Shown here: piece by piece, positions 1 to 64,000 of the stretch
Layout: every line of letters begins with the position of its first letter
How positions within the stretch are numbered: the stretch's first letter is position 1
NCBI GenBank assembly: GCA_040754195.1
Contig: JBFMDJ010000025.1
Location: 85,346-149,345, forward strand
Direction: 5' to 3'
Length of the DNA: 64,000 nt
Source: Pseudomonadota bacterium
GTDB lineage: Bacteria > Pseudomonadota > Gammaproteobacteria > Burkholderiales > Rhodocyclaceae
Made by a program: the position numbers and the translations under genes
The notes under the pieces: generated by a model
What the model saw: the letters and a program-made list of their open reading frames with translations, nothing else
Told to the model about the DNA's origin: nothing
The model's database searches: none

Positions 1-1
1 C

Positions 2-2407
2 GGCGCGCCGCACCCCGACCTGATCCTGCTCGACATCATGATGCCGGACATGGACGGGTACGCGGTGCTGGAGCGCCTGAAGGCGGACGCGGCGACCCGC
101 GACATCCCGGTGATCTTCGTCACCGCGCTGAACGCCAGCGAAGACGAGCAGCGCGGCTTCGATCTCGGCGCGGCCGACTACATCACCAAGCCAATCCGGC
201 CCGCCATCGTGCTGGCGCGGGTGCGCGCCCAGCTCGAACTCAAGCGCGCGCGCGACCGGCTGCGCGACGAAAACGCCTTTCTGGAAGCCGAGGTCGCGCG
301 CCGCATCCGCCAGCGCGAACTCATCCTCATGTCGGCTGGCGAGGGCATCTACGGCACCGATCCCGCCGGCCACATCAGCTTCGTCAATCCCGCCGCCACC
401 GAACTGCTCGGCTATGCGCGCGAGGAACTGCTCGGCCGCGAGGCTCACGCGACCTTCCATCGCCATGCGCCGGACGGCGCCTCCTGCGCCGCCGCCGATT
501 GTCCGCTCAACCATTGCCTGAACGGCGGCCTGCACCTGCGCGACATGGAAGGGACATTCTTGCGCAAGGATGGCACGCCGCTCGAAGTCGAATACAGCTG
601 CGAACCGATCGTCGAGGCGGGCAAGACGCTCGGCACGGTGGTCACTTTCCGCGACATCGGCGAAAAAAAACGCTATCTCGCCGAACTCGAACGCAAGTCC
701 AATTTCGACGACCTCACCGGCCTGCCGAACCGCAACCTGCTCAACGACCGCTTCGCCCAGGGCATCGAGCGCTGCCGCGAATTCAGCCGTGAGCTGGCAG
801 TGCTGCTTCTCAACATCGACCGCTTCAAGAGCATCAACGACAGCCTCGGGCACGCCGCCGGCGACGCGGTGCTGGGTGAAGCCGCGCGTCGGCTGGCGGC
901 GGTCGCGCCGCCGGGCGCCACGCTGGCCCGCCTCGAGGGCGACGAATTCGTGCTGGCGCTGGAGATCGAGCACCAGGACGAGGCGATGCGGCTGGCCCGC
1001 CCCCTCCTAAAAGCCCTGGCGGAACCTTTCACCCTCGACAAGCGGCAGTTCTTCCTCACCGCCAGCATCGGCATCGCCCTGTTCCCCAAGGACGGCGACC
1101 ACGGCGAAGCCCTGCTGCAGAACGCCGGCGCGGCGATGGCACGGGCCAAGGTCGCGGGCGGCAACACCTCGCAGTTCTATGCCGCCGAGATGAACGCGCG
1201 CGCGCTGGAGCGGCTCGACCTCGAGAACGGCCTGCGCCACGCCATCGACAACGGCGAACTGGTGCTGCACTACCAGCCGCAGCTGAGCCTGAAAAACGGC
1301 GCGCTCATCGGCATCGAGGCGCTGGTGCGCTGGCAGCACCCGGAGCGCGGCCTGATCGCGCCGGGCGAGTTCATCCCGCTCGCCGAGGAAAGCGGTCTCA
1401 TCGTGCCGCTCGGAGAATGGGTGCTGCGCACCGCCTGCGCGCAAAACAAGGCCTGGCAGGCTGCCGGCCTGCCGCCGGTCACCGTCGCCGTCAATCTCTC
1501 GGCACGCCAGATCGCCGCGCAGGACCTCGTCGAACTGGCCGGCTCGATCCTGCGGGAAAGCGGGCTCGACCCGAAATATCTCGAACTCGAGCTGACCGAG
1601 AGCATGGTGATGGCGGACGCCGAAGCCTTCATCCACGCCACCGAGAAACTCAAGGGCCTGCACATCACCCTGTCGATCGACGACTTCGGCACCGGCTTCT
1701 CCTCGCTCAGCTACCTCAAGCGCTTCTCGATCGACCGCCTGAAGATCGACCAGTCCTTCGTGCATGACCTGACACAGGATCCCAACAGTGCCGCCATCGC
1801 GCTGGCAATCATCTCTCTGGCGCACAGCCTCGGCCTGCTGGTGATCGCCGAGGGCGTGGAAACCGAGGCGCAGCTCAACTTCCTGCACGCGCGCAACTGC
1901 GACGAAATGCAGGGCTACCACTTCAGCCGGCCGGTGCCGGCCCCGGAGATCGCGACCATGCTGCGGGAAGGCCGCCGGCTCGCCTTGCCGAGCGACGCGC
2001 CCACGCCGGGCCGCACCATCCTGATCGTGGACGACGAGGCCTCGATCCTCTCCGCGCTGCGGCGCCTGCTGCGGCGCGAGGGCTACGCCATCCTCGCCGC
2101 CACCAGCGGCACGGAAGGCCTCGAACTGCTCGCCGCGCACGAAGTCGGCGTGGTGATCTCGGACGCGCGCATGCCGGAAATGAGCGGCGCCGAATTCCTC
2201 GGTCGCGCGCGCGAGATGCATCCCGACACCGTGCGCATCATGCTCTCGGGTTACACCGACCTCGCAGCCGTCACCAGCGCGGTCAACCGTGGCGAACTGT
2301 TCCGCTTTCTCGCCAAGCCCTGGGACGACGCCGAACTGCTCGACACCGTGCGCGACGCCTTTCGCCACTACGAAATCCGCAGCGCGCACCGGAGCGGGGC
2401 GGCGTGA
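2..2407 (+). CDS. REC-PAS-GGDEF(degenerate)-EAL-REC c-di-GMP phosphodiesterase response regulator, 5'-truncated by the window edge
   Basis: The frame is open from nt 2 ([14 protein letters not shown] Asp). A PAS domain follows, then RLEGDEF in place of GGDEF. EAL motifs are intact (IEALVRW, IDDFGTG, IAEGVET). C-terminal REC has IVDDE, ISDARMP and AKPW. Confidence 0.93.
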
Positions 2408-4269
2408 GTCCGCTGCGCGACAAGCTCGCACTGCCGCCGGCGCTGCCACGTGCGACGTTGCTGTCGATCGCGCGCATCGTGCTGCTCTACGCGCTGTTCG
2501 CCAGCTTGTGGATCCTGCTGTCGGATCGCGCCGTCGCCCTGCTGTTCTTCGCCGCGGACGCCACCCAGTCGATCCAGACCGTCAAGGGCCTGTTCTTCGT
2601 CGCCGCGACCTCGGTGCTGCTGTTCCTCCTCATGCTGCGCTTCGCCATGCGCCACCTCGACGCCACCGACGCGGGGCGCGAAAAAGTCAGTCCCGACGGG
2701 GCGGCGATCCCGTCGTCCCGCCGCCCCCTGCTCGTCTTCGCCGCGCTGTTTTCCGCCCTCTTCGCCCTGCTCGGCACTGTCGCCGTCCAGCAGAACATGC
2801 AGCGCCACCGCGCCGAGGTCGGCGCGCGCCTCGCCGCCATCGCCGCGCTGAAGGCGGCGCAGATCGAGAGCTGGCTCGCCGAGCGCCACCGCGACATCGA
2901 AGTCATCCGCACCGCCCCGCTGCTGCTGGAAACCCTGCCGCGCTGGCGCAAGAGCGGCGACGCCGCCGCCCGGCAGCGCCTCCAGGCGCGCCTCGAAGGT
3001 TTCCGCGCCACGCTGAACGCCAAGGACATCGTGATCTGCGACGCCAAGGGCGACATCCTGCTCGCCGCCGCCAACCACACCCATGCCGCCGAACCCCTGC
3101 GCGCGACCGTGCTACGCGCGTTCGCGGGCGACGGGATCGAAACCAGCGAGCTGTTCCGCATGGACACGCCGCCGTCCAGCCACGTCCATCTCGACTTCGC
3201 CGCGCCGATCCCCGGGCTGGCCGAACCGGCCGTGATCGTCCTGCGCGCCGACGTCGAAGCGGCGCTGTTTCCCCTCCTGGCCTCCTGGCCGCTGCCGAGC
3301 GCCACGGCCGAGGCCCTGCTGTTCCGGCGCGACGGCGACGGCGTGCTGTTTCTCAACGAGCTGCGCCACGAGGAAAACACCGCACTGGCCAAGCGCGTCC
3401 CGCTCGCGGCGGCGGACGTGCTTGCCGTGCAGGCGCTGGCGCCCGGCTACCGGCCCGGCACGCTACTCGAAGGCAGGGACTACCGCGGCGAACCGTCCGT
3501 CGGTCTCGTCCATCCCGTCGCCGGCACCGCCTGGTGGCTGGTCGCCAAGATGGATCGCGCCGAGGCCTTCGACGCGGCGCACCGGGAGACGTTCTGGATC
3601 GCCGTCACCAGCCTGCTCGTATGGCTGGCGGCGCTGGTTTCGGCGGTACTGTTCTTCCAGCGGCGCGAACTGCTGCACGCCGGGCAGCAGCAGCGCGAGC
3701 GCCAGCGGATGACCGCCGAGGCACAGGCGGCCCGGGACATGCTGCGCACCCTGATCGACACCCTCCCCGACCTGGTCTGGCTGAAGGACACCGAAGGACG
3801 CTATCTCGCCTGCAACAGGCGCTTCGGACAGTTCTTCGGCGCCCCGGAAGCCGCCATCGTCGGCAAGACCGACCACGACTTCGTGCCGGCCGAACTCGCC
3901 GATTTCTTCCGCGCCAGGGACCGCGCGGCGATGGCCGCGGGCGGTCCGACAGAAAACGAGGAGGAGGTCACCTATGCCAGCGACGGCCACCGCGAGCTGT
4001 TGCAGACGATCAAGACGCCCTTCCACGGCAGCGACGGGCGCCTCATCGGCGTACTCGGCGTCGCCCGCGACATCACCCGGCTCAAGGCCGCCGAGGCCGG
4101 CCTGAAGGAACGCAACGCCGAACTCGAGCGCTTCAACCGCGCGATGGTCGATCGCGAACTCGACATGATCGCGCTCAAGCGCCTGGTCAACAACCTGTCG
4201 CGACAGCTCGGGCACGCGTCGCCATATGCGCTGCCGGATGGCGACGCCGGCGGGGATGCCGCGCCATGA
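2404..4269 (+). CDS. Membrane sensor protein (TM helices, Cache-like domain, PAS, terminal coiled coil) with no catalytic output domain
   Basis: GTG start overlaps the upstream stop (GTGA). Hydrophobic helices flank a Cache-like region (EGRDYRG...WWLVAKMD). PAS has [15 protein letters not shown]. The protein ends [22 protein letters not shown]; no H-box, GGDEF or EAL. Confidence 0.85.
2681..2706 (-). repeat. Dispersed 25-nt motif copy, inside the sensor CDS
   Basis: AAAAAGTCAGTCCCGACGGGGCGGCG, encoding KVSPDGAA. Confidence 0.85.
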
Positions 4270-7200
4270 CCGGGGCATTCGACGGCGGCGGTGCCCTGCC
4301 CGCGATCCTGCTGTTCCTCTTCGCCACGACGGCGGTACTCGCAATACTGGTTGGTGCCCGCCGCCAGCGACGTGCGGAAGCCGTCATCGCCCGCGACGCG
4401 GAACGCCTGCGCCGCCTCGCCGGCGCCGTCGAGGCGGTCGCCGGCGTGCGCGACCTCGCCGGGCTGATGGCGATCATCCGCCACGCCCTGCGCGAACTGA
4501 CCGGCGCCGACGGCGTCACGCTGGTGCTGCGCGAGGACGGGTACTGCCACTACATCGACGAGGACGCCATCGGCCCGCTATGGAAAGGGCAACGCTTCCC
4601 GCTGGAATCCTGCATCTCCGGCTGGGCGATGCTGCACGCCGAAGCGGCGGTGATCGAGGACATCTACGCCGATCCGCGCATCCCCCACGACGCCTACCGC
4701 CCCACCTTCGTCAAGAGCCTGAGCATGGTGCCCGTCGGCCGCCAGCAGCCGGTCGGCGCCATCGGCTGCTATTGGGCGGCGCGCCACCGCGCGACTGAGG
4801 AGGAACTGGAGCTGCAGCAGTCCCTCGCCGACGCGCTGGCGGTGGGCCTCGGCAACCTGAGACTCTACGAGGAAATGGCGGCCGCCCGCCAGGCGGCCGA
4901 GCTCGCCGCCGAGGAGCTGAAGGTGCAGGCCGCCCTGCTCGCGGCGGCGCAGGAAAACGCCCTCGACGAGCAGCGCCGCGCCCGCATGGCGGCGCTGAAC
5001 CTGATGGAGGATGCCCAGGCCGCGCAACGGCGCGCCGAGGCGGCGCAGGAAGCCCTGCGCGAAAGCGAGTTGAGCTTCCGCCTGCTGACCGAGCAGGTGC
5101 CGGCCATCATCTACCGGGCCTCGCTCGACGCGCAAAGCACGACCCTCTACGTCAGTCCGCACATCGCCGACCTGGGCTACACGCAGGAGGAATGGCTCGC
5201 CGATCCCGAGGCCTGGATCAAGGCCCTGCATCCGGACGACCACGAGTCCGCGCTGGGAGCGCTGGCCGAGTGGCACCGCACGGGCGGAAAACTGGCGCTC
5301 GAATACCGGCTGCGCGACAAGCAAGGCCGCTGGCGCGACTATCACGACCTCGGCGAAATCGTCCGGGACGCCACGGGCCGGCCGCTCTATCTCCAGGGCC
5401 TGATGCTCGACATCACCGAGCGCAAGACCACAGAAAGGGAACTGCGCGAGAGCCGGGAGTTCATCCAGTCGGTGCTCGACAACCTGCCGGTGGGCATCGC
5501 CGTCAACTCGGTCGATCCCGCGGTCGACTTCAGCTACATGAACGACAACTTCCCGAGGATCTACCGGACGACGCGGGAACGTCTGGCCGATCCGGACGCC
5601 TTCTGGGAAGCGGTTTACGCGGACCCGGTCCAGCGCGAGGCAATCCGGCGGCGGGTGCTGGAAGACTGCGCCAGCGGCGATCCCGCGCGCATGCACTGGG
5701 AGGACGTGCCGCTCGCGCGGCCGGGCGAGCCGACCGCCTACGTCGCGGCACGCAACATTCCGCTGCCGGAACGGGGACTCATGATCTCGATGGTCTGGGA
5801 CGTCACCGACCGCAAGCGCGCCGAGGCGGACTTGCGCAAGCTCTCGCTGGCCATCGAGCAGAGTCCGGAGAGCGTCATCATCACCGACACCGCGCGCCGC
5901 ATCGAGTATGTCAACGCGGCCTTCGTCCGCAATACCGGCTACCTGCCCGAGGAGGTGCTGGGCCATACGCCCCGGCTGTTGCAATCGGGCAAGACGCCGC
6001 CACAGGTCATGGCGGAACTGCATGCCGAACTGGACGCCGGCCGCCCCTGGAAGGGCGAGCTCATCAACCGGCGCAAGGACGGCAGCGAGTATGTCGACTT
6101 CGCCATCATCGCGCCGCTGCGCCAGCCGGACGGACGGATCACCCACTACGTGGCGGTGCAGGAAGACATCACGGAACGCAAGCGCATCGGCACCGAGCTC
6201 GACAAGCACCGCCACCATCTCGAGGAACTGGTGGAGCAGCGCACGGCGGAGCTGGAGGAGGCCCGGCGCCAAGCGCTGGCCGCCAGCGCGGCGAAGAGCG
6301 CCTTCCTCGCCAACATGAGCCACGAGATCCGCACGCCGATGAACGCCATCGTCGGGCTGGCCCACCTGCTGCAGCGGCGCATCGCCGATCCCGAGCAGCG
6401 CGACCGCCTCGACAAGATCGTCGAGGCCTCCCACCACCTGCTGGGGCTGATCAACGACATCCTCGACCTGTCGAAGATCGAGGCCGGCAAGCTGACCATC
6501 GAGGTCGCCGAATTCGACCTGCTGCGCGTGCTGGAAAACGTCTCCGCGCTGGTGGCCGAACGCGCGCAGGCGCGCGGGCTGGAGCTGATCATCGACATCG
6601 ACCCCGCGCTGACGGAAGCGCCGCTGTTGCTGGGCGACGCCACGCGCGTGCGCCAGATCCTGCTCAACTACGCGAGCAACGCCGTCAAGTTCACCGAGCA
6701 GGGCTCGGTCACGCTGCGTGCGCGCCGCATCGAGGACGGCGCCAGCGACCTGCTGCTGCGGCTGGAGGTGGAAGACACCGGCATCGGCATCGCGCCCGCC
6801 GACCAGGCACGCCTGTTCCAGTCCTTCGAGCAGGCCGACGCCTCGATCACGCGCCGCTACGGCGGCACCGGGCTGGGACTGGCGATCAACCGCCGGCTTG
6901 CCGAGCTGATGGGCGGAGAGGCCGGCGTCGAAAGCGCGCCGGGCGTCGGCAGCCGCTTCTGGAGCACCGCGCGACTGGGCAAGAGCGCCAGGACCGAACG
7001 GTGCTGGAACACGCCGCTGCTGCGCGACCGCCGCGCGCTGGTCGTCGATGGCAGCCCCGGCGCCCGGTCGGTCCTGACGCAGATGCTGCATACCCTGGGT
7101 CTCCACGTCGACGCGGCGCCGGACACCGACGCCGCGCTGGCGGAGGTCGCCGACGCCGACGGGGAAGGCGTGCCCTTCGACGTCGCGCTGTTCGACTGGC

Positions 7201-8476
7201 AGACGCCCGACCTGCCGGGGCGGAACATCGCGCAGGAAATGCATGCCCTGCCGCTGAGCCGCTACGCGCCCCACCTGCTGGCGGTGGGCCCCGATCAGGC
7301 CGAGGCGCGCGCGGCCGCCGCGGCCGCCGGCTTCGCTGTCCTGCTGGCCAAGCCGGTCACCCTGTCGGCGCTCAACGACACCCTGGCGAACCTGCTGCGC
7401 GACGCGCCGGCGACGACGGCCCCGCCGCCGCCCGACGAACAGATACTGGCGCGCGCGGCACGGGCGCGCGGCCTGCGCGTCCTGGTCGCCGAGGACAACC
7501 CGGTCAACCAGCAGGTGGCGCACGACCTGCTGGGCGACGCCGGCCTGACGGTCGACCTCGCCGACAACGGCGCCCAGGCGGTGGAAATGGCGCGCGGCAC
7601 GGCCTACGACGCCATCCTGATGGACATGCAGATGCCGGTGATGGACGGCGTCGAGGCGACGCGGCGCATCCGCGCGCTGCCCGGCCGGGCGCAGACGCCG
7701 ATCCTGGCGATGACGGCGAACGCCTTCAGCGAGGATCGCCAGCGCTGCCTGGACGCCGGCATGAACGACTACCTCGCCAAGCCCGTCGATCCCGCCACCC
7801 TGTTCGCCACCCTGCTGCGCTGGCTGCCACAGGCGACCGCCATGACCGCGGTCCCGGCAGCAGAGGCCGAAGCGCCGGCCGAAGACGATGCCGCGCTGCG
7901 CGCGCGGCTCGACGGCATTCCCGGCCTCGACGCCGGGGCAGGGCTGCGCAGCGTGCGCGGCCGCGTCGCGCGCTACGCCGGTCTGTTGCGGCGCTTCATG
8001 GAAAATCACGGCGGCGACGGCGCGCGACTGCGCGCGCAACTGGCGGCGGGAGACGCGACGGCGGCCGGCCAGACCGCCCACGCGCTTAGGGGCGTGGCGG
8101 CCACCTTGGGCGCCGTCGCCGTCGCGGCGACGGCCGAAGCGCTGGAAAATGCGCTACGCCAGCAGATGGATGCTGACCACGACGAGGCCTGCGCGGCGGT
8201 GGAGCAGGCGCTGGCGACGCTGATGAGCGCCCTGCATGCCGCCCTGCCGCCCATGCCGCCGCCGGAAACACCCGTCGGGGACGCCATCGCGCTGCTGGCC
8301 GAGCTCGAAACCCTGCTGGCGAGCGACGACACCGACAGCAACCGCGCCTTCGCCGCCGCCGCCCCCCTGCTGCGCCGCCGTCTCGCCGGCGCTGACTTTT
8401 CCGCGCTGGAACGGCACATCGAGGCTTATGATTACCCGGCGGCGCTGGCGCTGGTGCGCGCGCTGCGCCAACGCCC

Positions 8477-8480
<4 letters not shown>
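4266..8480 (+). CDS. Hybrid sensor histidine kinase (TM-GAF-PAS x3-HisKA-HATPase-REC-REC-HPt)
   Basis: True start is ATG 4266 (ATGA overlap) inside ORF 2289..8480. H-box [15 protein letters not shown]-box [11 protein letters not shown] boxes [15 protein letters not shown], second [11 protein letters not shown], HPt [12 protein letters not shown]. Confidence 0.93.
8376..8400 (+). repeat. Dispersed 25-nt motif copy, inside the hybrid kinase CDS
   Basis: CGCCGTCTCGCCGGCGCTGACTTTT, encoding RRLAGADF. Confidence 0.8.
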
Positions 8481-10434
<1,954 letters not shown>

Positions 10435-10438
<4 letters not shown>

Positions 10439-11976
10439 ACGCAACCGACACCCCCGCCCGCATCCTCTGCGTGGATGACGAGCCCTCGATTCTCGCCGCG
10501 CTCAAGCGCGTGTTCCGTCCCCATGGCTACACGGTGCTGACGGCCACTTCGGGTCGCGAGGCGCTGGCGCAGCTCGAAGCCGAGCCGGTCGACCTCGTCA
10601 TCAGCGACATGCGCATGCCCGAGATGGACGGCGCGCAGTTCCTCGAAAAGGTGTTCGATAAATGGCCCGCCACCAAGCGCATCCTGCTGACCGGCTACGC
10701 CGACGCCGCCGCCACGATCGCCGCGATCAACCGCGGCAAGATCTGGCGCTACGTCGCCAAGCCGTGGAACGACGACGAACTGATCCTCACCGTCCAGCAG
10801 GCGCTGGCGCACCGCCAGCTGATGGACGAGAACGCGCGGCTGACCCGGCTCACCCAGGCGCAGAACGAGGAACTCAAGGAGCTCAACGCCGGTCTCGAAC
10901 GCAAGGTCGCAGAGCGCACCGCGCAGCTCGCCGAGGCGCTGGAATCGCTGGAGACCGCCCATGCGCAGTTGCGCCAGGGCTTCCTCGCCACCGTGCAGCT
11001 GTTCTCCGGCCTCGTCGAGCTGCGCGGCGGCAAGCTGGCCGGCCATTCGCGCCGCGTCGCCGACATCGCGCGCCGCCTCGCCGAGCAGATGGGGCTTTCC
11101 GAGGCCGACCAGCAGGACGTCTTCCTCGCCGCGCTGCTGCACGACATCGGCAAGCTCGGCCTGCCCGACGCCCTGCTCAACGCGCCCTTCAACGCGCTGC
11201 CGCCGCAGGGCAAGGCCGAGGTGATGCGCCATCCGGTCAAGGGCCAGCAGCTGCTGATGTCCGTCGAACAGCTCGCCAGCGCCGCACGCATCATCCGCCA
11301 CCACCATGAATGCTTCGACGGCGGCGGCTACCCCGACCGCCTGGCCGGGCTGGCGATTCCGCTCGGCGCGCGCATCCTGGCCCTCGCCAACGACTACGAC
11401 GCGCTGCAGGCGGGTACGCTGACCCTGCATGTCCACACCGCACTCGAAGCCCAGCAGGTGTTGCAGAAGGAACGCGGCCACCGCTACGCCCCGGAGGTCG
11501 TGGATGCCTTCTTCGCCATGCTGGCCGAGGAAGAGGCCGCACGGCCGAAGGAACTGTCCGTCGGCACCGGCCAGCTCAAGCCGGGCATGGTGCTGACGCG
11601 CGAGCTGACGCACCGCGACGGCTATACCCTGCTGCCGCGCGGACGCGTGCTCAACGCCGACATCATCGCCAAACTCGCGGCCCTTGAAGAGGCCGAGGGC
11701 CACGCGCTGACGCTGTTCGTCCGCAACGACGCCGCACCCGGCGTGCTGCGCGACCCGCGCCCCGAACCGCCGCCGCGTCTCTGGAAGGAGGTGGAGCTTC
11801 CCTCCGGACGACTCAAGCCCGGCATGGTGCTGGCGCGCAACCTCAATCACAAGGAAGGCTACCTGCTGCTGGCGCGCGGCTGCGCGCTCGACGAGGTGAT
11901 CATCAAGCAATTGCGCGAGTTCGAGCGCATCAACGGCGAGCCCATCAACGTCTTCATCCGCATCGAGTCGCATTGA
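10435..11976 (+). CDS. REC-HD-GYP response regulator (c-di-GMP phosphodiesterase) with a duplicated C-terminal module
   Basis: REC CVDDE/ISDMRMP; LLHDIGK; HHHECFDGGGYP; LANDYDAL; two LKPGMVL repeats at the C-terminus. Confidence 0.92.
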
Positions 11977-11980
11977 AGCC

Positions 11981-13318
11981 ATGGAAGCCTTCGTCTGGAA
12001 CGAGCACTTCACCACCGGCATCGAATCGGTCGATACGCAGCACCACCACCTGGTGGACATCGTCAACCGGCTCGGCGATCTGCTGATCGCCGCACAACCG
12101 GTCGACAAGGAAACGATCGAGGACATCTTTCGCCAGCTCGCGGAATACGCCAACACCCATTTCCGCGACGAGGAGCATCTGATGCGCACGGCCGGCGTCA
12201 GCGAGGCGCACTACCAGCACCACTGCAAGGTCCATCGCGACTTCGTCGCCCAGGTGAAGTCGATGTGGCAGGCGCGCGGTCTGATGAGCGCGCCGGCCGA
12301 CACGCTGCACGGCTTCCTCGCCGCCTGGCTGTCCTACCACATCCTCGGCGAGGATCAGGAAATGGCGGAGGAAATTCGTCGCCTGAAGGGCGGGCCGGCC
12401 CTGGCCCACGCTCCCGGCGCGGACGGCCGCGACCGCTCCACCGGCGCCCTGCTGCACGCGCTGCGCAACCTGCACGGCGTCCTTTCGCACATGAACCAGG
12501 ACCTGATGCGCGCCAACGCCTCGCTGGAGGAGGAGGTGGCAACGCGCACGCGCGAGCTGCTGCAATCGGAGAAGATGGCCTCGATCGGCCAACTCGCCGC
12601 CGGCGTCGCCCACGAAATCAACAACCCGATCGGTTTCGTCAACTCCAACCTCGGCACGCTCGGCCGCTACGTCGACGACCTGCTGCGCCTCGCCGACCTC
12701 GGCGCCGCCACGCCGGACGGACAGGCGCTCGGACAGGAACTCGACCTCGACTTCCTGCGCGCCGACCTGCGCGACCTGCTGCGCGAATCGCAGGACGGCC
12801 TCGACCGCGTGCGCAAAATCGTCGCCAACCTCAAGGACTTCTCGCGCGTCGACCAGGCCGAATGGCAAGTGGCCGACCTGCTCGCCGGGCTGGAGAGCAC
12901 GCTCAACGTCGCCTGGCACGAACTGAAATACAAGGCCGACATCGTGCGCGAGCTGCGCCCCCTGCCGCTCGTGCGCTGCGTGCCGGCGCAGATCAACCAG
13001 GTCTTCCTCAACCTGCTGGTGAATGCGGCGCAGGCGATCAAGGAACACGGCACCATCACGCTGCGAAGCGGGGTGGAGGGCGACACGGTCTGGATCGAGG
13101 TGGCCGACAACGGCTGCGGCATGGACGAGACCACGCAACGGCGCATGTTCGAGCCCTTCTTCACCACCAAGCCGGTCGGTACCGGCACCGGGCTGGGCAT
13201 GTCGCTGACCTGGGACATCGTCACCAAGCACGACGGCGAGATCGCCGTCGACAGCGCGCCCGGCCGAGGCACGCGCATCCGCGTCACGCTGCCGGTCGGC
13301 GGGCCGTCCGGCGGCTGA
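11981..13318 (+). CDS. Bacteriohemerythrin-fused cytoplasmic histidine kinase
   Basis: Hemerythrin iron ligands: W-x-E...DTQHHHL, HFRDEE, HCKVH, WLSYHILGED. Followed by H-box AGVAHEINNPIGF and a HATPase domain. Confidence 0.92.
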   Translation: MEAFVWNEHFTTGIESVDTQHHHLVDIVNRLGDLLIAAQPVDKETIEDIFRQLAEYANTHFRDEEHLMRTAGVSEAHYQHHCKVHRDFVAQVKSMWQARGLMSAPADTLHGFLAAWLSYHILGEDQEMAEEIRRLKGGPALAHAPGADGRDRSTGALLHALRNLHGVLSHMNQDLMRANASLEEEVATRTRELLQSEKMASIGQLAAGVAHEINNPIGFVNSNLGTLGRYVDDLLRLADLGAATPDGQALGQELDLDFLRADLRDLLRESQDGLDRVRKIVANLKDFSRVDQAEWQVADLLAGLESTLNVAWHELKYKADIVRELRPLPLVRCVPAQINQVFLNLLVNAAQAIKEHGTITLRSGVEGDTVWIEVADNGCGMDETTQRRMFEPFFTTKPVGTGTGLGMSLTWDIVTKHDGEIAVDSAPGRGTRIRVTLPVGGPSGG

Positions 13319-13331
13319 TCGAAAGCTGGTA

Positions 13332-13382
13332 CCGTCCCGCCGGGACTGACTTTCCGGCGCCGTCCCGCCGGAACTGACTTTT
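13332..13382 (+). repeat. Two direct tandem copies of the 25-nt motif between convergent genes
   Basis: CCGTCCCGCCGGGACTGACTTT (13332-13353) and CGCCGTCCCGCCGGAACTGACTTTT (13358-13382). Confidence 0.92.
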
Positions 13383-13387
13383 CCTGT

Positions 13388-14374
13388 TTATTCCGCCGCG
13401 AAGTCGAGGTTGCGCGCCCGGCACATCGAGGCCAGCACCTTGTTCTCGATGTCGAGCTTGCGCCGCATCAGCGCCTGGGCGACGGCGGCGCGCAGCTCGA
13501 AATCCGTCCACGGCTTGGCGAGGTAGCAGTGGATGTGGGCGAGGTCGACGGCGGCGATGACGTCTTCCATGCCGGCGGCGCCCGAAAGCAGGATGCGCGC
13601 GCAGTCGGGCTGCTTCTCGGCGAAGATTTCGAGCAGGCGCACGCCGTCGAGTTCCGGCATCTTGTAGTCGGCGACGACGCAGGAAAACTCGACGTTCTCC
13701 ATCATGCGCACGGCGTGCGCCGGCGAGGTGCAGACCTGCACGCTGATCTGCGCGTCCTCCAGCGAGACGACGCGGCCGTGGCCGACGTCGGCGCGCATCG
13801 CGGCGAACACGTCGTCGAGCCGGCTGCGGTGCGTCAGGTCGCGCGCCACCGCGTGGCAGACGTTCTCGTCGTCATCCACGACGAGGATCTGGTCGACCGC
13901 GCCGGACTCGACCGGCAGCTCGATGCCCTGCTTGCGCAGCACGTCGGCCATCTGGCGGTTGCGCCGGGCGGCCTGGCGGAAATCGACCGCCTGGCCGATC
14001 GAGCTCTTGAGGAAGTAGCTCGTCCAGGGCTTGGGGATGAATCGGTAGATGTGCGTCTCGTTGATCATGCGCACCAGCGCGTCCATGTCGGTCTGTCCCG
14101 ACAGCACGAGGCGCGCGCAATCCGGCTGGATCTCGTAGAGCGCCTTGAGGAAATCCAGCCCGGTCATGCCCGGCATGCGGTAATCGGAGATCACCACGGC
14201 AAAGTCTTTTTCCCGCGCCCGCGCGAGCGCCTGGGCGGGGTCGCTGAAGCCTTCGACGGCATAGCGGTAGCGCCCCAGCGGCGGCGTGTTCAGCTCGCGC
14301 CGGATGGCATTGACGATGTTGGGTTCGTCATCGACGACCAGGACGGCAAATTCGGGACGTTCTGCGGTGGTCAT
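13388..14374 (-). CDS. Tandem double-receiver (REC-REC) protein with no output domain
   Basis: Two complete REC domains: VVDDE/ISDYRMP/LSG/PKPW and VVDDD/VADYKMP/LSG/AKPW. Confidence 0.88.
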   Translation of the reverse strand: MTTAERPEFAVLVVDDEPNIVNAIRRELNTPPLGRYRYAVEGFSDPAQALARAREKDFAVVISDYRMPGMTGLDFLKALYEIQPDCARLVLSGQTDMDALVRMINETHIYRFIPKPWTSYFLKSSIGQAVDFRQAARRNRQMADVLRKQGIELPVESGAVDQILVVDDDENVCHAVARDLTHRSRLDDVFAAMRADVGHGRVVSLEDAQISVQVCTSPAHAVRMMENVEFSCVVADYKMPELDGVRLLEIFAEKQPDCARILLSGAAGMEDVIAAVDLAHIHCYLAKPWTDFELRAAVAQALMRRKLDIENKVLASMCRARNLDFAAE

Positions 14375-14428
14375 GGGCAGGCCTCTCTCGATACCAAGCG
14401 CAAGGCCCCAGTATAACCATGTCGCGTT

Positions 14429-14443
14429 GCGACATTCGGTCGC
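14429..14443. promoter_or_regulatory. RegA/RegR/RoxR-like box between the REC-REC gene and tonB
   Basis: GCGAC-ATTCG-GTCGC matches the GCG(G/A)C-N5-GTCGC consensus and is overlapped by the inverted repeat ATGTCGC-GTT-GCGACAT (14419-14435). Confidence 0.55.
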
Positions 14444-14507
14444 AGGCTAGGTTTCCGGCCTGCGCGGGTGGATAATCCGCCTTGCCCCTGTTCCGTCCTT
14501 CGTTCAC

Positions 14508-15194
14508 GTGTCCATCGACAGTCGTTTCGCCCCCCCCTGGTCCGATCCTTTCGCCGCGTGCGAGTCGCCGGCGCGGCGCGCCCTGCGCTTCGCCGCCGTG
14601 TTCGGCCTGCACCTGGCGGTCATCCTCGGCGCGGCGGAACTGGCCGGCCGTCCCGAGACGCGCGCCGCCGTGCAGGAAATCTTCGTCCGGCTGGTGGAGC
14701 TGCCGCCGCCGGCCCCGGAACCGCCGGCGCCGCGGCCCGTCCAGACAACGTCCAAACCTCAGCCCGTGGTGAAAAAGCCCGTGCCGCCCCCGCCGGTGCT
14801 GACAGCGGCAGAGGCAGCGCCGGCGGCGCCGGAAAGTTTCGCCGTCGCCCCGCCGCCGGCGCCGGCCGTCTCCGCGATCGCGCCCGCGCCCCCGGCGCCC
14901 CCGGCACCCGTGACGGCGGCACGCTTCGACGCCGACTACCTGCACAACCCTCGCCCCGCCTACCCATCCTCCTCGCGCCGCCTCGGCGAGGAAGGCACGG
15001 TCGTCCTGCGCGCGCGCGTCGGCGCGGACGGCAGCCCGCTCGTCGTCGAACTGCGCGATTCGAGCGGCTTCCGCCGTCTCGACGAAGCGGCGCTCGCCGC
15101 CGTGCGCCGCTGGCGTTTCGTGCCCGCCCGCCAGGGCGATCGGGCCATCGAATCCTGGGTCGCCGTGCCCGTCGTCTTCAAGCTGGAGTCCTGA
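14508..15194 (+). CDS. tonB: Energy transducer TonB
   Basis: N-terminal TM with His (FGLHLAVIL), Pro-rich linker, C-terminal PAYPSSSRRLGEEGTVVL...RRWRFVPA. GTG start is approximate. Confidence 0.88.
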   Translation: MSIDSRFAPPWSDPFAACESPARRALRFAAVFGLHLAVILGAAELAGRPETRAAVQEIFVRLVELPPPAPEPPAPRPVQTTSKPQPVVKKPVPPPPVLTAAEAAPAAPESFAVAPPPAPAVSAIAPAPPAPPAPVTAARFDADYLHNPRPAYPSSSRRLGEEGTVVLRARVGADGSPLVVELRDSSGFRRLDEAALAAVRRWRFVPARQGDRAIESWVAVPVVFKLES

Positions 15195-15196
15195 CC

Positions 15197-15916
<720 letters not shown>

Positions 15917-15924
15917 GAAGCAGC

Positions 15925-16341
15925 ATGGCATTCGGCTCCTTCAACGAGGGCGGCACGCCCCAGCCGATGGCGGAGATCAACACCACGCCGCTGGTCGACG
16001 TGATGCTGGTACTGCTGGTGATCTTCATCATCACCGCGCCGCTGTTCCAGCAGGCCGTGCCGGTCGACCTGCCGCGCGTGGACAGTACGCGCATCGACGA
16101 GAAGCCGCATACCATCCAGCTGGCCATCGACGCCACCGGCATCACGTTCTGGAACGGCGAACCGGTGGCGCGCGCCGGACTCGACGCGCGCTTCGCCGCC
16201 GCGCGCGACCTCGATCCGGAACTGCACCTGCGCGCCGACCGCGCCACGCGCTACGAAACCGTGGCCGACATCATGGCGGCCGCGCAACGCGCCGGCATCG
16301 TCAAGATCGCCTTCGTCACCGAGGCACCCGCCTCGCACTGA
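15925..16341 (+). CDS. exbD: ExbD/TolR subunit
   Basis: EINTTPLVDVMLVLLVIFIITAP; LRADRATRYETV. Confidence 0.93.
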   Translation: MAFGSFNEGGTPQPMAEINTTPLVDVMLVLLVIFIITAPLFQQAVPVDLPRVDSTRIDEKPHTIQLAIDATGITFWNGEPVARAGLDARFAAARDLDPELHLRADRATRYETVADIMAAAQRAGIVKIAFVTEAPASH

Positions 16342-16343
16342 AT

Positions 16344-16375
16344 GCGGCACGTTGCCGCATGCGACCCCGTGTCGC
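16344..16375. promoter_or_regulatory. Two tandem RegA/RegR-like boxes upstream of the TonB-dependent receptor
   Basis: GCGGC-ACGTT-GCCGC (16344-16358) and GCGAC-CCCGT-GTCGC (16361-16375), both with N5 spacing. Confidence 0.55.
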
Positions 16376-16444
16376 ACATTCCAAGCCTCGGCCAACCCTA
16401 GCATTCGTTCCTTCGAAAGTCGTTCCATTTCAATCCGATACGGA

Positions 16445-16458
16445 TTGATTTGTATCAA
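16445..16458. promoter_or_regulatory. FNR/DNR-family binding site
   Basis: Perfect TTGAT-TTGT-ATCAA, 14 nt before the receptor ATG and just upstream of the AGGAGG RBS. Confidence 0.75.
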
Positions 16459-16472
16459 TTCAGGAGGAGTGC

Positions 16473-18752
16473 ATGACAACAAGAAAACCAGCGGCCCTGC
16501 TGTCGGGGGCCTGCGTCGCCGCGTTGCTGAGCGGTGGCGCGCCCGCACAGGAAACCCTGCTCGACGAGGTCCGGGTCACGTCCACGACCATCGACGACCG
16601 CTTCCTCGGCAAGCGCGGCGAGCCGGCGACGATGCACGACATCAGCGGCGCGACGGTCGATCAGAAGCGTCCGGAGAACATGATCGAGATTCTCCGCACC
16701 ATTCCCGGTGTCACCGCCGACCTCTCCTCCGGCGACGAGATCAAGATCAAGTTGCGCGGCATCGAGAACCAGCGCTACATGGGTGAAAAGCCCGGCGTTG
16801 CGATCGTCATCGACGGCGTGCCGGTGTTCGAGCGCACGGGCAAGGTGAATATCGACCTCGACAACATCGAGTCGATCAAGGTGATCAAGAGCGGCGCTTC
16901 CTACCTGTTCGGCGACGACGCGCTGACCGGCGCCGTGATCATCACCACCAAGCGCGGGCCGAAATACGCGGGCGTCACGGTGTCCAACGACATCGGCGCC
17001 TGGGACTACAGCCGCCAGCTGGCGCGCGTCGGCTTCGCCGGCGACTGGGGCAGCGGGCACGTGCAGGCCACCGAACGCGCGGGTGACGATTACTACTGGC
17101 AGTCGGGCTACCGCACCGCGAACATCGACGGCAACCTGCGCCTCTACCTTTCCGACACTTCCGACCTGACGGTCGGCTTCGAGCAGTCCGACCGCATGAA
17201 GGACAAGCACGGCTCGGTCAAGGGCGCAACCCAGGCCATCAACGATCCCATGGGTACCGTCGGCCGGGACTACACGCGCAAATACGACGTCAACTTGCAG
17301 AAATTCCACCTGACCTACGCCAACGATCTGACACCGTCTTCCAACCTGCTGGTGAGCGGCTATGAATACGAGGACCGCACCTACTTCTGGTCGTCCCCGC
17401 AGCGCAACGACGCCAACGGCCGGACCATCAGCGACTCGACGCCCGGTGCCCAGGATCTCTACACCACCGCCAACAACTACAACCAGACGCAGCGCGGCAT
17501 CAAGGCGGAATGGCGCACGCACGCGGGCAGTACCGGCTGGCTGGGCGGCCTCGACCTGCGCCGCAACCGCTACAAGAACTACAACACGGCCAAGGTCGAC
17601 TATTGCTCGCGCGGCGACTTCGCCCCGCCTTACAACTGCAACGGCGGCGCGGACCTGGTGACGGCGGGCACGGTGCTGACCAACAACACCACGGACGAGG
17701 CTGTCGATGCCGTCTATGGCGAATTCAAATACCTGCCGGCGCCGCAATGGACACTGACGCTGAACGGCCGCTACGACACGATCGGACTCGACTTCGCCTC
17801 CGGCGCGACGAACGAGATCGCGACGCCCTTCAGCCGCAGCAAGTCCTTCCATTTCGCCTCCTGGCGCACCGGGGCGAACTACGCGGCGAGCAAGGCGGTC
17901 GACTGGTTCGCCAACATCTCCTCCAGCTTCCGCGCGCCGACCACCGACCAGCTCTACAACGGCAGCCTCTCGCCGACGGGTGGCAAGACCCTCAACAACG
18001 AAAACCTGCGGCCGGAAAAGGCGCTCAACTTCGAGCTGGGCCTGCGCGCCCGCACCGCGCTGCTGGGCATCGCCGCGGAAGTCGAAGCGGCCGTGTTCCA
18101 GATCGACCGCAAGGATTTCATCCTCGCCACCAACGGCCAATACAGTACCAGCACGACGACCGCGCAGCAGATGTACGACAACATCGGCGGCGTGCGCAAC
18201 CGCGGCCTCGAACTGGCGCTGAAGACCGACCGCAAGCGCGCTTTCACGCTCGACGCGGCCTACACCTACATCGAGGCGAAGTTCACGCAATACGACAATT
18301 TCAACCTGACGCTGGGCAACCCCTACGTCGCCAGCCCGACGCTGGTGGCCTACGACAACACCGGCAACGACGTCCCGCGCGTGCCGCGCCACCAGCTCAA
18401 CCTGATTTTCGGTTGGCAACCGGACGACCGTTTCCGCCTCGCGCTCGAGATGGACGGAAAATCCGGCGCCTGGGCCGACGAGATCAACCAGGAACGCTGG
18501 CCGGGACGCACGCTGTGGCACTTGTCGGCCAACTACGATATCCAGGAAGTCGGCTTCCTCGGCGCGAAGTGGTCGCTGTTCGCCAAGATCAACAACCTGT
18601 TCGACAAGCGCTACTGGTCGGCCGCGCGCGGCACCAACGACGCCTCCGACTACCTGACCGGGGCCTACGACGGCGTCTATAACAGCGAGGACCTGTCGAT
18701 CGTCGTCGGCAAGCCGCGCAACTGGATGGCCGGCATTGCGGCAACCTTCTGA
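16473..18752 (+). CDS. TonB-dependent outer membrane receptor, substrate unknown
   Basis: Signal peptide, TonB-box-like DEVRVT, plug motifs (LRTIPGV, IKLRG, IVIDGVP), INNLFDKRY and terminal Phe (GIAATF). Confidence 0.93.
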   Translation: MTTRKPAALLSGACVAALLSGGAPAQETLLDEVRVTSTTIDDRFLGKRGEPATMHDISGATVDQKRPENMIEILRTIPGVTADLSSGDEIKIKLRGIENQRYMGEKPGVAIVIDGVPVFERTGKVNIDLDNIESIKVIKSGASYLFGDDALTGAVIITTKRGPKYAGVTVSNDIGAWDYSRQLARVGFAGDWGSGHVQATERAGDDYYWQSGYRTANIDGNLRLYLSDTSDLTVGFEQSDRMKDKHGSVKGATQAINDPMGTVGRDYTRKYDVNLQKFHLTYANDLTPSSNLLVSGYEYEDRTYFWSSPQRNDANGRTISDSTPGAQDLYTTANNYNQTQRGIKAEWRTHAGSTGWLGGLDLRRNRYKNYNTAKVDYCSRGDFAPPYNCNGGADLVTAGTVLTNNTTDEAVDAVYGEFKYLPAPQWTLTLNGRYDTIGLDFASGATNEIATPFSRSKSFHFASWRTGANYAASKAVDWFANISSSFRAPTTDQLYNGSLSPTGGKTLNNENLRPEKALNFELGLRARTALLGIAAEVEAAVFQIDRKDFILATNGQYSTSTTTAQQMYDNIGGVRNRGLELALKTDRKRAFTLDAAYTYIEAKFTQYDNFNLTLGNPYVASPTLVAYDNTGNDVPRVPRHQLNLIFGWQPDDRFRLALEMDGKSGAWADEINQERWPGRTLWHLSANYDIQEVGFLGAKWSLFAKINNLFDKRYWSAARGTNDASDYLTGAYDGVYNSEDLSIVVGKPRNWMAGIAATF

Positions 18753-18764
18753 CGGGAGACGGAG

Positions 18765-19631
18765 ATGAAAGGTTTTCTGATTCCGCTCGGCCTGCTGGCG
18801 GCGTCCGCCGTCGCGGCCCAGCATGAGCATCATGGCGCGCCGGATGCCCCGGCGGTGCGTCCGGCGGCACGCGCCTGGACGCAGCAGCCCCTGCTGCTGC
18901 CGGCGCGCGCCACACGCGGCGAACGGGCGCAGGCGCGGCTCCAGCCGCGGGGCATCGCGCCGGCGATCCTGACGGTATTCGCGCCGGAAGGCCATGCCGC
19001 ACAGCACAAGGCCGATTATCCGGTCGCTCCTGAAGGAGCGAAGATCGCGCCCGCCTCCCCGAAAATCGGCAATTACCACTGGGTCGTCGCGCGCGAGGAG
19101 ACGCCGGAGGCCGTCCGGGTCGCCTCGACCGCCTGGTATTTCGGCAATCCCGGCGACTCGCCCGTGGATCTTCTGAAGATTCCGAGGCACGAACTGGAGA
19201 TCGTGCCCGACCCGCTGCCGCGCGAGCATGGCAGCTACCGCGAAAGCGAGAAATGGCGCTTTCTGGTGCGCTGGAACGGCGCCCCGCTGACCGGCCAGCC
19301 TTTGACGCTGGAGACCGAATTCGGCACCCGCACGCGCTTCGTCACCGACGCTTCCGGCCGCGCGGTCGTGCTGTTCCCGCGCGACTTCGGGCCGGCGGAG
19401 GATGCGCCCGACGGCGGGCATGGCAGACGAACAGGCAAGTTCGTGCTGTCCGCGGAAAAGGAGGCCGATGGCCGGCGTTACCTGACCGCCTTCAACTACA
19501 GCTATGGCCAGGATGCCGACCGCGACCGCAGCCTCGGCTGGGGCGCCGCCTTCGGCCTGATCGGCATGCTGGCGGCGATGCCGCTGCTGCGCAGGAAAGC
19601 CGCCACGCCAGGAGACGCGAAAAATGCCTAA
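18765..19631 (+). CDS. Exported protein with a His-rich N-terminus and a C-terminal TM anchor (DUF4198-like, metal-uptake associated)
   Basis: Signal peptide followed by QHEHHG; RFLVRWNGAPL...FVTDASGRA resembles DUF4198; C-terminal hydrophobic helix then RRK. The family call comes from recall, not a search. Confidence 0.6.
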   Translation: MKGFLIPLGLLAASAVAAQHEHHGAPDAPAVRPAARAWTQQPLLLPARATRGERAQARLQPRGIAPAILTVFAPEGHAAQHKADYPVAPEGAKIAPASPKIGNYHWVVAREETPEAVRVASTAWYFGNPGDSPVDLLKIPRHELEIVPDPLPREHGSYRESEKWRFLVRWNGAPLTGQPLTLETEFGTRTRFVTDASGRAVVLFPRDFGPAEDAPDGGHGRRTGKFVLSAEKEADGRRYLTAFNYSYGQDADRDRSLGWGAAFGLIGMLAAMPLLRRKAATPGDAKNA

Positions 19632-20697
19632 AACTCTGTTGGCCCTGTTTCCCACCCTCGCGCGCGTCCGCCTCGTGGTGCAACTCGCCATGCTGTTCGT
19701 GACCGTCTATGGCAGCGTCTTCGTCGGCACCTACATGGCCGACAAGATCTCGAACAACCTGCCGGCCCTCTCCTGCGCCTACGACCAGATGAACGGCGGC
19801 TACTGCGTGCTGATTCCCACCCAGCACATCATCCACCACCGCATCGGCGAGGCGCTGGTACGCGCCCAGCAGCTCACCTTTGGCATGGTGCTGCCGCTCT
19901 TGATGTCCTTCGCCGCCTTCTTCGCCTTCTTCTTCGTGCTCGGCAAGGCTTTCTGCGGCTGGGTCTGTCCGCTCGGCACGCTGCAGGAACTGATCGGCAA
20001 GATCGGACGGCGCTTCGGCATCGGCCTGCGCCGCTTCGAGGCCGGCGATCTCGGCGCGGCGCGGCGCGCGCGGCCGGTCAAGTGGCTGCTCCTGCTCGGC
20101 CTCGTCTTCCTGCTGCCGCTGCTCACCGGGCTGGGCGTGACGCCGCATTCGATGGGCAACCCCTACTGCGACATCTGCCCGTCGCGCGTGGCGACGACGC
20201 TGCTGACCGGCAACACGGAACAGCTCGCCCTGCGCCTCGGCGACAACGTCAGCTTCGGCCTCGGCGCCATCGCCAACCTGCTGATCGGCTTCACGCTGGT
20301 CGGCGCGCTGGCGATTCGCCAACCATTCTGTCGCATCTGCCCGCTGCTGGCCTTCAATGCGGTGTTCCAGCGGCTCTCGCCGATGCGGCTTGCCAAGCAA
20401 AAGCATGAAAGCTGCGAAAAGTGCGGCGTCTGCACCGAGGCCTGTCCGATGGACATCCCGGAGATCGCCAGGGAAGAGGGGCGCAAGGCCTACAACGAGG
20501 ACTGCACGCTGTGCGGCCGCTGCGCCGAATACTGCCCGCAGGACGGCGTCATCCAGCTCAAGTGGGGGCCGTTCGCGCTGTTCGCGTCAAGCCGCGAGTA
20601 TTACAAGCGGCGCGTCAGGGCCGAACTGCCGGACGGCACGGTGAAGCCGGTCCGGTTCGCGAAGGCCGCCGCCAAGCCATCCGCAGCCGATGCTTGA
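19624..20697 (+). CDS. Membrane polyferredoxin of the NapH/MauN/CcoG type (2x[4Fe-4S] plus CxxxCP motifs)
   Basis: FCGWVCPLG, YCDICP, FCRICP, CEKCGVCTEACP, CTLCGRCAEYCP; several TM helices. Confidence 0.85.
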   Translation: MPKTLLALFPTLARVRLVVQLAMLFVTVYGSVFVGTYMADKISNNLPALSCAYDQMNGGYCVLIPTQHIIHHRIGEALVRAQQLTFGMVLPLLMSFAAFFAFFFVLGKAFCGWVCPLGTLQELIGKIGRRFGIGLRRFEAGDLGAARRARPVKWLLLLGLVFLLPLLTGLGVTPHSMGNPYCDICPSRVATTLLTGNTEQLALRLGDNVSFGLGAIANLLIGFTLVGALAIRQPFCRICPLLAFNAVFQRLSPMRLAKQKHESCEKCGVCTEACPMDIPEIAREEGRKAYNEDCTLCGRCAEYCPQDGVIQLKWGPFALFASSREYYKRRVRAELPDGTVKPVRFAKAAAKPSAADA

Positions 20698-21364
20698 GGA
20701 TCTCGCCGCCGGGCAGGTGACGCTGGCGACGGTCTGGCTGCTTGGCGTGTCGATGGGTCTGACCGCCTGCACCGTCACCTGCCTGCCCTTCATGGGCACC
20801 TGGGCGCTCGGCCGCGCCAGCGGGCAGCGCGAGGCCTTCCTGCACACCGGCGTGTTCCTCGCCGGCCGGGTGGCGACCTACACCGTCCTCGCCGCGCTCG
20901 CCGGCGCCGCCGGACTCGGCCTCGCCAAGGCGCTCGGCGGTGGCTGGGGCAATGCGTTCATCGGCGTGGCGAGCATCGTCGCCGGCCTGTGGCTGCTGCT
21001 GCGACCCGCGAAGTCATGTGCCGCCGTCCCGCCGCGGCTGACTTTTCAGGTCGTTCGCGTCCGGCGCAAACGCGACAGCCTGCCGCCGCTCTTTCTCGGC
21101 GCGGCGCTCTCGCTCACGCCCTGCACGCCGCTCGCCTCGCTGCTCGCGCTCGCCGCCCACGCCGGCGGCGCGGCACAGGGCGCGGCCTACGGCCTGGCCT
21201 TCGGCCTCGGCGCGGCGATGACCCCCTTGCTCGTCATCGTGCCGCTGGCCGGCCATCTGGGCCGCGAAGTGCGCGCCGGCCGCGCCTGGCTGGGCCGCTG
21301 GCTCCTTTGGGGCGCGGCGGCGGTGCTGATCCTGCTGGGCCTGAGACGCCTGATGCTGATCTGA
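20690..21364 (+). CDS. CcdA/DsbD_2 (TauE/SafE-like) membrane thiol protein
   Basis: About six TM helices; MGLTACTVTCLPFMG and LSLTPCTPL Cys motifs. Confidence 0.72.
   Translation: MLEDLAAGQVTLATVWLLGVSMGLTACTVTCLPFMGTWALGRASGQREAFLHTGVFLAGRVATYTVLAALAGAAGLGLAKALGGGWGNAFIGVASIVAGLWLLLRPAKSCAAVPPRLTFQVVRVRRKRDSLPPLFLGAALSLTPCTPLASLLALAAHAGGAAQGAAYGLAFGLGAAMTPLLVIVPLAGHLGREVRAGRAWLGRWLLWGAAAVLILLGLRRLMLI
21022..21046 (+). repeat. Dispersed 25-nt motif copy, inside the DsbD_2-like CDS
   Basis: CGCCGTCCCGCCGCGGCTGACTTTT, encoding AVPPRLTF. Confidence 0.85.
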
Positions 21365-21366
21365 GC

Positions 21367-21390
21367 CGCCGTCCCGTCGGAGCTGACTTT
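21367..21390 (+). repeat. Dispersed 25-nt motif copy, intergenic, abutting the sigma54 promoter
   Basis: CGCCGTCCCGTCGGAGCTGACTTT. Confidence 0.85.
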
Positions 21391-21391
21391 C

Positions 21392-21407
21392 TGGCACGTC
21401 GCATGCT
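21392..21407 (+). promoter_or_regulatory. Sigma54 (-24/-12) promoter for the AAA+ ATPase gene
   Basis: TGGCACG-TCGC-ATGCT with exact GG-N10-GC spacing, about 90 nt before ATG 21495. Confidence 0.6.
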
Positions 21408-21494
21408 TTGCAATCCCTGCACTCAACGGAAGTCATTTCCGACCGTTACTGTCATGTAAGAGGGTCTCGTCGTCACAACCCAAGGAGAACCGCC

Positions 21495-22463
21495 ATGGCC
21501 GCCACCGAACTCCGCATCCCGCTCGCCGATGTCCGCAGCGTCTATTGCGTCGCCGACGTCGAAAAAGCCATGGAAGAACCTTCCGCCGCGAAGAACGAAT
21601 CGCTCGCGGCCTTCTACGAGCGCATGAAGAAGCTGGGCGGCACGCGCTTCGTCATCAAGCCGTCGTCGGCCGACGCGCTCGATTCCCTGTATGACGACTG
21701 CCCGAATTTCGCCGAGGTCATCGACGACCTGAAAAAGTCGCTGGCGCTGGCGGTCTGCGGCAACGAGCCGGTGCATTTCGCGCCGATGCTGCTACTGGGC
21801 GAGCCGGGCATCGGCAAGACGCATTTCGCGCGCGCCCTCGCCCACGCGCTGGGCACCGGCTACGAGTTCGTGCCGATGAGTTCGCTCACGGCGGGCTGGA
21901 TTCTTTCCGGCGCCTCAAGCCAGTGGACCAACGCCAAGCCGGGCAAGGTGGCGAGCACGCTGGTGGGCGGCGAGTTCGCCAACCCGCTGATCGTGCTTGA
22001 CGAGGTCGACAAGGCCGGCGGCGACAGCCGCTACGACCCGATGGGCGCGCTCTACGGCCTGCTCGAGCGCGACACGGCGCGCGCCTTCAAGGACGAATTC
22101 ATCGAGGTGGAGATGGACGCCAGCCACATCCTCTGGGTCTCCACCGCCAACGACGACAGCCACCTGCCCGAGCCGATCCTCAACCGCATGAACGTCTTCG
22201 AGGTGCCGCGCCCCGACGAGGCCGGCGCCTGGCGCATCGCCTGCCGGCTCTACCGCGAGATCGTCGCCGAACATGACTGGGGCTTCCCCGACGAGCCGCC
22301 GGCGGACGTGATGGAAATTCTTGCCGGCCTGCCGCCGCGCGACATGCGGAAAAGGCTCATGGCCGCCTTCGGCACGGCGAAGCTCGACGGACGTTCGGAA
22401 CTGCGCCGCGCCGATCTCGATGCGCCGCGCGGCAAGGGCGCGGCGCGGCGCATCGGTTTCTAG
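21495..22463 (+). CDS. Stand-alone Lon-like AAA+ ATPase with no protease domain
   Basis: RBS AAGGAG before ATG 21495; Walker A GEPGIGKT, Walker B IVLDEVDK, PILNRM arginine finger region. Confidence 0.85.
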   Translation: MAATELRIPLADVRSVYCVADVEKAMEEPSAAKNESLAAFYERMKKLGGTRFVIKPSSADALDSLYDDCPNFAEVIDDLKKSLALAVCGNEPVHFAPMLLLGEPGIGKTHFARALAHALGTGYEFVPMSSLTAGWILSGASSQWTNAKPGKVASTLVGGEFANPLIVLDEVDKAGGDSRYDPMGALYGLLERDTARAFKDEFIEVEMDASHILWVSTANDDSHLPEPILNRMNVFEVPRPDEAGAWRIACRLYREIVAEHDWGFPDEPPADVMEILAGLPPRDMRKRLMAAFGTAKLDGRSELRRADLDAPRGKGAARRIGF

Positions 22464-22498
22464 CGACGGCGCACCACGCGGGTGCGGCACGCACCGAT

Positions 22499-23395
22499 TC
22501 AGTGTCGGTGCAGGTGCTGGCGCATCGACAGCGCCGCGCCCAGCCAGCCGAGCAAGGCGGCGGCGGCCAGCAGCAGCGCGCTGTCGGTCGCGGCCAGCGG
22601 CGCCAGCGCGATCGCGAAACCGTAGAGCTCCGCCAGCTCCGCCACCGGCAGGCGCAGCCAGAGGGTCGCGCCCGCGACGATCAGCCAGGCGGCCACGCCG
22701 CCCATCAGCCCCAGCAGGGCGCCATACCAGAGAAAGGGGCGGCGGATGAAGGCGTCGGTGGCGCCCAGCAGGCGGCTGACTTCCACCTCGGTCTGGCGCG
22801 TCAGCACCTGCAGGCGGATGGTGTTGAAGGTGATGGTGACGAGGCCGATGCCGAGCAGCGCGGCCAGCAGCAGCACGCCGTTGCGCGCCAGCCGGACGAA
22901 GGCCGACAGGCGGCGCGCCCAGTCGGCATCCACCTGCACGTGCTCGACCTCGCGCCACTCGCGCACCGTGGCCGCCAGCCGTTCCATGGTCGCGGGCGCC
23001 TCGTCGGCGGGCGTCACGACGACGGCATCGGGGAAGGGGTTCTGCGGCAGCGCGGCGATGACGTCGGCCAGTCCCGCGTCGGCCTGCATGCGCTCCAGCG
23101 TGTCCTCGCGCGGCAGCAGCCGGGTCGCCGCGACCTCGGGTTGCGCCTTGAGGCGCGCCTCGACCGCCTCGGCGCGCTTGCGCTCGGCATCGACGGGCAG
23201 GAACACCGTCAGCTGCGGGGTCGTGGTAGCACCCCGGCTCAACGCGGCAACATGGGTCAGCAGCAGTTGTCCGCCGGCCGGCAGGGCCAGCGCGATGCCG
23301 ATGCCGAGCACCGACAGCACGGTGTTGAGCGGCGCCGTCGCCAGCCGCGCCAGCGCCAGCCGGATGGCCTTCCAGTGGGCTGCGAGCCAGTTCAT
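22499..23395 (-). CDS. ftsX: Cell division ABC permease FtsX
   Basis: PLNTVLSVLGIGIALALP; TFNTIRLQV...EVSRLLGATDAFIRRPFL. Confidence 0.92.
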   Translation of the reverse strand: MNWLAAHWKAIRLALARLATAPLNTVLSVLGIGIALALPAGGQLLLTHVAALSRGATTTPQLTVFLPVDAERKRAEAVEARLKAQPEVAATRLLPREDTLERMQADAGLADVIAALPQNPFPDAVVVTPADEAPATMERLAATVREWREVEHVQVDADWARRLSAFVRLARNGVLLLAALLGIGLVTITFNTIRLQVLTRQTEVEVSRLLGATDAFIRRPFLWYGALLGLMGGVAAWLIVAGATLWLRLPVAELAELYGFAIALAPLAATDSALLLAAAALLGWLGAALSMRQHLHRH

Positions 23396-24036
23396 GCCAG
23401 CCTCCCGTGATCGAGGCGCACATGCCGTGCGCCGGGGAACAGGCTGGCATCGTAGGTCGCCGCCAGGACGGTGACGCCGACGCGATGAAATTCGAGGAAG
23501 ATGCCGGCGACGTCGCGCGCCGTGTCGGCGTCGAGATAGGCGGTCGGTTCGTCGGCCAGCAGCAGCGCCGGGCGATGCACGACGGCGCGAGCGATGGCGA
23601 GGCGCTGCTGCTCGCCGCCCGAGAGCGCGATCGGCAGCGCGCGGGCGCGCCGGCCGAGGCCGACCTTGTCGAGCGCCGCCTCGGCGCGGCGCTTCGCCTC
23701 GCGCCGCGGGAAGCCGGTGATCTCCAGCGGCAGCAGCACGTTGTCGAGCGCGCTGCGGTCGAAGAGCAGCTTCTGGTCCTGGAACACCAGCCCGATGTTC
23801 CGGCGCAGGAAGGGCAGCGCGCCGCGCCCGAGGGCGCCGACGTTCTGGCCATTCACCAGCACCGCGCCGCCGGTCGGCCGCTCGATGGCGGGAATCAGCT
23901 TGAGCAGCGTCGACTTGCCCGCGCCCGAGTGGCCGACCACCGCCACCAGCTCGCCGGCGGCGATCTCGGCGCTGATGTCGGCAAGCGCGGTGATGTCGGG
24001 CGGGTAGCGCTTGGAAATTCTGTCGAACTTGATCAT
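23392..24036 (-). CDS. ftsE: Cell division ATP-binding protein FtsE
   Basis: ATG 24036 (MIKFDRISKRY); GHSGAGKST, IGLVFQD, LSGGEQQR, LADEPT; adjacent to ftsX. Confidence 0.93.
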   Translation of the reverse strand: MIKFDRISKRYPPDITALADISAEIAAGELVAVVGHSGAGKSTLLKLIPAIERPTGGAVLVNGQNVGALGRGALPFLRRNIGLVFQDQKLLFDRSALDNVLLPLEITGFPRREAKRRAEAALDKVGLGRRARALPIALSGGEQQRLAIARAVVHRPALLLADEPTAYLDADTARDVAGIFLEFHRVGVTVLAATYDASLFPGARHVRLDHGRLA

Positions 24037-25649
24037 CGGGTACCCACGATAGCAGATGAAAGCGCTTCGGCGACCTCGATGCCGTCGACGCCAGCCGAAA
24101 GGATGCCGCCGGCGTAGCCCGCGCCCTCGCCGGCCGGGTAGAGTCCCTTGACGTTGAGGCTCTGGCAGTCGCCGCCGCGCGTGAGGCGCAACGGCGAGGA
24201 GGTGCGCGTCTCGACGCCAGTCAGCACCGCGTCGTCCAGCGCGAAGCCGCGAATCTGCCGGTCGAAGGCGGGAATTGCCTCGCGCATGGCGGCGATGACG
24301 TAGTCGGGCAAGGCGCTGGAGAGGTCGGTCGGCCTCACCCGCGGCTGGTAGGAGGGTTCTACCGTTCCCAATGTCGAGCTGGGCCGCCCGGCAAGGAAAT
24401 CGCCGACGCACTGTCCCGGTGCGTCGTAGTTGCCGCCACCGAGCTCGAAGGCGCGCCGTTCCCACTTGCGCTGGAATTCGATGCCGGCCAGCGGCCCCCA
24501 TTGCGCATATTCACCAAAATCCGCCGGCGTCACATTCACGACCAGGCCGGCATTGGCGTTCCTCTCGGCGCGCGAATACTGGCTCATGCCGTTGGTGACG
24601 ACGCAGCCCGGCTCGGAGGTCGCGGCGACCACCTGGCCGCCGGGGCACATGCAGAAGCTGTAGATGTCGCGCCCGTTGGCGGCGTGGTGCACCAGCTTGT
24701 AGTCGGCGGCGCCGAGCAGGGGATGGCCGGCCTGCCTGCCGTAGCGCGCGCGGTCGATCAGCGACTGCGGATGCTCGATGCGCAAGCCCACGGCGAAGGG
24801 CTTGGCCTCCATGAACACGCCGCGCCGGTGCAGCATTGCGAAGGTATCGCGCGCGCTGTGGCCGAGCGCCAGCACCACGTGGTCGGCGCGGATCGTTTCG
24901 TTGTTCGCCAGCACCACGCCGCGCACATGGCCGTCCGCGATGACGAGATCCTCGACGCGCGCCTCGAAGCGGATTTCGCCGCCGAGGCTTTCGATCTCGG
25001 CGCGCATCTTCTCGACCATGGAAACGAGGCGGAAGGTGCCGATGTGCGGCCGATTCACATAGAGGATTTCCTCCGGCGCGCCAGCCTTGACGAATTCGGT
25101 CAGCACCTTGCGCGCGAGGTGGCGCGGGTCGCGGATCTGGCTGTAGAGCTTGCCGTCGGAAAAGGTGCCGGCGCCGCCCTCGCCGAACTGCACGTTCGAT
25201 TCCGGATGCAGGGTGTGCTTGCGCCAAAGGTCCCATGTGTCCTTCGTCCGTTCGCGCACTTTCCTGCCGCGCTCCAGCACGAGGGGACGAAAACCCGACT
25301 GGGCGAGAATCAGCGCGGCGAAGATGCCGGCTGGGCCGAAGCCGACGACGACGGGGCGAAGAAAGGCTGTCTGCGGTGCCTGCGCGACGAACCGGTAAGA
25401 CATGTCCGGCGTCGGCTTGACATGCGTGTCGCCGGCTAGGCGCGCCAGCACTGCGGCTTCGTCGCGGAGCGCGAGGTCAAGGCTGTAGACGAATTGCAGC
25501 GCGTTCTTCTTGCGCGCGTCCGGGCTGCGCTTGTGGATGCGCAGCTCCAGCAAATCCCCGGATGCAATAGTCAGTCGCCGCAGGACGGCGGCCGTGAGTT
25601 CTTCCGGCGTGTGCTCCAGCGGCAGCCGGAGTTCGGTGAGGCGGATCAC
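24033..25649 (-). CDS. Uncharacterised FAD-dependent oxidoreductase
   Basis: GTG start overlaps the ftsY stop; VVGFGPAGIFAA, QFGEGGAGTFSDGKL, FCMCPGG, YPAGEGAGYAGGI. Confidence 0.88.
   Translation of the reverse strand: MIRLTELRLPLEHTPEELTAAVLRRLTIASGDLLELRIHKRSPDARKKNALQFVYSLDLALRDEAAVLARLAGDTHVKPTPDMSYRFVAQAPQTAFLRPVVVGFGPAGIFAALILAQSGFRPLVLERGRKVRERTKDTWDLWRKHTLHPESNVQFGEGGAGTFSDGKLYSQIRDPRHLARKVLTEFVKAGAPEEILYVNRPHIGTFRLVSMVEKMRAEIESLGGEIRFEARVEDLVIADGHVRGVVLANNETIRADHVVLALGHSARDTFAMLHRRGVFMEAKPFAVGLRIEHPQSLIDRARYGRQAGHPLLGAADYKLVHHAANGRDIYSFCMCPGGQVVAATSEPGCVVTNGMSQYSRAERNANAGLVVNVTPADFGEYAQWGPLAGIEFQRKWERRAFELGGGNYDAPGQCVGDFLAGRPSSTLGTVEPSYQPRVRPTDLSSALPDYVIAAMREAIPAFDRQIRGFALDDAVLTGVETRTSSPLRLTRGGDCQSLNVKGLYPAGEGAGYAGGILSAGVDGIEVAEALSSAIVGTR
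25569..25590 (-). repeat. Dispersed 25-nt motif copy, inside the FAD oxidoreductase CDS
   Basis: AGTCAGTCGCCGCAGGACGGCG, 19/22 match to the consensus; encodes AVLRRLT. Confidence 0.7.
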
Positions 25650-26611
25650 TGCCCGAACAAGGCTTCCACGAACTCGCGCGCCTTGAACGGCTGCAAATCG
25701 TCGATGCCTTCGCCGACGCCGATGAAGCGCACCGGCTTCGGGCATTGCCGCGCGATGGCCGCGAGCACGCCGCCCTTGGCGGTGCCGTCGAGCTTGGTGA
25801 CGACGAGGCCGGTCACGTTGATGGCCTTGTCGAAAGCCTTGACCTGCTGGATCGCGTTCTGGCCGATGTTGGCGTCAAGCACCAGCAGCACCTCGTGCGG
25901 CCCGGTCGGTTCGGCCTTCTGGATCACGCGGCGCACCTTGGCGATCTCCTCCATCAGGTGCAGTTGCGTCGGCAGGCGGCCAGCGGTGTCGGCGAGCATC
26001 ACGTCGATGCCGCGCGCGCGCGCCGCCGAGATCGCATCGAACACCACGGCGGCCGGGTCGCCGCCTTCCTGCGCGATCACCGTCACGTCGTTGCGCCGGC
26101 CCCATTCGGCGAGCTGTTCGCGCGCGGCGGCGCGGAAGGTGTCGCCGGCGGCGAGCAGCACGCCGTGGCCTTCCTGCTGGAACTGCTTGGCGAGCTTGCC
26201 GATCGAAGTGGTCTTGCCGGCGCCGTTCACGCCCGCGATCATGATGATGAAGGGGCGCTGGTTCCGGTCGGGATGGCTCAGGTCGAGCGGCTGCTCCAGC
26301 GGCGCAAGCAGCTGCGTCATCAGTTCGACGAGCGCCGCGCGCAGCTCGGCGGGCGCCTCGATGCGCTCCTTTTTAACCCTTGCGCGCAACTCGGCCAGCA
26401 GCCAGGTCGTCGCCTCGACGCCGCAATCGGCCATCAGCAGCGTGGATTCGAGTTCCTCGAGCAGCTCGTCGTCGATCTTCGCGCGCGCGAACAGCTCGCC
26501 CAGCGGCGTATTGAGCGTGGCGCGGGTGCGGGCGAGGCCCGCCTTGAGGCGGTCCGTCCAGGACGGCTTGCGGATTTCGGCGGCCTCGTCTTTTTTCAGG
26601 AAACCAAACAT
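25646..26611 (-). CDS. ftsY: SRP receptor FtsY (short NG-only form)
   Basis: GVNGAGKTT, AAGDTFRAAA, DTAGRL, TKLDGTAKGG. Confidence 0.96.
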   Translation of the reverse strand: MFGFLKKDEAAEIRKPSWTDRLKAGLARTRATLNTPLGELFARAKIDDELLEELESTLLMADCGVEATTWLLAELRARVKKERIEAPAELRAALVELMTQLLAPLEQPLDLSHPDRNQRPFIIMIAGVNGAGKTTSIGKLAKQFQQEGHGVLLAAGDTFRAAAREQLAEWGRRNDVTVIAQEGGDPAAVVFDAISAARARGIDVMLADTAGRLPTQLHLMEEIAKVRRVIQKAEPTGPHEVLLVLDANIGQNAIQQVKAFDKAINVTGLVVTKLDGTAKGGVLAAIARQCPKPVRFIGVGEGIDDLQPFKAREFVEALFGQ

Positions 26612-26685
26612 GGGGAATCGTGTCGTAAGCAGGGTCGCGCGTTATGATGCGCGGCTCCGATTCTAATCCAAGCCCCTGCAGCCCC

Positions 26686-28062
26686 ATGAAAAACAAACTG
26701 TTTTCCATCGGCTGGGCGCTGGCCGCCGCCGTCCTGCCGGCACTGACTTTCGCCAGCCCCGCAACGACCTTCGAGAAGACCCTCGCCAACGGTCTGCGCG
26801 TGATCGTGCGCGAAGACCACCGCGCGCCCGTCGCCGTGCATATGGTCTGGTATCGCGCCGGGGCGATGGACGAAAAGGACGGCACCTCGGGCGTCGCCCA
26901 CGTGCTCGAACACATGATGTTCAAGGGCACCAGGACCCTCAAGCCGGGCGAATTCAATAAGCGCGTGGCGGAGGCCGGCGGCCGCGACAACGCCTTCACC
27001 AGCCTCGACTACACGGCCTATTTCCAGATCGTGCCGAAGCGCGCGCTGCCCGAGATGATGCGGCTGGAGGCCGACCGCATGGCCAACCTGCGGCTCGCGG
27101 CCGATGAGTTCGCGAGCGAGATCCAGGTGGTCATGGAAGAGCGCCGCCTGCGCACCGAGGACAATCCCGAGGCGCGCACCTACGAGGCGCTCAGCGCCGC
27201 CGCCTTCATGGCCCACCCCTACCGCCGGCCGATCATCGGCTGGATGGACGACCTGCGGAACATGACCTGGCAAGACGCGCGCGACTGGTATCGCGACTGG
27301 TATGCGCCCAACAACGCCTACGTCGTCGTCGTCGGCGACGTCGATCATCGGGAAGTGTTCAAGCTCGCCGAACTGACCTACGGCCGGCACAAGGCCAAGC
27401 CGCTGCCGGCGCGCAAGCCGCAGAACGAGCCGGCGCAAACCGGAACGAGGCGGGTGACGGTCAAGGCGCCGGCGCAACTGCCCTACCTGCTGATGGCCTG
27501 GAAGGCGCCGAAGCTGGAGGATGTCGACGCGGACCGCGACCCCTATGCCCTTGAAGTGCTCTCCTCGCTGCTGGACGGCAACGACGCGGCGCGTCTGCCC
27601 AGGCATCTGGTGCGCGGCGCGAAGATCGCGCAGAGCGCCGGCGCGGGCTACGAGGCGACGGTGCGCGGCGAAACGCAGTTCCTGCTCGCCGGCCAGCCGG
27701 CGGCCGGCCGCACGGTGGCCGAGCTGGAGGCCGCCCTGCGCGCGGAAATCAAGCGCATCCAGGACGAGGGCGTCACCGAGGAAGAGCTGAAGCGCGTCAA
27801 GACCCAGACCATCGCCACGCAGATTTACAAGCGCGACTCCCTGATGGCGCAGGCGATGGAGATCGGCCATACCGAGGCGGCGGGCGTGCATTGGCGCGAC
27901 ATCGACAAGCTGCTCGACAAGCTTCGCAGCGTCACCGCCGAGGAAGTGCGGGCCGTCGCGAAGAAATATTTCGGCGACGACACGCTGACGATCGCGGTGC
28001 TCGACCCGCAACCCATCGACGCCGCCGTGAAACGCAAGTCCGGCTTCGCCGTCCGCCATTGA
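26686..28062 (+). CDS. M16 family zinc peptidase, catalytic subunit
   Basis: Signal peptide; AHVLEHMMFKG (HxxEH); NAFTSLDYT; ATG 26686. Confidence 0.92.
   Translation: MKNKLFSIGWALAAAVLPALTFASPATTFEKTLANGLRVIVREDHRAPVAVHMVWYRAGAMDEKDGTSGVAHVLEHMMFKGTRTLKPGEFNKRVAEAGGRDNAFTSLDYTAYFQIVPKRALPEMMRLEADRMANLRLAADEFASEIQVVMEERRLRTEDNPEARTYEALSAAAFMAHPYRRPIIGWMDDLRNMTWQDARDWYRDWYAPNNAYVVVVGDVDHREVFKLAELTYGRHKAKPLPARKPQNEPAQTGTRRVTVKAPAQLPYLLMAWKAPKLEDVDADRDPYALEVLSSLLDGNDAARLPRHLVRGAKIAQSAGAGYEATVRGETQFLLAGQPAAGRTVAELEAALRAEIKRIQDEGVTEEELKRVKTQTIATQIYKRDSLMAQAMEIGHTEAAGVHWRDIDKLLDKLRSVTAEEVRAVAKKYFGDDTLTIAVLDPQPIDAAVKRKSGFAVRH
26727..26750 (+). repeat. Dispersed 25-nt motif copy, inside the M16 peptidase signal peptide
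   Basis: CGCCGTCCTGCCGGCACTGACTTT, encoding AVLPALTF. Confidence 0.82.
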
Positions 28063-28072
28063 GGAAGCCGCC

Positions 28073-29358
28073 ATGCGCATCCTGATCGCCCTGTTGGTTT
28101 GCGTCGCCGGCGCGGCCCATGCCGGCCCGCAAATCCAGCACTGGGTCGCGCCGACCGGCGCGCGCGTCTATTTCGTCGAAAGCCGCGGCCTGCCCATCCT
28201 CGACGTGCAGATCGACTTCGTCGCCGGCAGCGCGCGCGACCCGGCGGACAAGTCTGGCGTCGCCAGCATGACGGCCGGCCTGCTCGAAACCGGCGCGGGC
28301 GATCTCGACGAGGAGAAGATTTCCGCGCGCCTCGTCGATCTCGGCGCGCGCCTGTCCGCCGCGTCCGACCACGACCGCGCCAGCCTCACGCTGCGCACCC
28401 TTTCCTCCGCCGAGGAGAAGGACGGCGCGCTGGCGCTGCTGCGCACCCTCCTGTCCGCCCCGACTTTTCCCGTCGATGCCTTCGCGCGCGAAAGAACGCG
28501 CATGATCGAGGCACTCAAGGACGCCGAAACCCGGCCGGACAGCATCGCCGCGAAAGCCTTCGCCGCGGCCGTCTATCCCGGCCACCCCTATGGCCGCGTC
28601 GCCGTCCCGGCGAGCGTGGCCCGCATCGAGCGCGAGGACCTCGTCGCCTTCCATCGCGCCCATTACGTCGCCGGCAACGCCGTGGTCTCGATCCTCGGCG
28701 ACGTCGGACGCGCGGAGGCCGAGGCGATCGCCATCCGGCTCACCGAGGCGCTGCCGGCCGGGACCGCGCCAGCCCCCCTGCCCGCCGTCGTGCTGCCCGC
28801 CCGCGACATGGTCAAGCTGGCGCATCCCGCCACGCAGGCGCACATCCACGTCGGCATGCCGGCCATGCGACGCGACGCCAGCCCGGACTACTTCGCCCTG
28901 CTGGTCGGCAATTACACGCTCGGCGGCGGCGGCTTCGTCTCGCGGCTGATGAAGGAAGTCCGCGAAAAGCGGGGGTTCGCCTACAGCGTCTATTCCTATT
29001 TCGCGCCGCGCGTGCTGGAAGGCCCCTTCCAGATCGGCCTGCAGACGAAGCGCGCGCAGGCCGGCGAGGCGCTCAAGGTCGTCGAGGCGGTGCTCGCCGA
29101 TTTCCTCGCCACGGGGCCGACGGCGGCGGAACTCGCCGCCGCGAAGAAGAACCTCATCGATGGCCAGGCGCTGCGCATCGACAGCAACGCCAAACTGCTC
29201 GGCTACCTCTCGCTGATCGGCTTCTACAAGCTGCCGCTCGATTACCTCGACCGGTTTCCGCGCATGGTCGAGCAGGTGACGCGCGACGACGTGAAGGCCA
29301 CGTTCCGCCGGCATGTACTGCCCGAGCATCTCGTGACGGTGATCGTCGCGGCGGACTG

Positions 29359-29359
<1 letters not shown>
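28073..29359 (+). CDS. M16 family peptidase, non-catalytic partner subunit
   Basis: Signal peptide; SRLMKEVREKRGFAYSV; lacks HxxEH. Confidence 0.9.
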
Positions 29360-30655
<1,296 letters not shown>

Positions 30656-30666
30656 ACACCATCCCG

Positions 30667-31479
30667 TCAGCGCTGGCAGCGCGGACAGAAGAACGTCGAG
30701 CGCTGCCCCTGGCGGATCTGGCGGACCGGCGTGCCGCAGCGCACGCAGGGTTCGCCGGCGCGGTCGTAGACCTTGTGGCGGGTCTGGAAATGGCCCATCC
30801 CGCCTTCCGTGTTGCAGAAGTCGCGCAGCGTGCTGCCGCCCGCGCGAATGGCGGCGCGCAGTGTCGCCTTGACGGCCGGTACCAGTCTTTCGAGACGTGC
30901 GAGGCTCACCGCGCCCGCCGCGCGACGCGGGTCGATGCCGGCGTCGAACAAGCTTTCCGCTGCATAGATGTTGCCGACCCCCACGACGAGTCCGGCGTCC
31001 ATGAGCGCCGGTTTGATCGCCATGCTCTTCCCCCGCAACGCCCGCTGCAGCCAGGCCGGAGTGAAGGCGCGCGTCAGCGGCTCGATGCCGAGCTTCGCCA
31101 GCAGCGGATGGGCCAGCGGGTCGCCTTCCAGCCACAGCAGCGCGCCGAAGCGGCGCGGATCGGTCAGGCGCAGCGCGTCGTCCCCGAAAATGAAATCGGC
31201 GTGGTCGTGCCGCTCCGGTGGCGTGCCGGGCGCGACGAAGCGCAGGCTGCCCGACATGCCCAGATGGATCAGCAGATGGCCGCCATCGAGGTCAAGCAGC
31301 AGGTATTTGCCCCGTCGCTTCGCCGCCAGGAGCGGCCGGCTTGCCAGCCGCCGCGCCAGCCCGTCCGGGAGCGGATAGCGCAGGGCCGGCACCCGCAGGA
31401 TGGCACGTTCGAGGCGGCGGCCTTCCAGCCGCCCGGCAATGCCGCGCCGCGTCACTTCGACCTCGGGAAGCTCAGGCAT
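30667..31479 (-). CDS. mutM: Formamidopyrimidine-DNA glycosylase
   Basis: MPELPEVE, RRGKY, IHLGMSG, GVGNIYA, C4 zinc finger. Confidence 0.97.
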   Translation of the reverse strand: MPELPEVEVTRRGIAGRLEGRRLERAILRVPALRYPLPDGLARRLASRPLLAAKRRGKYLLLDLDGGHLLIHLGMSGSLRFVAPGTPPERHDHADFIFGDDALRLTDPRRFGALLWLEGDPLAHPLLAKLGIEPLTRAFTPAWLQRALRGKSMAIKPALMDAGLVVGVGNIYAAESLFDAGIDPRRAAGAVSLARLERLVPAVKATLRAAIRAGGSTLRDFCNTEGGMGHFQTRHKVYDRAGEPCVRCGTPVRQIRQGQRSTFFCPRCQR

Positions 31480-31547
31480 GGGGAGGGGGGAAAACTGTTA
31501 ACATGGCACGATTGTATGCACCCCATCGACCCAGCCCAAGCGTGTCC

Positions 31548-33311
31548 ATGAATCCGCTCCTCGCCCTGCCCTTCGTCGCCCTGCTGCTCGCCGGCTGCCT
31601 GCCGCATGCCCAGGACGTCCGGCCGGAACAAGCCGCGCCCGCCCCGGCGGCGCAGCCGACGTCTGCCACCACGCCGGACGAAGAGTCCGTCAAGGCCGAA
31701 ACAGCCCGCCTGCCGGCCGTCGAACTCACGCCCCGTCTGCTCCATGGTTTTCTGCTGGCGGAAATCGCCGGCCAGCGGGGGCAGCTCGGCAACTCCGCGC
31801 AGCTGTATCTCGACCTGGCCGAGGAAACGCGCGACCCCCGGGTGGCGCGGCGCGCCACCGAAATCGGGCTGCACGGCCGGCGCCTGGACCTGGCGCTGGC
31901 GGCCGCGCGCATCTGGCAGGAAACCGACCCCGCTTCGACCCGCGCGCGCCAGGCCTTCATCAGCCTGCTGGCGGCGCAGGGCCGCTTCGACGAATTGCGG
32001 GGTTCCATCGCCGCGCTGCTGGCGGCCGAACCCAAGCATCTCGCCCAGAACCTCGGCCACCTCAACCGCCTGTTCTCCCGCGCCACCGACCGCAAGGCCG
32101 TACGCGAACTCGTCGAGGCCGTGACCGAACCCTACCTGCAACTGCCGGAAGCGCATTACGCGCGCGCGCTGGCGGCCTTCGACGCGCGCGACGCCGTTGC
32201 CGCCCGCCGCGCCATCCAGCACGCGCTCGAGCTCAAGCCCGACTGGGAAACCGCCGCCCTGCTGCGCGCCCAACTGGCCGAGAACCGCGACGCCGCGCTG
32301 GCGGGGCTCGCCGACTTCGTGGCCGCCAACCCGCGCGCGCGCGAAGCGCGGCTCGCCCATGCCCGCGCCCTCGTCAATGCCAAGCGCTATGCGGAGGCAC
32401 GGCGGCAGTTCGCGACGCTGCTGGAGCAGGGCGGCAACGCCCCGGAAAAGAACGGCGACGTGGTCTTCGCCCTCGCGGTGCTGTCGTTGCAGCTCGACGA
32501 CACGGCCGACGCCGAACGCCATCTGCGGCGCCTCGTGGAGATCGGCTATGCCGAGGCCGACAAGGCGCGCTACTTCCTCGGCCAGATCGCCGAGGAGGAC
32601 AAGCGTTGGGACGAGGCGTTGCGCTGGTTCGCCCAGGTCGGCCCGGGCGAGCATTATCTGGTCGCGCGCCTGCACGCCGCCAACGTGCTGGCGCGGCAGG
32701 GCAAGCTCGACGAAGCGCGGCGCCAGCTCGCCGCGACGAAAACCGCCGGCCCGCGCGAACAGGTGCAGCTGCTGCTGGGCGAAGCCCAGATCCTGCGCGA
32801 GGCCAATCGTTTCGCCGACGCCCACGCCGCCCTCGCCGCCGGACTGGAGAAACTGCCCGACCAGCCCGAACTGCTCTATGAAATCGCGCTGCTCGCGGAA
32901 AAACTGGGCCGCCTCGACGAACTGGAAAGCCGCCTGCGCCGCCTGATCGAACTGAAGCCGGACCATGCCCACGCCCTCAACGCGCTGGGCTATTCGCTCG
33001 CCGACCGCAACGAGCGGCTCTCAGAGGCACGCACGCTGATCGAGCGTGCGCTGGAACTCGCGCCGCACGACCCCTTCATCCTCGACAGCCAAGGCTGGGT
33101 GCTGTTCCGCCTCGGCGAACGCCAGGCGGCGCTCGACACGCTCAACCGCGCCTTCGGCATCCGCCCCGACCCGGAGATCGCTGCCCATCTGGGCGAAGTG
33201 CTCTGGACGCTCGGCCGCCGCGAGGAGGCTCGTCAGACTTGGGAAACCGCGCGACGCGCGCATCCCGCCAACGCGGTGCTGGCGGAAACCATCAAGCGCT
33301 TCCTGCCTTGA
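31548..33311 (+). CDS. TPR-repeat lipoprotein (conserved upstream of lolB)
   Basis: Lipobox LLLAGC after ATG 31548; TPRs; ALNALGYSLAD, FILDSQGWVLF. Confidence 0.88.
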   Translation: MNPLLALPFVALLLAGCLPHAQDVRPEQAAPAPAAQPTSATTPDEESVKAETARLPAVELTPRLLHGFLLAEIAGQRGQLGNSAQLYLDLAEETRDPRVARRATEIGLHGRRLDLALAAARIWQETDPASTRARQAFISLLAAQGRFDELRGSIAALLAAEPKHLAQNLGHLNRLFSRATDRKAVRELVEAVTEPYLQLPEAHYARALAAFDARDAVAARRAIQHALELKPDWETAALLRAQLAENRDAALAGLADFVAANPRAREARLAHARALVNAKRYAEARRQFATLLEQGGNAPEKNGDVVFALAVLSLQLDDTADAERHLRRLVEIGYAEADKARYFLGQIAEEDKRWDEALRWFAQVGPGEHYLVARLHAANVLARQGKLDEARRQLAATKTAGPREQVQLLLGEAQILREANRFADAHAALAAGLEKLPDQPELLYEIALLAEKLGRLDELESRLRRLIELKPDHAHALNALGYSLADRNERLSEARTLIERALELAPHDPFILDSQGWVLFRLGERQAALDTLNRAFGIRPDPEIAAHLGEVLWTLGRREEARQTWETARRAHPANAVLAETIKRFLP

Positions 33312-33814
33312 TCCGTCCGCTGCTGCTGTCCCTTCTGCTGCTGGCCGGCTGCGCGACTTATCCGCCCCCGGCCGTGCGCCCGGACCCCTCGACCATCGCC
33401 ACGTTTGCCTTCCAGGGGCGCCTCACCGTGCGGCAGGGCGACAGTCGCCACCATGTCAACATCGACTGGCGCCACGATCCGGCGGGCGACGAAATCCTGC
33501 TCACCACGCCGCTCGGCCAGGGCGTGGCGGAAATCACCCGCGATGCCGGCGGCGCCCGCCTGCGACTTGCCGATCGTCGTCATTTCGAGGCGGACGACTG
33601 GGACGGCCTGTCCGAACGGGTCTTCGGCTTCCGCCTGCCGCTGCGCGACTCATCCAGCTGGCTGCTGGGGGAGATGGCTGGCGGCGAAGGCTGGCGCATT
33701 CGCGTGACCGAGCGGGAAAGCGACGCCCCCGGCGCGCTGCCAGCCGTCATCGAACTCGAACGCGACGACATTCACGTGCAGCTGAAAATCGACGAATGGG
33801 TCGAAGCGAAATGA
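33308..33814 (+). CDS. lolB: Outer membrane lipoprotein insertase LolB
   Basis: TTG start overlaps the TPR gene stop; lipobox LLAGC; FQGRL, LLTTPLGQ, FRLPL; lies between the TPR gene and ispE. Confidence 0.88.
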   Translation: MIRPLLLSLLLLAGCATYPPPAVRPDPSTIATFAFQGRLTVRQGDSRHHVNIDWRHDPAGDEILLTTPLGQGVAEITRDAGGARLRLADRRHFEADDWDGLSERVFGFRLPLRDSSSWLLGEMAGGEGWRIRVTERESDAPGALPAVIELERDDIHVQLKIDEWVEAK

Positions 33815-34671
33815 GCGGCCGGGGCGGTGGATGGGAAATGATCTGGCCGGCGCCGGCCAAGCTCAACCTGTTCCTCCACGTCGTCGGCCGGCGCGCCGAC
33901 GGCTACCATCTGCTGCAGACGGTGTTCCGCTTCATCGACCTCGCCGACACGCTGCGCTTCGAACCGCGCGCCGACGGCCGCGTCGTGCTCGCGACGCCGT
34001 TGCCCGGCGTGCCGCCGGAGCAGAATCTCGTCGTACGCGCCGCCGAGGCCCTGAGAAAAGTCAGTCCCGGCGGGACGGCGGGCGGAGCGACGATCCACCT
34101 CGAAAAGCGCATCCCGATGGGCGGCGGGCTAGGCGGCGGCAGTTCGGACGCCGCGACCGCCCTGATCGCGCTCAATCACCTCTGGGACTGCGGATTGACG
34201 AACGCACAACTGCAGGCCATCGGCCTGACACTCGGCGCCGACGTGCCGATCTTCGTCCATGGCCGCAACTGCTTCGCCGAAGGCATCGGCGAGCGCTTCA
34301 CCGCCGTCGGCGTTCCGCCGGAGGCCTATCTGCTGAGCTTTCCCGACGCGGCCGTGCCGACGCCGGAGATCTTCCGCTCGCCCGACCTCCGGCGCGACAC
34401 CCCGGCCATCGCGCCCGCCGACTGGCGGCCGGGATTCGGCGGCAACGATCTGGAGCCGGTCGCCTGTGCCCTTTACCCGGAAGTCGCGCGCCATCTAGAA
34501 CAGCTGCGCCGCTTCGGCGACGCCCGCATGACCGGCTCGGGCGCCTGCTGTTTCGCGGGCTTTCCGGACCTCGCGCGCGCGCGCGCCGCGCTGGCCGCGC
34601 TGCCGGCCGGCATGCGCGGTCTGGCGGTCGCGGGCCTGCCGGCCCACCCGCTTTTGTCGTTCGCGCATTGA
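33811..34671 (+). CDS. ispE: 4-diphosphocytidyl-2-C-methyl-D-erythritol kinase
   Basis: PAPAKLNLFL, IPMGGGLGGGSSDAA, LGADVP, MTGSGAC. Confidence 0.96.
   Translation: MSGRGGGWEMIWPAPAKLNLFLHVVGRRADGYHLLQTVFRFIDLADTLRFEPRADGRVVLATPLPGVPPEQNLVVRAAEALRKVSPGGTAGGATIHLEKRIPMGGGLGGGSSDAATALIALNHLWDCGLTNAQLQAIGLTLGADVPIFVHGRNCFAEGIGERFTAVGVPPEAYLLSFPDAAVPTPEIFRSPDLRRDTPAIAPADWRPGFGGNDLEPVACALYPEVARHLEQLRRFGDARMTGSGACCFAGFPDLARARAALAALPAGMRGLAVAGLPAHPLLSFAH
34056..34080 (-). repeat. Dispersed 25-nt motif, perfect copy inside ispE
   Basis: AAAAGTCAGTCCCGGCGGGACGGCG, encoding KVSPGGTA. Confidence 0.92.
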
Positions 34672-34749
34672 CACGAAACGGTAAAACCCGGAAAATCCGC
34701 GTCCTTTCGGCACCACGGCTGGCAGTAGCTGGCAATACGCGCCGGACCT

Positions 34750-34826
34750 TGGGGAGTCGCCAAGCTGGTTAAGGCACCGGATTTTGATTCCGGCATGCGT
34801 AGGTTCGAATCCTACCTCCCCAGCCA
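34750..34826 (+). tRNA. tRNA-Gln (anticodon TTG)
   Basis: Acceptor stem TGGGGAG/CTCCCCA, anticodon arm CCGGA-TTTTGAT-TCCGG, T-loop GGTTCGAATCC, encoded CCA; usual position between ispE and prs. Confidence 0.97.
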
Positions 34827-34900
34827 TAACATCCCCGGGCAGACCCAGAACCGAAAGCTGCGTCTGCCCGCTTCGCTTTAGTGGACACAGAGACGCGCGC

Positions 34901-35851
<951 letters not shown>

Positions 35852-35865
35852 CCGTTTTTTCAACC

Positions 35866-35889
35866 TCCCTGCCTGGTCGCGGGCAGGGA
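35866..35889 (+). promoter_or_regulatory. Hairpin in the prs-rplY spacer (possible L25 leader)
   Basis: TCCCTGCC-TGGTCGCG-GGCAGGGA, an 8-bp stem with no downstream U-tract, 18 nt before the rplY ATG. Confidence 0.45.
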
Positions 35890-35907
35890 AATTTACTGGA
35901 GCAAACC

Positions 35908-36576
35908 ATGCAATTCGAAATCAACGCAACCCAACGCGAACAGCAGGGATCGAGTGCGAGCCGCCGCCTGCGTCGCGCCGGCCGGGTTCCCGGCATCCTC
36001 TACGGCGGCGCCGCCAAGCCGCAAATGATCGAGTTCGACCACAACGAGCTCTATCAGGCGCTGCGCAAGGAAGCCTTCCACTCCTCCGTGATCAACATGA
36101 ACATCGCCGGCGCCAAGGAAATGTGCCTGCTGCGCGACGTGCAGATGCACGCCTACAAGCTGCAGATCAAGCACGTCGACTTCCAGCGCATCGACGCCAC
36201 CCACGCCATCCACCAGAAGGTGCCGCTGCACTTCATCAACGCCGAGATCGCCCCGGGCGTCAAGCTCGACGGCGGCATGGTCCAGCACGTCATGACCGAA
36301 CTCGACGTCAAGTGCCTGCCGAAGGACCTGCCCGGCTTCATCGAGGTCGACCTCAAGGACCTCAAGGGCGGCCAGTCGATCCACATCTCCCAGCTCGTGC
36401 TGCCGGCCGGCGTCGAGGTCGTGCATCATGGCGAAGGTGATCCGGTCGTCGCCGGTATCGTCGTGCGCGGTGGTGGCGCAGCCTCGGAAGAGGAAACTGC
36501 GGCGCCGGTCGAGACCCAGGTCATCACCGAGAAGAAGCCGGCCGCCGCGCCCGAGAAGAAGCCCGAGAAGAAGTAA
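35908..36576 (+). CDS. rplY: 50S ribosomal protein L25/Ctc (long form)
   Basis: SRRLRRAGRVPGILYGG, HVDFQR, C-terminal Ctc domain. Confidence 0.96.
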   Translation: MQFEINATQREQQGSSASRRLRRAGRVPGILYGGAAKPQMIEFDHNELYQALRKEAFHSSVINMNIAGAKEMCLLRDVQMHAYKLQIKHVDFQRIDATHAIHQKVPLHFINAEIAPGVKLDGGMVQHVMTELDVKCLPKDLPGFIEVDLKDLKGGQSIHISQLVLPAGVEVVHHGEGDPVVAGIVVRGGGAASEEETAAPVETQVITEKKPAAAPEKKPEKK

Positions 36577-37182
36577 TTGCAGCCTGTGCTTCGCCTCGTT
36601 GTCGGCCTCGGCAACCCCGGGGCCGAATATTCCGAAACCCGGCACAACGCCGGGTTTTGGTTTTGTGAGCGCCTCGTGCGCGAACTGGGCGCCTCGCTCT
36701 CCCGCGAATCACGCTATCACGGCCACGTCGCCAAGGCCCGCCTCGGCGGCAACGATCTGTGGCTGCTGATGCCGCAGACCTTCATGAACCGTTCCGGCCA
36801 GTCGGTGCAGGCGCTCGCGCACTTCTACCGCATCGCGCCGGCCGAAATGCTCGTGGTGCATGACGAACTCGACATCCCGCCCGGCCAGCTGCGCCTCAAG
36901 TTCGGCGGCGGGCTCGGCGGCCACAACGGCCTCAAGGACATCACCGCCCACCTCGGCACGCAGGATTACTGGCGGCTCAGGATCGGCATCGGCCATCCGG
37001 GCGACCGGAACGATGTCGTCAATTACGTACTGAAGCCGCCGCGCAAGGAAGAGGCCGGCGAGATCGACGCCGCCATCGACCGCGCGCTGCTCGCCTGGCC
37101 GCTGCTGGCGAAGGGCGACTTCAACGCCGCCACCCAGCGCATCAACGCACGCCCTGCGGCACCGAAAAAGGAAGAGACATGA
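36577..37182 (+). CDS. pth: Peptidyl-tRNA hydrolase
   Basis: [36 protein letters not shown]. Confidence 0.97.
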
Positions 37183-38273
37183 GTTTGAAATGCGGCATCG
37201 TCGGCCTGCCCAACGTCGGCAAGTCCACCCTGTTCAACGCCCTGACCAAGTCGGGCATCGCGGCGGAAAACTACCCCTTCTGCACCATCGAGCCGAACGT
37301 CGGCATCGTCGAGGTACCGGATGCGCGCCTGGAGGCGCTCTCCGCCATCGTCAAGCCGCAGAAGATCCAGCACGCCATCGTCGAGTTCGTCGACATCGCC
37401 GGCCTGGTCGCCGGCGCCAGCAAGGGCGAGGGTCTCGGCAACCAGTTCCTCGCCAACATCCGCGAGACCGACGCCATCGTGCATGTCGTGCGCTGCTTCG
37501 CCGACGAGAACGTCGTGCACGTCGCCGGCAAGGTCGACCCGCTCTCCGACATCGAGGTCATCGACACCGAGCTCGCGCTCGCCGACCTCGCCACCGTCGA
37601 GAAGGCGCTGGCGCGCTACTCGAAGCAGGCCAAGGCCGGCGGCGACAAGGAGGCCAAGCTGCTCGTCGATGTGCTGGAAAAATGCCGCGCGCAGCTCGAC
37701 CAGGCCAAGCCGGTGCGCGCGCTCGACCTGTCGAAGGAGGAATGGGGCAACCTGCGCCAGTTCTTCCTGCTCACGGCGAAGCCGGTACTCTACGCCGCCA
37801 ACGTCAAGGAAGGCGGCTTCGAGAACAACCCGCACCTTGATGCCGTCAAGGCGCACGCGGCCAAGGAAAACGCCGATGTCGTCGCCATCTGCGCCGCCAT
37901 CGAGGCCGAGATCGCCGATCTCGCCGACGAGGACAAGCAGATCTTCCTCGCCGACATGGGCATGGACGAACCGGGCCTCAACCGCCTGATCCGCGCCGCC
38001 TACCACCTGCTCGGCCTGCAAACCTACTTCACCGCCGGCGTCAAGGAAGTGCGCGCCTGGACCATCCACCGGGGCGACACCGCCCCGCAGGCGGCCGGCG
38101 TGATCCATACCGATTTCGAGCGCGGCTTCATCCGCGCCCAGACCATCGCCTACGAGGATTTCATCGCCTGCAAGGGCGAGCAGGGCGCCAAGGAAGCAGG
38201 CAAAATGCGCGCGGAAGGCAAGGAATACGTCGTCAAGGACGGCGACGTGATGAATTTCCTGTTCAACGTCTAG
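37179..38273 (+). CDS. ychF: Ribosome-binding ATPase YchF
   Basis: [40 protein letters not shown]. Confidence 0.98.
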
Positions 38274-38296
38274 TTTCCACCGGCCCGGAGGCCTCC

Positions 38297-40696
38297 ATGC
38301 GCCCGCTCCCAACTCTCGTCCCGCTGTTTTGCGCCTTGGTGCTGTCAGGCTGTGCAGGCATGATGCAGGCCACTCCGGAGCTGAGTTCTGGGTCTCCCGA
38401 CCGCAAAGTGACGGTCAAGAGCACGGTGATGGCGGTCGGTACCCTCGATTACGCCCCCGATGGCAAGCAGCTCGTCTCCGGCGGCGTCACGCCGGTCGTG
38501 CGTGTTTGGGACATGGCGGCCGGCAAGGGGTTGCGTACCCACCAGATGGAGGCTCCCTGGGGCATCGTCGATGTTGCCTACTCGCGTGACGGCAAAACCT
38601 ATGCAGCCTCCGCCCTCACCGGAATTTTCGGCGATTCGCGTACCCAGCTTTGGGATGCCGCCACCGGCGAGTTGCTCAAGACGGTGCCGAGCGACAAGTT
38701 CGGCTACAAACTCGCCTTTTCGGGCAATGGCCGCTATCTGCTCGGCAACCGTTTCGAAACCGGCGGGCTGATGTCCAACCCCTATTACATCGTCGAGCAG
38801 CTCGATGTCGCGGCAAACCAAATCGTGCGCAGCTATCCCCACGCCATGCTCGGCGCGCTCGCGCCGGATGGCCAGAAAGCCCTGCTGCTGGGGGATGGCG
38901 AACGCGGGTTGACCCTCGTCGACCTGCCATCCGGACGTGAGCTATGGCGTGCCGGCGAGCGGAGCGGGGATGCGGCCGCCTTTACGCCCGACGGCCGGCA
39001 AGTGCTGATTTCCCGTTCGGAGTACCACGGCACGCTCGGCACCTCGGCGACGATCTCGGTCATCCAGCTCGATGCGGCAACCGGCATGCAGCAGCGGGAA
39101 CTGCTGCGCTACAACGTAGAGGGTACCTTTCTTGCCACCGACAAGGAATTCCGCAAACTGGTCGCCCTGGCGGTGGCGCCGGACGGCCGCCGCTTCCTGA
39201 CAGGCAACCACATGGGCGAGTACAAGCTGTGGGACTTGTCCAGCGGCCAGTTGATCCGCCAGCTGCAGCGGCCGAATGAAAAGATCGTTTTCGACATGAG
39301 CCCGGCAAAGATCGCCTTCTCGCCGAATGGCAAGCTGGTGGCGATCACTTCGGCGGCCTCGGTGCGCCTCTATCAGGTCGAAAGCGGCGAGGAAGCCGCG
39401 GCGATGATCGCCTTCGACGACGGCGAGTGGCTGGTGACCACGCCCAGCGGCTACTACAACGCCTCGGAGAAGGGCGACGAGTACCTGAGCGTCAGCGTCG
39501 GCGGACAGCCCTTCAGCATCGCCCAGCTGCGCGAATCCTTCTACCGGCCCGACCTCGTCAAGGTCGCGCTCGCCGGCGGAACGCTGGGCGAATACCGCAA
39601 GGTCGCCGATCTCAAGCCGCCGCCGACCGTCGCCATCGTCGACACGCCGGCGACCACCCGCAACCAGAAAATCACCGTGTCGCTGCAGGTCGGCGATCAG
39701 GGCGGCGGCATCGGCGACATCCGCCTCTATCGCAACGGTTCGGCGGTCGTGCTGGAGAACGCGCGCAATCTGGCCGCCAGGGCGGACGGCCGCGGCGGCC
39801 AGGTTCTGACCTTCGACATCAGCCTGGAGCCGGGGCAGAACACCCTGCGGGCGCTCGCCTTCAATGCCGACAACAGCATGCAAAGCCGCGACGCGCAATT
39901 CGATGTACAGGCGGATATCGCCCCGCGTCCGCCGGCACTGCATGCCGTGGTGGTCGGAATTCAGGAGTTCGCCAACCCGCGTCTGGCGCTGAAATACTCG
40001 GTGGCCGACGCCGAGCTGCTTGCCAGCGCGCTCGAAAGCGGGGGCAAGGGGCTGTACAGCGACATCCGCGTGCGGCGCTTGCTGAAGCCCGCGGAGACCA
40101 CCAGTACGGCGATTGTCGCCGCTCTCAAGCAGGCCCGCCAGGAGGTCGGTCCGGAAGACCTGTTCGTGTTCTACGTCGCCAGCCACGGCACCATCGATGA
40201 CGGTCAGTATCTGCTGATTACCTCCAACGTCGGTTCGACCTCGGCGGCCCGCCTCAAGCAGGATGCCCTGACCCAGGACACCCTCAAGGAACTGATTTCG
40301 AACATTCCCGCCTCGAAGAAACTGGTCGTACTCGATACCTGTAGCGCCGGACAGCTGGGCGACGCGATCCAGGTGGCGATGCTGACTCGCGGCATGAGCG
40401 ACGATACGGCCATGAAGGTGTTGTCGCGCGCGGTCGGTTCGACGGTGCTGTCGGCGGCGACCTCGGTGCAGGAGGCGCTGGAAGGCTACAAGGACCACGG
40501 CCTGTTTACCTTCGTCGTCGCCGCCGGACTGAGCGGGGCCGCCGACGTCAACAAGGATGGCTATGTCAAGACGCTGGAGCTGGCGGACTACGTCGATACC
40601 CAGGTGCCCGAACTCGCCGAAACGGTGTTCAAGCACCGGCAGTATCCGATCGTGTCGCCGACCGGACAGGGCTTTCCGCTGGTCAAGATCCGCTAG
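38297..40696 (+). CDS. Lipoprotein with WD40 beta-propeller, Ig-like linker and caspase-like (peptidase C14) domain
   Basis: Lipobox LVLSGC; repeated (Y/F)xPDG...(V/L)WD WD40 units; LHAVVVGIQEF; FYVASHG (His) and VVLDTC (Cys). Confidence 0.9.
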   Translation: MRPLPTLVPLFCALVLSGCAGMMQATPELSSGSPDRKVTVKSTVMAVGTLDYAPDGKQLVSGGVTPVVRVWDMAAGKGLRTHQMEAPWGIVDVAYSRDGKTYAASALTGIFGDSRTQLWDAATGELLKTVPSDKFGYKLAFSGNGRYLLGNRFETGGLMSNPYYIVEQLDVAANQIVRSYPHAMLGALAPDGQKALLLGDGERGLTLVDLPSGRELWRAGERSGDAAAFTPDGRQVLISRSEYHGTLGTSATISVIQLDAATGMQQRELLRYNVEGTFLATDKEFRKLVALAVAPDGRRFLTGNHMGEYKLWDLSSGQLIRQLQRPNEKIVFDMSPAKIAFSPNGKLVAITSAASVRLYQVESGEEAAAMIAFDDGEWLVTTPSGYYNASEKGDEYLSVSVGGQPFSIAQLRESFYRPDLVKVALAGGTLGEYRKVADLKPPPTVAIVDTPATTRNQKITVSLQVGDQGGGIGDIRLYRNGSAVVLENARNLAARADGRGGQVLTFDISLEPGQNTLRALAFNADNSMQSRDAQFDVQADIAPRPPALHAVVVGIQEFANPRLALKYSVADAELLASALESGGKGLYSDIRVRRLLKPAETTSTAIVAALKQARQEVGPEDLFVFYVASHGTIDDGQYLLITSNVGSTSAARLKQDALTQDTLKELISNIPASKKLVVLDTCSAGQLGDAIQVAMLTRGMSDDTAMKVLSRAVGSTVLSAATSVQEALEGYKDHGLFTFVVAAGLSGAADVNKDGYVKTLELADYVDTQVPELAETVFKHRQYPIVSPTGQGFPLVKIR

Positions 40697-40805
40697 GCTG
40701 CCGTATTCCGGAGCGGAAACCTTGCCGTAACCTGGCCACAAAATTACCGTAACGCCGGCCTCCTACAGTGTCGTCGCACAACGACACCGAAAAGGAGAAC
40801 CGGCC

Positions 40806-41582
40806 ATGGAAAACCGGAACATTCAGCATCCGCGCGTCGCGGACCACCCCGCGCGCGGCGCGCGCCCCAAGCTGCACGTCGCCCTGGCGGCCACCGAATC
40901 CGAGATACTCGAGGCGCAAAAGCTGCGCTGGCGCGTCTTCGCCGACGAGCTCGGCGCGCGCCTGCCGTCGCGCACGCCCGGCGTCGACCGCGACCTCTAC
41001 GACCCCTACTGCGACCACCTGCTGGTCCGCGACGAGGCCAACGGCCGCATCGTCGGCACCTATCGCATCCTGCCGCCGGAGGCGGCGCGCAAGATCGGCA
41101 ACTACTATTCGGAAAGCGAGTTCGACCTGACGCGCTTCACCCACCTGCGTCCCCGCATTGTCGAGATCGGCCGCTCCTGCATCGACGCCGACTACCGCAC
41201 CGGCGCCACGATCGCGCTGCTGTGGGCGGGACTGGCGCGCTACATGCGCCAGAACGGTCATGAATACCTGATCGGCTGCGCCAGCATCGGCATGCAGGAC
41301 GGCGGCCACAACGCCGCGGGCATCTACCGCGCGCTCGACGCGCACATGGCGCCGCCCGAATACCGCGTTTTCCCGCGCTATCCGCTGCCGCTCGACAAGA
41401 TCGAGGCCGCCGCCGCCCCCGAGATTCCGCCGCTGCTGAAGGGCTATCTGCGCGCCGGCGCCTGGGTATGCGGCGAACCCGCCTGGGATCCGGACTTCAA
41501 CACCGCCGACCTGTTGATCATGCTGCCGATGTCGCGTGTAGACTCACGCTATTCCAAGCACTTCGTCGAGAGGCAGAGCTGA
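40806..41582 (+). CDS. olsB: GNAT-family N-acyltransferase (OlsB-like ornithine lipid synthase)
   Basis: AQKLRWRVF, DPYCDHLLV, VGTYRIL, EIGRSC, PPLLKGYLRAGA; paired with a PlsC-family gene. Confidence 0.75.
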   Translation: MENRNIQHPRVADHPARGARPKLHVALAATESEILEAQKLRWRVFADELGARLPSRTPGVDRDLYDPYCDHLLVRDEANGRIVGTYRILPPEAARKIGNYYSESEFDLTRFTHLRPRIVEIGRSCIDADYRTGATIALLWAGLARYMRQNGHEYLIGCASIGMQDGGHNAAGIYRALDAHMAPPEYRVFPRYPLPLDKIEAAAAPEIPPLLKGYLRAGAWVCGEPAWDPDFNTADLLIMLPMSRVDSRYSKHFVERQS

Positions 41583-42487
41583 ACAACTTTTTCGTGGAGC
41601 TACGCGCGGCCTTCCGGCTGGCGCGCGTCGGCTTGCACCTGCTGTGGGGCGCGGCGACCGTCGCCGCGGTTTACCCCTGGGCCAGCCTGCCGTTCCGGCG
41701 CGCGTTGAAGCGGCGCTGGTCGCGTCAGCTTGTCGGCACGCTGGGGCTGAAGCTGAAAGTCAGCGGCGGCGACGCGGCGGCGCTGCCCCGGGGGCTGCTG
41801 GTAGCCAATCACATCTCCTGGCTCGACATTTATGTCATCAACGCGCTGGCGCCCGCCGCCTTCGTTTCGAAGGATGACGTGAAGCACTGGCCGCTGATCG
41901 GCTGGCTGTGCGAACGCACCGAAACCATCTTCCTCGAGCGCGGCTCGCGCGCGGCGGCGCAGCGCACGCGCGAAACGATGATCGCACAACTGCGCGCCGG
42001 CACGCACGTCACGCTCTTCCCGGAAGGCACGACGACCGCCGGCGACCGCGTGCTGCCCTTCCATGCCGCGCTGTTCCAGAGCGCGATCGATGCCGGCACG
42101 CCGGTCGTGCCGCTCGCGCTCCGCTATGCCGACGCATCCGGCCAGCCAAGTCGGGCGCCGGCCTACGATGGCGACATCACGCTCTGGCAATGCCTGCGCG
42201 CAATCGCGCGCGCGGGCGGGCTGACCGCGCAGGTACGCGTGCTGGCGCCGCTCGACGGCGCGGCGGCCGACCGGCGCCACCTGGCCGCCCGTTGCCATCA
42301 CGCCATCGCCTGGCATCTCGGGCACGCCGATGCCGGATCGCCCGGTTCGCCTATTCCCAACCCGACGGCTGCGCCGACTGGCCGCAGGGCATCTGGAACA
42401 CCCGACGGTCATCCAGACGCACCGCCGTCAGACTGCCTCCCCACAGACAGCCCGAGTCCAGCGCCAGCAGCCTGTCCGTCTGCCTGA
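41579..42487 (+). CDS. olsA: Lysophospholipid/lyso-ornithine lipid acyltransferase (OlsA/PlsC-like)
   Basis: VANHISWLD (HxxxxD), FPEGTT. Start uncertain: CTG 41579 overlapping the olsB stop, or GTG 41594. Confidence 0.72.
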   Translation: MNNFFVELRAAFRLARVGLHLLWGAATVAAVYPWASLPFRRALKRRWSRQLVGTLGLKLKVSGGDAAALPRGLLVANHISWLDIYVINALAPAAFVSKDDVKHWPLIGWLCERTETIFLERGSRAAAQRTRETMIAQLRAGTHVTLFPEGTTTAGDRVLPFHAALFQSAIDAGTPVVPLALRYADASGQPSRAPAYDGDITLWQCLRAIARAGGLTAQVRVLAPLDGAAADRRHLAARCHHAIAWHLGHADAGSPGSPIPNPTAAPTGRRASGTPDGHPDAPPSDCLPTDSPSPAPAACPSA

Positions 42488-43187
42488 AACCCAGCGCCGA
42501 CCAATGGCCGCAGACGATCAGGTGATCGGCGCTCTTGCGGTCCGGCGCCTCGAACCAGGGCACGCAACCTTCCGGGCCGCGCTCCGGCGGGCCCTTGGCA
42601 CCCGGCGCGCGAAACTCCATGCGGCCGTCGGGCCAGATGAAGCGCATGCGCGTCATCGCGTTTACCACCACGCGCAGGCGGTCCCAGCCGGTCAGGTCGT
42701 CACGCCAGACAGCGGGCTCGGAACCCCACATGTGGGCCAGAAAGTCCATGTAATCAGGCCCGTTCAGCGCCGCGCGCACCTCGTCCGAGAGTGCCTGCGC
42801 CCTGGTCACGTCCCAGGCCGGCAACAGGCCGGCATGCACCATGCCCCAGCCGTTCTCGACGTGGAACAGCGGCTGCGCGCGCAGCCAGGCCAGCAATTCG
42901 CCGCGGTCGGGCGCGGCGAGAATGTCCGCCAGCGTGTCCTCCTTGTTCGCCTTGCCGTAGCCGGCGGCCTGCATGACGAGATGGAGATCGTGGTTGCCGA
43001 GCACCGTCGCGGCGGCCGGGCCGAGGCCCTTGACGAAGCGCAACACCTCGAGCGATTGCGGGCCGCGATTGACCAGATCGCCAACGCACCAGAGATGATC
43101 GACGGCCGGATCGAACTTCAGGTAATCGAGCAGCCGCGCGAGCGGGTCGTAGCAGCCCTGCAGGTCGCCTATCGCATATGTCGCCAT
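42351..43187 (-). CDS. apaH: Symmetrical bis(5'-nucleosyl)-tetraphosphatase
   Basis: YAIGDLQGC, VGDLVNRGP, LGNHDLHL, VNAMTRMR, GHWSALG, LDSGCLWGG. Confidence 0.96.
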   Translation of the reverse strand: MATYAIGDLQGCYDPLARLLDYLKFDPAVDHLWCVGDLVNRGPQSLEVLRFVKGLGPAAATVLGNHDLHLVMQAAGYGKANKEDTLADILAAPDRGELLAWLRAQPLFHVENGWGMVHAGLLPAWDVTRAQALSDEVRAALNGPDYMDFLAHMWGSEPAVWRDDLTGWDRLRVVVNAMTRMRFIWPDGRMEFRAPGAKGPPERGPEGCVPWFEAPDRKSADHLIVCGHWSALGFRQTDRLLALDSGCLWGGSLTAVRLDDRRVFQMPCGQSAQPSGWE

Positions 43188-43195
43188 CGCCGTCC

Positions 43196-43486
43196 TCAGC
43201 CGGCCAGCGCGGCCAGCACGGCCTGCGGCGTCACGCCGGCCACCCGCACGCGCTTGGCGCGCGCGGTTTGCCCGCTCACGAGTTCCACCGCCGTCCTGCC
43301 GACGCTGACTTTTTCCGCGACGAATGCCAGCAGCGCGGCATTGGCCTTGCCGTCGACCGGCGGCGCGGCGAGACGGATCTTCAGCGCGTCGCCGTGCGGT
43401 CCCGCCACCTCGGTCTTCTTCGCGCCCGGCTGGATGTGCAGGGTCAGGATCACGTCGTCGCCATCCGCGCGCAGCCAGGTGGTCAT
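43196..43486 (-). CDS. yggU: DUF167/YggU family protein
   Basis: LHIQPGAKK, APPVDGKANAAL, GQTARAKRV; ATG 43486. Confidence 0.92.
   Translation of the reverse strand: MTTWLRADGDDVILTLHIQPGAKKTEVAGPHGDALKIRLAAPPVDGKANAALLAFVAEKVSVGRTAVELVSGQTARAKRVRVAGVTPQAVLAALAG
43289..43313 (+). repeat. Dispersed 25-nt motif copy, inside yggU
   Basis: CGCCGTCCTGCCGACGCTGACTTTT, encoding KVSVGRTA on the minus strand. Confidence 0.82.
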
Positions 43487-44049
43487 GGCAGGGCCATGAA
43501 CATGGGCTGCAGGTTGGCGAGCACGATCAGCACCACCTCGAGCAGCAGCAGCACGACCAGCGGCGAGAGGTCGATGCCGCCGAGCGGCGGCAGACGGCGG
43601 CGCACCGGCCCGAGCAGCGGCCGCGACAGGGCGGCAAACAGCGGCCCGACCGGCGAATAGGGGTTGATCCACGACAGCAGGGCGGCGACGATCACCACGC
43701 CCATGAGCAGATAGACCGTCATGCGCAGCACCGCGACGGCGGCGATCCAGGCGACGCCCAACAGCGCGGCCGGCGCGAGGCCGGTCAGGCCGGTCAATCC
43801 CGCCATCACGCCGAAATAGGCGATCTGGGTCAGCCAGGCGGCGAACACGCTGGCGAGGTCGATGCCGAACAGTCCGGGAATCAGGCGGCGCAGTGGCAGC
43901 ACCACCCAGTCGGTGACGGCGATGATGAACTGGCCCACGGGATTGCGGAAGGGTGCGCGCACCCATTGCACATAGGCGCGGGCGAGCAGGGCGATGGCCA
44001 GCAGGTTGGCCGCCGTGCCGAGCAGCAGGCTGACGATCTGGAGCAGCAT
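43483..44049 (-). CDS. yggT: YggT family membrane protein
   Basis: Two YGGT repeats (PLRRLIPGLFGIDLA; PPLGGIDLSPL). Confidence 0.92.
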   Translation of the reverse strand: MLLQIVSLLLGTAANLLAIALLARAYVQWVRAPFRNPVGQFIIAVTDWVVLPLRRLIPGLFGIDLASVFAAWLTQIAYFGVMAGLTGLTGLAPAALLGVAWIAAVAVLRMTVYLLMGVVIVAALLSWINPYSPVGPLFAALSRPLLGPVRRRLPPLGGIDLSPLVVLLLLEVVLIVLANLQPMFMALP

Positions 44050-44861
44050 CAGTCGCTCCCCAGCAGATCGCAGAGTTCGCGGCCGCGAGCCGCCGCCGCC
44101 TCGACGCCGCGGGCAATGCCCGCGCCAACCCCTTCGGTGTTGAAGGCTTCGAGCGCGGCGGCGGTCGTGCCGCCTTTCGAGGTCACGCGCGCGCGCAGCT
44201 CGCTGACCGGCTCGTCGCCGGCCTCGGCCAGCCGGGAAGCGCCGAGGAAGGTCTCGATCGCCAGCAGGCGCGCGGTCTCGGCGGGCAGGCCGAGGGAAGC
44301 GCCGGCATTCTGCAGCGCCTCGATGAAATAGAACACGTAGGCCGGACCGCTGCCCGAGACGGCGGTCACCACGTCCATCAGCGTCTCGTCGTCCACCCAG
44401 AGCGTGCGGCCGACGGCGCGCAAGATCTTTTCGGCCGTGTCGCGCCCCTCGCGATCCACGCTCGGATCGGCGAACAGCCCGGTGATGCCGGCGCCGATCA
44501 GCGCCGGGGTGTTGGGCATGGCGCGCACCAGCTTGTCGTGGCCGCCCAGCCAGCGGCCGATATCCGCGAGGCGCAGGCCGGCGGCGATGCTGATGACGAT
44601 CTGGCCGTCGAGCTTGCCCGCGGCCGGCGCGAGCGCCTCCTTCATCTGCTGCGGCTTGACCGCGAGCACCAGCACGTCGCAGTGCAGCGCCGCCGCGTCG
44701 ACGGCCGGTGCGCAGCGCACGCCGAAACTCGCCGACAGCCGCTCGCGCGCCTCGGCGAACGGCTCTACGACCTGAATGCCGGCGACCGAGAAGCCCTGCT
44801 TCTTCAGGCCGCCGATGAGGGCGCTGGCCATGTTGCCGCCGCCGATGAACGTGATCTTCAT
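44049..44861 (-). CDS. proC: Pyrroline-5-carboxylate reductase
   Basis: FIGGGNMA, VLAVKPQ, RAMPNTP, SGSGPAY, VTSKGGTT; ATG 44861. Confidence 0.97.
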   Translation of the reverse strand: MKITFIGGGNMASALIGGLKKQGFSVAGIQVVEPFAEARERLSASFGVRCAPAVDAAALHCDVLVLAVKPQQMKEALAPAAGKLDGQIVISIAAGLRLADIGRWLGGHDKLVRAMPNTPALIGAGITGLFADPSVDREGRDTAEKILRAVGRTLWVDDETLMDVVTAVSGSGPAYVFYFIEALQNAGASLGLPAETARLLAIETFLGASRLAEAGDEPVSELRARVTSKGGTTAAALEAFNTEGVGAGIARGVEAAAARGRELCDLLGSD

Positions 44862-45547
44862 GTCTTCACTCTTTCTCCGAAAATCGCCGTGCCCACGCGC
44901 ACGAGTGTGGAACCTTCCATGATCGCCGCCTCCAGGTCGTGCGACATGCCCATCGACAGCGTGTCGAGCGCGAGGCCCGCCGCGGTCAACGCGTCGCGCA
45001 GTTCCCGCAGCAGCGCGAAACGCCGCCGCGCCAGCATCATGTCGTCGGTGGGTTCCGGAATCGCCATCAGCCCGCGCAGGCGCAGGCCGGGAAGCGCGGC
45101 GACGGCGCGGCACAGCGCCGCCGCCTCGTCCGGCGCACAGCCGCTCTTGCTCTCCTCGCCGCTGACATTCACCTGCACGCAGACGTTCAGCGGCGGCAGC
45201 TCCGCCGGTCGCTGCGCCGACAGGCGCTCGGCGATCTTCAGGCGCTCGACCGAGTGCGCCCAGGCGAAGCTCTCCGCCACCGGGCGCGTCTTGTTGCTCT
45301 GCAGGGGGCCGATGAAATGCCATTCCAGTTCCAGGTCGGCGAGCGCCGCCAGCTTGGGAATGGCCTCCTGCACATAGCTTTCGCCGAAGGCGCGCTGTCC
45401 CGCCGCCGCCGCCTCGCGCACCGGCCCGGCGGGCCAGGTCTTCGACACCGCCAGCAGCGCGACTGTCGCCGGATCGCGTCCGGCCAAGGCGCAGGCGGCC
45501 GCGATGCGCTGTATTACGGCTTGCAGGTTGACGGAAATTGTTGTCAT
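44858..45547 (-). CDS. yggS: PLP homeostasis protein YggS
   Basis: LLAVSKT, FGESYVQE, WHFIGPLQSNK, LSMGMSHD, VRVGTAIFG. Confidence 0.96.
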   Translation of the reverse strand: MTTISVNLQAVIQRIAAACALAGRDPATVALLAVSKTWPAGPVREAAAAGQRAFGESYVQEAIPKLAALADLELEWHFIGPLQSNKTRPVAESFAWAHSVERLKIAERLSAQRPAELPPLNVCVQVNVSGEESKSGCAPDEAAALCRAVAALPGLRLRGLMAIPEPTDDMMLARRRFALLRELRDALTAAGLALDTLSMGMSHDLEAAIMEGSTLVRVGTAIFGERVKT

Positions 45548-45603
45548 ATACGCGGATCAGTATACCCAAGCATGCCTGCCGTCCCAATCTCGCTGGAGCC
45601 CCC

Positions 45604-46647
45604 ATGGACATCACAGAACTGCTCGCCTTCGTCGTCAAGAACAAGGCTTCCGACCTGCACCTCTCGTCCGGCCTGCCGCCGATGATCCGTGTCCATGGCG
45701 ATATCCGCCGCATCAACCTGCCGGCGATGGAGCACAAGGACGTGCATGGGATGATCTACGACATCATGAACGACGGGCAGCGCAAGTTCTACGAGGAGAA
45801 TCTGGAGTGCGATTTCTCCTTCGCCGTGCCGAACTTGGCGCGCTTCCGGGTCAACGCCTACGTGCAGAACCGCGGCGCCGCCGCCGTGCTGCGGACGATT
45901 CCCTCGAAGGTGCTGTCGCTCGAACAGCTCAACGCGCCGAAGATCTTCAAGGAAATCGCCGACCAGCCGCGCGGCATCGTGCTGGTCACCGGCCCGACCG
46001 GCTCCGGCAAGTCGACCACGCTGGCGGCGATGATCGACCACAAGAACGATACCGAATACGGCCACATCCTCACTGTCGAGGACCCGATCGAATTCGTGCA
46101 TGAGTCGAAGAAGTGCCTGGTCAACCAGCGCGAGGTCGGGCCGCACACCAAGTCCTTCAACAACGCGCTGCGTTCGGCGCTGCGCGAAGACCCGGACGTC
46201 ATCCTCGTCGGCGAAATGCGCGATCTCGAAACCATCCGCCTCGCGCTCTCCGGCGCCGAGACTGGCCACCTGGTGTTCGGCACGCTGCATACCTCCTCCG
46301 CGGCCAAGACCATCGACCGTATCGTCGACGTCTTCCCGGCGGCGGAGAAGGAGATGGTGCGCGCGATGCTCTCCGAATCGCTGAAGGCGGTGATCTCGCA
46401 GACGCTGCTGAAGACCAAGGACGGCAGCGGCCGCGTCGCGGCGCACGAAATCATGATCGGCACGCCGGCGATCCGCAACCTGATCCGCGAGAACAAGATC
46501 GCCCAGATGTATTCGTCGATCCAGACCGGCCAGCAGTTCGGCATGCAGACGCTCGACCAGAACCTGCAGGACTTGGTCAAGCGCAACATCGTGTCGTCGG
46601 CCGAGGCGCGCAGCAAGGCCGCCAACAAGGACACGTTCCCTGGCTAA
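45604..46647 (+). CDS. pilT: Type IV pilus retraction ATPase PilT
   Basis: ASDLHL, GPTGSGKSTT, EDPIE, LREDPD, GTLHT, AIRNLIRE. Confidence 0.97.
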   Translation: MDITELLAFVVKNKASDLHLSSGLPPMIRVHGDIRRINLPAMEHKDVHGMIYDIMNDGQRKFYEENLECDFSFAVPNLARFRVNAYVQNRGAAAVLRTIPSKVLSLEQLNAPKIFKEIADQPRGIVLVTGPTGSGKSTTLAAMIDHKNDTEYGHILTVEDPIEFVHESKKCLVNQREVGPHTKSFNNALRSALREDPDVILVGEMRDLETIRLALSGAETGHLVFGTLHTSSAAKTIDRIVDVFPAAEKEMVRAMLSESLKAVISQTLLKTKDGSGRVAAHEIMIGTPAIRNLIRENKIAQMYSSIQTGQQFGMQTLDQNLQDLVKRNIVSSAEARSKAANKDTFPG

Positions 46648-46662
46648 TTCCGGAGTCGCACC

Positions 46663-47799
46663 ATGGAAAGAGACGAAGCACTCAAGTTCATGCACCAGTT
46701 GCTGGCGATGATGATCCAGAAGAAGGGCTCCGACCTCTTCATCACCGCCGGCTTTCCGCCCGCCATGAAGGTCGACGGCAAGATGACTCCGGTCACCGCG
46801 CAGGCCCTGACGCCGCAGCACACCATCGAACTGGCGCGCGCGGTGATGAACGACAAGCAGGCCGCCGAGTTCGAGGCGACCAAGGAATGCAACTTCGCCA
46901 TCAGCCCGGCCGGCATCGGCCGCTTCCGCGTCAATGCCTTCGTCCAGCAGGGGCGTTCCGGCCTGATCCTGCGCACCATCACGACGACCATCCCGAAGTT
47001 CGAGGACCTCAACCTGCCGCCGGTGCTCAAGGACGTGGTGATGACCAAGCGCGGCCTCGTGCTATTCGTCGGCGGCACCGGGTCCGGCAAGTCAACCTCG
47101 ATGGCGGCGATGATCGGCTACCGCAACGAGAACAGCTACGGCCACATCATCACCATCGAAGACCCGGTCGAATACGTGCATGACCACAAGAACTGCATCA
47201 TCACGCAGCGCGAGGTCGGCGTCGACACCGAATCCTGGGAAGCGGCACTGAAGAATACCCTGCGCCAGGCGCCCGACGTGATCCTGATCGGCGAAATTCG
47301 GGACAGGGAGGTCATGGAGCACGCCATCGCCTTCGCCGAGACCGGCCACCTCGCCATGGGCACGCTGCACGCCAACAACTCCAACCAGGCGATGGACCGC
47401 ATCATCAACTTCTTCCCCGAGGAGCGCCGGCCGCAGCTCCTGATGGACCTCTCGCTCAACCTCAAGGCGGTCGTCTCGCAACGCCTGATCCCGCTCAAGG
47501 AGGGCAAGGGCCGCGCCGCCGCCATCGAGATCCTGCTCAACTCGCCGCTGATCTCCGACCTGATCGGCAAGGGCGAGGTGCATGGCATCAAGGAGATCAT
47601 GAAGAAGTCGCGCGAACTGGGCATGCAGACCTTCGACCAGGCGCTGTTCGACCTCTACGAGGCCGGCAAGATCAGCTACGAGGACGCCCTGCGCTTCGCC
47701 GACTCGATGAACGAGGTGCGGCTGATGATCAAGCTGCACGGCAAGGAGACTGCCGACAAGGATTTGGCCGGCGGCATCCAGCACCTCGACATCGTCTAG
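46663..47799 (+). CDS. pilU: Type IV pilus ATPase PilU
   Basis: GSDLFIT, GGTGSGKSTS, LRQAPD, GTLHANN, GMQTFDQAL; directly after pilT. Confidence 0.96.
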   Translation: MERDEALKFMHQLLAMMIQKKGSDLFITAGFPPAMKVDGKMTPVTAQALTPQHTIELARAVMNDKQAAEFEATKECNFAISPAGIGRFRVNAFVQQGRSGLILRTITTTIPKFEDLNLPPVLKDVVMTKRGLVLFVGGTGSGKSTSMAAMIGYRNENSYGHIITIEDPVEYVHDHKNCIITQREVGVDTESWEAALKNTLRQAPDVILIGEIRDREVMEHAIAFAETGHLAMGTLHANNSNQAMDRIINFFPEERRPQLLMDLSLNLKAVVSQRLIPLKEGKGRAAAIEILLNSPLISDLIGKGEVHGIKEIMKKSRELGMQTFDQALFDLYEAGKISYEDALRFADSMNEVRLMIKLHGKETADKDLAGGIQHLDIV

Positions 47800-49001
47800 C
47801 GGTGCTGTCCTGACACGATGTCGAAGCCGTAGAGCCGGCACTCGAGGTTGCCGTTGTAGAGCGGGACCTTGCGTTTCGGCTTGAGCCCGATGAGCTTCGG
47901 CAGGTTGGCGTCGGCCGAGAGAAACCAGCAGTGCCAGCCGGCGAAGCGCTGCTTCAGCGCGTTGCCCAGTCGCGGGTAGATGGCGGCGAGCGCCGTGGCC
48001 TCTCCCAAGCGTTCGCCGTAAGGCGGATTGGTCACGAGAACGCCCGCCTCGGCTGGCGGCGAGAGTTCCAGGATGTCGGCGCGCCGCAGCTCGACAAGAT
48101 CGTCGAGGCCGGCATGGGCGAGGTTCTGCCGGGCGCGCGCCACCGCGTCATCGTCGCTGTCGCTGCCCCAGATCGGCAACCGGTCCGGCGCGGCGACGCG
48201 GCGTTCGGCGACGGCCATGCATAGTCGTTTCCACAACGCCGGCTCGTAGTCGAGCAATTTCGTGAAGCCGAAATCCTTCATGTCGCGCCCCAGCCCGGGC
48301 GCGTCGCCGAGCGCCATGCCGGCCGCCTCCAGCAGCAGCGTGCCCGAACCGCACATCGGGTCGAGCAGCGGCGTGCCGGGCGTCCAGCCCGCGAGCCGCA
48401 GCATGCCGGCAGCGAGGTTCTCCTTGAGCGGCGCGGCCACCTTGGCGACCTTCTGGCCGCGCAGCCAGAGCGGTTCGCCCGAGGTATCGAGATACAGCGT
48501 CGCCGTCCGGTCGGTGACATAGAGATGGATACGCACATCGGGCGCGGCGGTATTCACGTCGGGGCGCTTGCCGACGACGGCGCGGAAACGGTCGCAGACG
48601 GCATCCTTGACCTTCAGCGTGATGAACTCGGTGCTCTTGAATGGCGCCTTCACGGCGGTGACATAGACGCGGATGCTGCGCCCGACGTCGAACAGGCGCG
48701 GCCAGTCTGTATCGTAGGCGAGCCGGTAGATGTCCTGCTCGTCGCGAAAGTCAGCCCCGGCGACACGGCGCAGCACGCGCGTGGCGATGCGCGATTCGAG
48801 ATTGAGCCGGTAGCCTGCCTCCTTGCCGCCGATGAAGCCCGCGCCGCCGTGGGTCGGCGCCACCTCACGGCCGCCGGCGGCGGCGATGTCCTCTGCCAGC
48901 AACGCCTCCAGTCCGCGCGGGCAGGTGGCGAACCAGCGCTCGTCGCGCGGCGCCTCCGCCTTGCGGACGACGCGCCGCACCGGTCGTCCGCTCGCGCTCA
49001 A
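47796..49001 (-). CDS. THUMP-domain RNA methyltransferase (RlmL N-terminal half-like)
   Basis: FATCPRGLE, LYLDTSGEPL, APLKENLAA, LDPMCGSGT, VTNPPYGERL. Start TTG 49001 (overlapping the hemJ stop) or GTG 48980. Confidence 0.88.
   Translation of the reverse strand: MSASGRPVRRVVRKAEAPRDERWFATCPRGLEALLAEDIAAAGGREVAPTHGGAGFIGGKEAGYRLNLESRIATRVLRRVAGADFRDEQDIYRLAYDTDWPRLFDVGRSIRVYVTAVKAPFKSTEFITLKVKDAVCDRFRAVVGKRPDVNTAAPDVRIHLYVTDRTATLYLDTSGEPLWLRGQKVAKVAAPLKENLAAGMLRLAGWTPGTPLLDPMCGSGTLLLEAAGMALGDAPGLGRDMKDFGFTKLLDYEPALWKRLCMAVAERRVAAPDRLPIWGSDSDDDAVARARQNLAHAGLDDLVELRRADILELSPPAEAGVLVTNPPYGERLGEATALAAIYPRLGNALKQRFAGWHCWFLSADANLPKLIGLKPKRKVPLYNGNLECRLYGFDIVSGQHR
48747..48770 (-). repeat. Dispersed 25-nt motif copy, inside the THUMP methyltransferase CDS
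   Basis: AAAGTCAGCCCCGGCGACACGGCG, encoding RRVAGADF. Confidence 0.8.
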
Positions 49002-49414
49002 AACGGCTTCACCACGACAAGGATGCACACGGCGAGCAGCACCAGCACCGGCAGCTCGTTGAAGAAGCGGAACCAGACATGCGAACGCCGGTTCGCGCCG
49101 GCGGCGAACGCTTTGAGCAGGCTGCCGCAATAAAAATGGTAGCCGACCAGCAGGGCGACCAGCGTCGTCTTGGCATGCAGCCAGCCGCCATGGAAGCCGA
49201 AGCCGAACCACAGCCACAACCCAGTGACGACGGCGAGCGCGCCGATCGGCGTGACGAACTTGTAGAGCTTCTTCGCCATCAGGAGCAGGCGTTCGCGCTC
49301 CGCTCCGCTGTCGGCCGACACCATCGCCAGATTGACGAAGATGCGCGGCAGGTAGAACAGGCCGGCGAACCAGCTGACGACGAGGAAGATATGGAAGGCT
49401 TTCAACCAGAGCAT
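48998..49414 (-). CDS. hemJ: Protoporphyrinogen oxidase HemJ family membrane protein
   Basis: WLKAFHI...SWFAGLFYLPRIFV, WLHAK, FRFFNELP, VVKPF. Confidence 0.88.
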   Translation of the reverse strand: MLWLKAFHIFLVVSWFAGLFYLPRIFVNLAMVSADSGAERERLLLMAKKLYKFVTPIGALAVVTGLWLWFGFGFHGGWLHAKTTLVALLVGYHFYCGSLLKAFAAGANRRSHVWFRFFNELPVLVLLAVCILVVVKPF

Positions 49415-50286
49415 GGGGAGTTCCTCAGGGCGGCGGCGATGCCGTCATCGATGGTGGGATAGCGCAGGCGCAAACGCAGTTCGCGCTTCATGCGCGCATT
49501 CACGAGCCGCCGCGACTCGCCCATGAAGGACAGCAATTGCGGCGACAGTCGGGCGCGCGCCTCGGCACGGCTCGCGCGCGGCGGACGCGGCAGGTCGAAG
49601 GCGTCGGCCAGCTTGTCGAACCAGTCACCCATCGCGATGTCGCTGTCGTCGCAGATGTTGTAGGTGCGATTGGGGCGGCCGCGCTCCAGCGCGGCAGCGC
49701 AGGCCGCGCCCAGATCCTCGGCGTGGATGTGGTTGGTATAGACATCCTCGGCCGCGACCAGCACCGGGGCGCCGCGCCGGACGCGTTCGAGCGGCAGGCG
49801 GTCGGCGGCGTAGATGCCGGGCGCGCGCAACACGCTGACGCGTGCGTGGCGCCGACCGAAGGCGCGCAACGCACGCTCCGCCGCGGCGCGGCGGCGGGCG
49901 CGGGCGGTCGTGGCGGCAAGCGGACGAATCTCGCTCACCCGCGCGCCCGCGCAGTCGCCATAGACGCCCGTGGTGCCGATGTAGACGATGCGGCGTGGTA
50001 GACTTCCCGGCCTTGTCAGGGTCGCCAGCAGGCGTTGCGTACGGGGATCGCCATCACCTTCCGCCGGGGGCGGCGCGCTGTGCAGCACGGCGTGCGCCAG
50101 CCCCGCCAGACGGCGCAGCGTCGCCGGAGCGTCGAGGTCGCCGCGGATTTGCGTCACGCCCGCCGCGCGCAGGGCCGGATCGAAGCCGCGCACCAGCGCG
50201 TAGGTCCGCCAGCGGCGTGTCAGGACGGGTAGGACGCGGCGCACGACGTCGCCGCAACCGACGATCAGCAATCTTCTTTTCTTCAC
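49402..50286 (-). CDS. NAD-dependent epimerase/dehydratase (YeeZ-like SDR)
   Basis: IVGCGDV, TTGVYGDC, LRAPGIY, NHIHAEDL. Confidence 0.85.
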   Translation of the reverse strand: MKKRRLLIVGCGDVVRRVLPVLTRRWRTYALVRGFDPALRAAGVTQIRGDLDAPATLRRLAGLAHAVLHSAPPPAEGDGDPRTQRLLATLTRPGSLPRRIVYIGTTGVYGDCAGARVSEIRPLAATTARARRRAAAERALRAFGRRHARVSVLRAPGIYAADRLPLERVRRGAPVLVAAEDVYTNHIHAEDLGAACAAALERGRPNRTYNICDDSDIAMGDWFDKLADAFDLPRPPRASRAEARARLSPQLLSFMGESRRLVNARMKRELRLRLRYPTIDDGIAAALRNSPCSG

Positions 50287-50300
50287 CGGACGATTATCGC

Positions 50301-51308
50301 ATGGCCCATCAAGTCACCCTCCAACCCAGCGGTCACGGCTTCGCCGTCGCGGACGGCGCCACGATCCTCGACGCCGGCCTCGACGCCGGCCTCATCCTGC
50401 CCTACGGCTGCAAGAATGGCGCCTGCGGAGCATGCAAGGGCAAGGTGCTCGCGGGCACGGTCGACCACGGCGCGGCACAGGACGACGCCCTGCCGGCCGC
50501 GGAACGCGCCGCCGGCATGGCCCTGCTGTGCTGCGCGAAGCCGCTCACCGACCTGACGCTCGAAGTGCGCGAGGTCGCCGCCGCCAAGGAAATCCCGGTC
50601 AAGACGCTGCCCTGCCGCGTGCAATCGCTGGAGCGCGTCGCCGCGGACGTGATGGTCCTTCGCCTCAGGCTGCCGACCAACGAGCGCATGCAGTTCCTCG
50701 CCGGCCAATACATCGAATTCCTGCTCCCCGACGGCAAGCGCCGCGCCTTCTCGCTGGCCAGCGCCCCCCATGCCGACGACCTGCTGGAGTTGCACGTGCG
50801 CTACGTTCCCGGCGGCAACTTCACCGAACATGTCTTCAACACGATGAAGGAGAAGGACATCCTGCGCATCGAAGGGCCCTTGGGTACCTTCTTCCTGCGC
50901 GAGGAATCGACGAAGCCGATCATCCTCGTCGCCGGCGGCACCGGCTTCGCGCCGATCAAGGGTCTCGTCGAGCATGCGCTGCATATCGGCATCCAGCGTC
51001 CGATGCATCTCTACTGGGGCGCGAAGGACCGCGCCGGCCTGTATCTGCATTCGCTGGCCGAAAGCTGGACGTCCATCCATTCGCATTTCAGCTTCACGCC
51101 GGTCCTTTCCGACCCGGATGCCGACTGGAACGGCCGGACCGGACTGGTGCATGAGGTCGTGATGGCCGACCATCCCGACCTGTCGCCCTTCCAGGCCTAC
51201 GTCTGCGGCGCGCCGGCGATGTGCGAGGCGGCGCTGAAGGATTTCACGGCACGCGGCCTGCCCAAGGAAGAGTTTTTCGCCGACGTGTTCTCCTACGCGC
51301 CGCGCTGA
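50301..51308 (+). CDS. [2Fe-2S]-FAD-NAD oxidoreductase (AscD/CDP-6-deoxy-glucoseen reductase-like)
   Basis: YGCKNGACGAC, RAFSLAS, AGGTGFAP, YVCG; ATG 50301. Confidence 0.88.
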   Translation: MAHQVTLQPSGHGFAVADGATILDAGLDAGLILPYGCKNGACGACKGKVLAGTVDHGAAQDDALPAAERAAGMALLCCAKPLTDLTLEVREVAAAKEIPVKTLPCRVQSLERVAADVMVLRLRLPTNERMQFLAGQYIEFLLPDGKRRAFSLASAPHADDLLELHVRYVPGGNFTEHVFNTMKEKDILRIEGPLGTFFLREESTKPIILVAGGTGFAPIKGLVEHALHIGIQRPMHLYWGAKDRAGLYLHSLAESWTSIHSHFSFTPVLSDPDADWNGRTGLVHEVVMADHPDLSPFQAYVCGAPAMCEAALKDFTARGLPKEEFFADVFSYAPR

Positions 51309-51309
51309 A

Positions 51310-51334
51310 AAAAGTCAGTCCCGGCGGGACGGCG
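51310..51334 (-). repeat. Dispersed 25-nt motif, perfect copy between convergent genes
   Basis: AAAAGTCAGTCCCGGCGGGACGGCG, immediately after the reductase stop codon. Confidence 0.92.
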
Positions 51335-51340
51335 GAAGGT

Positions 51341-52061
<721 letters not shown>

Positions 52062-52069
<8 letters not shown>

Positions 52070-52832
52070 CGCTGCCTCCCAGATAGGCTTCGATGACCTT
52101 GGGGTCGCGCTGCACGACCTCGGGCACGTCCTCGGCGATCTTCTCGCCGTAATCGAGCACGGCAACGCGGTCGCACAGGCCCATCACGAGCTTGACGTCG
52201 TGCTCGATCAGCAGCACCGTCAGGCCGTCGGCGCGCAGGCCTTCGATGAGCTGGCGCAGCCCGGCGGTCTCGGTGGCGTTCATGCCGGCGGCCGGCTCGT
52301 CGAGCGCCAGCAGCTTCGGATCAGTGGCCAGCGCCCGGGCGATCTCCAGCCGACGCTGGTCGCCGTAGGACAGGTGGCGCGCAAGATCGCCGGCGCGATG
52401 GGCGATGCCGACATAGTGCAGCAACTCCTCGGCGCGGCGGCGGATGGCTGCCTCCTCCTCACGCTGGGCGCGCGTGCGCAGGATCGCGCCGAACACGCCC
52501 GCATGCGTGCGCACGTGCCGGCCGACCATGACATTCTCGATCGCCGTCATGTTGCCGAACAGGCGGATGTTCTGGAAGGTGCGCGCGATGCCGGACTGCG
52601 CGACGCGATGCGGCGCGCCGAGCCGCAGCGGCGCGCCGTCGAACAGCACGTCGCCGTCGTCGCGCGCATACAGGCCCGTCAGCACGTTGAAGAAGGTGGT
52701 CTTGCCCGCGCCGTTCGGACCGATCAGGCCGTAGATTTCGTTCGCCCGGATCGTCAGCGAAACGTCCTTGAGCGCCTGCACGCCACCGAAGCGCTTGCCG
52801 ATGCCGCGGGCTTCGAGCAACACCCCGGTCAT
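52062..52832 (-). CDS. livG: Branched-chain amino acid ABC ATPase LivG
   Basis: GPNGAGKTT, IARTFQNIRLF, LSYGDQRR, LDEPAAG; ATG 52832. Confidence 0.94.
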
Positions 52833-53878
52833 GCGTCCTTCTCGCTCATCTCGCGGCGGTGGCGCGACTCGGGCCACAGGCCGGCGGGGCGGAAGCGCAT
52901 GGTCAGCACCAGCGCGGCGCCGAAGATCAGCATGCGCAGCACCTCGGGCTCGACCAGCAGGCGCCCGAACAGCGCCTTCTGCGCCGGCTCGACGGTGTAG
53001 CGCAGGAACTCCGGTACGAAGGACAGCAGCGTCGCTCCGGCGATCACGCCCCAGACATTGCCCATGCCGCCCAGCACCACCATCGACAGCACCATGATCG
53101 ACTCGTGCAGCACGAAGCTTTCCGGGCTGATGAATCCCTGCATCGAGGCGAACATGCCGCCGGCGACGCCGCCGAAGGAGGCGCCCATCGCGAAGGCCAG
53201 CAGCTTGACGTTGCGCGTGTTGATGCCAGCCGCCTTGGCCGCGACCTCGTCCTCGCGGATGGCGACCCAAGCGCGGCCGATGCGCGAGTCCTGCAGGCGC
53301 AGATTGACGACGATGACGCCCAGCAGCAGGAGCAGCAGCATGTAGTAATACTTCGTCGGCCCGGTGAAGTCGATGCCGAGCAGCGTGTCGGTGCGGGTGA
53401 AGTTCATCCCGCCCAGGCTCATGCCGTCGATGCGCGTGATGCCCTTCGGCCCGTTGGTGATGTTGAAGGGCGACGACAGGTTGTTCATGAAGATGCGCAC
53501 GATCTCGCCGAAGCCGAGCGTGACGATGGCGAGGTAGTCGCCGCGCAGGCGCAGCGTCGGCGCGCCGAGCACGGCGCCGGCGACGCAGGCGAGCAGCGCG
53601 CCCACCGGCAGGATCGCCCAGAAGGACAGATGCAGATCGAAATGCGGCGAGGCGAGCAACGCCCAGGTGTAGGCCCCGACGGCGTAGAAGGCGATGTAGC
53701 CGAGGTCGAGCAGGCCAGCCATGCCGACGACGATGTTGAGGCCGAGCGACAGGAAGATGAACAGGATGGCGAAGTTGGCGATGCGCACCCAGGCGGTGCC
53801 GACCTGCGTCAGCACCAGCGGCAGCATCAGCAGCGCGAGGGCGACCAGGGCGACGCCGAAGGCTTTTTTCCGCGTCAT
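52829..53878 (-). CDS. livM: Branched-chain amino acid ABC permease LivM
   Basis: GLLDLGYIAFY, LRGDYLAIVTLGFGEI, VVLGGMG; ATG 53878. Confidence 0.94.
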   Translation of the reverse strand: MTRKKAFGVALVALALLMLPLVLTQVGTAWVRIANFAILFIFLSLGLNIVVGMAGLLDLGYIAFYAVGAYTWALLASPHFDLHLSFWAILPVGALLACVAGAVLGAPTLRLRGDYLAIVTLGFGEIVRIFMNNLSSPFNITNGPKGITRIDGMSLGGMNFTRTDTLLGIDFTGPTKYYYMLLLLLLGVIVVNLRLQDSRIGRAWVAIREDEVAAKAAGINTRNVKLLAFAMGASFGGVAGGMFASMQGFISPESFVLHESIMVLSMVVLGGMGNVWGVIAGATLLSFVPEFLRYTVEPAQKALFGRLLVEPEVLRMLIFGAALVLTMRFRPAGLWPESRHRREMSEKDA

Positions 53879-54867
53879 GCGCGCTCCGACACTCTTTCGC
53901 CGAGCAGGCCCGAGGGGCGGAACACCAGCACGAGGATCAACACGAGGAAGGCGAACACATCCTGGTAGTTGCTGCCGAACAGGACGGCGTGGCCGCCGTC
54001 GGCGCAGCGCTCGGTGAGCCAGTCGCCCACCAGCGGCCAGTGGCACAGGTCGGTGAGGTCGCCGATGTAGCCGGTGCCGAGCGCTTCCACCAAGCCGAGC
54101 AGGATGCCGCCGAGCATGGCGCCGGCGAGGTTGCCGATGCCGCCCAGCACCGCCGCCGAGAAGGCCTTGAGGCCGAGGGTGAACCCCATCGTGTAGTGGG
54201 CGATGCCGTAATAAGTGCCAACCATCACGCCGGCGACTGCGGCGAGCGCGGCGCCGATGACGAAGGTGGCGGCGATCACGCGGTTGGCATCGACGCCCAT
54301 CAGCGCCGCGACGCGTACGTCCTCGGCCGTGGCGCGGATGGCGATGCCGAAGCGCGTCCGATACACGAACCAGGTGAGGCCCGCCATCATCGCCACCGAG
54401 AGCAGGATGATGGCGATCTGCACGCTGCTGATCGCCGCGCCGCCGATGACGAAACTGGTGTTCTCCATGATCTGCGGAAAGGCACGCGGATCGCGCCCCC
54501 AGATCAGCAGGGCGAGATGCTGCAGGATGATCGACATGCCGATGGCGGTGATCAGCGGCGCGAGGCGCGGCGCATGCCGTAGCGGCCGGTAGGCCAGGCG
54601 TTCGAGCAGGTAGCCGATCGCCATGCAGACGGGAATCGCGGCGACCACGCCGGCCAGCACGATGACGAGCGGCGGCAGGGGCAGGCCGGCGCCCGCGAGG
54701 GCCATGATGACGCTAAACGCCACCATCGCGCCGATCATCACCACCTCGCCGTGGGCGAAGTTGATCAACTGGATGACGCCATAGACCATCGTGTAGCCAA
54801 GCGCGACGATGGCATAGACGCTGCCCGTGGTCAGGCCGTTGATGATCTGCTGCAGGAAGATGTCCAC
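53875..54867 (-). CDS. livH: Branched-chain amino acid ABC permease LivH
   Basis: ALGYTMVYG, INFAHGE, KAFSAAVLGGIG, RPSGLLG. Confidence 0.94.
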   Translation of the reverse strand: MDIFLQQIINGLTTGSVYAIVALGYTMVYGVIQLINFAHGEVVMIGAMVAFSVIMALAGAGLPLPPLVIVLAGVVAAIPVCMAIGYLLERLAYRPLRHAPRLAPLITAIGMSIILQHLALLIWGRDPRAFPQIMENTSFVIGGAAISSVQIAIILLSVAMMAGLTWFVYRTRFGIAIRATAEDVRVAALMGVDANRVIAATFVIGAALAAVAGVMVGTYYGIAHYTMGFTLGLKAFSAAVLGGIGNLAGAMLGGILLGLVEALGTGYIGDLTDLCHWPLVGDWLTERCADGGHAVLFGSNYQDVFAFLVLILVLVFRPSGLLGERVSERA

Positions 54868-54937
54868 GCGGAGATATTACCTTGGATGGATGAAACAACG
54901 GCACCCGCAGGTGCCGTTGTTCCGGGGCCGGACCAGC

Positions 54938-56248
54938 TTACATCTTGGCCGGCGCGGCGGGGGCCTCGGCAGGCTTCGCTTCGGGGGCAGCAGGTGCTGG
55001 AGCAGGAGCGGCTTCGGCAGGTGCCGGGGTCGCCATGGCGGCATACTCGTCCAGCGTCAGCGACTTGCCGCCCTTGATGATCGCCAGCGGCGTGATCTTG
55101 CCTTCCTTCAGGGTGAAGATCGTCATCTCGGCGTCCTTGCGGTCGCCCTTCTCGTCGAACTGGATGTTGCCGGAAGCGCCGTTGTAGTCGATGGCCGCCA
55201 GCGCGGGCAGATACTTGGCCGGATCGGCCGAATCCGCCTTCTTCATCGCCTCGATCAGCAGCTTGGTCGAATCGTAGGTGAAGGGCGCATAGAGGATCGG
55301 GTCGATGCCGAACTTGGCCTTGTAGCCTGCGAGGAACTTCTGGCCCGCCGCCTGCACCGGGATGCCGGCCTGCGAACAGATCAGGCCTTCGGCCGCCGCG
55401 CCGGCCAGCTCGGCCATCTTGTCGGTGCATGCGCCATCGCCGAAGCTGAACACCGCGGCGATCTTCAGCTCGCGGGCCTGCTTGAGCAGCGGGCCGCCGG
55501 TAGCGTCCATGCCGCCGTAGAAGACGGCGCTCGGCTTCTTGCCCTTGACCTTGGTCAGCACGGCCTTCCAGTCGGCCGTCTTGTCGGTGCCCTTCTCGCG
55601 CGGCAGCACCTTCACGCCGGCGGCCTTGAGCGTCTTCTCGACTTCGTTGGCGAGGCCCTCGCCGTAGGCGGTGGCGTCGTCGATGATGGCGACGGATTTC
55701 GGCTTGGCGGTGGCGATCAGGTAGTTGGCGACGGCCGGACCCTGCTGGTCGTCGCGGCCGACGACGCGGAACACGTTGTTGAAGCCCTGCTCGGTCAGCG
55801 CCGGGTTGGTCGCGGAACCGGAAATCATCGGCAGTCCGGCCTGGTTGTAGATGGCCGAGGCGGGAATGGTGGTGCCGGAATTCAGGTGGCCGACCACGCC
55901 GACCACCTTGGCGTCGACCAGCTTCTGGGCGACGGTGTTGCCGACCTTGGGATCGGCCTGGTCATCCTCGGCGACCAGTTCGAACTTGACCGGCTTGCCG
56001 CCAAGCATCGGCTTCTCGGCATTGACCTCGTCGAGTGCGAGGCGGGCGCCGTTCTCGTTGTCCTTGCCGAGGTGGGCGATGCCGCCGGTCAGCGGCGCGA
56101 CGTGGCCGATCCTGACCGTCGTCACCTGTGGCGCGGGGGGTGGCGCCTGCACCTTGGGCGGGGGCGGCGGGGGTTCTTCCTTGCCGCAACCCATCATCAG
56201 GACGGCGGCGGCGACGGAAAGAGACAGGACTTTCGCTGAAGTGTTCAT
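54938..56248 (-). CDS. livK: Branched-chain amino acid ABC substrate-binding lipoprotein
   Basis: ATG 56248; lipobox-like MMGC plus Pro-rich linker; RIGHVAPLTG, GHLNSG, FRVVGRDDQQG. Confidence 0.92.
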   Translation of the reverse strand: MNTSAKVLSLSVAAAVLMMGCGKEEPPPPPPKVQAPPPAPQVTTVRIGHVAPLTGGIAHLGKDNENGARLALDEVNAEKPMLGGKPVKFELVAEDDQADPKVGNTVAQKLVDAKVVGVVGHLNSGTTIPASAIYNQAGLPMISGSATNPALTEQGFNNVFRVVGRDDQQGPAVANYLIATAKPKSVAIIDDATAYGEGLANEVEKTLKAAGVKVLPREKGTDKTADWKAVLTKVKGKKPSAVFYGGMDATGGPLLKQARELKIAAVFSFGDGACTDKMAELAGAAAEGLICSQAGIPVQAAGQKFLAGYKAKFGIDPILYAPFTYDSTKLLIEAMKKADSADPAKYLPALAAIDYNGASGNIQFDEKGDRKDAEMTIFTLKEGKITPLAIIKGGKSLTLDEYAAMATPAPAEAAPAPAPAAPEAKPAEAPAAPAKM

Positions 56249-56288
56249 CGGGGCATCTCCGTGGGTTGGGTCAGGAATGGGGTGGGTG

Positions 56289-56317
56289 ATTCTTGCGCGG
56301 CATGACAGGCATGTCAA
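56289..56317 (-). promoter_or_regulatory. Sigma70 promoter for livK
   Basis: On the minus strand TTGACA-17 nt-AAGAAT, with the -10 element 40 nt upstream of the livK ATG. Confidence 0.55.
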
Positions 56318-56333
56318 TGCACCGGCTCCGGAA

Positions 56334-56365
56334 ACGAAAAACCCGGCCGCAGCCGGGTTTTTCGT
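56334..56365 (-). terminator. Intrinsic terminator after the cytochrome c gene (symmetric, potentially bidirectional)
   Basis: ACGAAAAACCCGGC-CGCA-GCCGGGTTTTTCGT perfect inverted repeat. Confidence 0.85.
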
Positions 56366-56382
56366 GATGCGCGCCAGTCTGG

Positions 56383-56694
56383 TTACTTGGCGCCGGCGAG
56401 AATCCACTTGACCAGGGTCTCGATGTCGGCGTCCTTGACGGCGGCGTTCGGCGGCATCGGAATCTCGCCCCAGTTGCCCTTGCCACCCTTCTTCACCTTC
56501 TCGGCCAGCATCTTGACGGCACCGGCGTTGCCCTTGTATTTGGCGGCGACATCCTTGTAGGCGGGGCCGACGAGCTTCTTGTCGACGGTATGGCAGGACA
56601 TGCAGTTGCTCTTCTTGGCCAGATCCATGTTGGCCATCGCGGGGGCGGAGACCATCACGCCGGCGGCGATCAGGGTGGCAGCGATCAGTTTCAT
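56383..56694 (-). CDS. Class I monoheme cytochrome c (c551/c552 type)
   Basis: Signal peptide, CMSCH, KLVGPAY, IPMPPN axial Met; ATG 56694. Confidence 0.93.
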   Translation of the reverse strand: MKLIAATLIAAGVMVSAPAMANMDLAKKSNCMSCHTVDKKLVGPAYKDVAAKYKGNAGAVKMLAEKVKKGGKGNWGEIPMPPNAAVKDADIETLVKWILAGAK

Positions 56695-56753
56695 GTTTTT
56701 CCTCGTGAAATTATCAGGGTGGCTATAAATTCGAGCCGGAAGTCTAACGGAAA

Positions 56754-58733
56754 TCAGCTCGCTTGCAAAACCTCCGCCAGCTCGCTCACATTCGCCATCG
56801 GCCTGAGGCAACTAACGCCCCGGCAGACCCAGGCGTTGACATGCGCGGACTCCGGTTTCGCCAGCATGTCCGGCAGTTCGGCCGGCCCCGATCCATTGGG
56901 CAGTTCGATCGCCATGACGTCGCGCCGCGCCGCAAGCAGCGGCCGCCACGCCGGCATCTCCTCCGCCGGCCCGCGCAGGATGACGATGGCGGCCGGCGCC
57001 AGCGCTTCCTCCAGCGCTCCGGCCAGCGTGGCCATCCCCGCGACCTGGCGACGCAGCTGCGGCATGAAGCACTCGATCGCGCGTCGCGCGGCTTCGAGAT
57101 AGCGTGGCTCCCCGAGCAGATGTCCGAGGCGCTGCAAGACGAGCGCCGCCACGCCGTTGCCGGCCGGCATGGCATTGTCGTGGCCGCTCTTCGGACGCTG
57201 GATCAGTGCTTCATGGTCATGGGCGGTGAAAAAGAATCCACCGCGCTCCGCGTCCCCGAAGCGCCCGAGCATGGCCTCCGCGATCTCCCGCGCGAAGGCG
57301 AGATCGGCGGGACGATAGCCGGCCTGCAGCAGTTCGAGCAGCGCGGCGAGCAGGAAGGCGTGGTCGTCGAGATAGGCGGACAGGCGGTCCGTCGCGAAAA
57401 GCGCGCCGTCCCGCCAGCGCTGATTTTTCAGGAAATCGAGGGCGCGCCGCGCGGCCGCCAGCCAGTCGCCGCGCCCGAATACGCGGGACGCGTGCGCCAG
57501 CCCCTCGATCATCAGCGCATTCCAGGCCGTGAGAATCTTGTCGTCACGCGCGGGGCGCACGCGCCGCTCCCGCGCGGCGAACAGCTTCGCGCGTGCCGAT
57601 TCGAGCAGGACAGCCTCCCCCCCCACCGGTTCCGCCGCGCGACGCAAATGCCAGTGGCGGTTCTCGAAATTAGGCGGACCGTCCACTCCCAAGCACCGTC
57701 CCGCCAGGACTGACTCCTGCGGCGTCAGCAGGCTGGCGATCTCGGCACGGTCCCAGACGTAGAACCTGCCTTCTTCACCTTCAGAATCTGCGTCGAGCGC
57801 GGCATAAAAGGCTCCCTCGGGTCCGGTCATCTCGCGCATGAGCCAGCCGGCGATGCCTTCGGCGACTTCCCGATGGCGCGCCGCGCCGGTCAACGCCCAA
57901 GCGTCGGCATAGAGGCCCAGCAGCGGCCCGTTGTCGTAGAGCATCTTTTCGAAATGTGGGATCTCCCAGCGCTCATCGACGCTGTAACGGCAAAAGCCGC
58001 CGCCGATCTGGTCGTGGATGCCGCCGGCCGCCATCCGCTCCAGTGTGAACAGCGCCGCCTCCCGTGCCGGCGGATCATCCGTCCGACGCAGCAGAAAAGC
58101 CAGATCGGCCGGATGCGGAAACTTCGGCGCACCGCCAAAGCCGCCCGCTTCCCGATCGAAGCTGCCCAGCAGCAGGACGCGCAGCGCCTTGACGGGGGCG
58201 GCATCGATGCCATCGGCATCCGGCTCGGATGCGGGGCGGGCGAGAGCGGCGAGAACTTCGCGATTCTGCGCCTCGACCGCCGCCCGCTTTTCGCGCCAGG
58301 CCAGGCCCACCTGTTCGCACAGCCCGGCGAAACCCGGCAGGCCGTAGCGCGCTTCCTTCGGGAAGTAGGTGCCGCCATAAAAGGGCGTGCCGTCGGGGGC
58401 CAGGAACAGCGTCAACGGCCAGCCGCCGGGACGGCCGGTAAGCATCTGGTGGGCGGTCTGGTAGATCTGGTCGAGGTCCGGACGCTCCTCGCGATCGACC
58501 TTGATATTGACGAACAGGCGGTTCATGACCGCCGCCACCCCGGCATCCTCGAAGGATTCGTGTGCCATCACATGGCACCAGTGGCAGGCCGAATAACCGA
58601 TCGACAGCAGAATCGGCAGGTCTTCGCGACGCGCCTGCGCAAGCGCTTCGGCATCCCATGGCTGCCAGGCCACCGGGTTGTGCGCGTGCTGGCGCAGATA
58701 GGGCGAGGTTTCCCCCGCCAGTCGGTTCGACAT
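56754..58733 (-). CDS. YyaL/SSP411-like thioredoxin-domain protein
   Basis: [56 protein letters not shown]. Confidence 0.92.
57696..57715 (+). repeat. Dispersed 25-nt motif copy, inside the YyaL-like CDS
   Basis: CCGTCCCGCCAGGACTGACT, 19/20 match to the core; encodes ESVLAGR. Confidence 0.78.
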
Positions 58734-58800
58734 CTCGGGCATGGAGCCTCCGCTGCTGGGAGGCTCACTATACCCGATTATTTTTGTCTACTATGCCCTG

Positions 58801-59376
58801 TCAGGGCATCAGTTCCTTGAGAAGGCTGTCGACATCCTTCTGCGACAGGCGCTGGTCCTCGGTGGGGCCGCCGCTCTCGACGACGATGATCGCGCCGACG
58901 AGGGCCTTCATCGCCTTGCGCAGCGACTGCCCGGCGAGGTCCTGGAACTCCTGCGCGACGATGATGTTGGTGAGATGGCTGCTGACCTTGCTCAGCAGTT
59001 CCTCGAGCTGCTTGCGGCTCCAGTCCTTGCCCAGCGAGGCGAGCGCGACGCCGACCTGCTCCTTGGCGGACTCTGCCTCGAGCAGGGACTTCGTCGCGGC
59101 TTCGGCAGTGATGCGTTCGACGTTGCCGAGAATCGCCGAGACTTCCTTGGGATTGTTCGAGGAACGCTTGGACAGGCCCTTCGCGGCCTGATTGAGTTCC
59201 CTGGCGAGCAGCTTCAGCTCGCTCAGGACTTCGCCAGTCGCCTGCTTCGGCCGGCGCGCCGCAGACTTCATCGCCGTCGGCTTCTTCGCCACGTTTTTTT
59301 TCACGACGGCGGGCTGCTTCGCCGCCGGTTTCTTCGCCGCCGCCTTCACGGTCCTGGCCTTGGTGCTTGTCGCCAT
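58801..59376 (-). CDS. CheZ-like phosphatase with a Lys/Ala-rich N-terminal extension
   Basis: IIVAQEFQDLAGQ (DxxxQ) and C-terminal SQKDVDSLL; N-terminal AAKKPAAKQP...AKKP. Confidence 0.72.
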   Translation of the reverse strand: MATSTKARTVKAAAKKPAAKQPAVVKKNVAKKPTAMKSAARRPKQATGEVLSELKLLARELNQAAKGLSKRSSNNPKEVSAILGNVERITAEAATKSLLEAESAKEQVGVALASLGKDWSRKQLEELLSKVSSHLTNIIVAQEFQDLAGQSLRKAMKALVGAIIVVESGGPTEDQRLSQKDVDSLLKELMP

Positions 59377-59398
59377 CGTTGCTCCCCTTCTTGAAAAT

Positions 59399-59821
59399 TC
59401 ATCCGCCGAACAACGCGCGCCACCAGCGCTTGCGCCCTTCGGGCAGCGGCGCGGCGGGCCGGAGATCCTCCGGCGGCACCCGGCAGAGAATCCAGCCCGG
59501 CGGCGGCGGGTTGTCCGAAAAGCCGCAGGATACGCCGAGATTGTTCGGGTCGAAGATCTTCACGAAGCTCGGCGCGTCCAGTTGATCGGCATACACGATA
59601 CCGCAATAGTCGTGATGGTGTTCCTTGTGCAGCAGGGCGTCGATCTTCTCGATGAAGGTGCTCACCGCGCCCGCGTCCGCCGGAACGTCCGGCACCGCTT
59701 CGCCGACGGCATAGACATACCAGCCGGCGGCGGGGTCGATGCGCCGCCAGAAGGCATCGAGCTGCTCCCAGGACATCACCGACCAGAGCCGGCCGCTATA
59801 GAGGGAATGGAAGTCGCTCAT
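59399..59821 (-). CDS. Hypothetical protein translationally coupled to ilvD
   Basis: ATGA overlap with the ilvD stop; 140 aa with typical codon usage; [10 protein letters not shown] and GVSCG motifs. Confidence 0.75.
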
Positions 59822-61665
59822 GACAGCTGGGCGACGTTGCGCACCGCGCCGGTGTCGGCGCTGGTGGTGAGCGCCGCGTAGGCCCTGAGCGCCGCCGACA
59901 CCGGGCGTTCCCGTTTGGCGGGCCGCCACGCCGCCGCGCCGCGCGCATCCATCGCCGCGCGCCGTGCCGCCAGCACTGACTTTTCGATCACGAGATTGAT
60001 GCTCCGGCTCGGAATGTCGATCTCGATGGTGTCGCCCTCCTCGATCAGGCCAATGGTGCCGCCCGCCGCCGCCTCGGGCGAGGCATGGCCGATGCTCAGG
60101 CCCGATGTGCCGCCGGAGAAACGTCCGTCGGTCAGCAGCGCGCACACCTTGCCGAGTCCCTTGGACTTGAGATACGAAGTCGGGTAGAGCATCTCCTGCA
60201 TGCCGGGTCCGCCTTTCGGGCCTTCATACAGCACGATGACGATGTCGCCGGCGACGATCTGGTCGGAAAGAATCTTCTCGACGGCCTCCTCCTGCGACTC
60301 GCAGACGCGCGCGCGGCCGGTGAATTTGAGGATCGAGTCGTCGACGCCCGCCGTCTTGACGATGCAGCCCTTCTCGGCGATGTTGCCGAACAGCACGGCG
60401 AGGCCGCCATCCTGCGAGTAGGCGTGGGCCCTGTCGCGGATGCAGCCGTTGGCGCGGTCGAGGTCGAGAGTTGGATAGCGACGGCTTTGCGAAAAGGCGG
60501 TCTGGGTCGGCACGCCGCCCGGCGCGGCGCGGTAGAACTCATGTACCGGCTTTGCGGTGTTGCGCTTCACGTCGCAGCAATCGAGCTGCTCGCCGAGCGA
60601 GGGGTAGAGTACGGTCGAACAGTCGCGGTTGATCAGGCCGGCGCGATCCAGTTCGCCGAGGATCGCCATGATGCCGCCAGCGCGATGCACGTCCTCCATG
60701 TGGTATTTCTGCGTCGCCGGCGCCACCTTGGCGAGGCAGGGCACCCGGCGCGACATGCGGTCGATGTCGTTCATCGTGAAATTCACGCCCGCCTCCTGCG
60801 CGGCGGCCAGCAGGTGCAGTACGGTATTGGTCGAGCCGCCCATCGCGATATCGAGCGCAATCGCGTTTTCAAAGGCAGCGAACGTGGCGATCGAGCGCGG
60901 CAGCACGGAAGCGTCGTCCTGCTCATACCAGCGCCGGCACAACTCGACGATGCGGCGGCCGGCCTTGACGAAGAGCTTCTCGCGATCCGCATGCGTCGCC
61001 AGCAACGAGCCGTTGCCGGGCAGCGAGAGGCCCAGCGCCTCGGTCAGGCAGTTCATCGAGTTGGCGGTGAACATGCCGGAGCAGGAACCGCAGGTCGGGC
61101 AGGCCGAACGCTCCATCGCCGCCACTTCCTTGTCGGTATTGTGGTCGTCGGCCGCCTCGATCATCGCGTCGATCAGGTCGACCATGCGGTATTCGCCATG
61201 CCACTTCACCTTGCCGGCCTCCATCGGCCCGCCGGAAACGAAGATCGCCGGAATGTTGAGGCGCAGCGCGGCCATCAGCATGCCGGGGGTGATCTTGTCG
61301 CAGTTCGAGATGCAGACCATCGCGTCTGCGGTGTGGGCGTTGCACATGTATTCCACCGAGTCGGCGATCAGCTCGCGCGAGGGTAGCGAATACAGCATGC
61401 CGCCGTGGCCCATGGCGATACCGTCGTCGACGGCGATGGTGTTGAACTCCTTGGCGATGCCGCCGGCCGCCTCGATCTGGCGCGCCACCAGCTGGCCCAT
61501 GTCCTTGAGATGGACGTGCCCCGGCACGAACTGCGTGAAGGAGTTGACCACCGCGATGATCGGCTTGCCGAAATCGCCATCCTGCATGCCGGTGGCGCGC
61601 CACAGGGCGCGCGCGCCAGCCATGTTGCGGCCGTGGGTGGAAGTGCGGGAACGGTAGGCGGGCAT
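59818..61665 (-). CDS. ilvD: Dihydroxy-acid dehydratase
   Basis: [56 protein letters not shown]. Confidence 0.97.
59960..59984 (+). repeat. Dispersed 25-nt motif copy, inside ilvD
   Basis: CGCCGTGCCGCCAGCACTGACTTTT, encoding KSVLAARR. Confidence 0.82.
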
Positions 61666-61682
61666 GATGGTCTCCGGGTTTT

Positions 61683-62780
61683 TCAGGATGCGTCGAGCAT
61701 GCGCTGCAAAGCGATTTTGGCGAGTTGCGCTTCGTGTTCCGGCACCTTGATCGGATTGACCACGTTGCCCTCCGCTAGGTTTTCCAGCGTCCAGGCAAGG
61801 TGCTGCGGGTCGATGCGCTGCATGGTCGAGCACATGCAGACGGTGCCGGCCATGAACTGGACGACCTTGCCTTCGTGCTTCACTTCCTCGGCCAGACGAT
61901 CGACGAGGTTGAGTTCGGTGCCGACCAGCCAGCGCGTGCCGGGCGCGGATTCCTTGACGACGCGGATGATGGTCTCGGTCGAACCGATCGCGTCGGATTT
62001 CGCACAGACCTCGAAGCTGCACTCGGGATGCGCAATCACCTTGCCGTCCGGGTACTGTGCGCGAAATTTCTCGATCTGGCTCGGCTGGAACATCTGATGC
62101 ACGGAACAGTAGCCGTGCCAGAGGATGATCTTCGCGTCGCGGATCTGCTGCGCGCTTAATCCGCCCATCTCGAGGTCGGGGTTCCAGATGACCATCCTGT
62201 CCAGCGGAATGCCCATCTTGTGGCCGCTCCAGCGCCCAAGATGCTGGTCGGGGAAGAACAGCACCTTCTCGCGGCGCGCGAAGGACCACTCGAGAATTTT
62301 CGGCGCGTTCGAAGAGGTGCAGACGATGCCGCCATGTTCGCCGCAGAAAGCCTTGAGATCGGCGGCGGAGTTGATGTAGGTGACCGGCGTGACCGCTTCA
62401 TCCGGATCGAGCACGGTCGAGAGTTCGCGCCAGCAGCGCTCGACCTTGGCGCGGCTCGCCATGTCGGCCATCGAACAGCCGGCAGCGAGATCGGGCAGGA
62501 TCGCGACCTGCTCGGGCCGCGACAGGATGTCGGCCACCTCGGCCATGAAGTGCACGCCGCAGAAGACGATGAACTCCGCGTCGGACTGCGATGCAAGGCG
62601 GGAAAGCTTCAGCGAATCGCCGGTGATGTCGGCATGGCGATAAACGTCGGCGCGCTGGTAGTGATGGCACAGCAGCACGGCGCGCGGGCCGAGCCGCGCG
62701 CGCGCGGCCTCGATGCGCGCCTGGGCCGCCTTGTCGCTCAGGGCGTTGAAGGCGTCGAACTGGATCGGGGCGGTCTGCAT
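61683..62780 (-). CDS. nadA: Quinolinate synthase
   Basis: [44 protein letters not shown]; ATG 62780. Confidence 0.95.
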
Positions 62781-62820
62781 GATGTGGGCGATACAATGTG
62801 AACCAAGGAGTATAAGACAA

Positions 62821-63774
62821 GTGTCCGGCCACCATTTCCACGACCATCCACCCCCGAACTCACTAAGCGCCGCCGCCGGATCGCCCGAGCGACTGGAGGC
62901 CGCGCAACGCGCCACGTGGGCGAGCGTCGCCGTCAATCTCGTGCTGACCATCGTCCAGCTGATCGTGGGCTGGACCGCCCATTCGCAATCGCTGATCGCC
63001 CACGGCCTGCACTCCTTTTCCGACCTGCTGTCCGACTTTCTCGTCCTCTGGGCCAACCATCAGGGCGCGCATCCGGCCGATGCCGCGCATCCCTACGGGC
63101 ACGCGCGCATCGAAACGGCCGCCACGCTGGTGCTCGGCATCTCGCTGACGCTGGTGGGCGGCGGCATCCTTCTCACCGCCGGGCAGCAGCTGCAGAACAT
63201 GGGCGCGGTGCCGGCCGTCGAGCCGCTCGCGCTCTGGATCGCGCTACTGACGCTGGCTGCGAAGGAGGGGTTGTTCCACTATCTCAAGGCGGTGGCGGAG
63301 CGCCTGCACTCCGCCGTGATGATGGCGAACGCCTGGCACACGCGCGCCGACGCCGCCTCGGCGCTGGTGGTCGCGGTGGGCATCGGCGGCAGCCTGCTGG
63401 GCTGGCGTTTCCTCGACTTGCTGGCCGCAGTACTGGTCGGCTTCATGATCCTGAAGATGGGGCTCCAGTTCGCCTGGGAGACCCTGCGCGAACTGGTGGA
63501 TACCGGCCTCTCGGAAGAAGATGTGGCGGCCATCCGGCTGACGCTGGCCGAAACCACCGGCGTCGTCGACCTGCACGAACTGCGCACCCGCCGCATGGCG
63601 CATCGCGTCCTCGTGGACGTCCACCTGCAGGTCGATGGCGGCATCACGGTGCGGGAAGGCCACGAGATCGGCGAAAGCGCGCGCCGCCGGGTGCTTGCCG
63701 CACACCCCCAGGTGCTGGATGTCCTGATCCATCTGGACGCCGAAAATGACATGCACCCCGATATTGCACAATAA
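62821..63774 (+). CDS. Cation diffusion facilitator (CDF) transporter
   Basis: GTG 62821, His-rich N-terminus; HSFSD (TM2), HPYGHAR, HTRAD (TM5), HELRTR, VLIHLD. Confidence 0.93.
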   Translation: MSGHHFHDHPPPNSLSAAAGSPERLEAAQRATWASVAVNLVLTIVQLIVGWTAHSQSLIAHGLHSFSDLLSDFLVLWANHQGAHPADAAHPYGHARIETAATLVLGISLTLVGGGILLTAGQQLQNMGAVPAVEPLALWIALLTLAAKEGLFHYLKAVAERLHSAVMMANAWHTRADAASALVVAVGIGGSLLGWRFLDLLAAVLVGFMILKMGLQFAWETLRELVDTGLSEEDVAAIRLTLAETTGVVDLHELRTRRMAHRVLVDVHLQVDGGITVREGHEIGESARRRVLAAHPQVLDVLIHLDAENDMHPDIAQ

Positions 63775-63812
63775 TGGTGCGCATTCATGCTTTGATGCAC
63801 TTTTTCGGTGCG
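63765..63812. promoter_or_regulatory. Two NtrC binding sites (enhancer) upstream of glnA
   Basis: TGCACAATAATGGTGCG (63765-63781) and TGCACTTTTTCGGTGCG (63796-63812); centres 31 bp apart; consensus TGCAC-N7-GTGCA. Confidence 0.8.
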
Positions 63813-63873
63813 CCAAATAAAAATAAATCGCGCCAACGCCTTGTAGGATAATTATTTTTCCGGTTTGGCTTTT

Positions 63874-63889
63874 TGGCACGCTAACTGCT
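63874..63889 (+). promoter_or_regulatory. Sigma54 promoter of glnA
   Basis: TGGCACG-CTAA-CTGCT with GG-N10-GC spacing, downstream of the NtrC sites. Confidence 0.82.
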
Positions 63890-63945
63890 AATCTACCGCG
63901 CGTTTTTCTGCCTTTTCTCAGATATCACTGCCCAGGAGTAGCCCC

Positions 63946-64000
63946 ATGACGCCTCAAGATGTAATCAAGATGGTTCAGGAAAAGGAAGTCAAGTTCGTCG
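63946..64000 (+). CDS. glnA: Glutamine synthetase type I, N-terminus only (runs off the window)
   Basis: RBS AGGAG; MTPQDVIKMVQEKEVKFV; sigma54/NtrC promoter typical of glnA. Confidence 0.85.
   Translation, partial: MTPQDVIKMVQEKEVKFV

Follow-up and report, generated by a model that had tools for sequence, protein, structure and literature searches.

Analysis of the window (the whole 64-kb stretch of DNA studied here) revealed an asymmetric, bipartite 25-nt motif, YGCCGT-N10-CYGACTTT, with at least 15 informative positions. The analysis established the following for this motif: (i) it is over-represented and has a defined anatomy, (ii) its coding copies originated in place, (iii) it is spread across species in genome-specific dialects, and (iv) its copies change in concert at orthologous sites. 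In our judgement, the chances are about even that the motif represents a new family of DNA-uptake-enhancing sequences kept by molecular drive; uptake bias, a receptor and competence itself are predicted.

Abundance and anatomy of the motif

The window contains 16 copies of the motif, against a chance expectation of 0. Within three mismatches of the 25-mer there are 9 window copies (0.00 expected from 100 dinucleotide shuffles), and CTGACTTT occurs 13 times (0.56 expected). A sequence-only reading of this DNA had listed 14 copies, 9 forward and 5 reverse; all of them are present with this strand split, each at most 3 nt from where it had been placed, and two more were found at 41755-41779 (-) and 57404-57428 (+). 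Most CTGACT hexamers had been attributed to the motif, and 15 of the 18 in the window indeed derive from it. According to a position table of 89 copies, none of which was picked through the search pattern, the element is exactly 25 nt long, its flanks carry no information, and two strong blocks at positions 1-6 (YGCCGT) and 16-25 (including CYGACTTT) enclose a weak middle, which bears out the earlier impression of conserved ends and a drifting centre.

Genes were mapped by a codon log-odds caller in combination with Pfam; the acyltransferase gene at approximately 41.5-42.5 kb was missed by the caller and recovered with Pfam, and three of the window reading frames scanned lacked any Pfam match. 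The copies in the window and one relic are as follows (coordinates, strand, description; the dialects are described below).

2682..2706, -, copy with 2 mismatches, antisense in the PAS/Cache sensor gene 2404-4269
8376..8400, +, copy, sense, about 80 nt upstream of the stop of the hybrid histidine kinase gene 4266-8480
13330..13354, +, copy, first of a tandem pair, in a 69-nt gap between convergent genes
13358..13382, +, copy with 1 mismatch, second of the tandem pair, intergenic
21022..21046, +, copy, sense in the DsbD_2 membrane protein gene 20690-21364
21367..21391, +, copy, intergenic, starting 2 nt past the stop codon of gene 20690-21364
25566..25590, -, degenerate copy, sense, in the FAD-dependent protein gene 24033-25649, close to its 5' end
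26727..26751, +, copy, sense, in the M16 peptidase gene, close to its 5' end; L070 and L072 have the CCGAC dialect at the orthologous site
28444..28468, +, decayed relic CACCCTCCTGTCCGCCCCGACTTTT in the second M16 peptidase gene, retaining the CCGAC of the other dialect; intact in L070, L072 and L069
34056..34080, -, perfect copy, antisense in ispE, where it encodes KVSPGGTA within a variable loop; 7/7 genomes compared have the motif at the orthologous site
41755..41779, -, degenerate copy, new, antisense in the acyltransferase gene; the orthologue is L071 15428-15452
43289..43313, +, copy, antisense in yggU/DUF167; L070 has the CCGAC dialect at the orthologous site
48746..48770, -, copy, sense in the THUMP/RlmL-like methyltransferase gene
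51310..51334, -, perfect copy in a 32-nt convergent gap, 6 nt past the stop of the ABC ATPase gene 51341-52069
57404..57428, +, copy, new, antisense in the DUF255/thioredoxin-like gene 56754-58742
57694..57718, +, degenerate copy, antisense in the DUF255 gene 56754-58742
59960..59984, +, copy, antisense in ilvD, encoding KSVLAARR with no indel relative to EEELAQRR of solved IlvD

Placement of the copies relative to genes and strands

In the window, 12 copies are found in core genes and 4 are intergenic, all of the latter located directly after stop codons. Ten of the listed copies had been read as intragenic, in both orientations and in several frames; the gene map and Pfam agree on their location, orientations and frames, and the hosts of these ten are a PAS/Cache sensor, a hybrid histidine kinase, DsbD_2, an FAD-dependent protein, an M16 peptidase, IspE, YggU/DUF167, a THUMP methylase, DUF255 and IlvD.

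Among 94 copies that were not picked by search, 64% are located in coding sequences (36 sense, 24 antisense). The other 36% lie between genes or at gene edges, compared with a non-coding share of DNA of about 12% by our own gene calls. A called gene lies on either side of 59 intergenic or edge copies; 43 of these follow a gene 3' end in sense, often at a distance of 0-15 nt, and 25 are found between convergent genes. Intergenic copies are mostly single and do not form inverted pairs. Coding copies are over-represented in the first and the last decile of genes and use five reading frames; the sixth, TGA-containing frame is occupied only where the motif provides the stop codon (9 cases). The orientation of the copies showed no bias with respect to local GC skew, taken as a proxy for the replication strand (41:31 and 32:28), and a polar motif of the Chi/KOPS type was rejected on the basis of this proxy. 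The same pattern of intragenic copies and copies at gene 3' ends is seen in the uptake sequences DUS and USS (10.1101/2025.10.24.684340).

Origin in place and conservation at orthologous sites

Alignment of IspE and IlvD orthologues, which had been proposed in the sequence-only reading, revealed that the copies are in-place substitutions in variable regions and not insertions. The loop that holds the IspE copy is 3-4 residues shorter than its counterpart in solved IspE structures from enterobacteria, and copies specific to L071 in pth and yggS align with equal-length, motif-free sequence of relatives. An insertion origin of the coding copies is thus ruled out by alignments to the solved IspE and IlvD structures and to orthologues.

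Orthologous copies predate the split of the genera compared, and the motif is identical between orthologous sites whose flanks share 72-85% identity. The KVGAGGTA/KVSxGGTA peptide is retained within an indel-rich loop across 120 IspE orthologues.

Taxonomic breadth and dialects

At least 27 assemblies contain the exact 22-mer, and many Rhodocyclales genomes have the motif, at 0.25-0.35 copies per kb. Carriers include Rhodocyclaceae/Sterolibacteriaceae-type MAGs, Sulfuritalea sp. PRO1 and Ca. Desulfobacillus denitrificans; the hosts are environmental (groundwater, sludge, bioreactor). Copy density is 0.15-0.35 per kb, not counting the copy used to find each locus, and 0.24-0.35 per kb in the unbiased loci L070-L072. 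Motif-bearing contigs were also observed in several MAGs labelled Bacteroidia, Planctomycetota or Thermomonas, and in Sulfuricystis we found relic copies only. Of the words sampled from window positions 49000-54000, no public sequencing run contained more than 10%.

The spelling of the motif is genome-specific: CGCCGT..CTGACTTT in the window, and ..GCCGACTTT or TGCCGT.. in relatives. In the T-dialect, the ratio of CTGACTTT to CCGACTTT is 13:2 in the window, 21:1 in AP021857, 16:1 in WYAY, 13:0 in WBUF and 11:0 in PQAF; in the C-dialect, the ratio of CCGACTTT to CTGACTTT is 7:0 in L070, 7:1 in L071, 5:2 in L072 and 5:1 in CALARK. In the CAWJAK dialect, the 5' end reads TGCCGT. Five orthologous sites were compared (IspE, M16 peptidase, YggU, acyltransferase and one intergenic site; four involve the window and two L073). 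In every case the variable base follows the spelling of the host genome: position 18 is T if the copy comes from the window or from L073, and C in the other genomes. At the IspE site, the dialect change alters the protein, KVGAGGTA versus KVSPGGTA (G-A to S-P). In a neighbour-joining tree of IspE, the T-dialect is not monophyletic and its orthologues are scattered, a single-gene pattern compatible both with repeated dialect switches and with poor resolution.

Comparison with known sequence families

The sequence-only reading had recognised in the motif the distribution of neisserial and pasteurellacean uptake sequences, with copies that occur within genes, irrespective of frame and orientation, and alter the protein. 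This likeness is upheld, and the breadth, the dialects and the concerted change at orthologous sites add to it. An intragenic word that is respelled genome by genome is so far a signature only of the uptake sequences of Neisseria and of Haemophilus relatives.

The receptor of these sequences is ComP in Neisseriaceae, and ComN/PpdA is predicted in Pasteurellaceae. With the Neisseriaceae DUS (GCCGTCTGAA, AT- prefixed; receptor ComP), the motif shares hosts among Betaproteobacteria, genome-wide excess in both orientations, many permissive sites in coding sequences, enrichment at gene 3' ends, and lineage dialects followed by individual copies; the T-initial dialect also has the 7-mer TGCCGTC in common with it. 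However, DUS is a contiguous 10-12-mer with an invariant CTG core, whereas the motif is 25 nt long and bipartite, continues after GCCGT with CCCGCC instead of the CTGAA of DUS, and has a separate CYGACTTT block 10 nt downstream. In addition, the intergenic copies of the motif are mostly single, and its hosts are environmental and not host-associated. The motif is not a DUS dialect proper, with which it shares (T)GCCGTC.

The Pasteurellaceae USS (AAGTGCGGT with AT-rich flanks) resembles the motif in its total length of about 25-30 bp, a strong core with weaker positions and a T/A tract, about two-thirds of copies in coding sequences with preferred frames, and the existence of subtypes (Hin and Apl). 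Its copies likewise occupy variable parts of proteins (PMC2817400). Read as the reverse complement, AAAGTCGG, the 3' block of the motif resembles AAAGTGCGG, which we regard as a lead only. In contrast to the motif, with its GC-rich host and two GC-rich blocks, USS has one core with AT tracts and belongs to an unrelated class, Gammaproteobacteria.

Two other types of abundant repeats are comparable in part. REP/BIME-RAYT elements and the NTS/SRM repeats recognised by Ssn GIY-YIG nucleases are also short, abundant and lineage-specific, with a GC palindrome and a CGTC-like 5' flank, but they are extragenic, hairpin-dependent and clustered at the cognate gene, whereas the motif is mostly intragenic and its hairpin is neither conserved nor compensated. 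The consensus of such repeats co-evolves with the cognate protein, and NTS/SRM is a hairpin repeat of about 30 nt that clusters around genes and flanks the GIY-YIG gene ssnA (PMC11893778). The cyanobacterial HIP1 (GCGATCGC), the function of which is debated, is similarly hyper-abundant, found in genes in all frames and conserved across species; unlike the 25-nt, asymmetric and bipartite motif, it is an 8-bp palindrome tied to methyltransferases.

Pilus genes and a putative mechanism of uptake

The sequence-only reading had cited pilT and pilU in support of uptake. PilT and PilU are indeed encoded at 45604-47799; they lend the uptake reading little weight, since these genes are common in Betaproteobacteria. 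Literature searches turned up no report of natural competence, or of a bias in uptake, for this lineage. Using a ComP query checked against PDB 2M3K, we recovered only close Neisseria relatives in a word-indexed search and a wider ComP-like family in an exhaustive profile search; the names recovered for these homologues (the first search plus ten distant matches that were looked up) are Neisseria, Neisseriaceae and Crenobacter only. The 670 kb of DNA searched contained no ComP_DUS homologue, only pilin N-terminal helices giving matches, and the pilins in L035 and L068 have N_methyl and GspH matches only.

We propose the following mechanism. A surface component of the type IV pilus or competence apparatus would bind double-stranded DNA with YGCCGT-N10-CYGACTTT through a bipartite contact with the strong blocks, which are about 17 bp apart centre to centre. 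Owing to this binding, conspecific DNA would be taken up preferentially, and by homologous recombination motif-bearing alleles would be over-transmitted (molecular drive). As a result of over-transmission, copies would build up by point substitution where they are tolerated: in variable loops, at gene termini and in the bases just past stop codons. A shift in receptor specificity would then be followed by every copy in the genome, giving rise to dialects. The length of the motif counts against the uptake reading, since 25 nt exceeds both DUS (10-12 nt) and the USS core (9 nt), as do the scattered T-dialect in the single-gene IspE tree and the searches above, which yielded neither a report of competence nor a receptor. 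The more specific proposition that it constitutes a third, independently recognisable uptake-sequence family, 25 bp long and bipartite, the first in free-living environmental bacteria and with at least 3-4 loop-rewriting dialects, seems to us possible at slightly less than an even chance.

Competing explanations

The motif may instead be a site for an abundant chromosomal protein unrelated to uptake, with a nucleoid-associated, chromosome-organising, self-marking or defence role, where copies are selected for chromosome function and dialects reflect co-evolution; we consider this rather unlikely. Two blocks around a variable middle would suit a protein touching two DNA segments, and genome-specific dialects require some trans-acting specificity factor. 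Mobile elements are also relevant to this reading. The window dialect had 0 matches in an IMG/VR scan and the CCGAC dialect was found in 51 'viral' contigs; some integrase- or ParB-bearing elements carry the CCGAC dialect at or above host density, and such elements could gain from a host site. Because of the 51 contigs with the sister dialect, an argument that the motif is absent from phages was withdrawn. Copies in mobile elements are not predicted by a pure 'self' mark, although prophages recombine as part of the chromosome. The chromosome-organising sites chosen for comparison are different: parS, matS, SlmA and Noc sites are palindromes present in small numbers and KOPS is skewed, whereas the motif is asymmetric, unskewed and occurs about once per 4 kb. 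Hundreds of dispensable loop sites that cost residues, as in the G-A to S-P change of IspE, would better fit drive, an argument published for USS, and no candidate protein was found.

The sequence-only reading had proposed that DNA sequence is selected and not RNA structure, and three lines of evidence agree with it: (i) in the putative hairpin, stem pair counts are 27 for 7G with 15G and 3 for 7G with 15C, showing no compensatory changes; (ii) folding is no better than in shuffled sequences (z = -1.26, -0.76 and +0.26), and one dialect lacks the hairpin altogether; and (iii) in an Rfam scan of the window, the sole match was tRNA-Gln, and the motif matched no curated covariance model. The hairpin/RNA-structure reading was rejected on these grounds.

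A terminator or 3'-end module, in which a hairpin GTCCCGCCGGGAC is followed by a T-run and coding copies are by-products of gene conversion, appears improbable. It could account for the placement of the 59 intergenic or edge copies flanked by called genes, 43 of which closely follow a gene with the T-run 3' of the stem and 25 of which lie between convergent genes, for the copies, perfect ones among them, in convergent gaps of 32-69 nt in the window, and for the folding of the window dialect to -7.2 kcal/mol. However, the TGCCGT..CCAGCGCCGAC dialect reaches -2.6 kcal/mol and has practically no hairpin, the stem is uncompensated and folds at shuffle level, stem and T-run are four bases (TGAC) apart, the best-conserved positions lie outside the stem, and about 64% of copies are intragenic, 40% of them antisense.

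A degenerating REP family had been named as the main alternative in the sequence-only reading. A REP/BIME-like or Ssn-related (NTS/SRM) hairpin repeat, spread by a RAYT transposase or recognised by a GIY-YIG single-strand nuclease and leaving coding copies as degenerate remnants, is now very improbable and already largely refuted. Its 5' CGTC and short GC palindrome are loosely similar to the NTS consensus CGTCATTCCCGCG..GCGGGAAT (PMC11893778), and the tandem pair at 13330/13358 is reminiscent of REP clusters. Against these similarities, about 64% of copies are in coding sequences and arose by substitution, not insertion; nothing extends past 25 nt; the hairpin shows neither conservation, covariation nor excess folding; and orthologous copies are older than the genera compared. 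Pfam analysis of the 57 called genes in the window and of two alternative, overlapping ORFs within the gap at 41.5-42.5 kb detected no Y1 transposase (RAYT), GIY-YIG or other transposase domain. Thus, the REP, Ssn, Chi/KOPS and simple terminator readings fail for lack of covariation, folding excess, a skew link, a RAYT or GIY-YIG gene in the window, and an Rfam match.

A functionless by-product of mutational or repair bias, as proposed for HIP1-like hyper-abundant oligomers, is equally improbable: drive without organism-level function would also yield intragenic, frame-independent and concertedly evolving copies, but a 25-nt asymmetric target with at least 15 informative positions needs a dedicated recognition protein, we know of no repair system of such specificity, and the strong enrichment directly past stop codons suggests added selection.

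Implications

Sequence-specific DNA uptake is known from two families only, Neisseriaceae and Pasteurellaceae, both host-associated (10.1101/2025.10.24.684340). If the uptake reading is true, a third uptake-sequence family would be present in environmental denitrifiers and sulfur oxidisers, and self-preferring transformation would be no peculiarity of mucosal commensals and pathogens. The TGCCGTC shared with neisserial DUS would hint at a common betaproteobacterial origin of sequence-specific uptake, and the longer, bipartite signal would help in tracing a receptor and its DNA-binding mode. The natural series of dialects, including the relic-only Sulfuricystis, would allow molecular drive to be weighed against selection, and the motif would serve as a marker for binning, contamination checks and tracing of horizontal transfer in wastewater and groundwater metagenomes. 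Whatever its function, a 25-nt word that overrides residues of core enzymes and changes in concert demands a dedicated, yet undescribed recognition system.

Motif copies and their genes in the window

The motif consists of 25 nt, with two strong blocks (YGCCGT and CYGACTTT) around a weak middle. Allowing up to three mismatches, the 25-mer CGCCGTCCCGCCGGGACTGACTTTT has 9 copies in the window and 0 in 100 dinucleotide shuffles; allowing up to seven, it has 16 copies. The word CTGACTTT was observed 13 times against 0.56 expected, in DNA of about 68% G+C. The 14 copies listed by the sequence-only reading were all recovered in place by the seven-mismatch search, and its strand split (9 forward, 5 reverse) was reproduced with the 25-mer; two further copies were found at 41755-41779 (-) and 57404-57428 (+). 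The motif also accounts for most CTGACT hexamers, as that reading had claimed (15 of 18 in the window).

Codon log-odds calls and Pfam scans gave a map of 57 genes, plus an acyltransferase gene missed by the caller, all of them chromosomal housekeeping or signalling genes. Transposase, RAYT, GIY-YIG and integrase domains had no Pfam match among the window genes, two of which lack any match. Twelve copies are intragenic (5 sense, 7 antisense), in genes for a PAS/Cache sensor, a hybrid histidine kinase, DsbD_2, an FAD-dependent protein, an M16 peptidase, IspE, the acyltransferase, YggU, a THUMP methylase, DUF255 (two copies) and IlvD; the other four are intergenic. The previously claimed pilT/pilU genes are present.

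Features of the window
2-14374: dense signalling cluster (GGDEF-EAL-PAS-receiver protein, PAS/Cache sensor, 1404-aa hybrid histidine kinase with GAF/PAS/Hpt, HATPase protein, HD-GYP-type response regulator, hemerythrin-histidine kinase, double-receiver protein)
13330 and 13358: tandem pair of motif copies in a 69-nt gap between convergent genes
18765-19631 (+): ORF supported by codon usage, no Pfam match, between the TonB-dependent receptor and 4Fe-4S protein genes
21367: intergenic copy beginning 2 nt past a stop codon
34080-41755: longest motif-free stretch
34750-34826 (+): tRNA-Gln (anticodon TTG) between ispE and prs
38360-40696 (+): WD40-repeat and caspase (Peptidase_C14) gene between ychF and a GNAT acetyltransferase gene, free of motif copies and within the longest motif-free stretch; it looks inserted in the window's lineage, since its two neighbours adjoin in the related loci L070 and L071
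45604-47799: PilT and PilU genes (gene map and Pfam)
51310: perfect intergenic copy in a 32-nt gap between convergent genes
59399-59821 (-): ORF supported by codon usage, no Pfam match, directly downstream of ilvD

Conservation of sequence rather than structure

A position table draws on 89 copies, from the window as well as related loci, none of which the search pattern had selected. Information content drops to zero beyond positions 1-25, and is high at positions 1-6 (CGCCGT) and 16-25 (RCTGACTTTY), and low at 7-15, which bears out the earlier description of conserved ends and a drifting middle. For a stem test, copies were redefined by the two blocks alone (n=159). No compensation was found among them in the potential stem 5-17/6-16/7-15/8-14/9-13; at the pair 7-15, G at position 7 stood with G at position 15 in 27 copies and with C in 3. 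Folding of the three dialect consensuses (dialects being genome-specific spellings of the motif) was no better than that of shuffles (z = -1.26, -0.76 and +0.26), and the TGCCGT..CCAGCGCCGAC dialect reached only -2.6 kcal/mol. An Rfam scan of the window matched the tRNA-Gln alone and no motif family, and a known RNA family was rejected on this ground. Thus, the conserved entity is a bipartite DNA sequence, in agreement with the earlier view that selection acts on sequence and not on RNA structure.

Placement relative to genes

Placement was analyzed over 560 kb, of which 88% is coding by our own simple gene caller. Loci L001-L068 were each selected by one exact copy; with these copies excluded, and with adjoining regions that may still be non-random, 60 of 94 copies lie within coding sequence (36 sense, 24 antisense), and the other 34 occupy intergenic DNA or a gene edge. 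Genes were called on both sides of 59 intergenic or edge copies. Of these 59, 43 lie in sense behind a gene 3' end, often within 0-15 nt of the stop; 25 lie between convergent genes and only 6 between divergent ones. Orientation shows no relation to local GC skew (41:31 and 32:28), taken here as a proxy for replication direction, and a polarity signal of the Chi or KOPS kind was rejected accordingly.

Coding copies use five reading frames, with AVPPGLTF and KVSPGGTA as the preferred peptides, and are enriched in the first and last gene deciles. The frame reading TGA was seen only where the motif itself provides the stop codon (positions 19-21); in nine genes of L001-L068 the motif thus straddles the gene end, giving C-termini such as ..PSRRD*. 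By alignment, KVSPGGTA occupies a variable IspE loop (3-4 residues longer in the solved enterobacterial IspE structures), IlvD KSVLAARR aligns with EEELAQRR without a gap, and copies specific to L071 (in pth and yggS) align with motif-free sequence of equal length in the window and L070. Coding copies therefore arise in place, and spread by mobile-element insertion is excluded.

Distribution over the lineage

When one genome per GTDB species was scanned for the exact 22-mer, at least 68 loci in at least 27 assemblies matched. Nearly all the matches listed carry a Rhodocyclales, Rhodocyclaceae, Sterolibacteriaceae or Betaproteobacteria label. Among them are Sulfuritalea sp. PRO1 and Ca. Desulfobacillus denitrificans, the latter a complete genome; none of the matches listed is the window itself. 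No other protein in a collection of 5.8 billion exceeds about 82% identity (BLASTP) to the window IspE. The extrapolated density of about 0.25-0.35 per kb corresponds to roughly 700-1000 copies per 3-Mb genome.

A few of the matches listed come from MAGs with labels such as Bacteroidia, Planctomycetota or Thermomonas. Several of these contigs match contigs from other MAGs at 99-100% identity, and thus they are probably binning contaminants. The pairs L010/L026, L024/L060, L027/L057 and L035/L058 are 99-100% identical around the motif and carry the labels Bacteroidia, Pseudomonadota, Rhodocyclaceae, Sulfuritalea or Thermomonas, suggesting mis-binning or contamination. The motif may serve as a lineage marker for bin checks.

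Dialects and concerted change

Part of the dialect comparison used syntenic DNA around IspE orthologues; being fetched by synteny, these loci are free of choice by motif content. Counts of CTGACTTT and CCGACTTT separate the genomes cleanly into a T-dialect (T at position 18) and a CCGAC dialect (C at position 18). A further preference, T at position 1, was seen in 20 of 22 copies of the relative CAWJAK.

Motif spelling and CTGACTTT:CCGACTTT counts in related DNA
Window: 13:2
AP021857 (complete genome): 21:1
WYAY (relative's genome): 16:1
WBUF (relative's genome): 13:0
PQAF (relative's genome): 11:0
CALARK (relative's genome): 1:5
L070 (IspE locus): 0:7; 7 copies in 21 kb, CGCCGT..GCGCCGACTTT
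L071 (IspE locus): 1:7; 7 copies, TGCCGTCCCGCCAGCGCCGACTTT
L072 (IspE locus): 2:5; 5 copies, TGCCGTCCCGCCAGCGCCGACTTT
L073 (IspE locus): TGCCGT..GCGCTGACTTT

Five orthologous sites were compared (IspE, the first M16 peptidase, YggU, the acyltransferase and the gap after the Usp gene). Their flanks are 70-82% identical, and each site has the motif in several genomes, position 18 being T in the window or L073 and C in the remaining genomes. Across 120 IspE orthologues, KVGAGGTA is kept within an otherwise indel-rich loop; T-dialect genomes carry KVSxGGTA, and thus the dialect switch altered the IspE protein. A decayed relic in the second M16 peptidase gene of the window (28444-28468) has kept the CCGAC of the other dialect. 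In a neighbour-joining tree of the single gene ispE, which we do not rely on, the T-dialect is not monophyletic. We regard the dialects and their concerted change as the strongest new evidence.

In 21 kb of Sulfuricystis multivorans (AP018718, 141173-162015) just 2-4 degenerate copies were seen, each of them at a site where relatives have an orthologous copy (M16 peptidase, fpg and ispE); no other over-represented word was found in these 21 kb. Here the drive has apparently stopped, and the species looks like a candidate lineage that lost the system, a natural control.

Motif copies on mobile elements

None of 2.9 million IMG/VR contigs matched the window's dialect exactly, and 51 matched the CCGAC dialect. 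With the finding copy excluded, density on the matched contigs is 0.087 per kb, below that of chromosomal loci; certain elements that encode an integrase, a ParB-like protein or a methyltransferase are, however, motif-dense, such as contig L115 (7 copies in 13 kb). In another IMG/VR contig (L080, 3300009945_000063), positions 629-2123 form a tandem repeat of 316-bp units (4.7 units, 91% match) that is non-coding; each unit holds one motif copy (at 882, 1198, 1514, 1830 and 2215).

In the IspE locus L074 (CAYZEA010000002.1), an integrated element at about 11660-20860 lies downstream of ispE, in the region corresponding to that of the window's tRNA-Gln, and encodes a phage integrase, HNH, a DUF927 primase-like protein and a Gp49/HI1420 pair. 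The DUF927 gene contains a perfect TGCCGT..GCCGAC copy, in contrast to the GTCGAC of both chromosomal copies of the locus. This contrast may reflect a further dialect or transfer from another lineage, two copies being too few to choose.

Search for a receptor

The meningococcal ComP sequence, checked against PDB 2M3K, was used as the query for the receptor of the Neisseriaceae uptake sequence (DUS). A word-index search returned close neisserial relatives only. A profile search of 1.84 billion representatives recovered a wider ComP-like family; the names recovered for ten distant matches were Neisseria, Neisseriaceae and Crenobacter only. In 670 kb of the window and related DNA, the search for a ComP homologue gave generic pilin N-termini only, and no receptor for the motif emerged from these searches. 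Type IV pilin-like gene clusters (N_methyl; one GspH/FimT-like minor pilin) with motif copies nearby were observed in L035 (about 2200-6500) and L068 (about 5200-6500); none of their pilin-like genes matched the ComP_DUS domain. The searchable literature yielded no uptake or competence data for this lineage.

Possible origin and maintenance of the motif

The full set of properties of the motif is shared with published DUS and with the Pasteurellaceae uptake signal (USS), for which terminator association, frame bias and dialects are likewise reported (10.1101/2025.10.24.684340; see also PMC3630211 and PMC2817400). A new uptake-enhancing sequence family is therefore the best explanation, to which we give an even chance. 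The 2025 survey still treats Neisseriaceae and Pasteurellaceae as the only two uptake-sequence families (10.1101/2025.10.24.684340). TGCCGTC is common to the motif and DUS, and the motif read in reverse complement (AAAGTCGG) is similar to the USS core (AAAGTGCGG); we take both likenesses as leads and not as evidence. Lacking the contiguous CTGAA core, the motif is not a DUS dialect.

The main rival, a binding site of a chromosomal protein or host factor, appears to us unlikely, at about half the weight. Copies in prophages and some dense mobile elements are compatible with a drive acting on the whole chromosome and fit a host-factor site equally, which keeps this rival alive. The degenerating REP family that the sequence-only reading had named as its main alternative was rejected, together with other hairpin repeats of the REP/RAYT and Ssn/NTS types (PMC11893778): most copies are intragenic, hairpin conservation is lacking, the extent is at most 25 nt, and no cognate gene, RAYT included, was found in the window. 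A simple terminator family fails because folding does not exceed shuffles and most copies are inside genes.

Under the uptake-sequence explanation, the two conserved blocks would be the contacts of a putative receptor, and molecular drive would maintain the copies. The pattern as a whole implies a trans-acting, sequence-specific, genome-wide force that would keep and retune hundreds of 25-nt sites, including those within essential enzymes.
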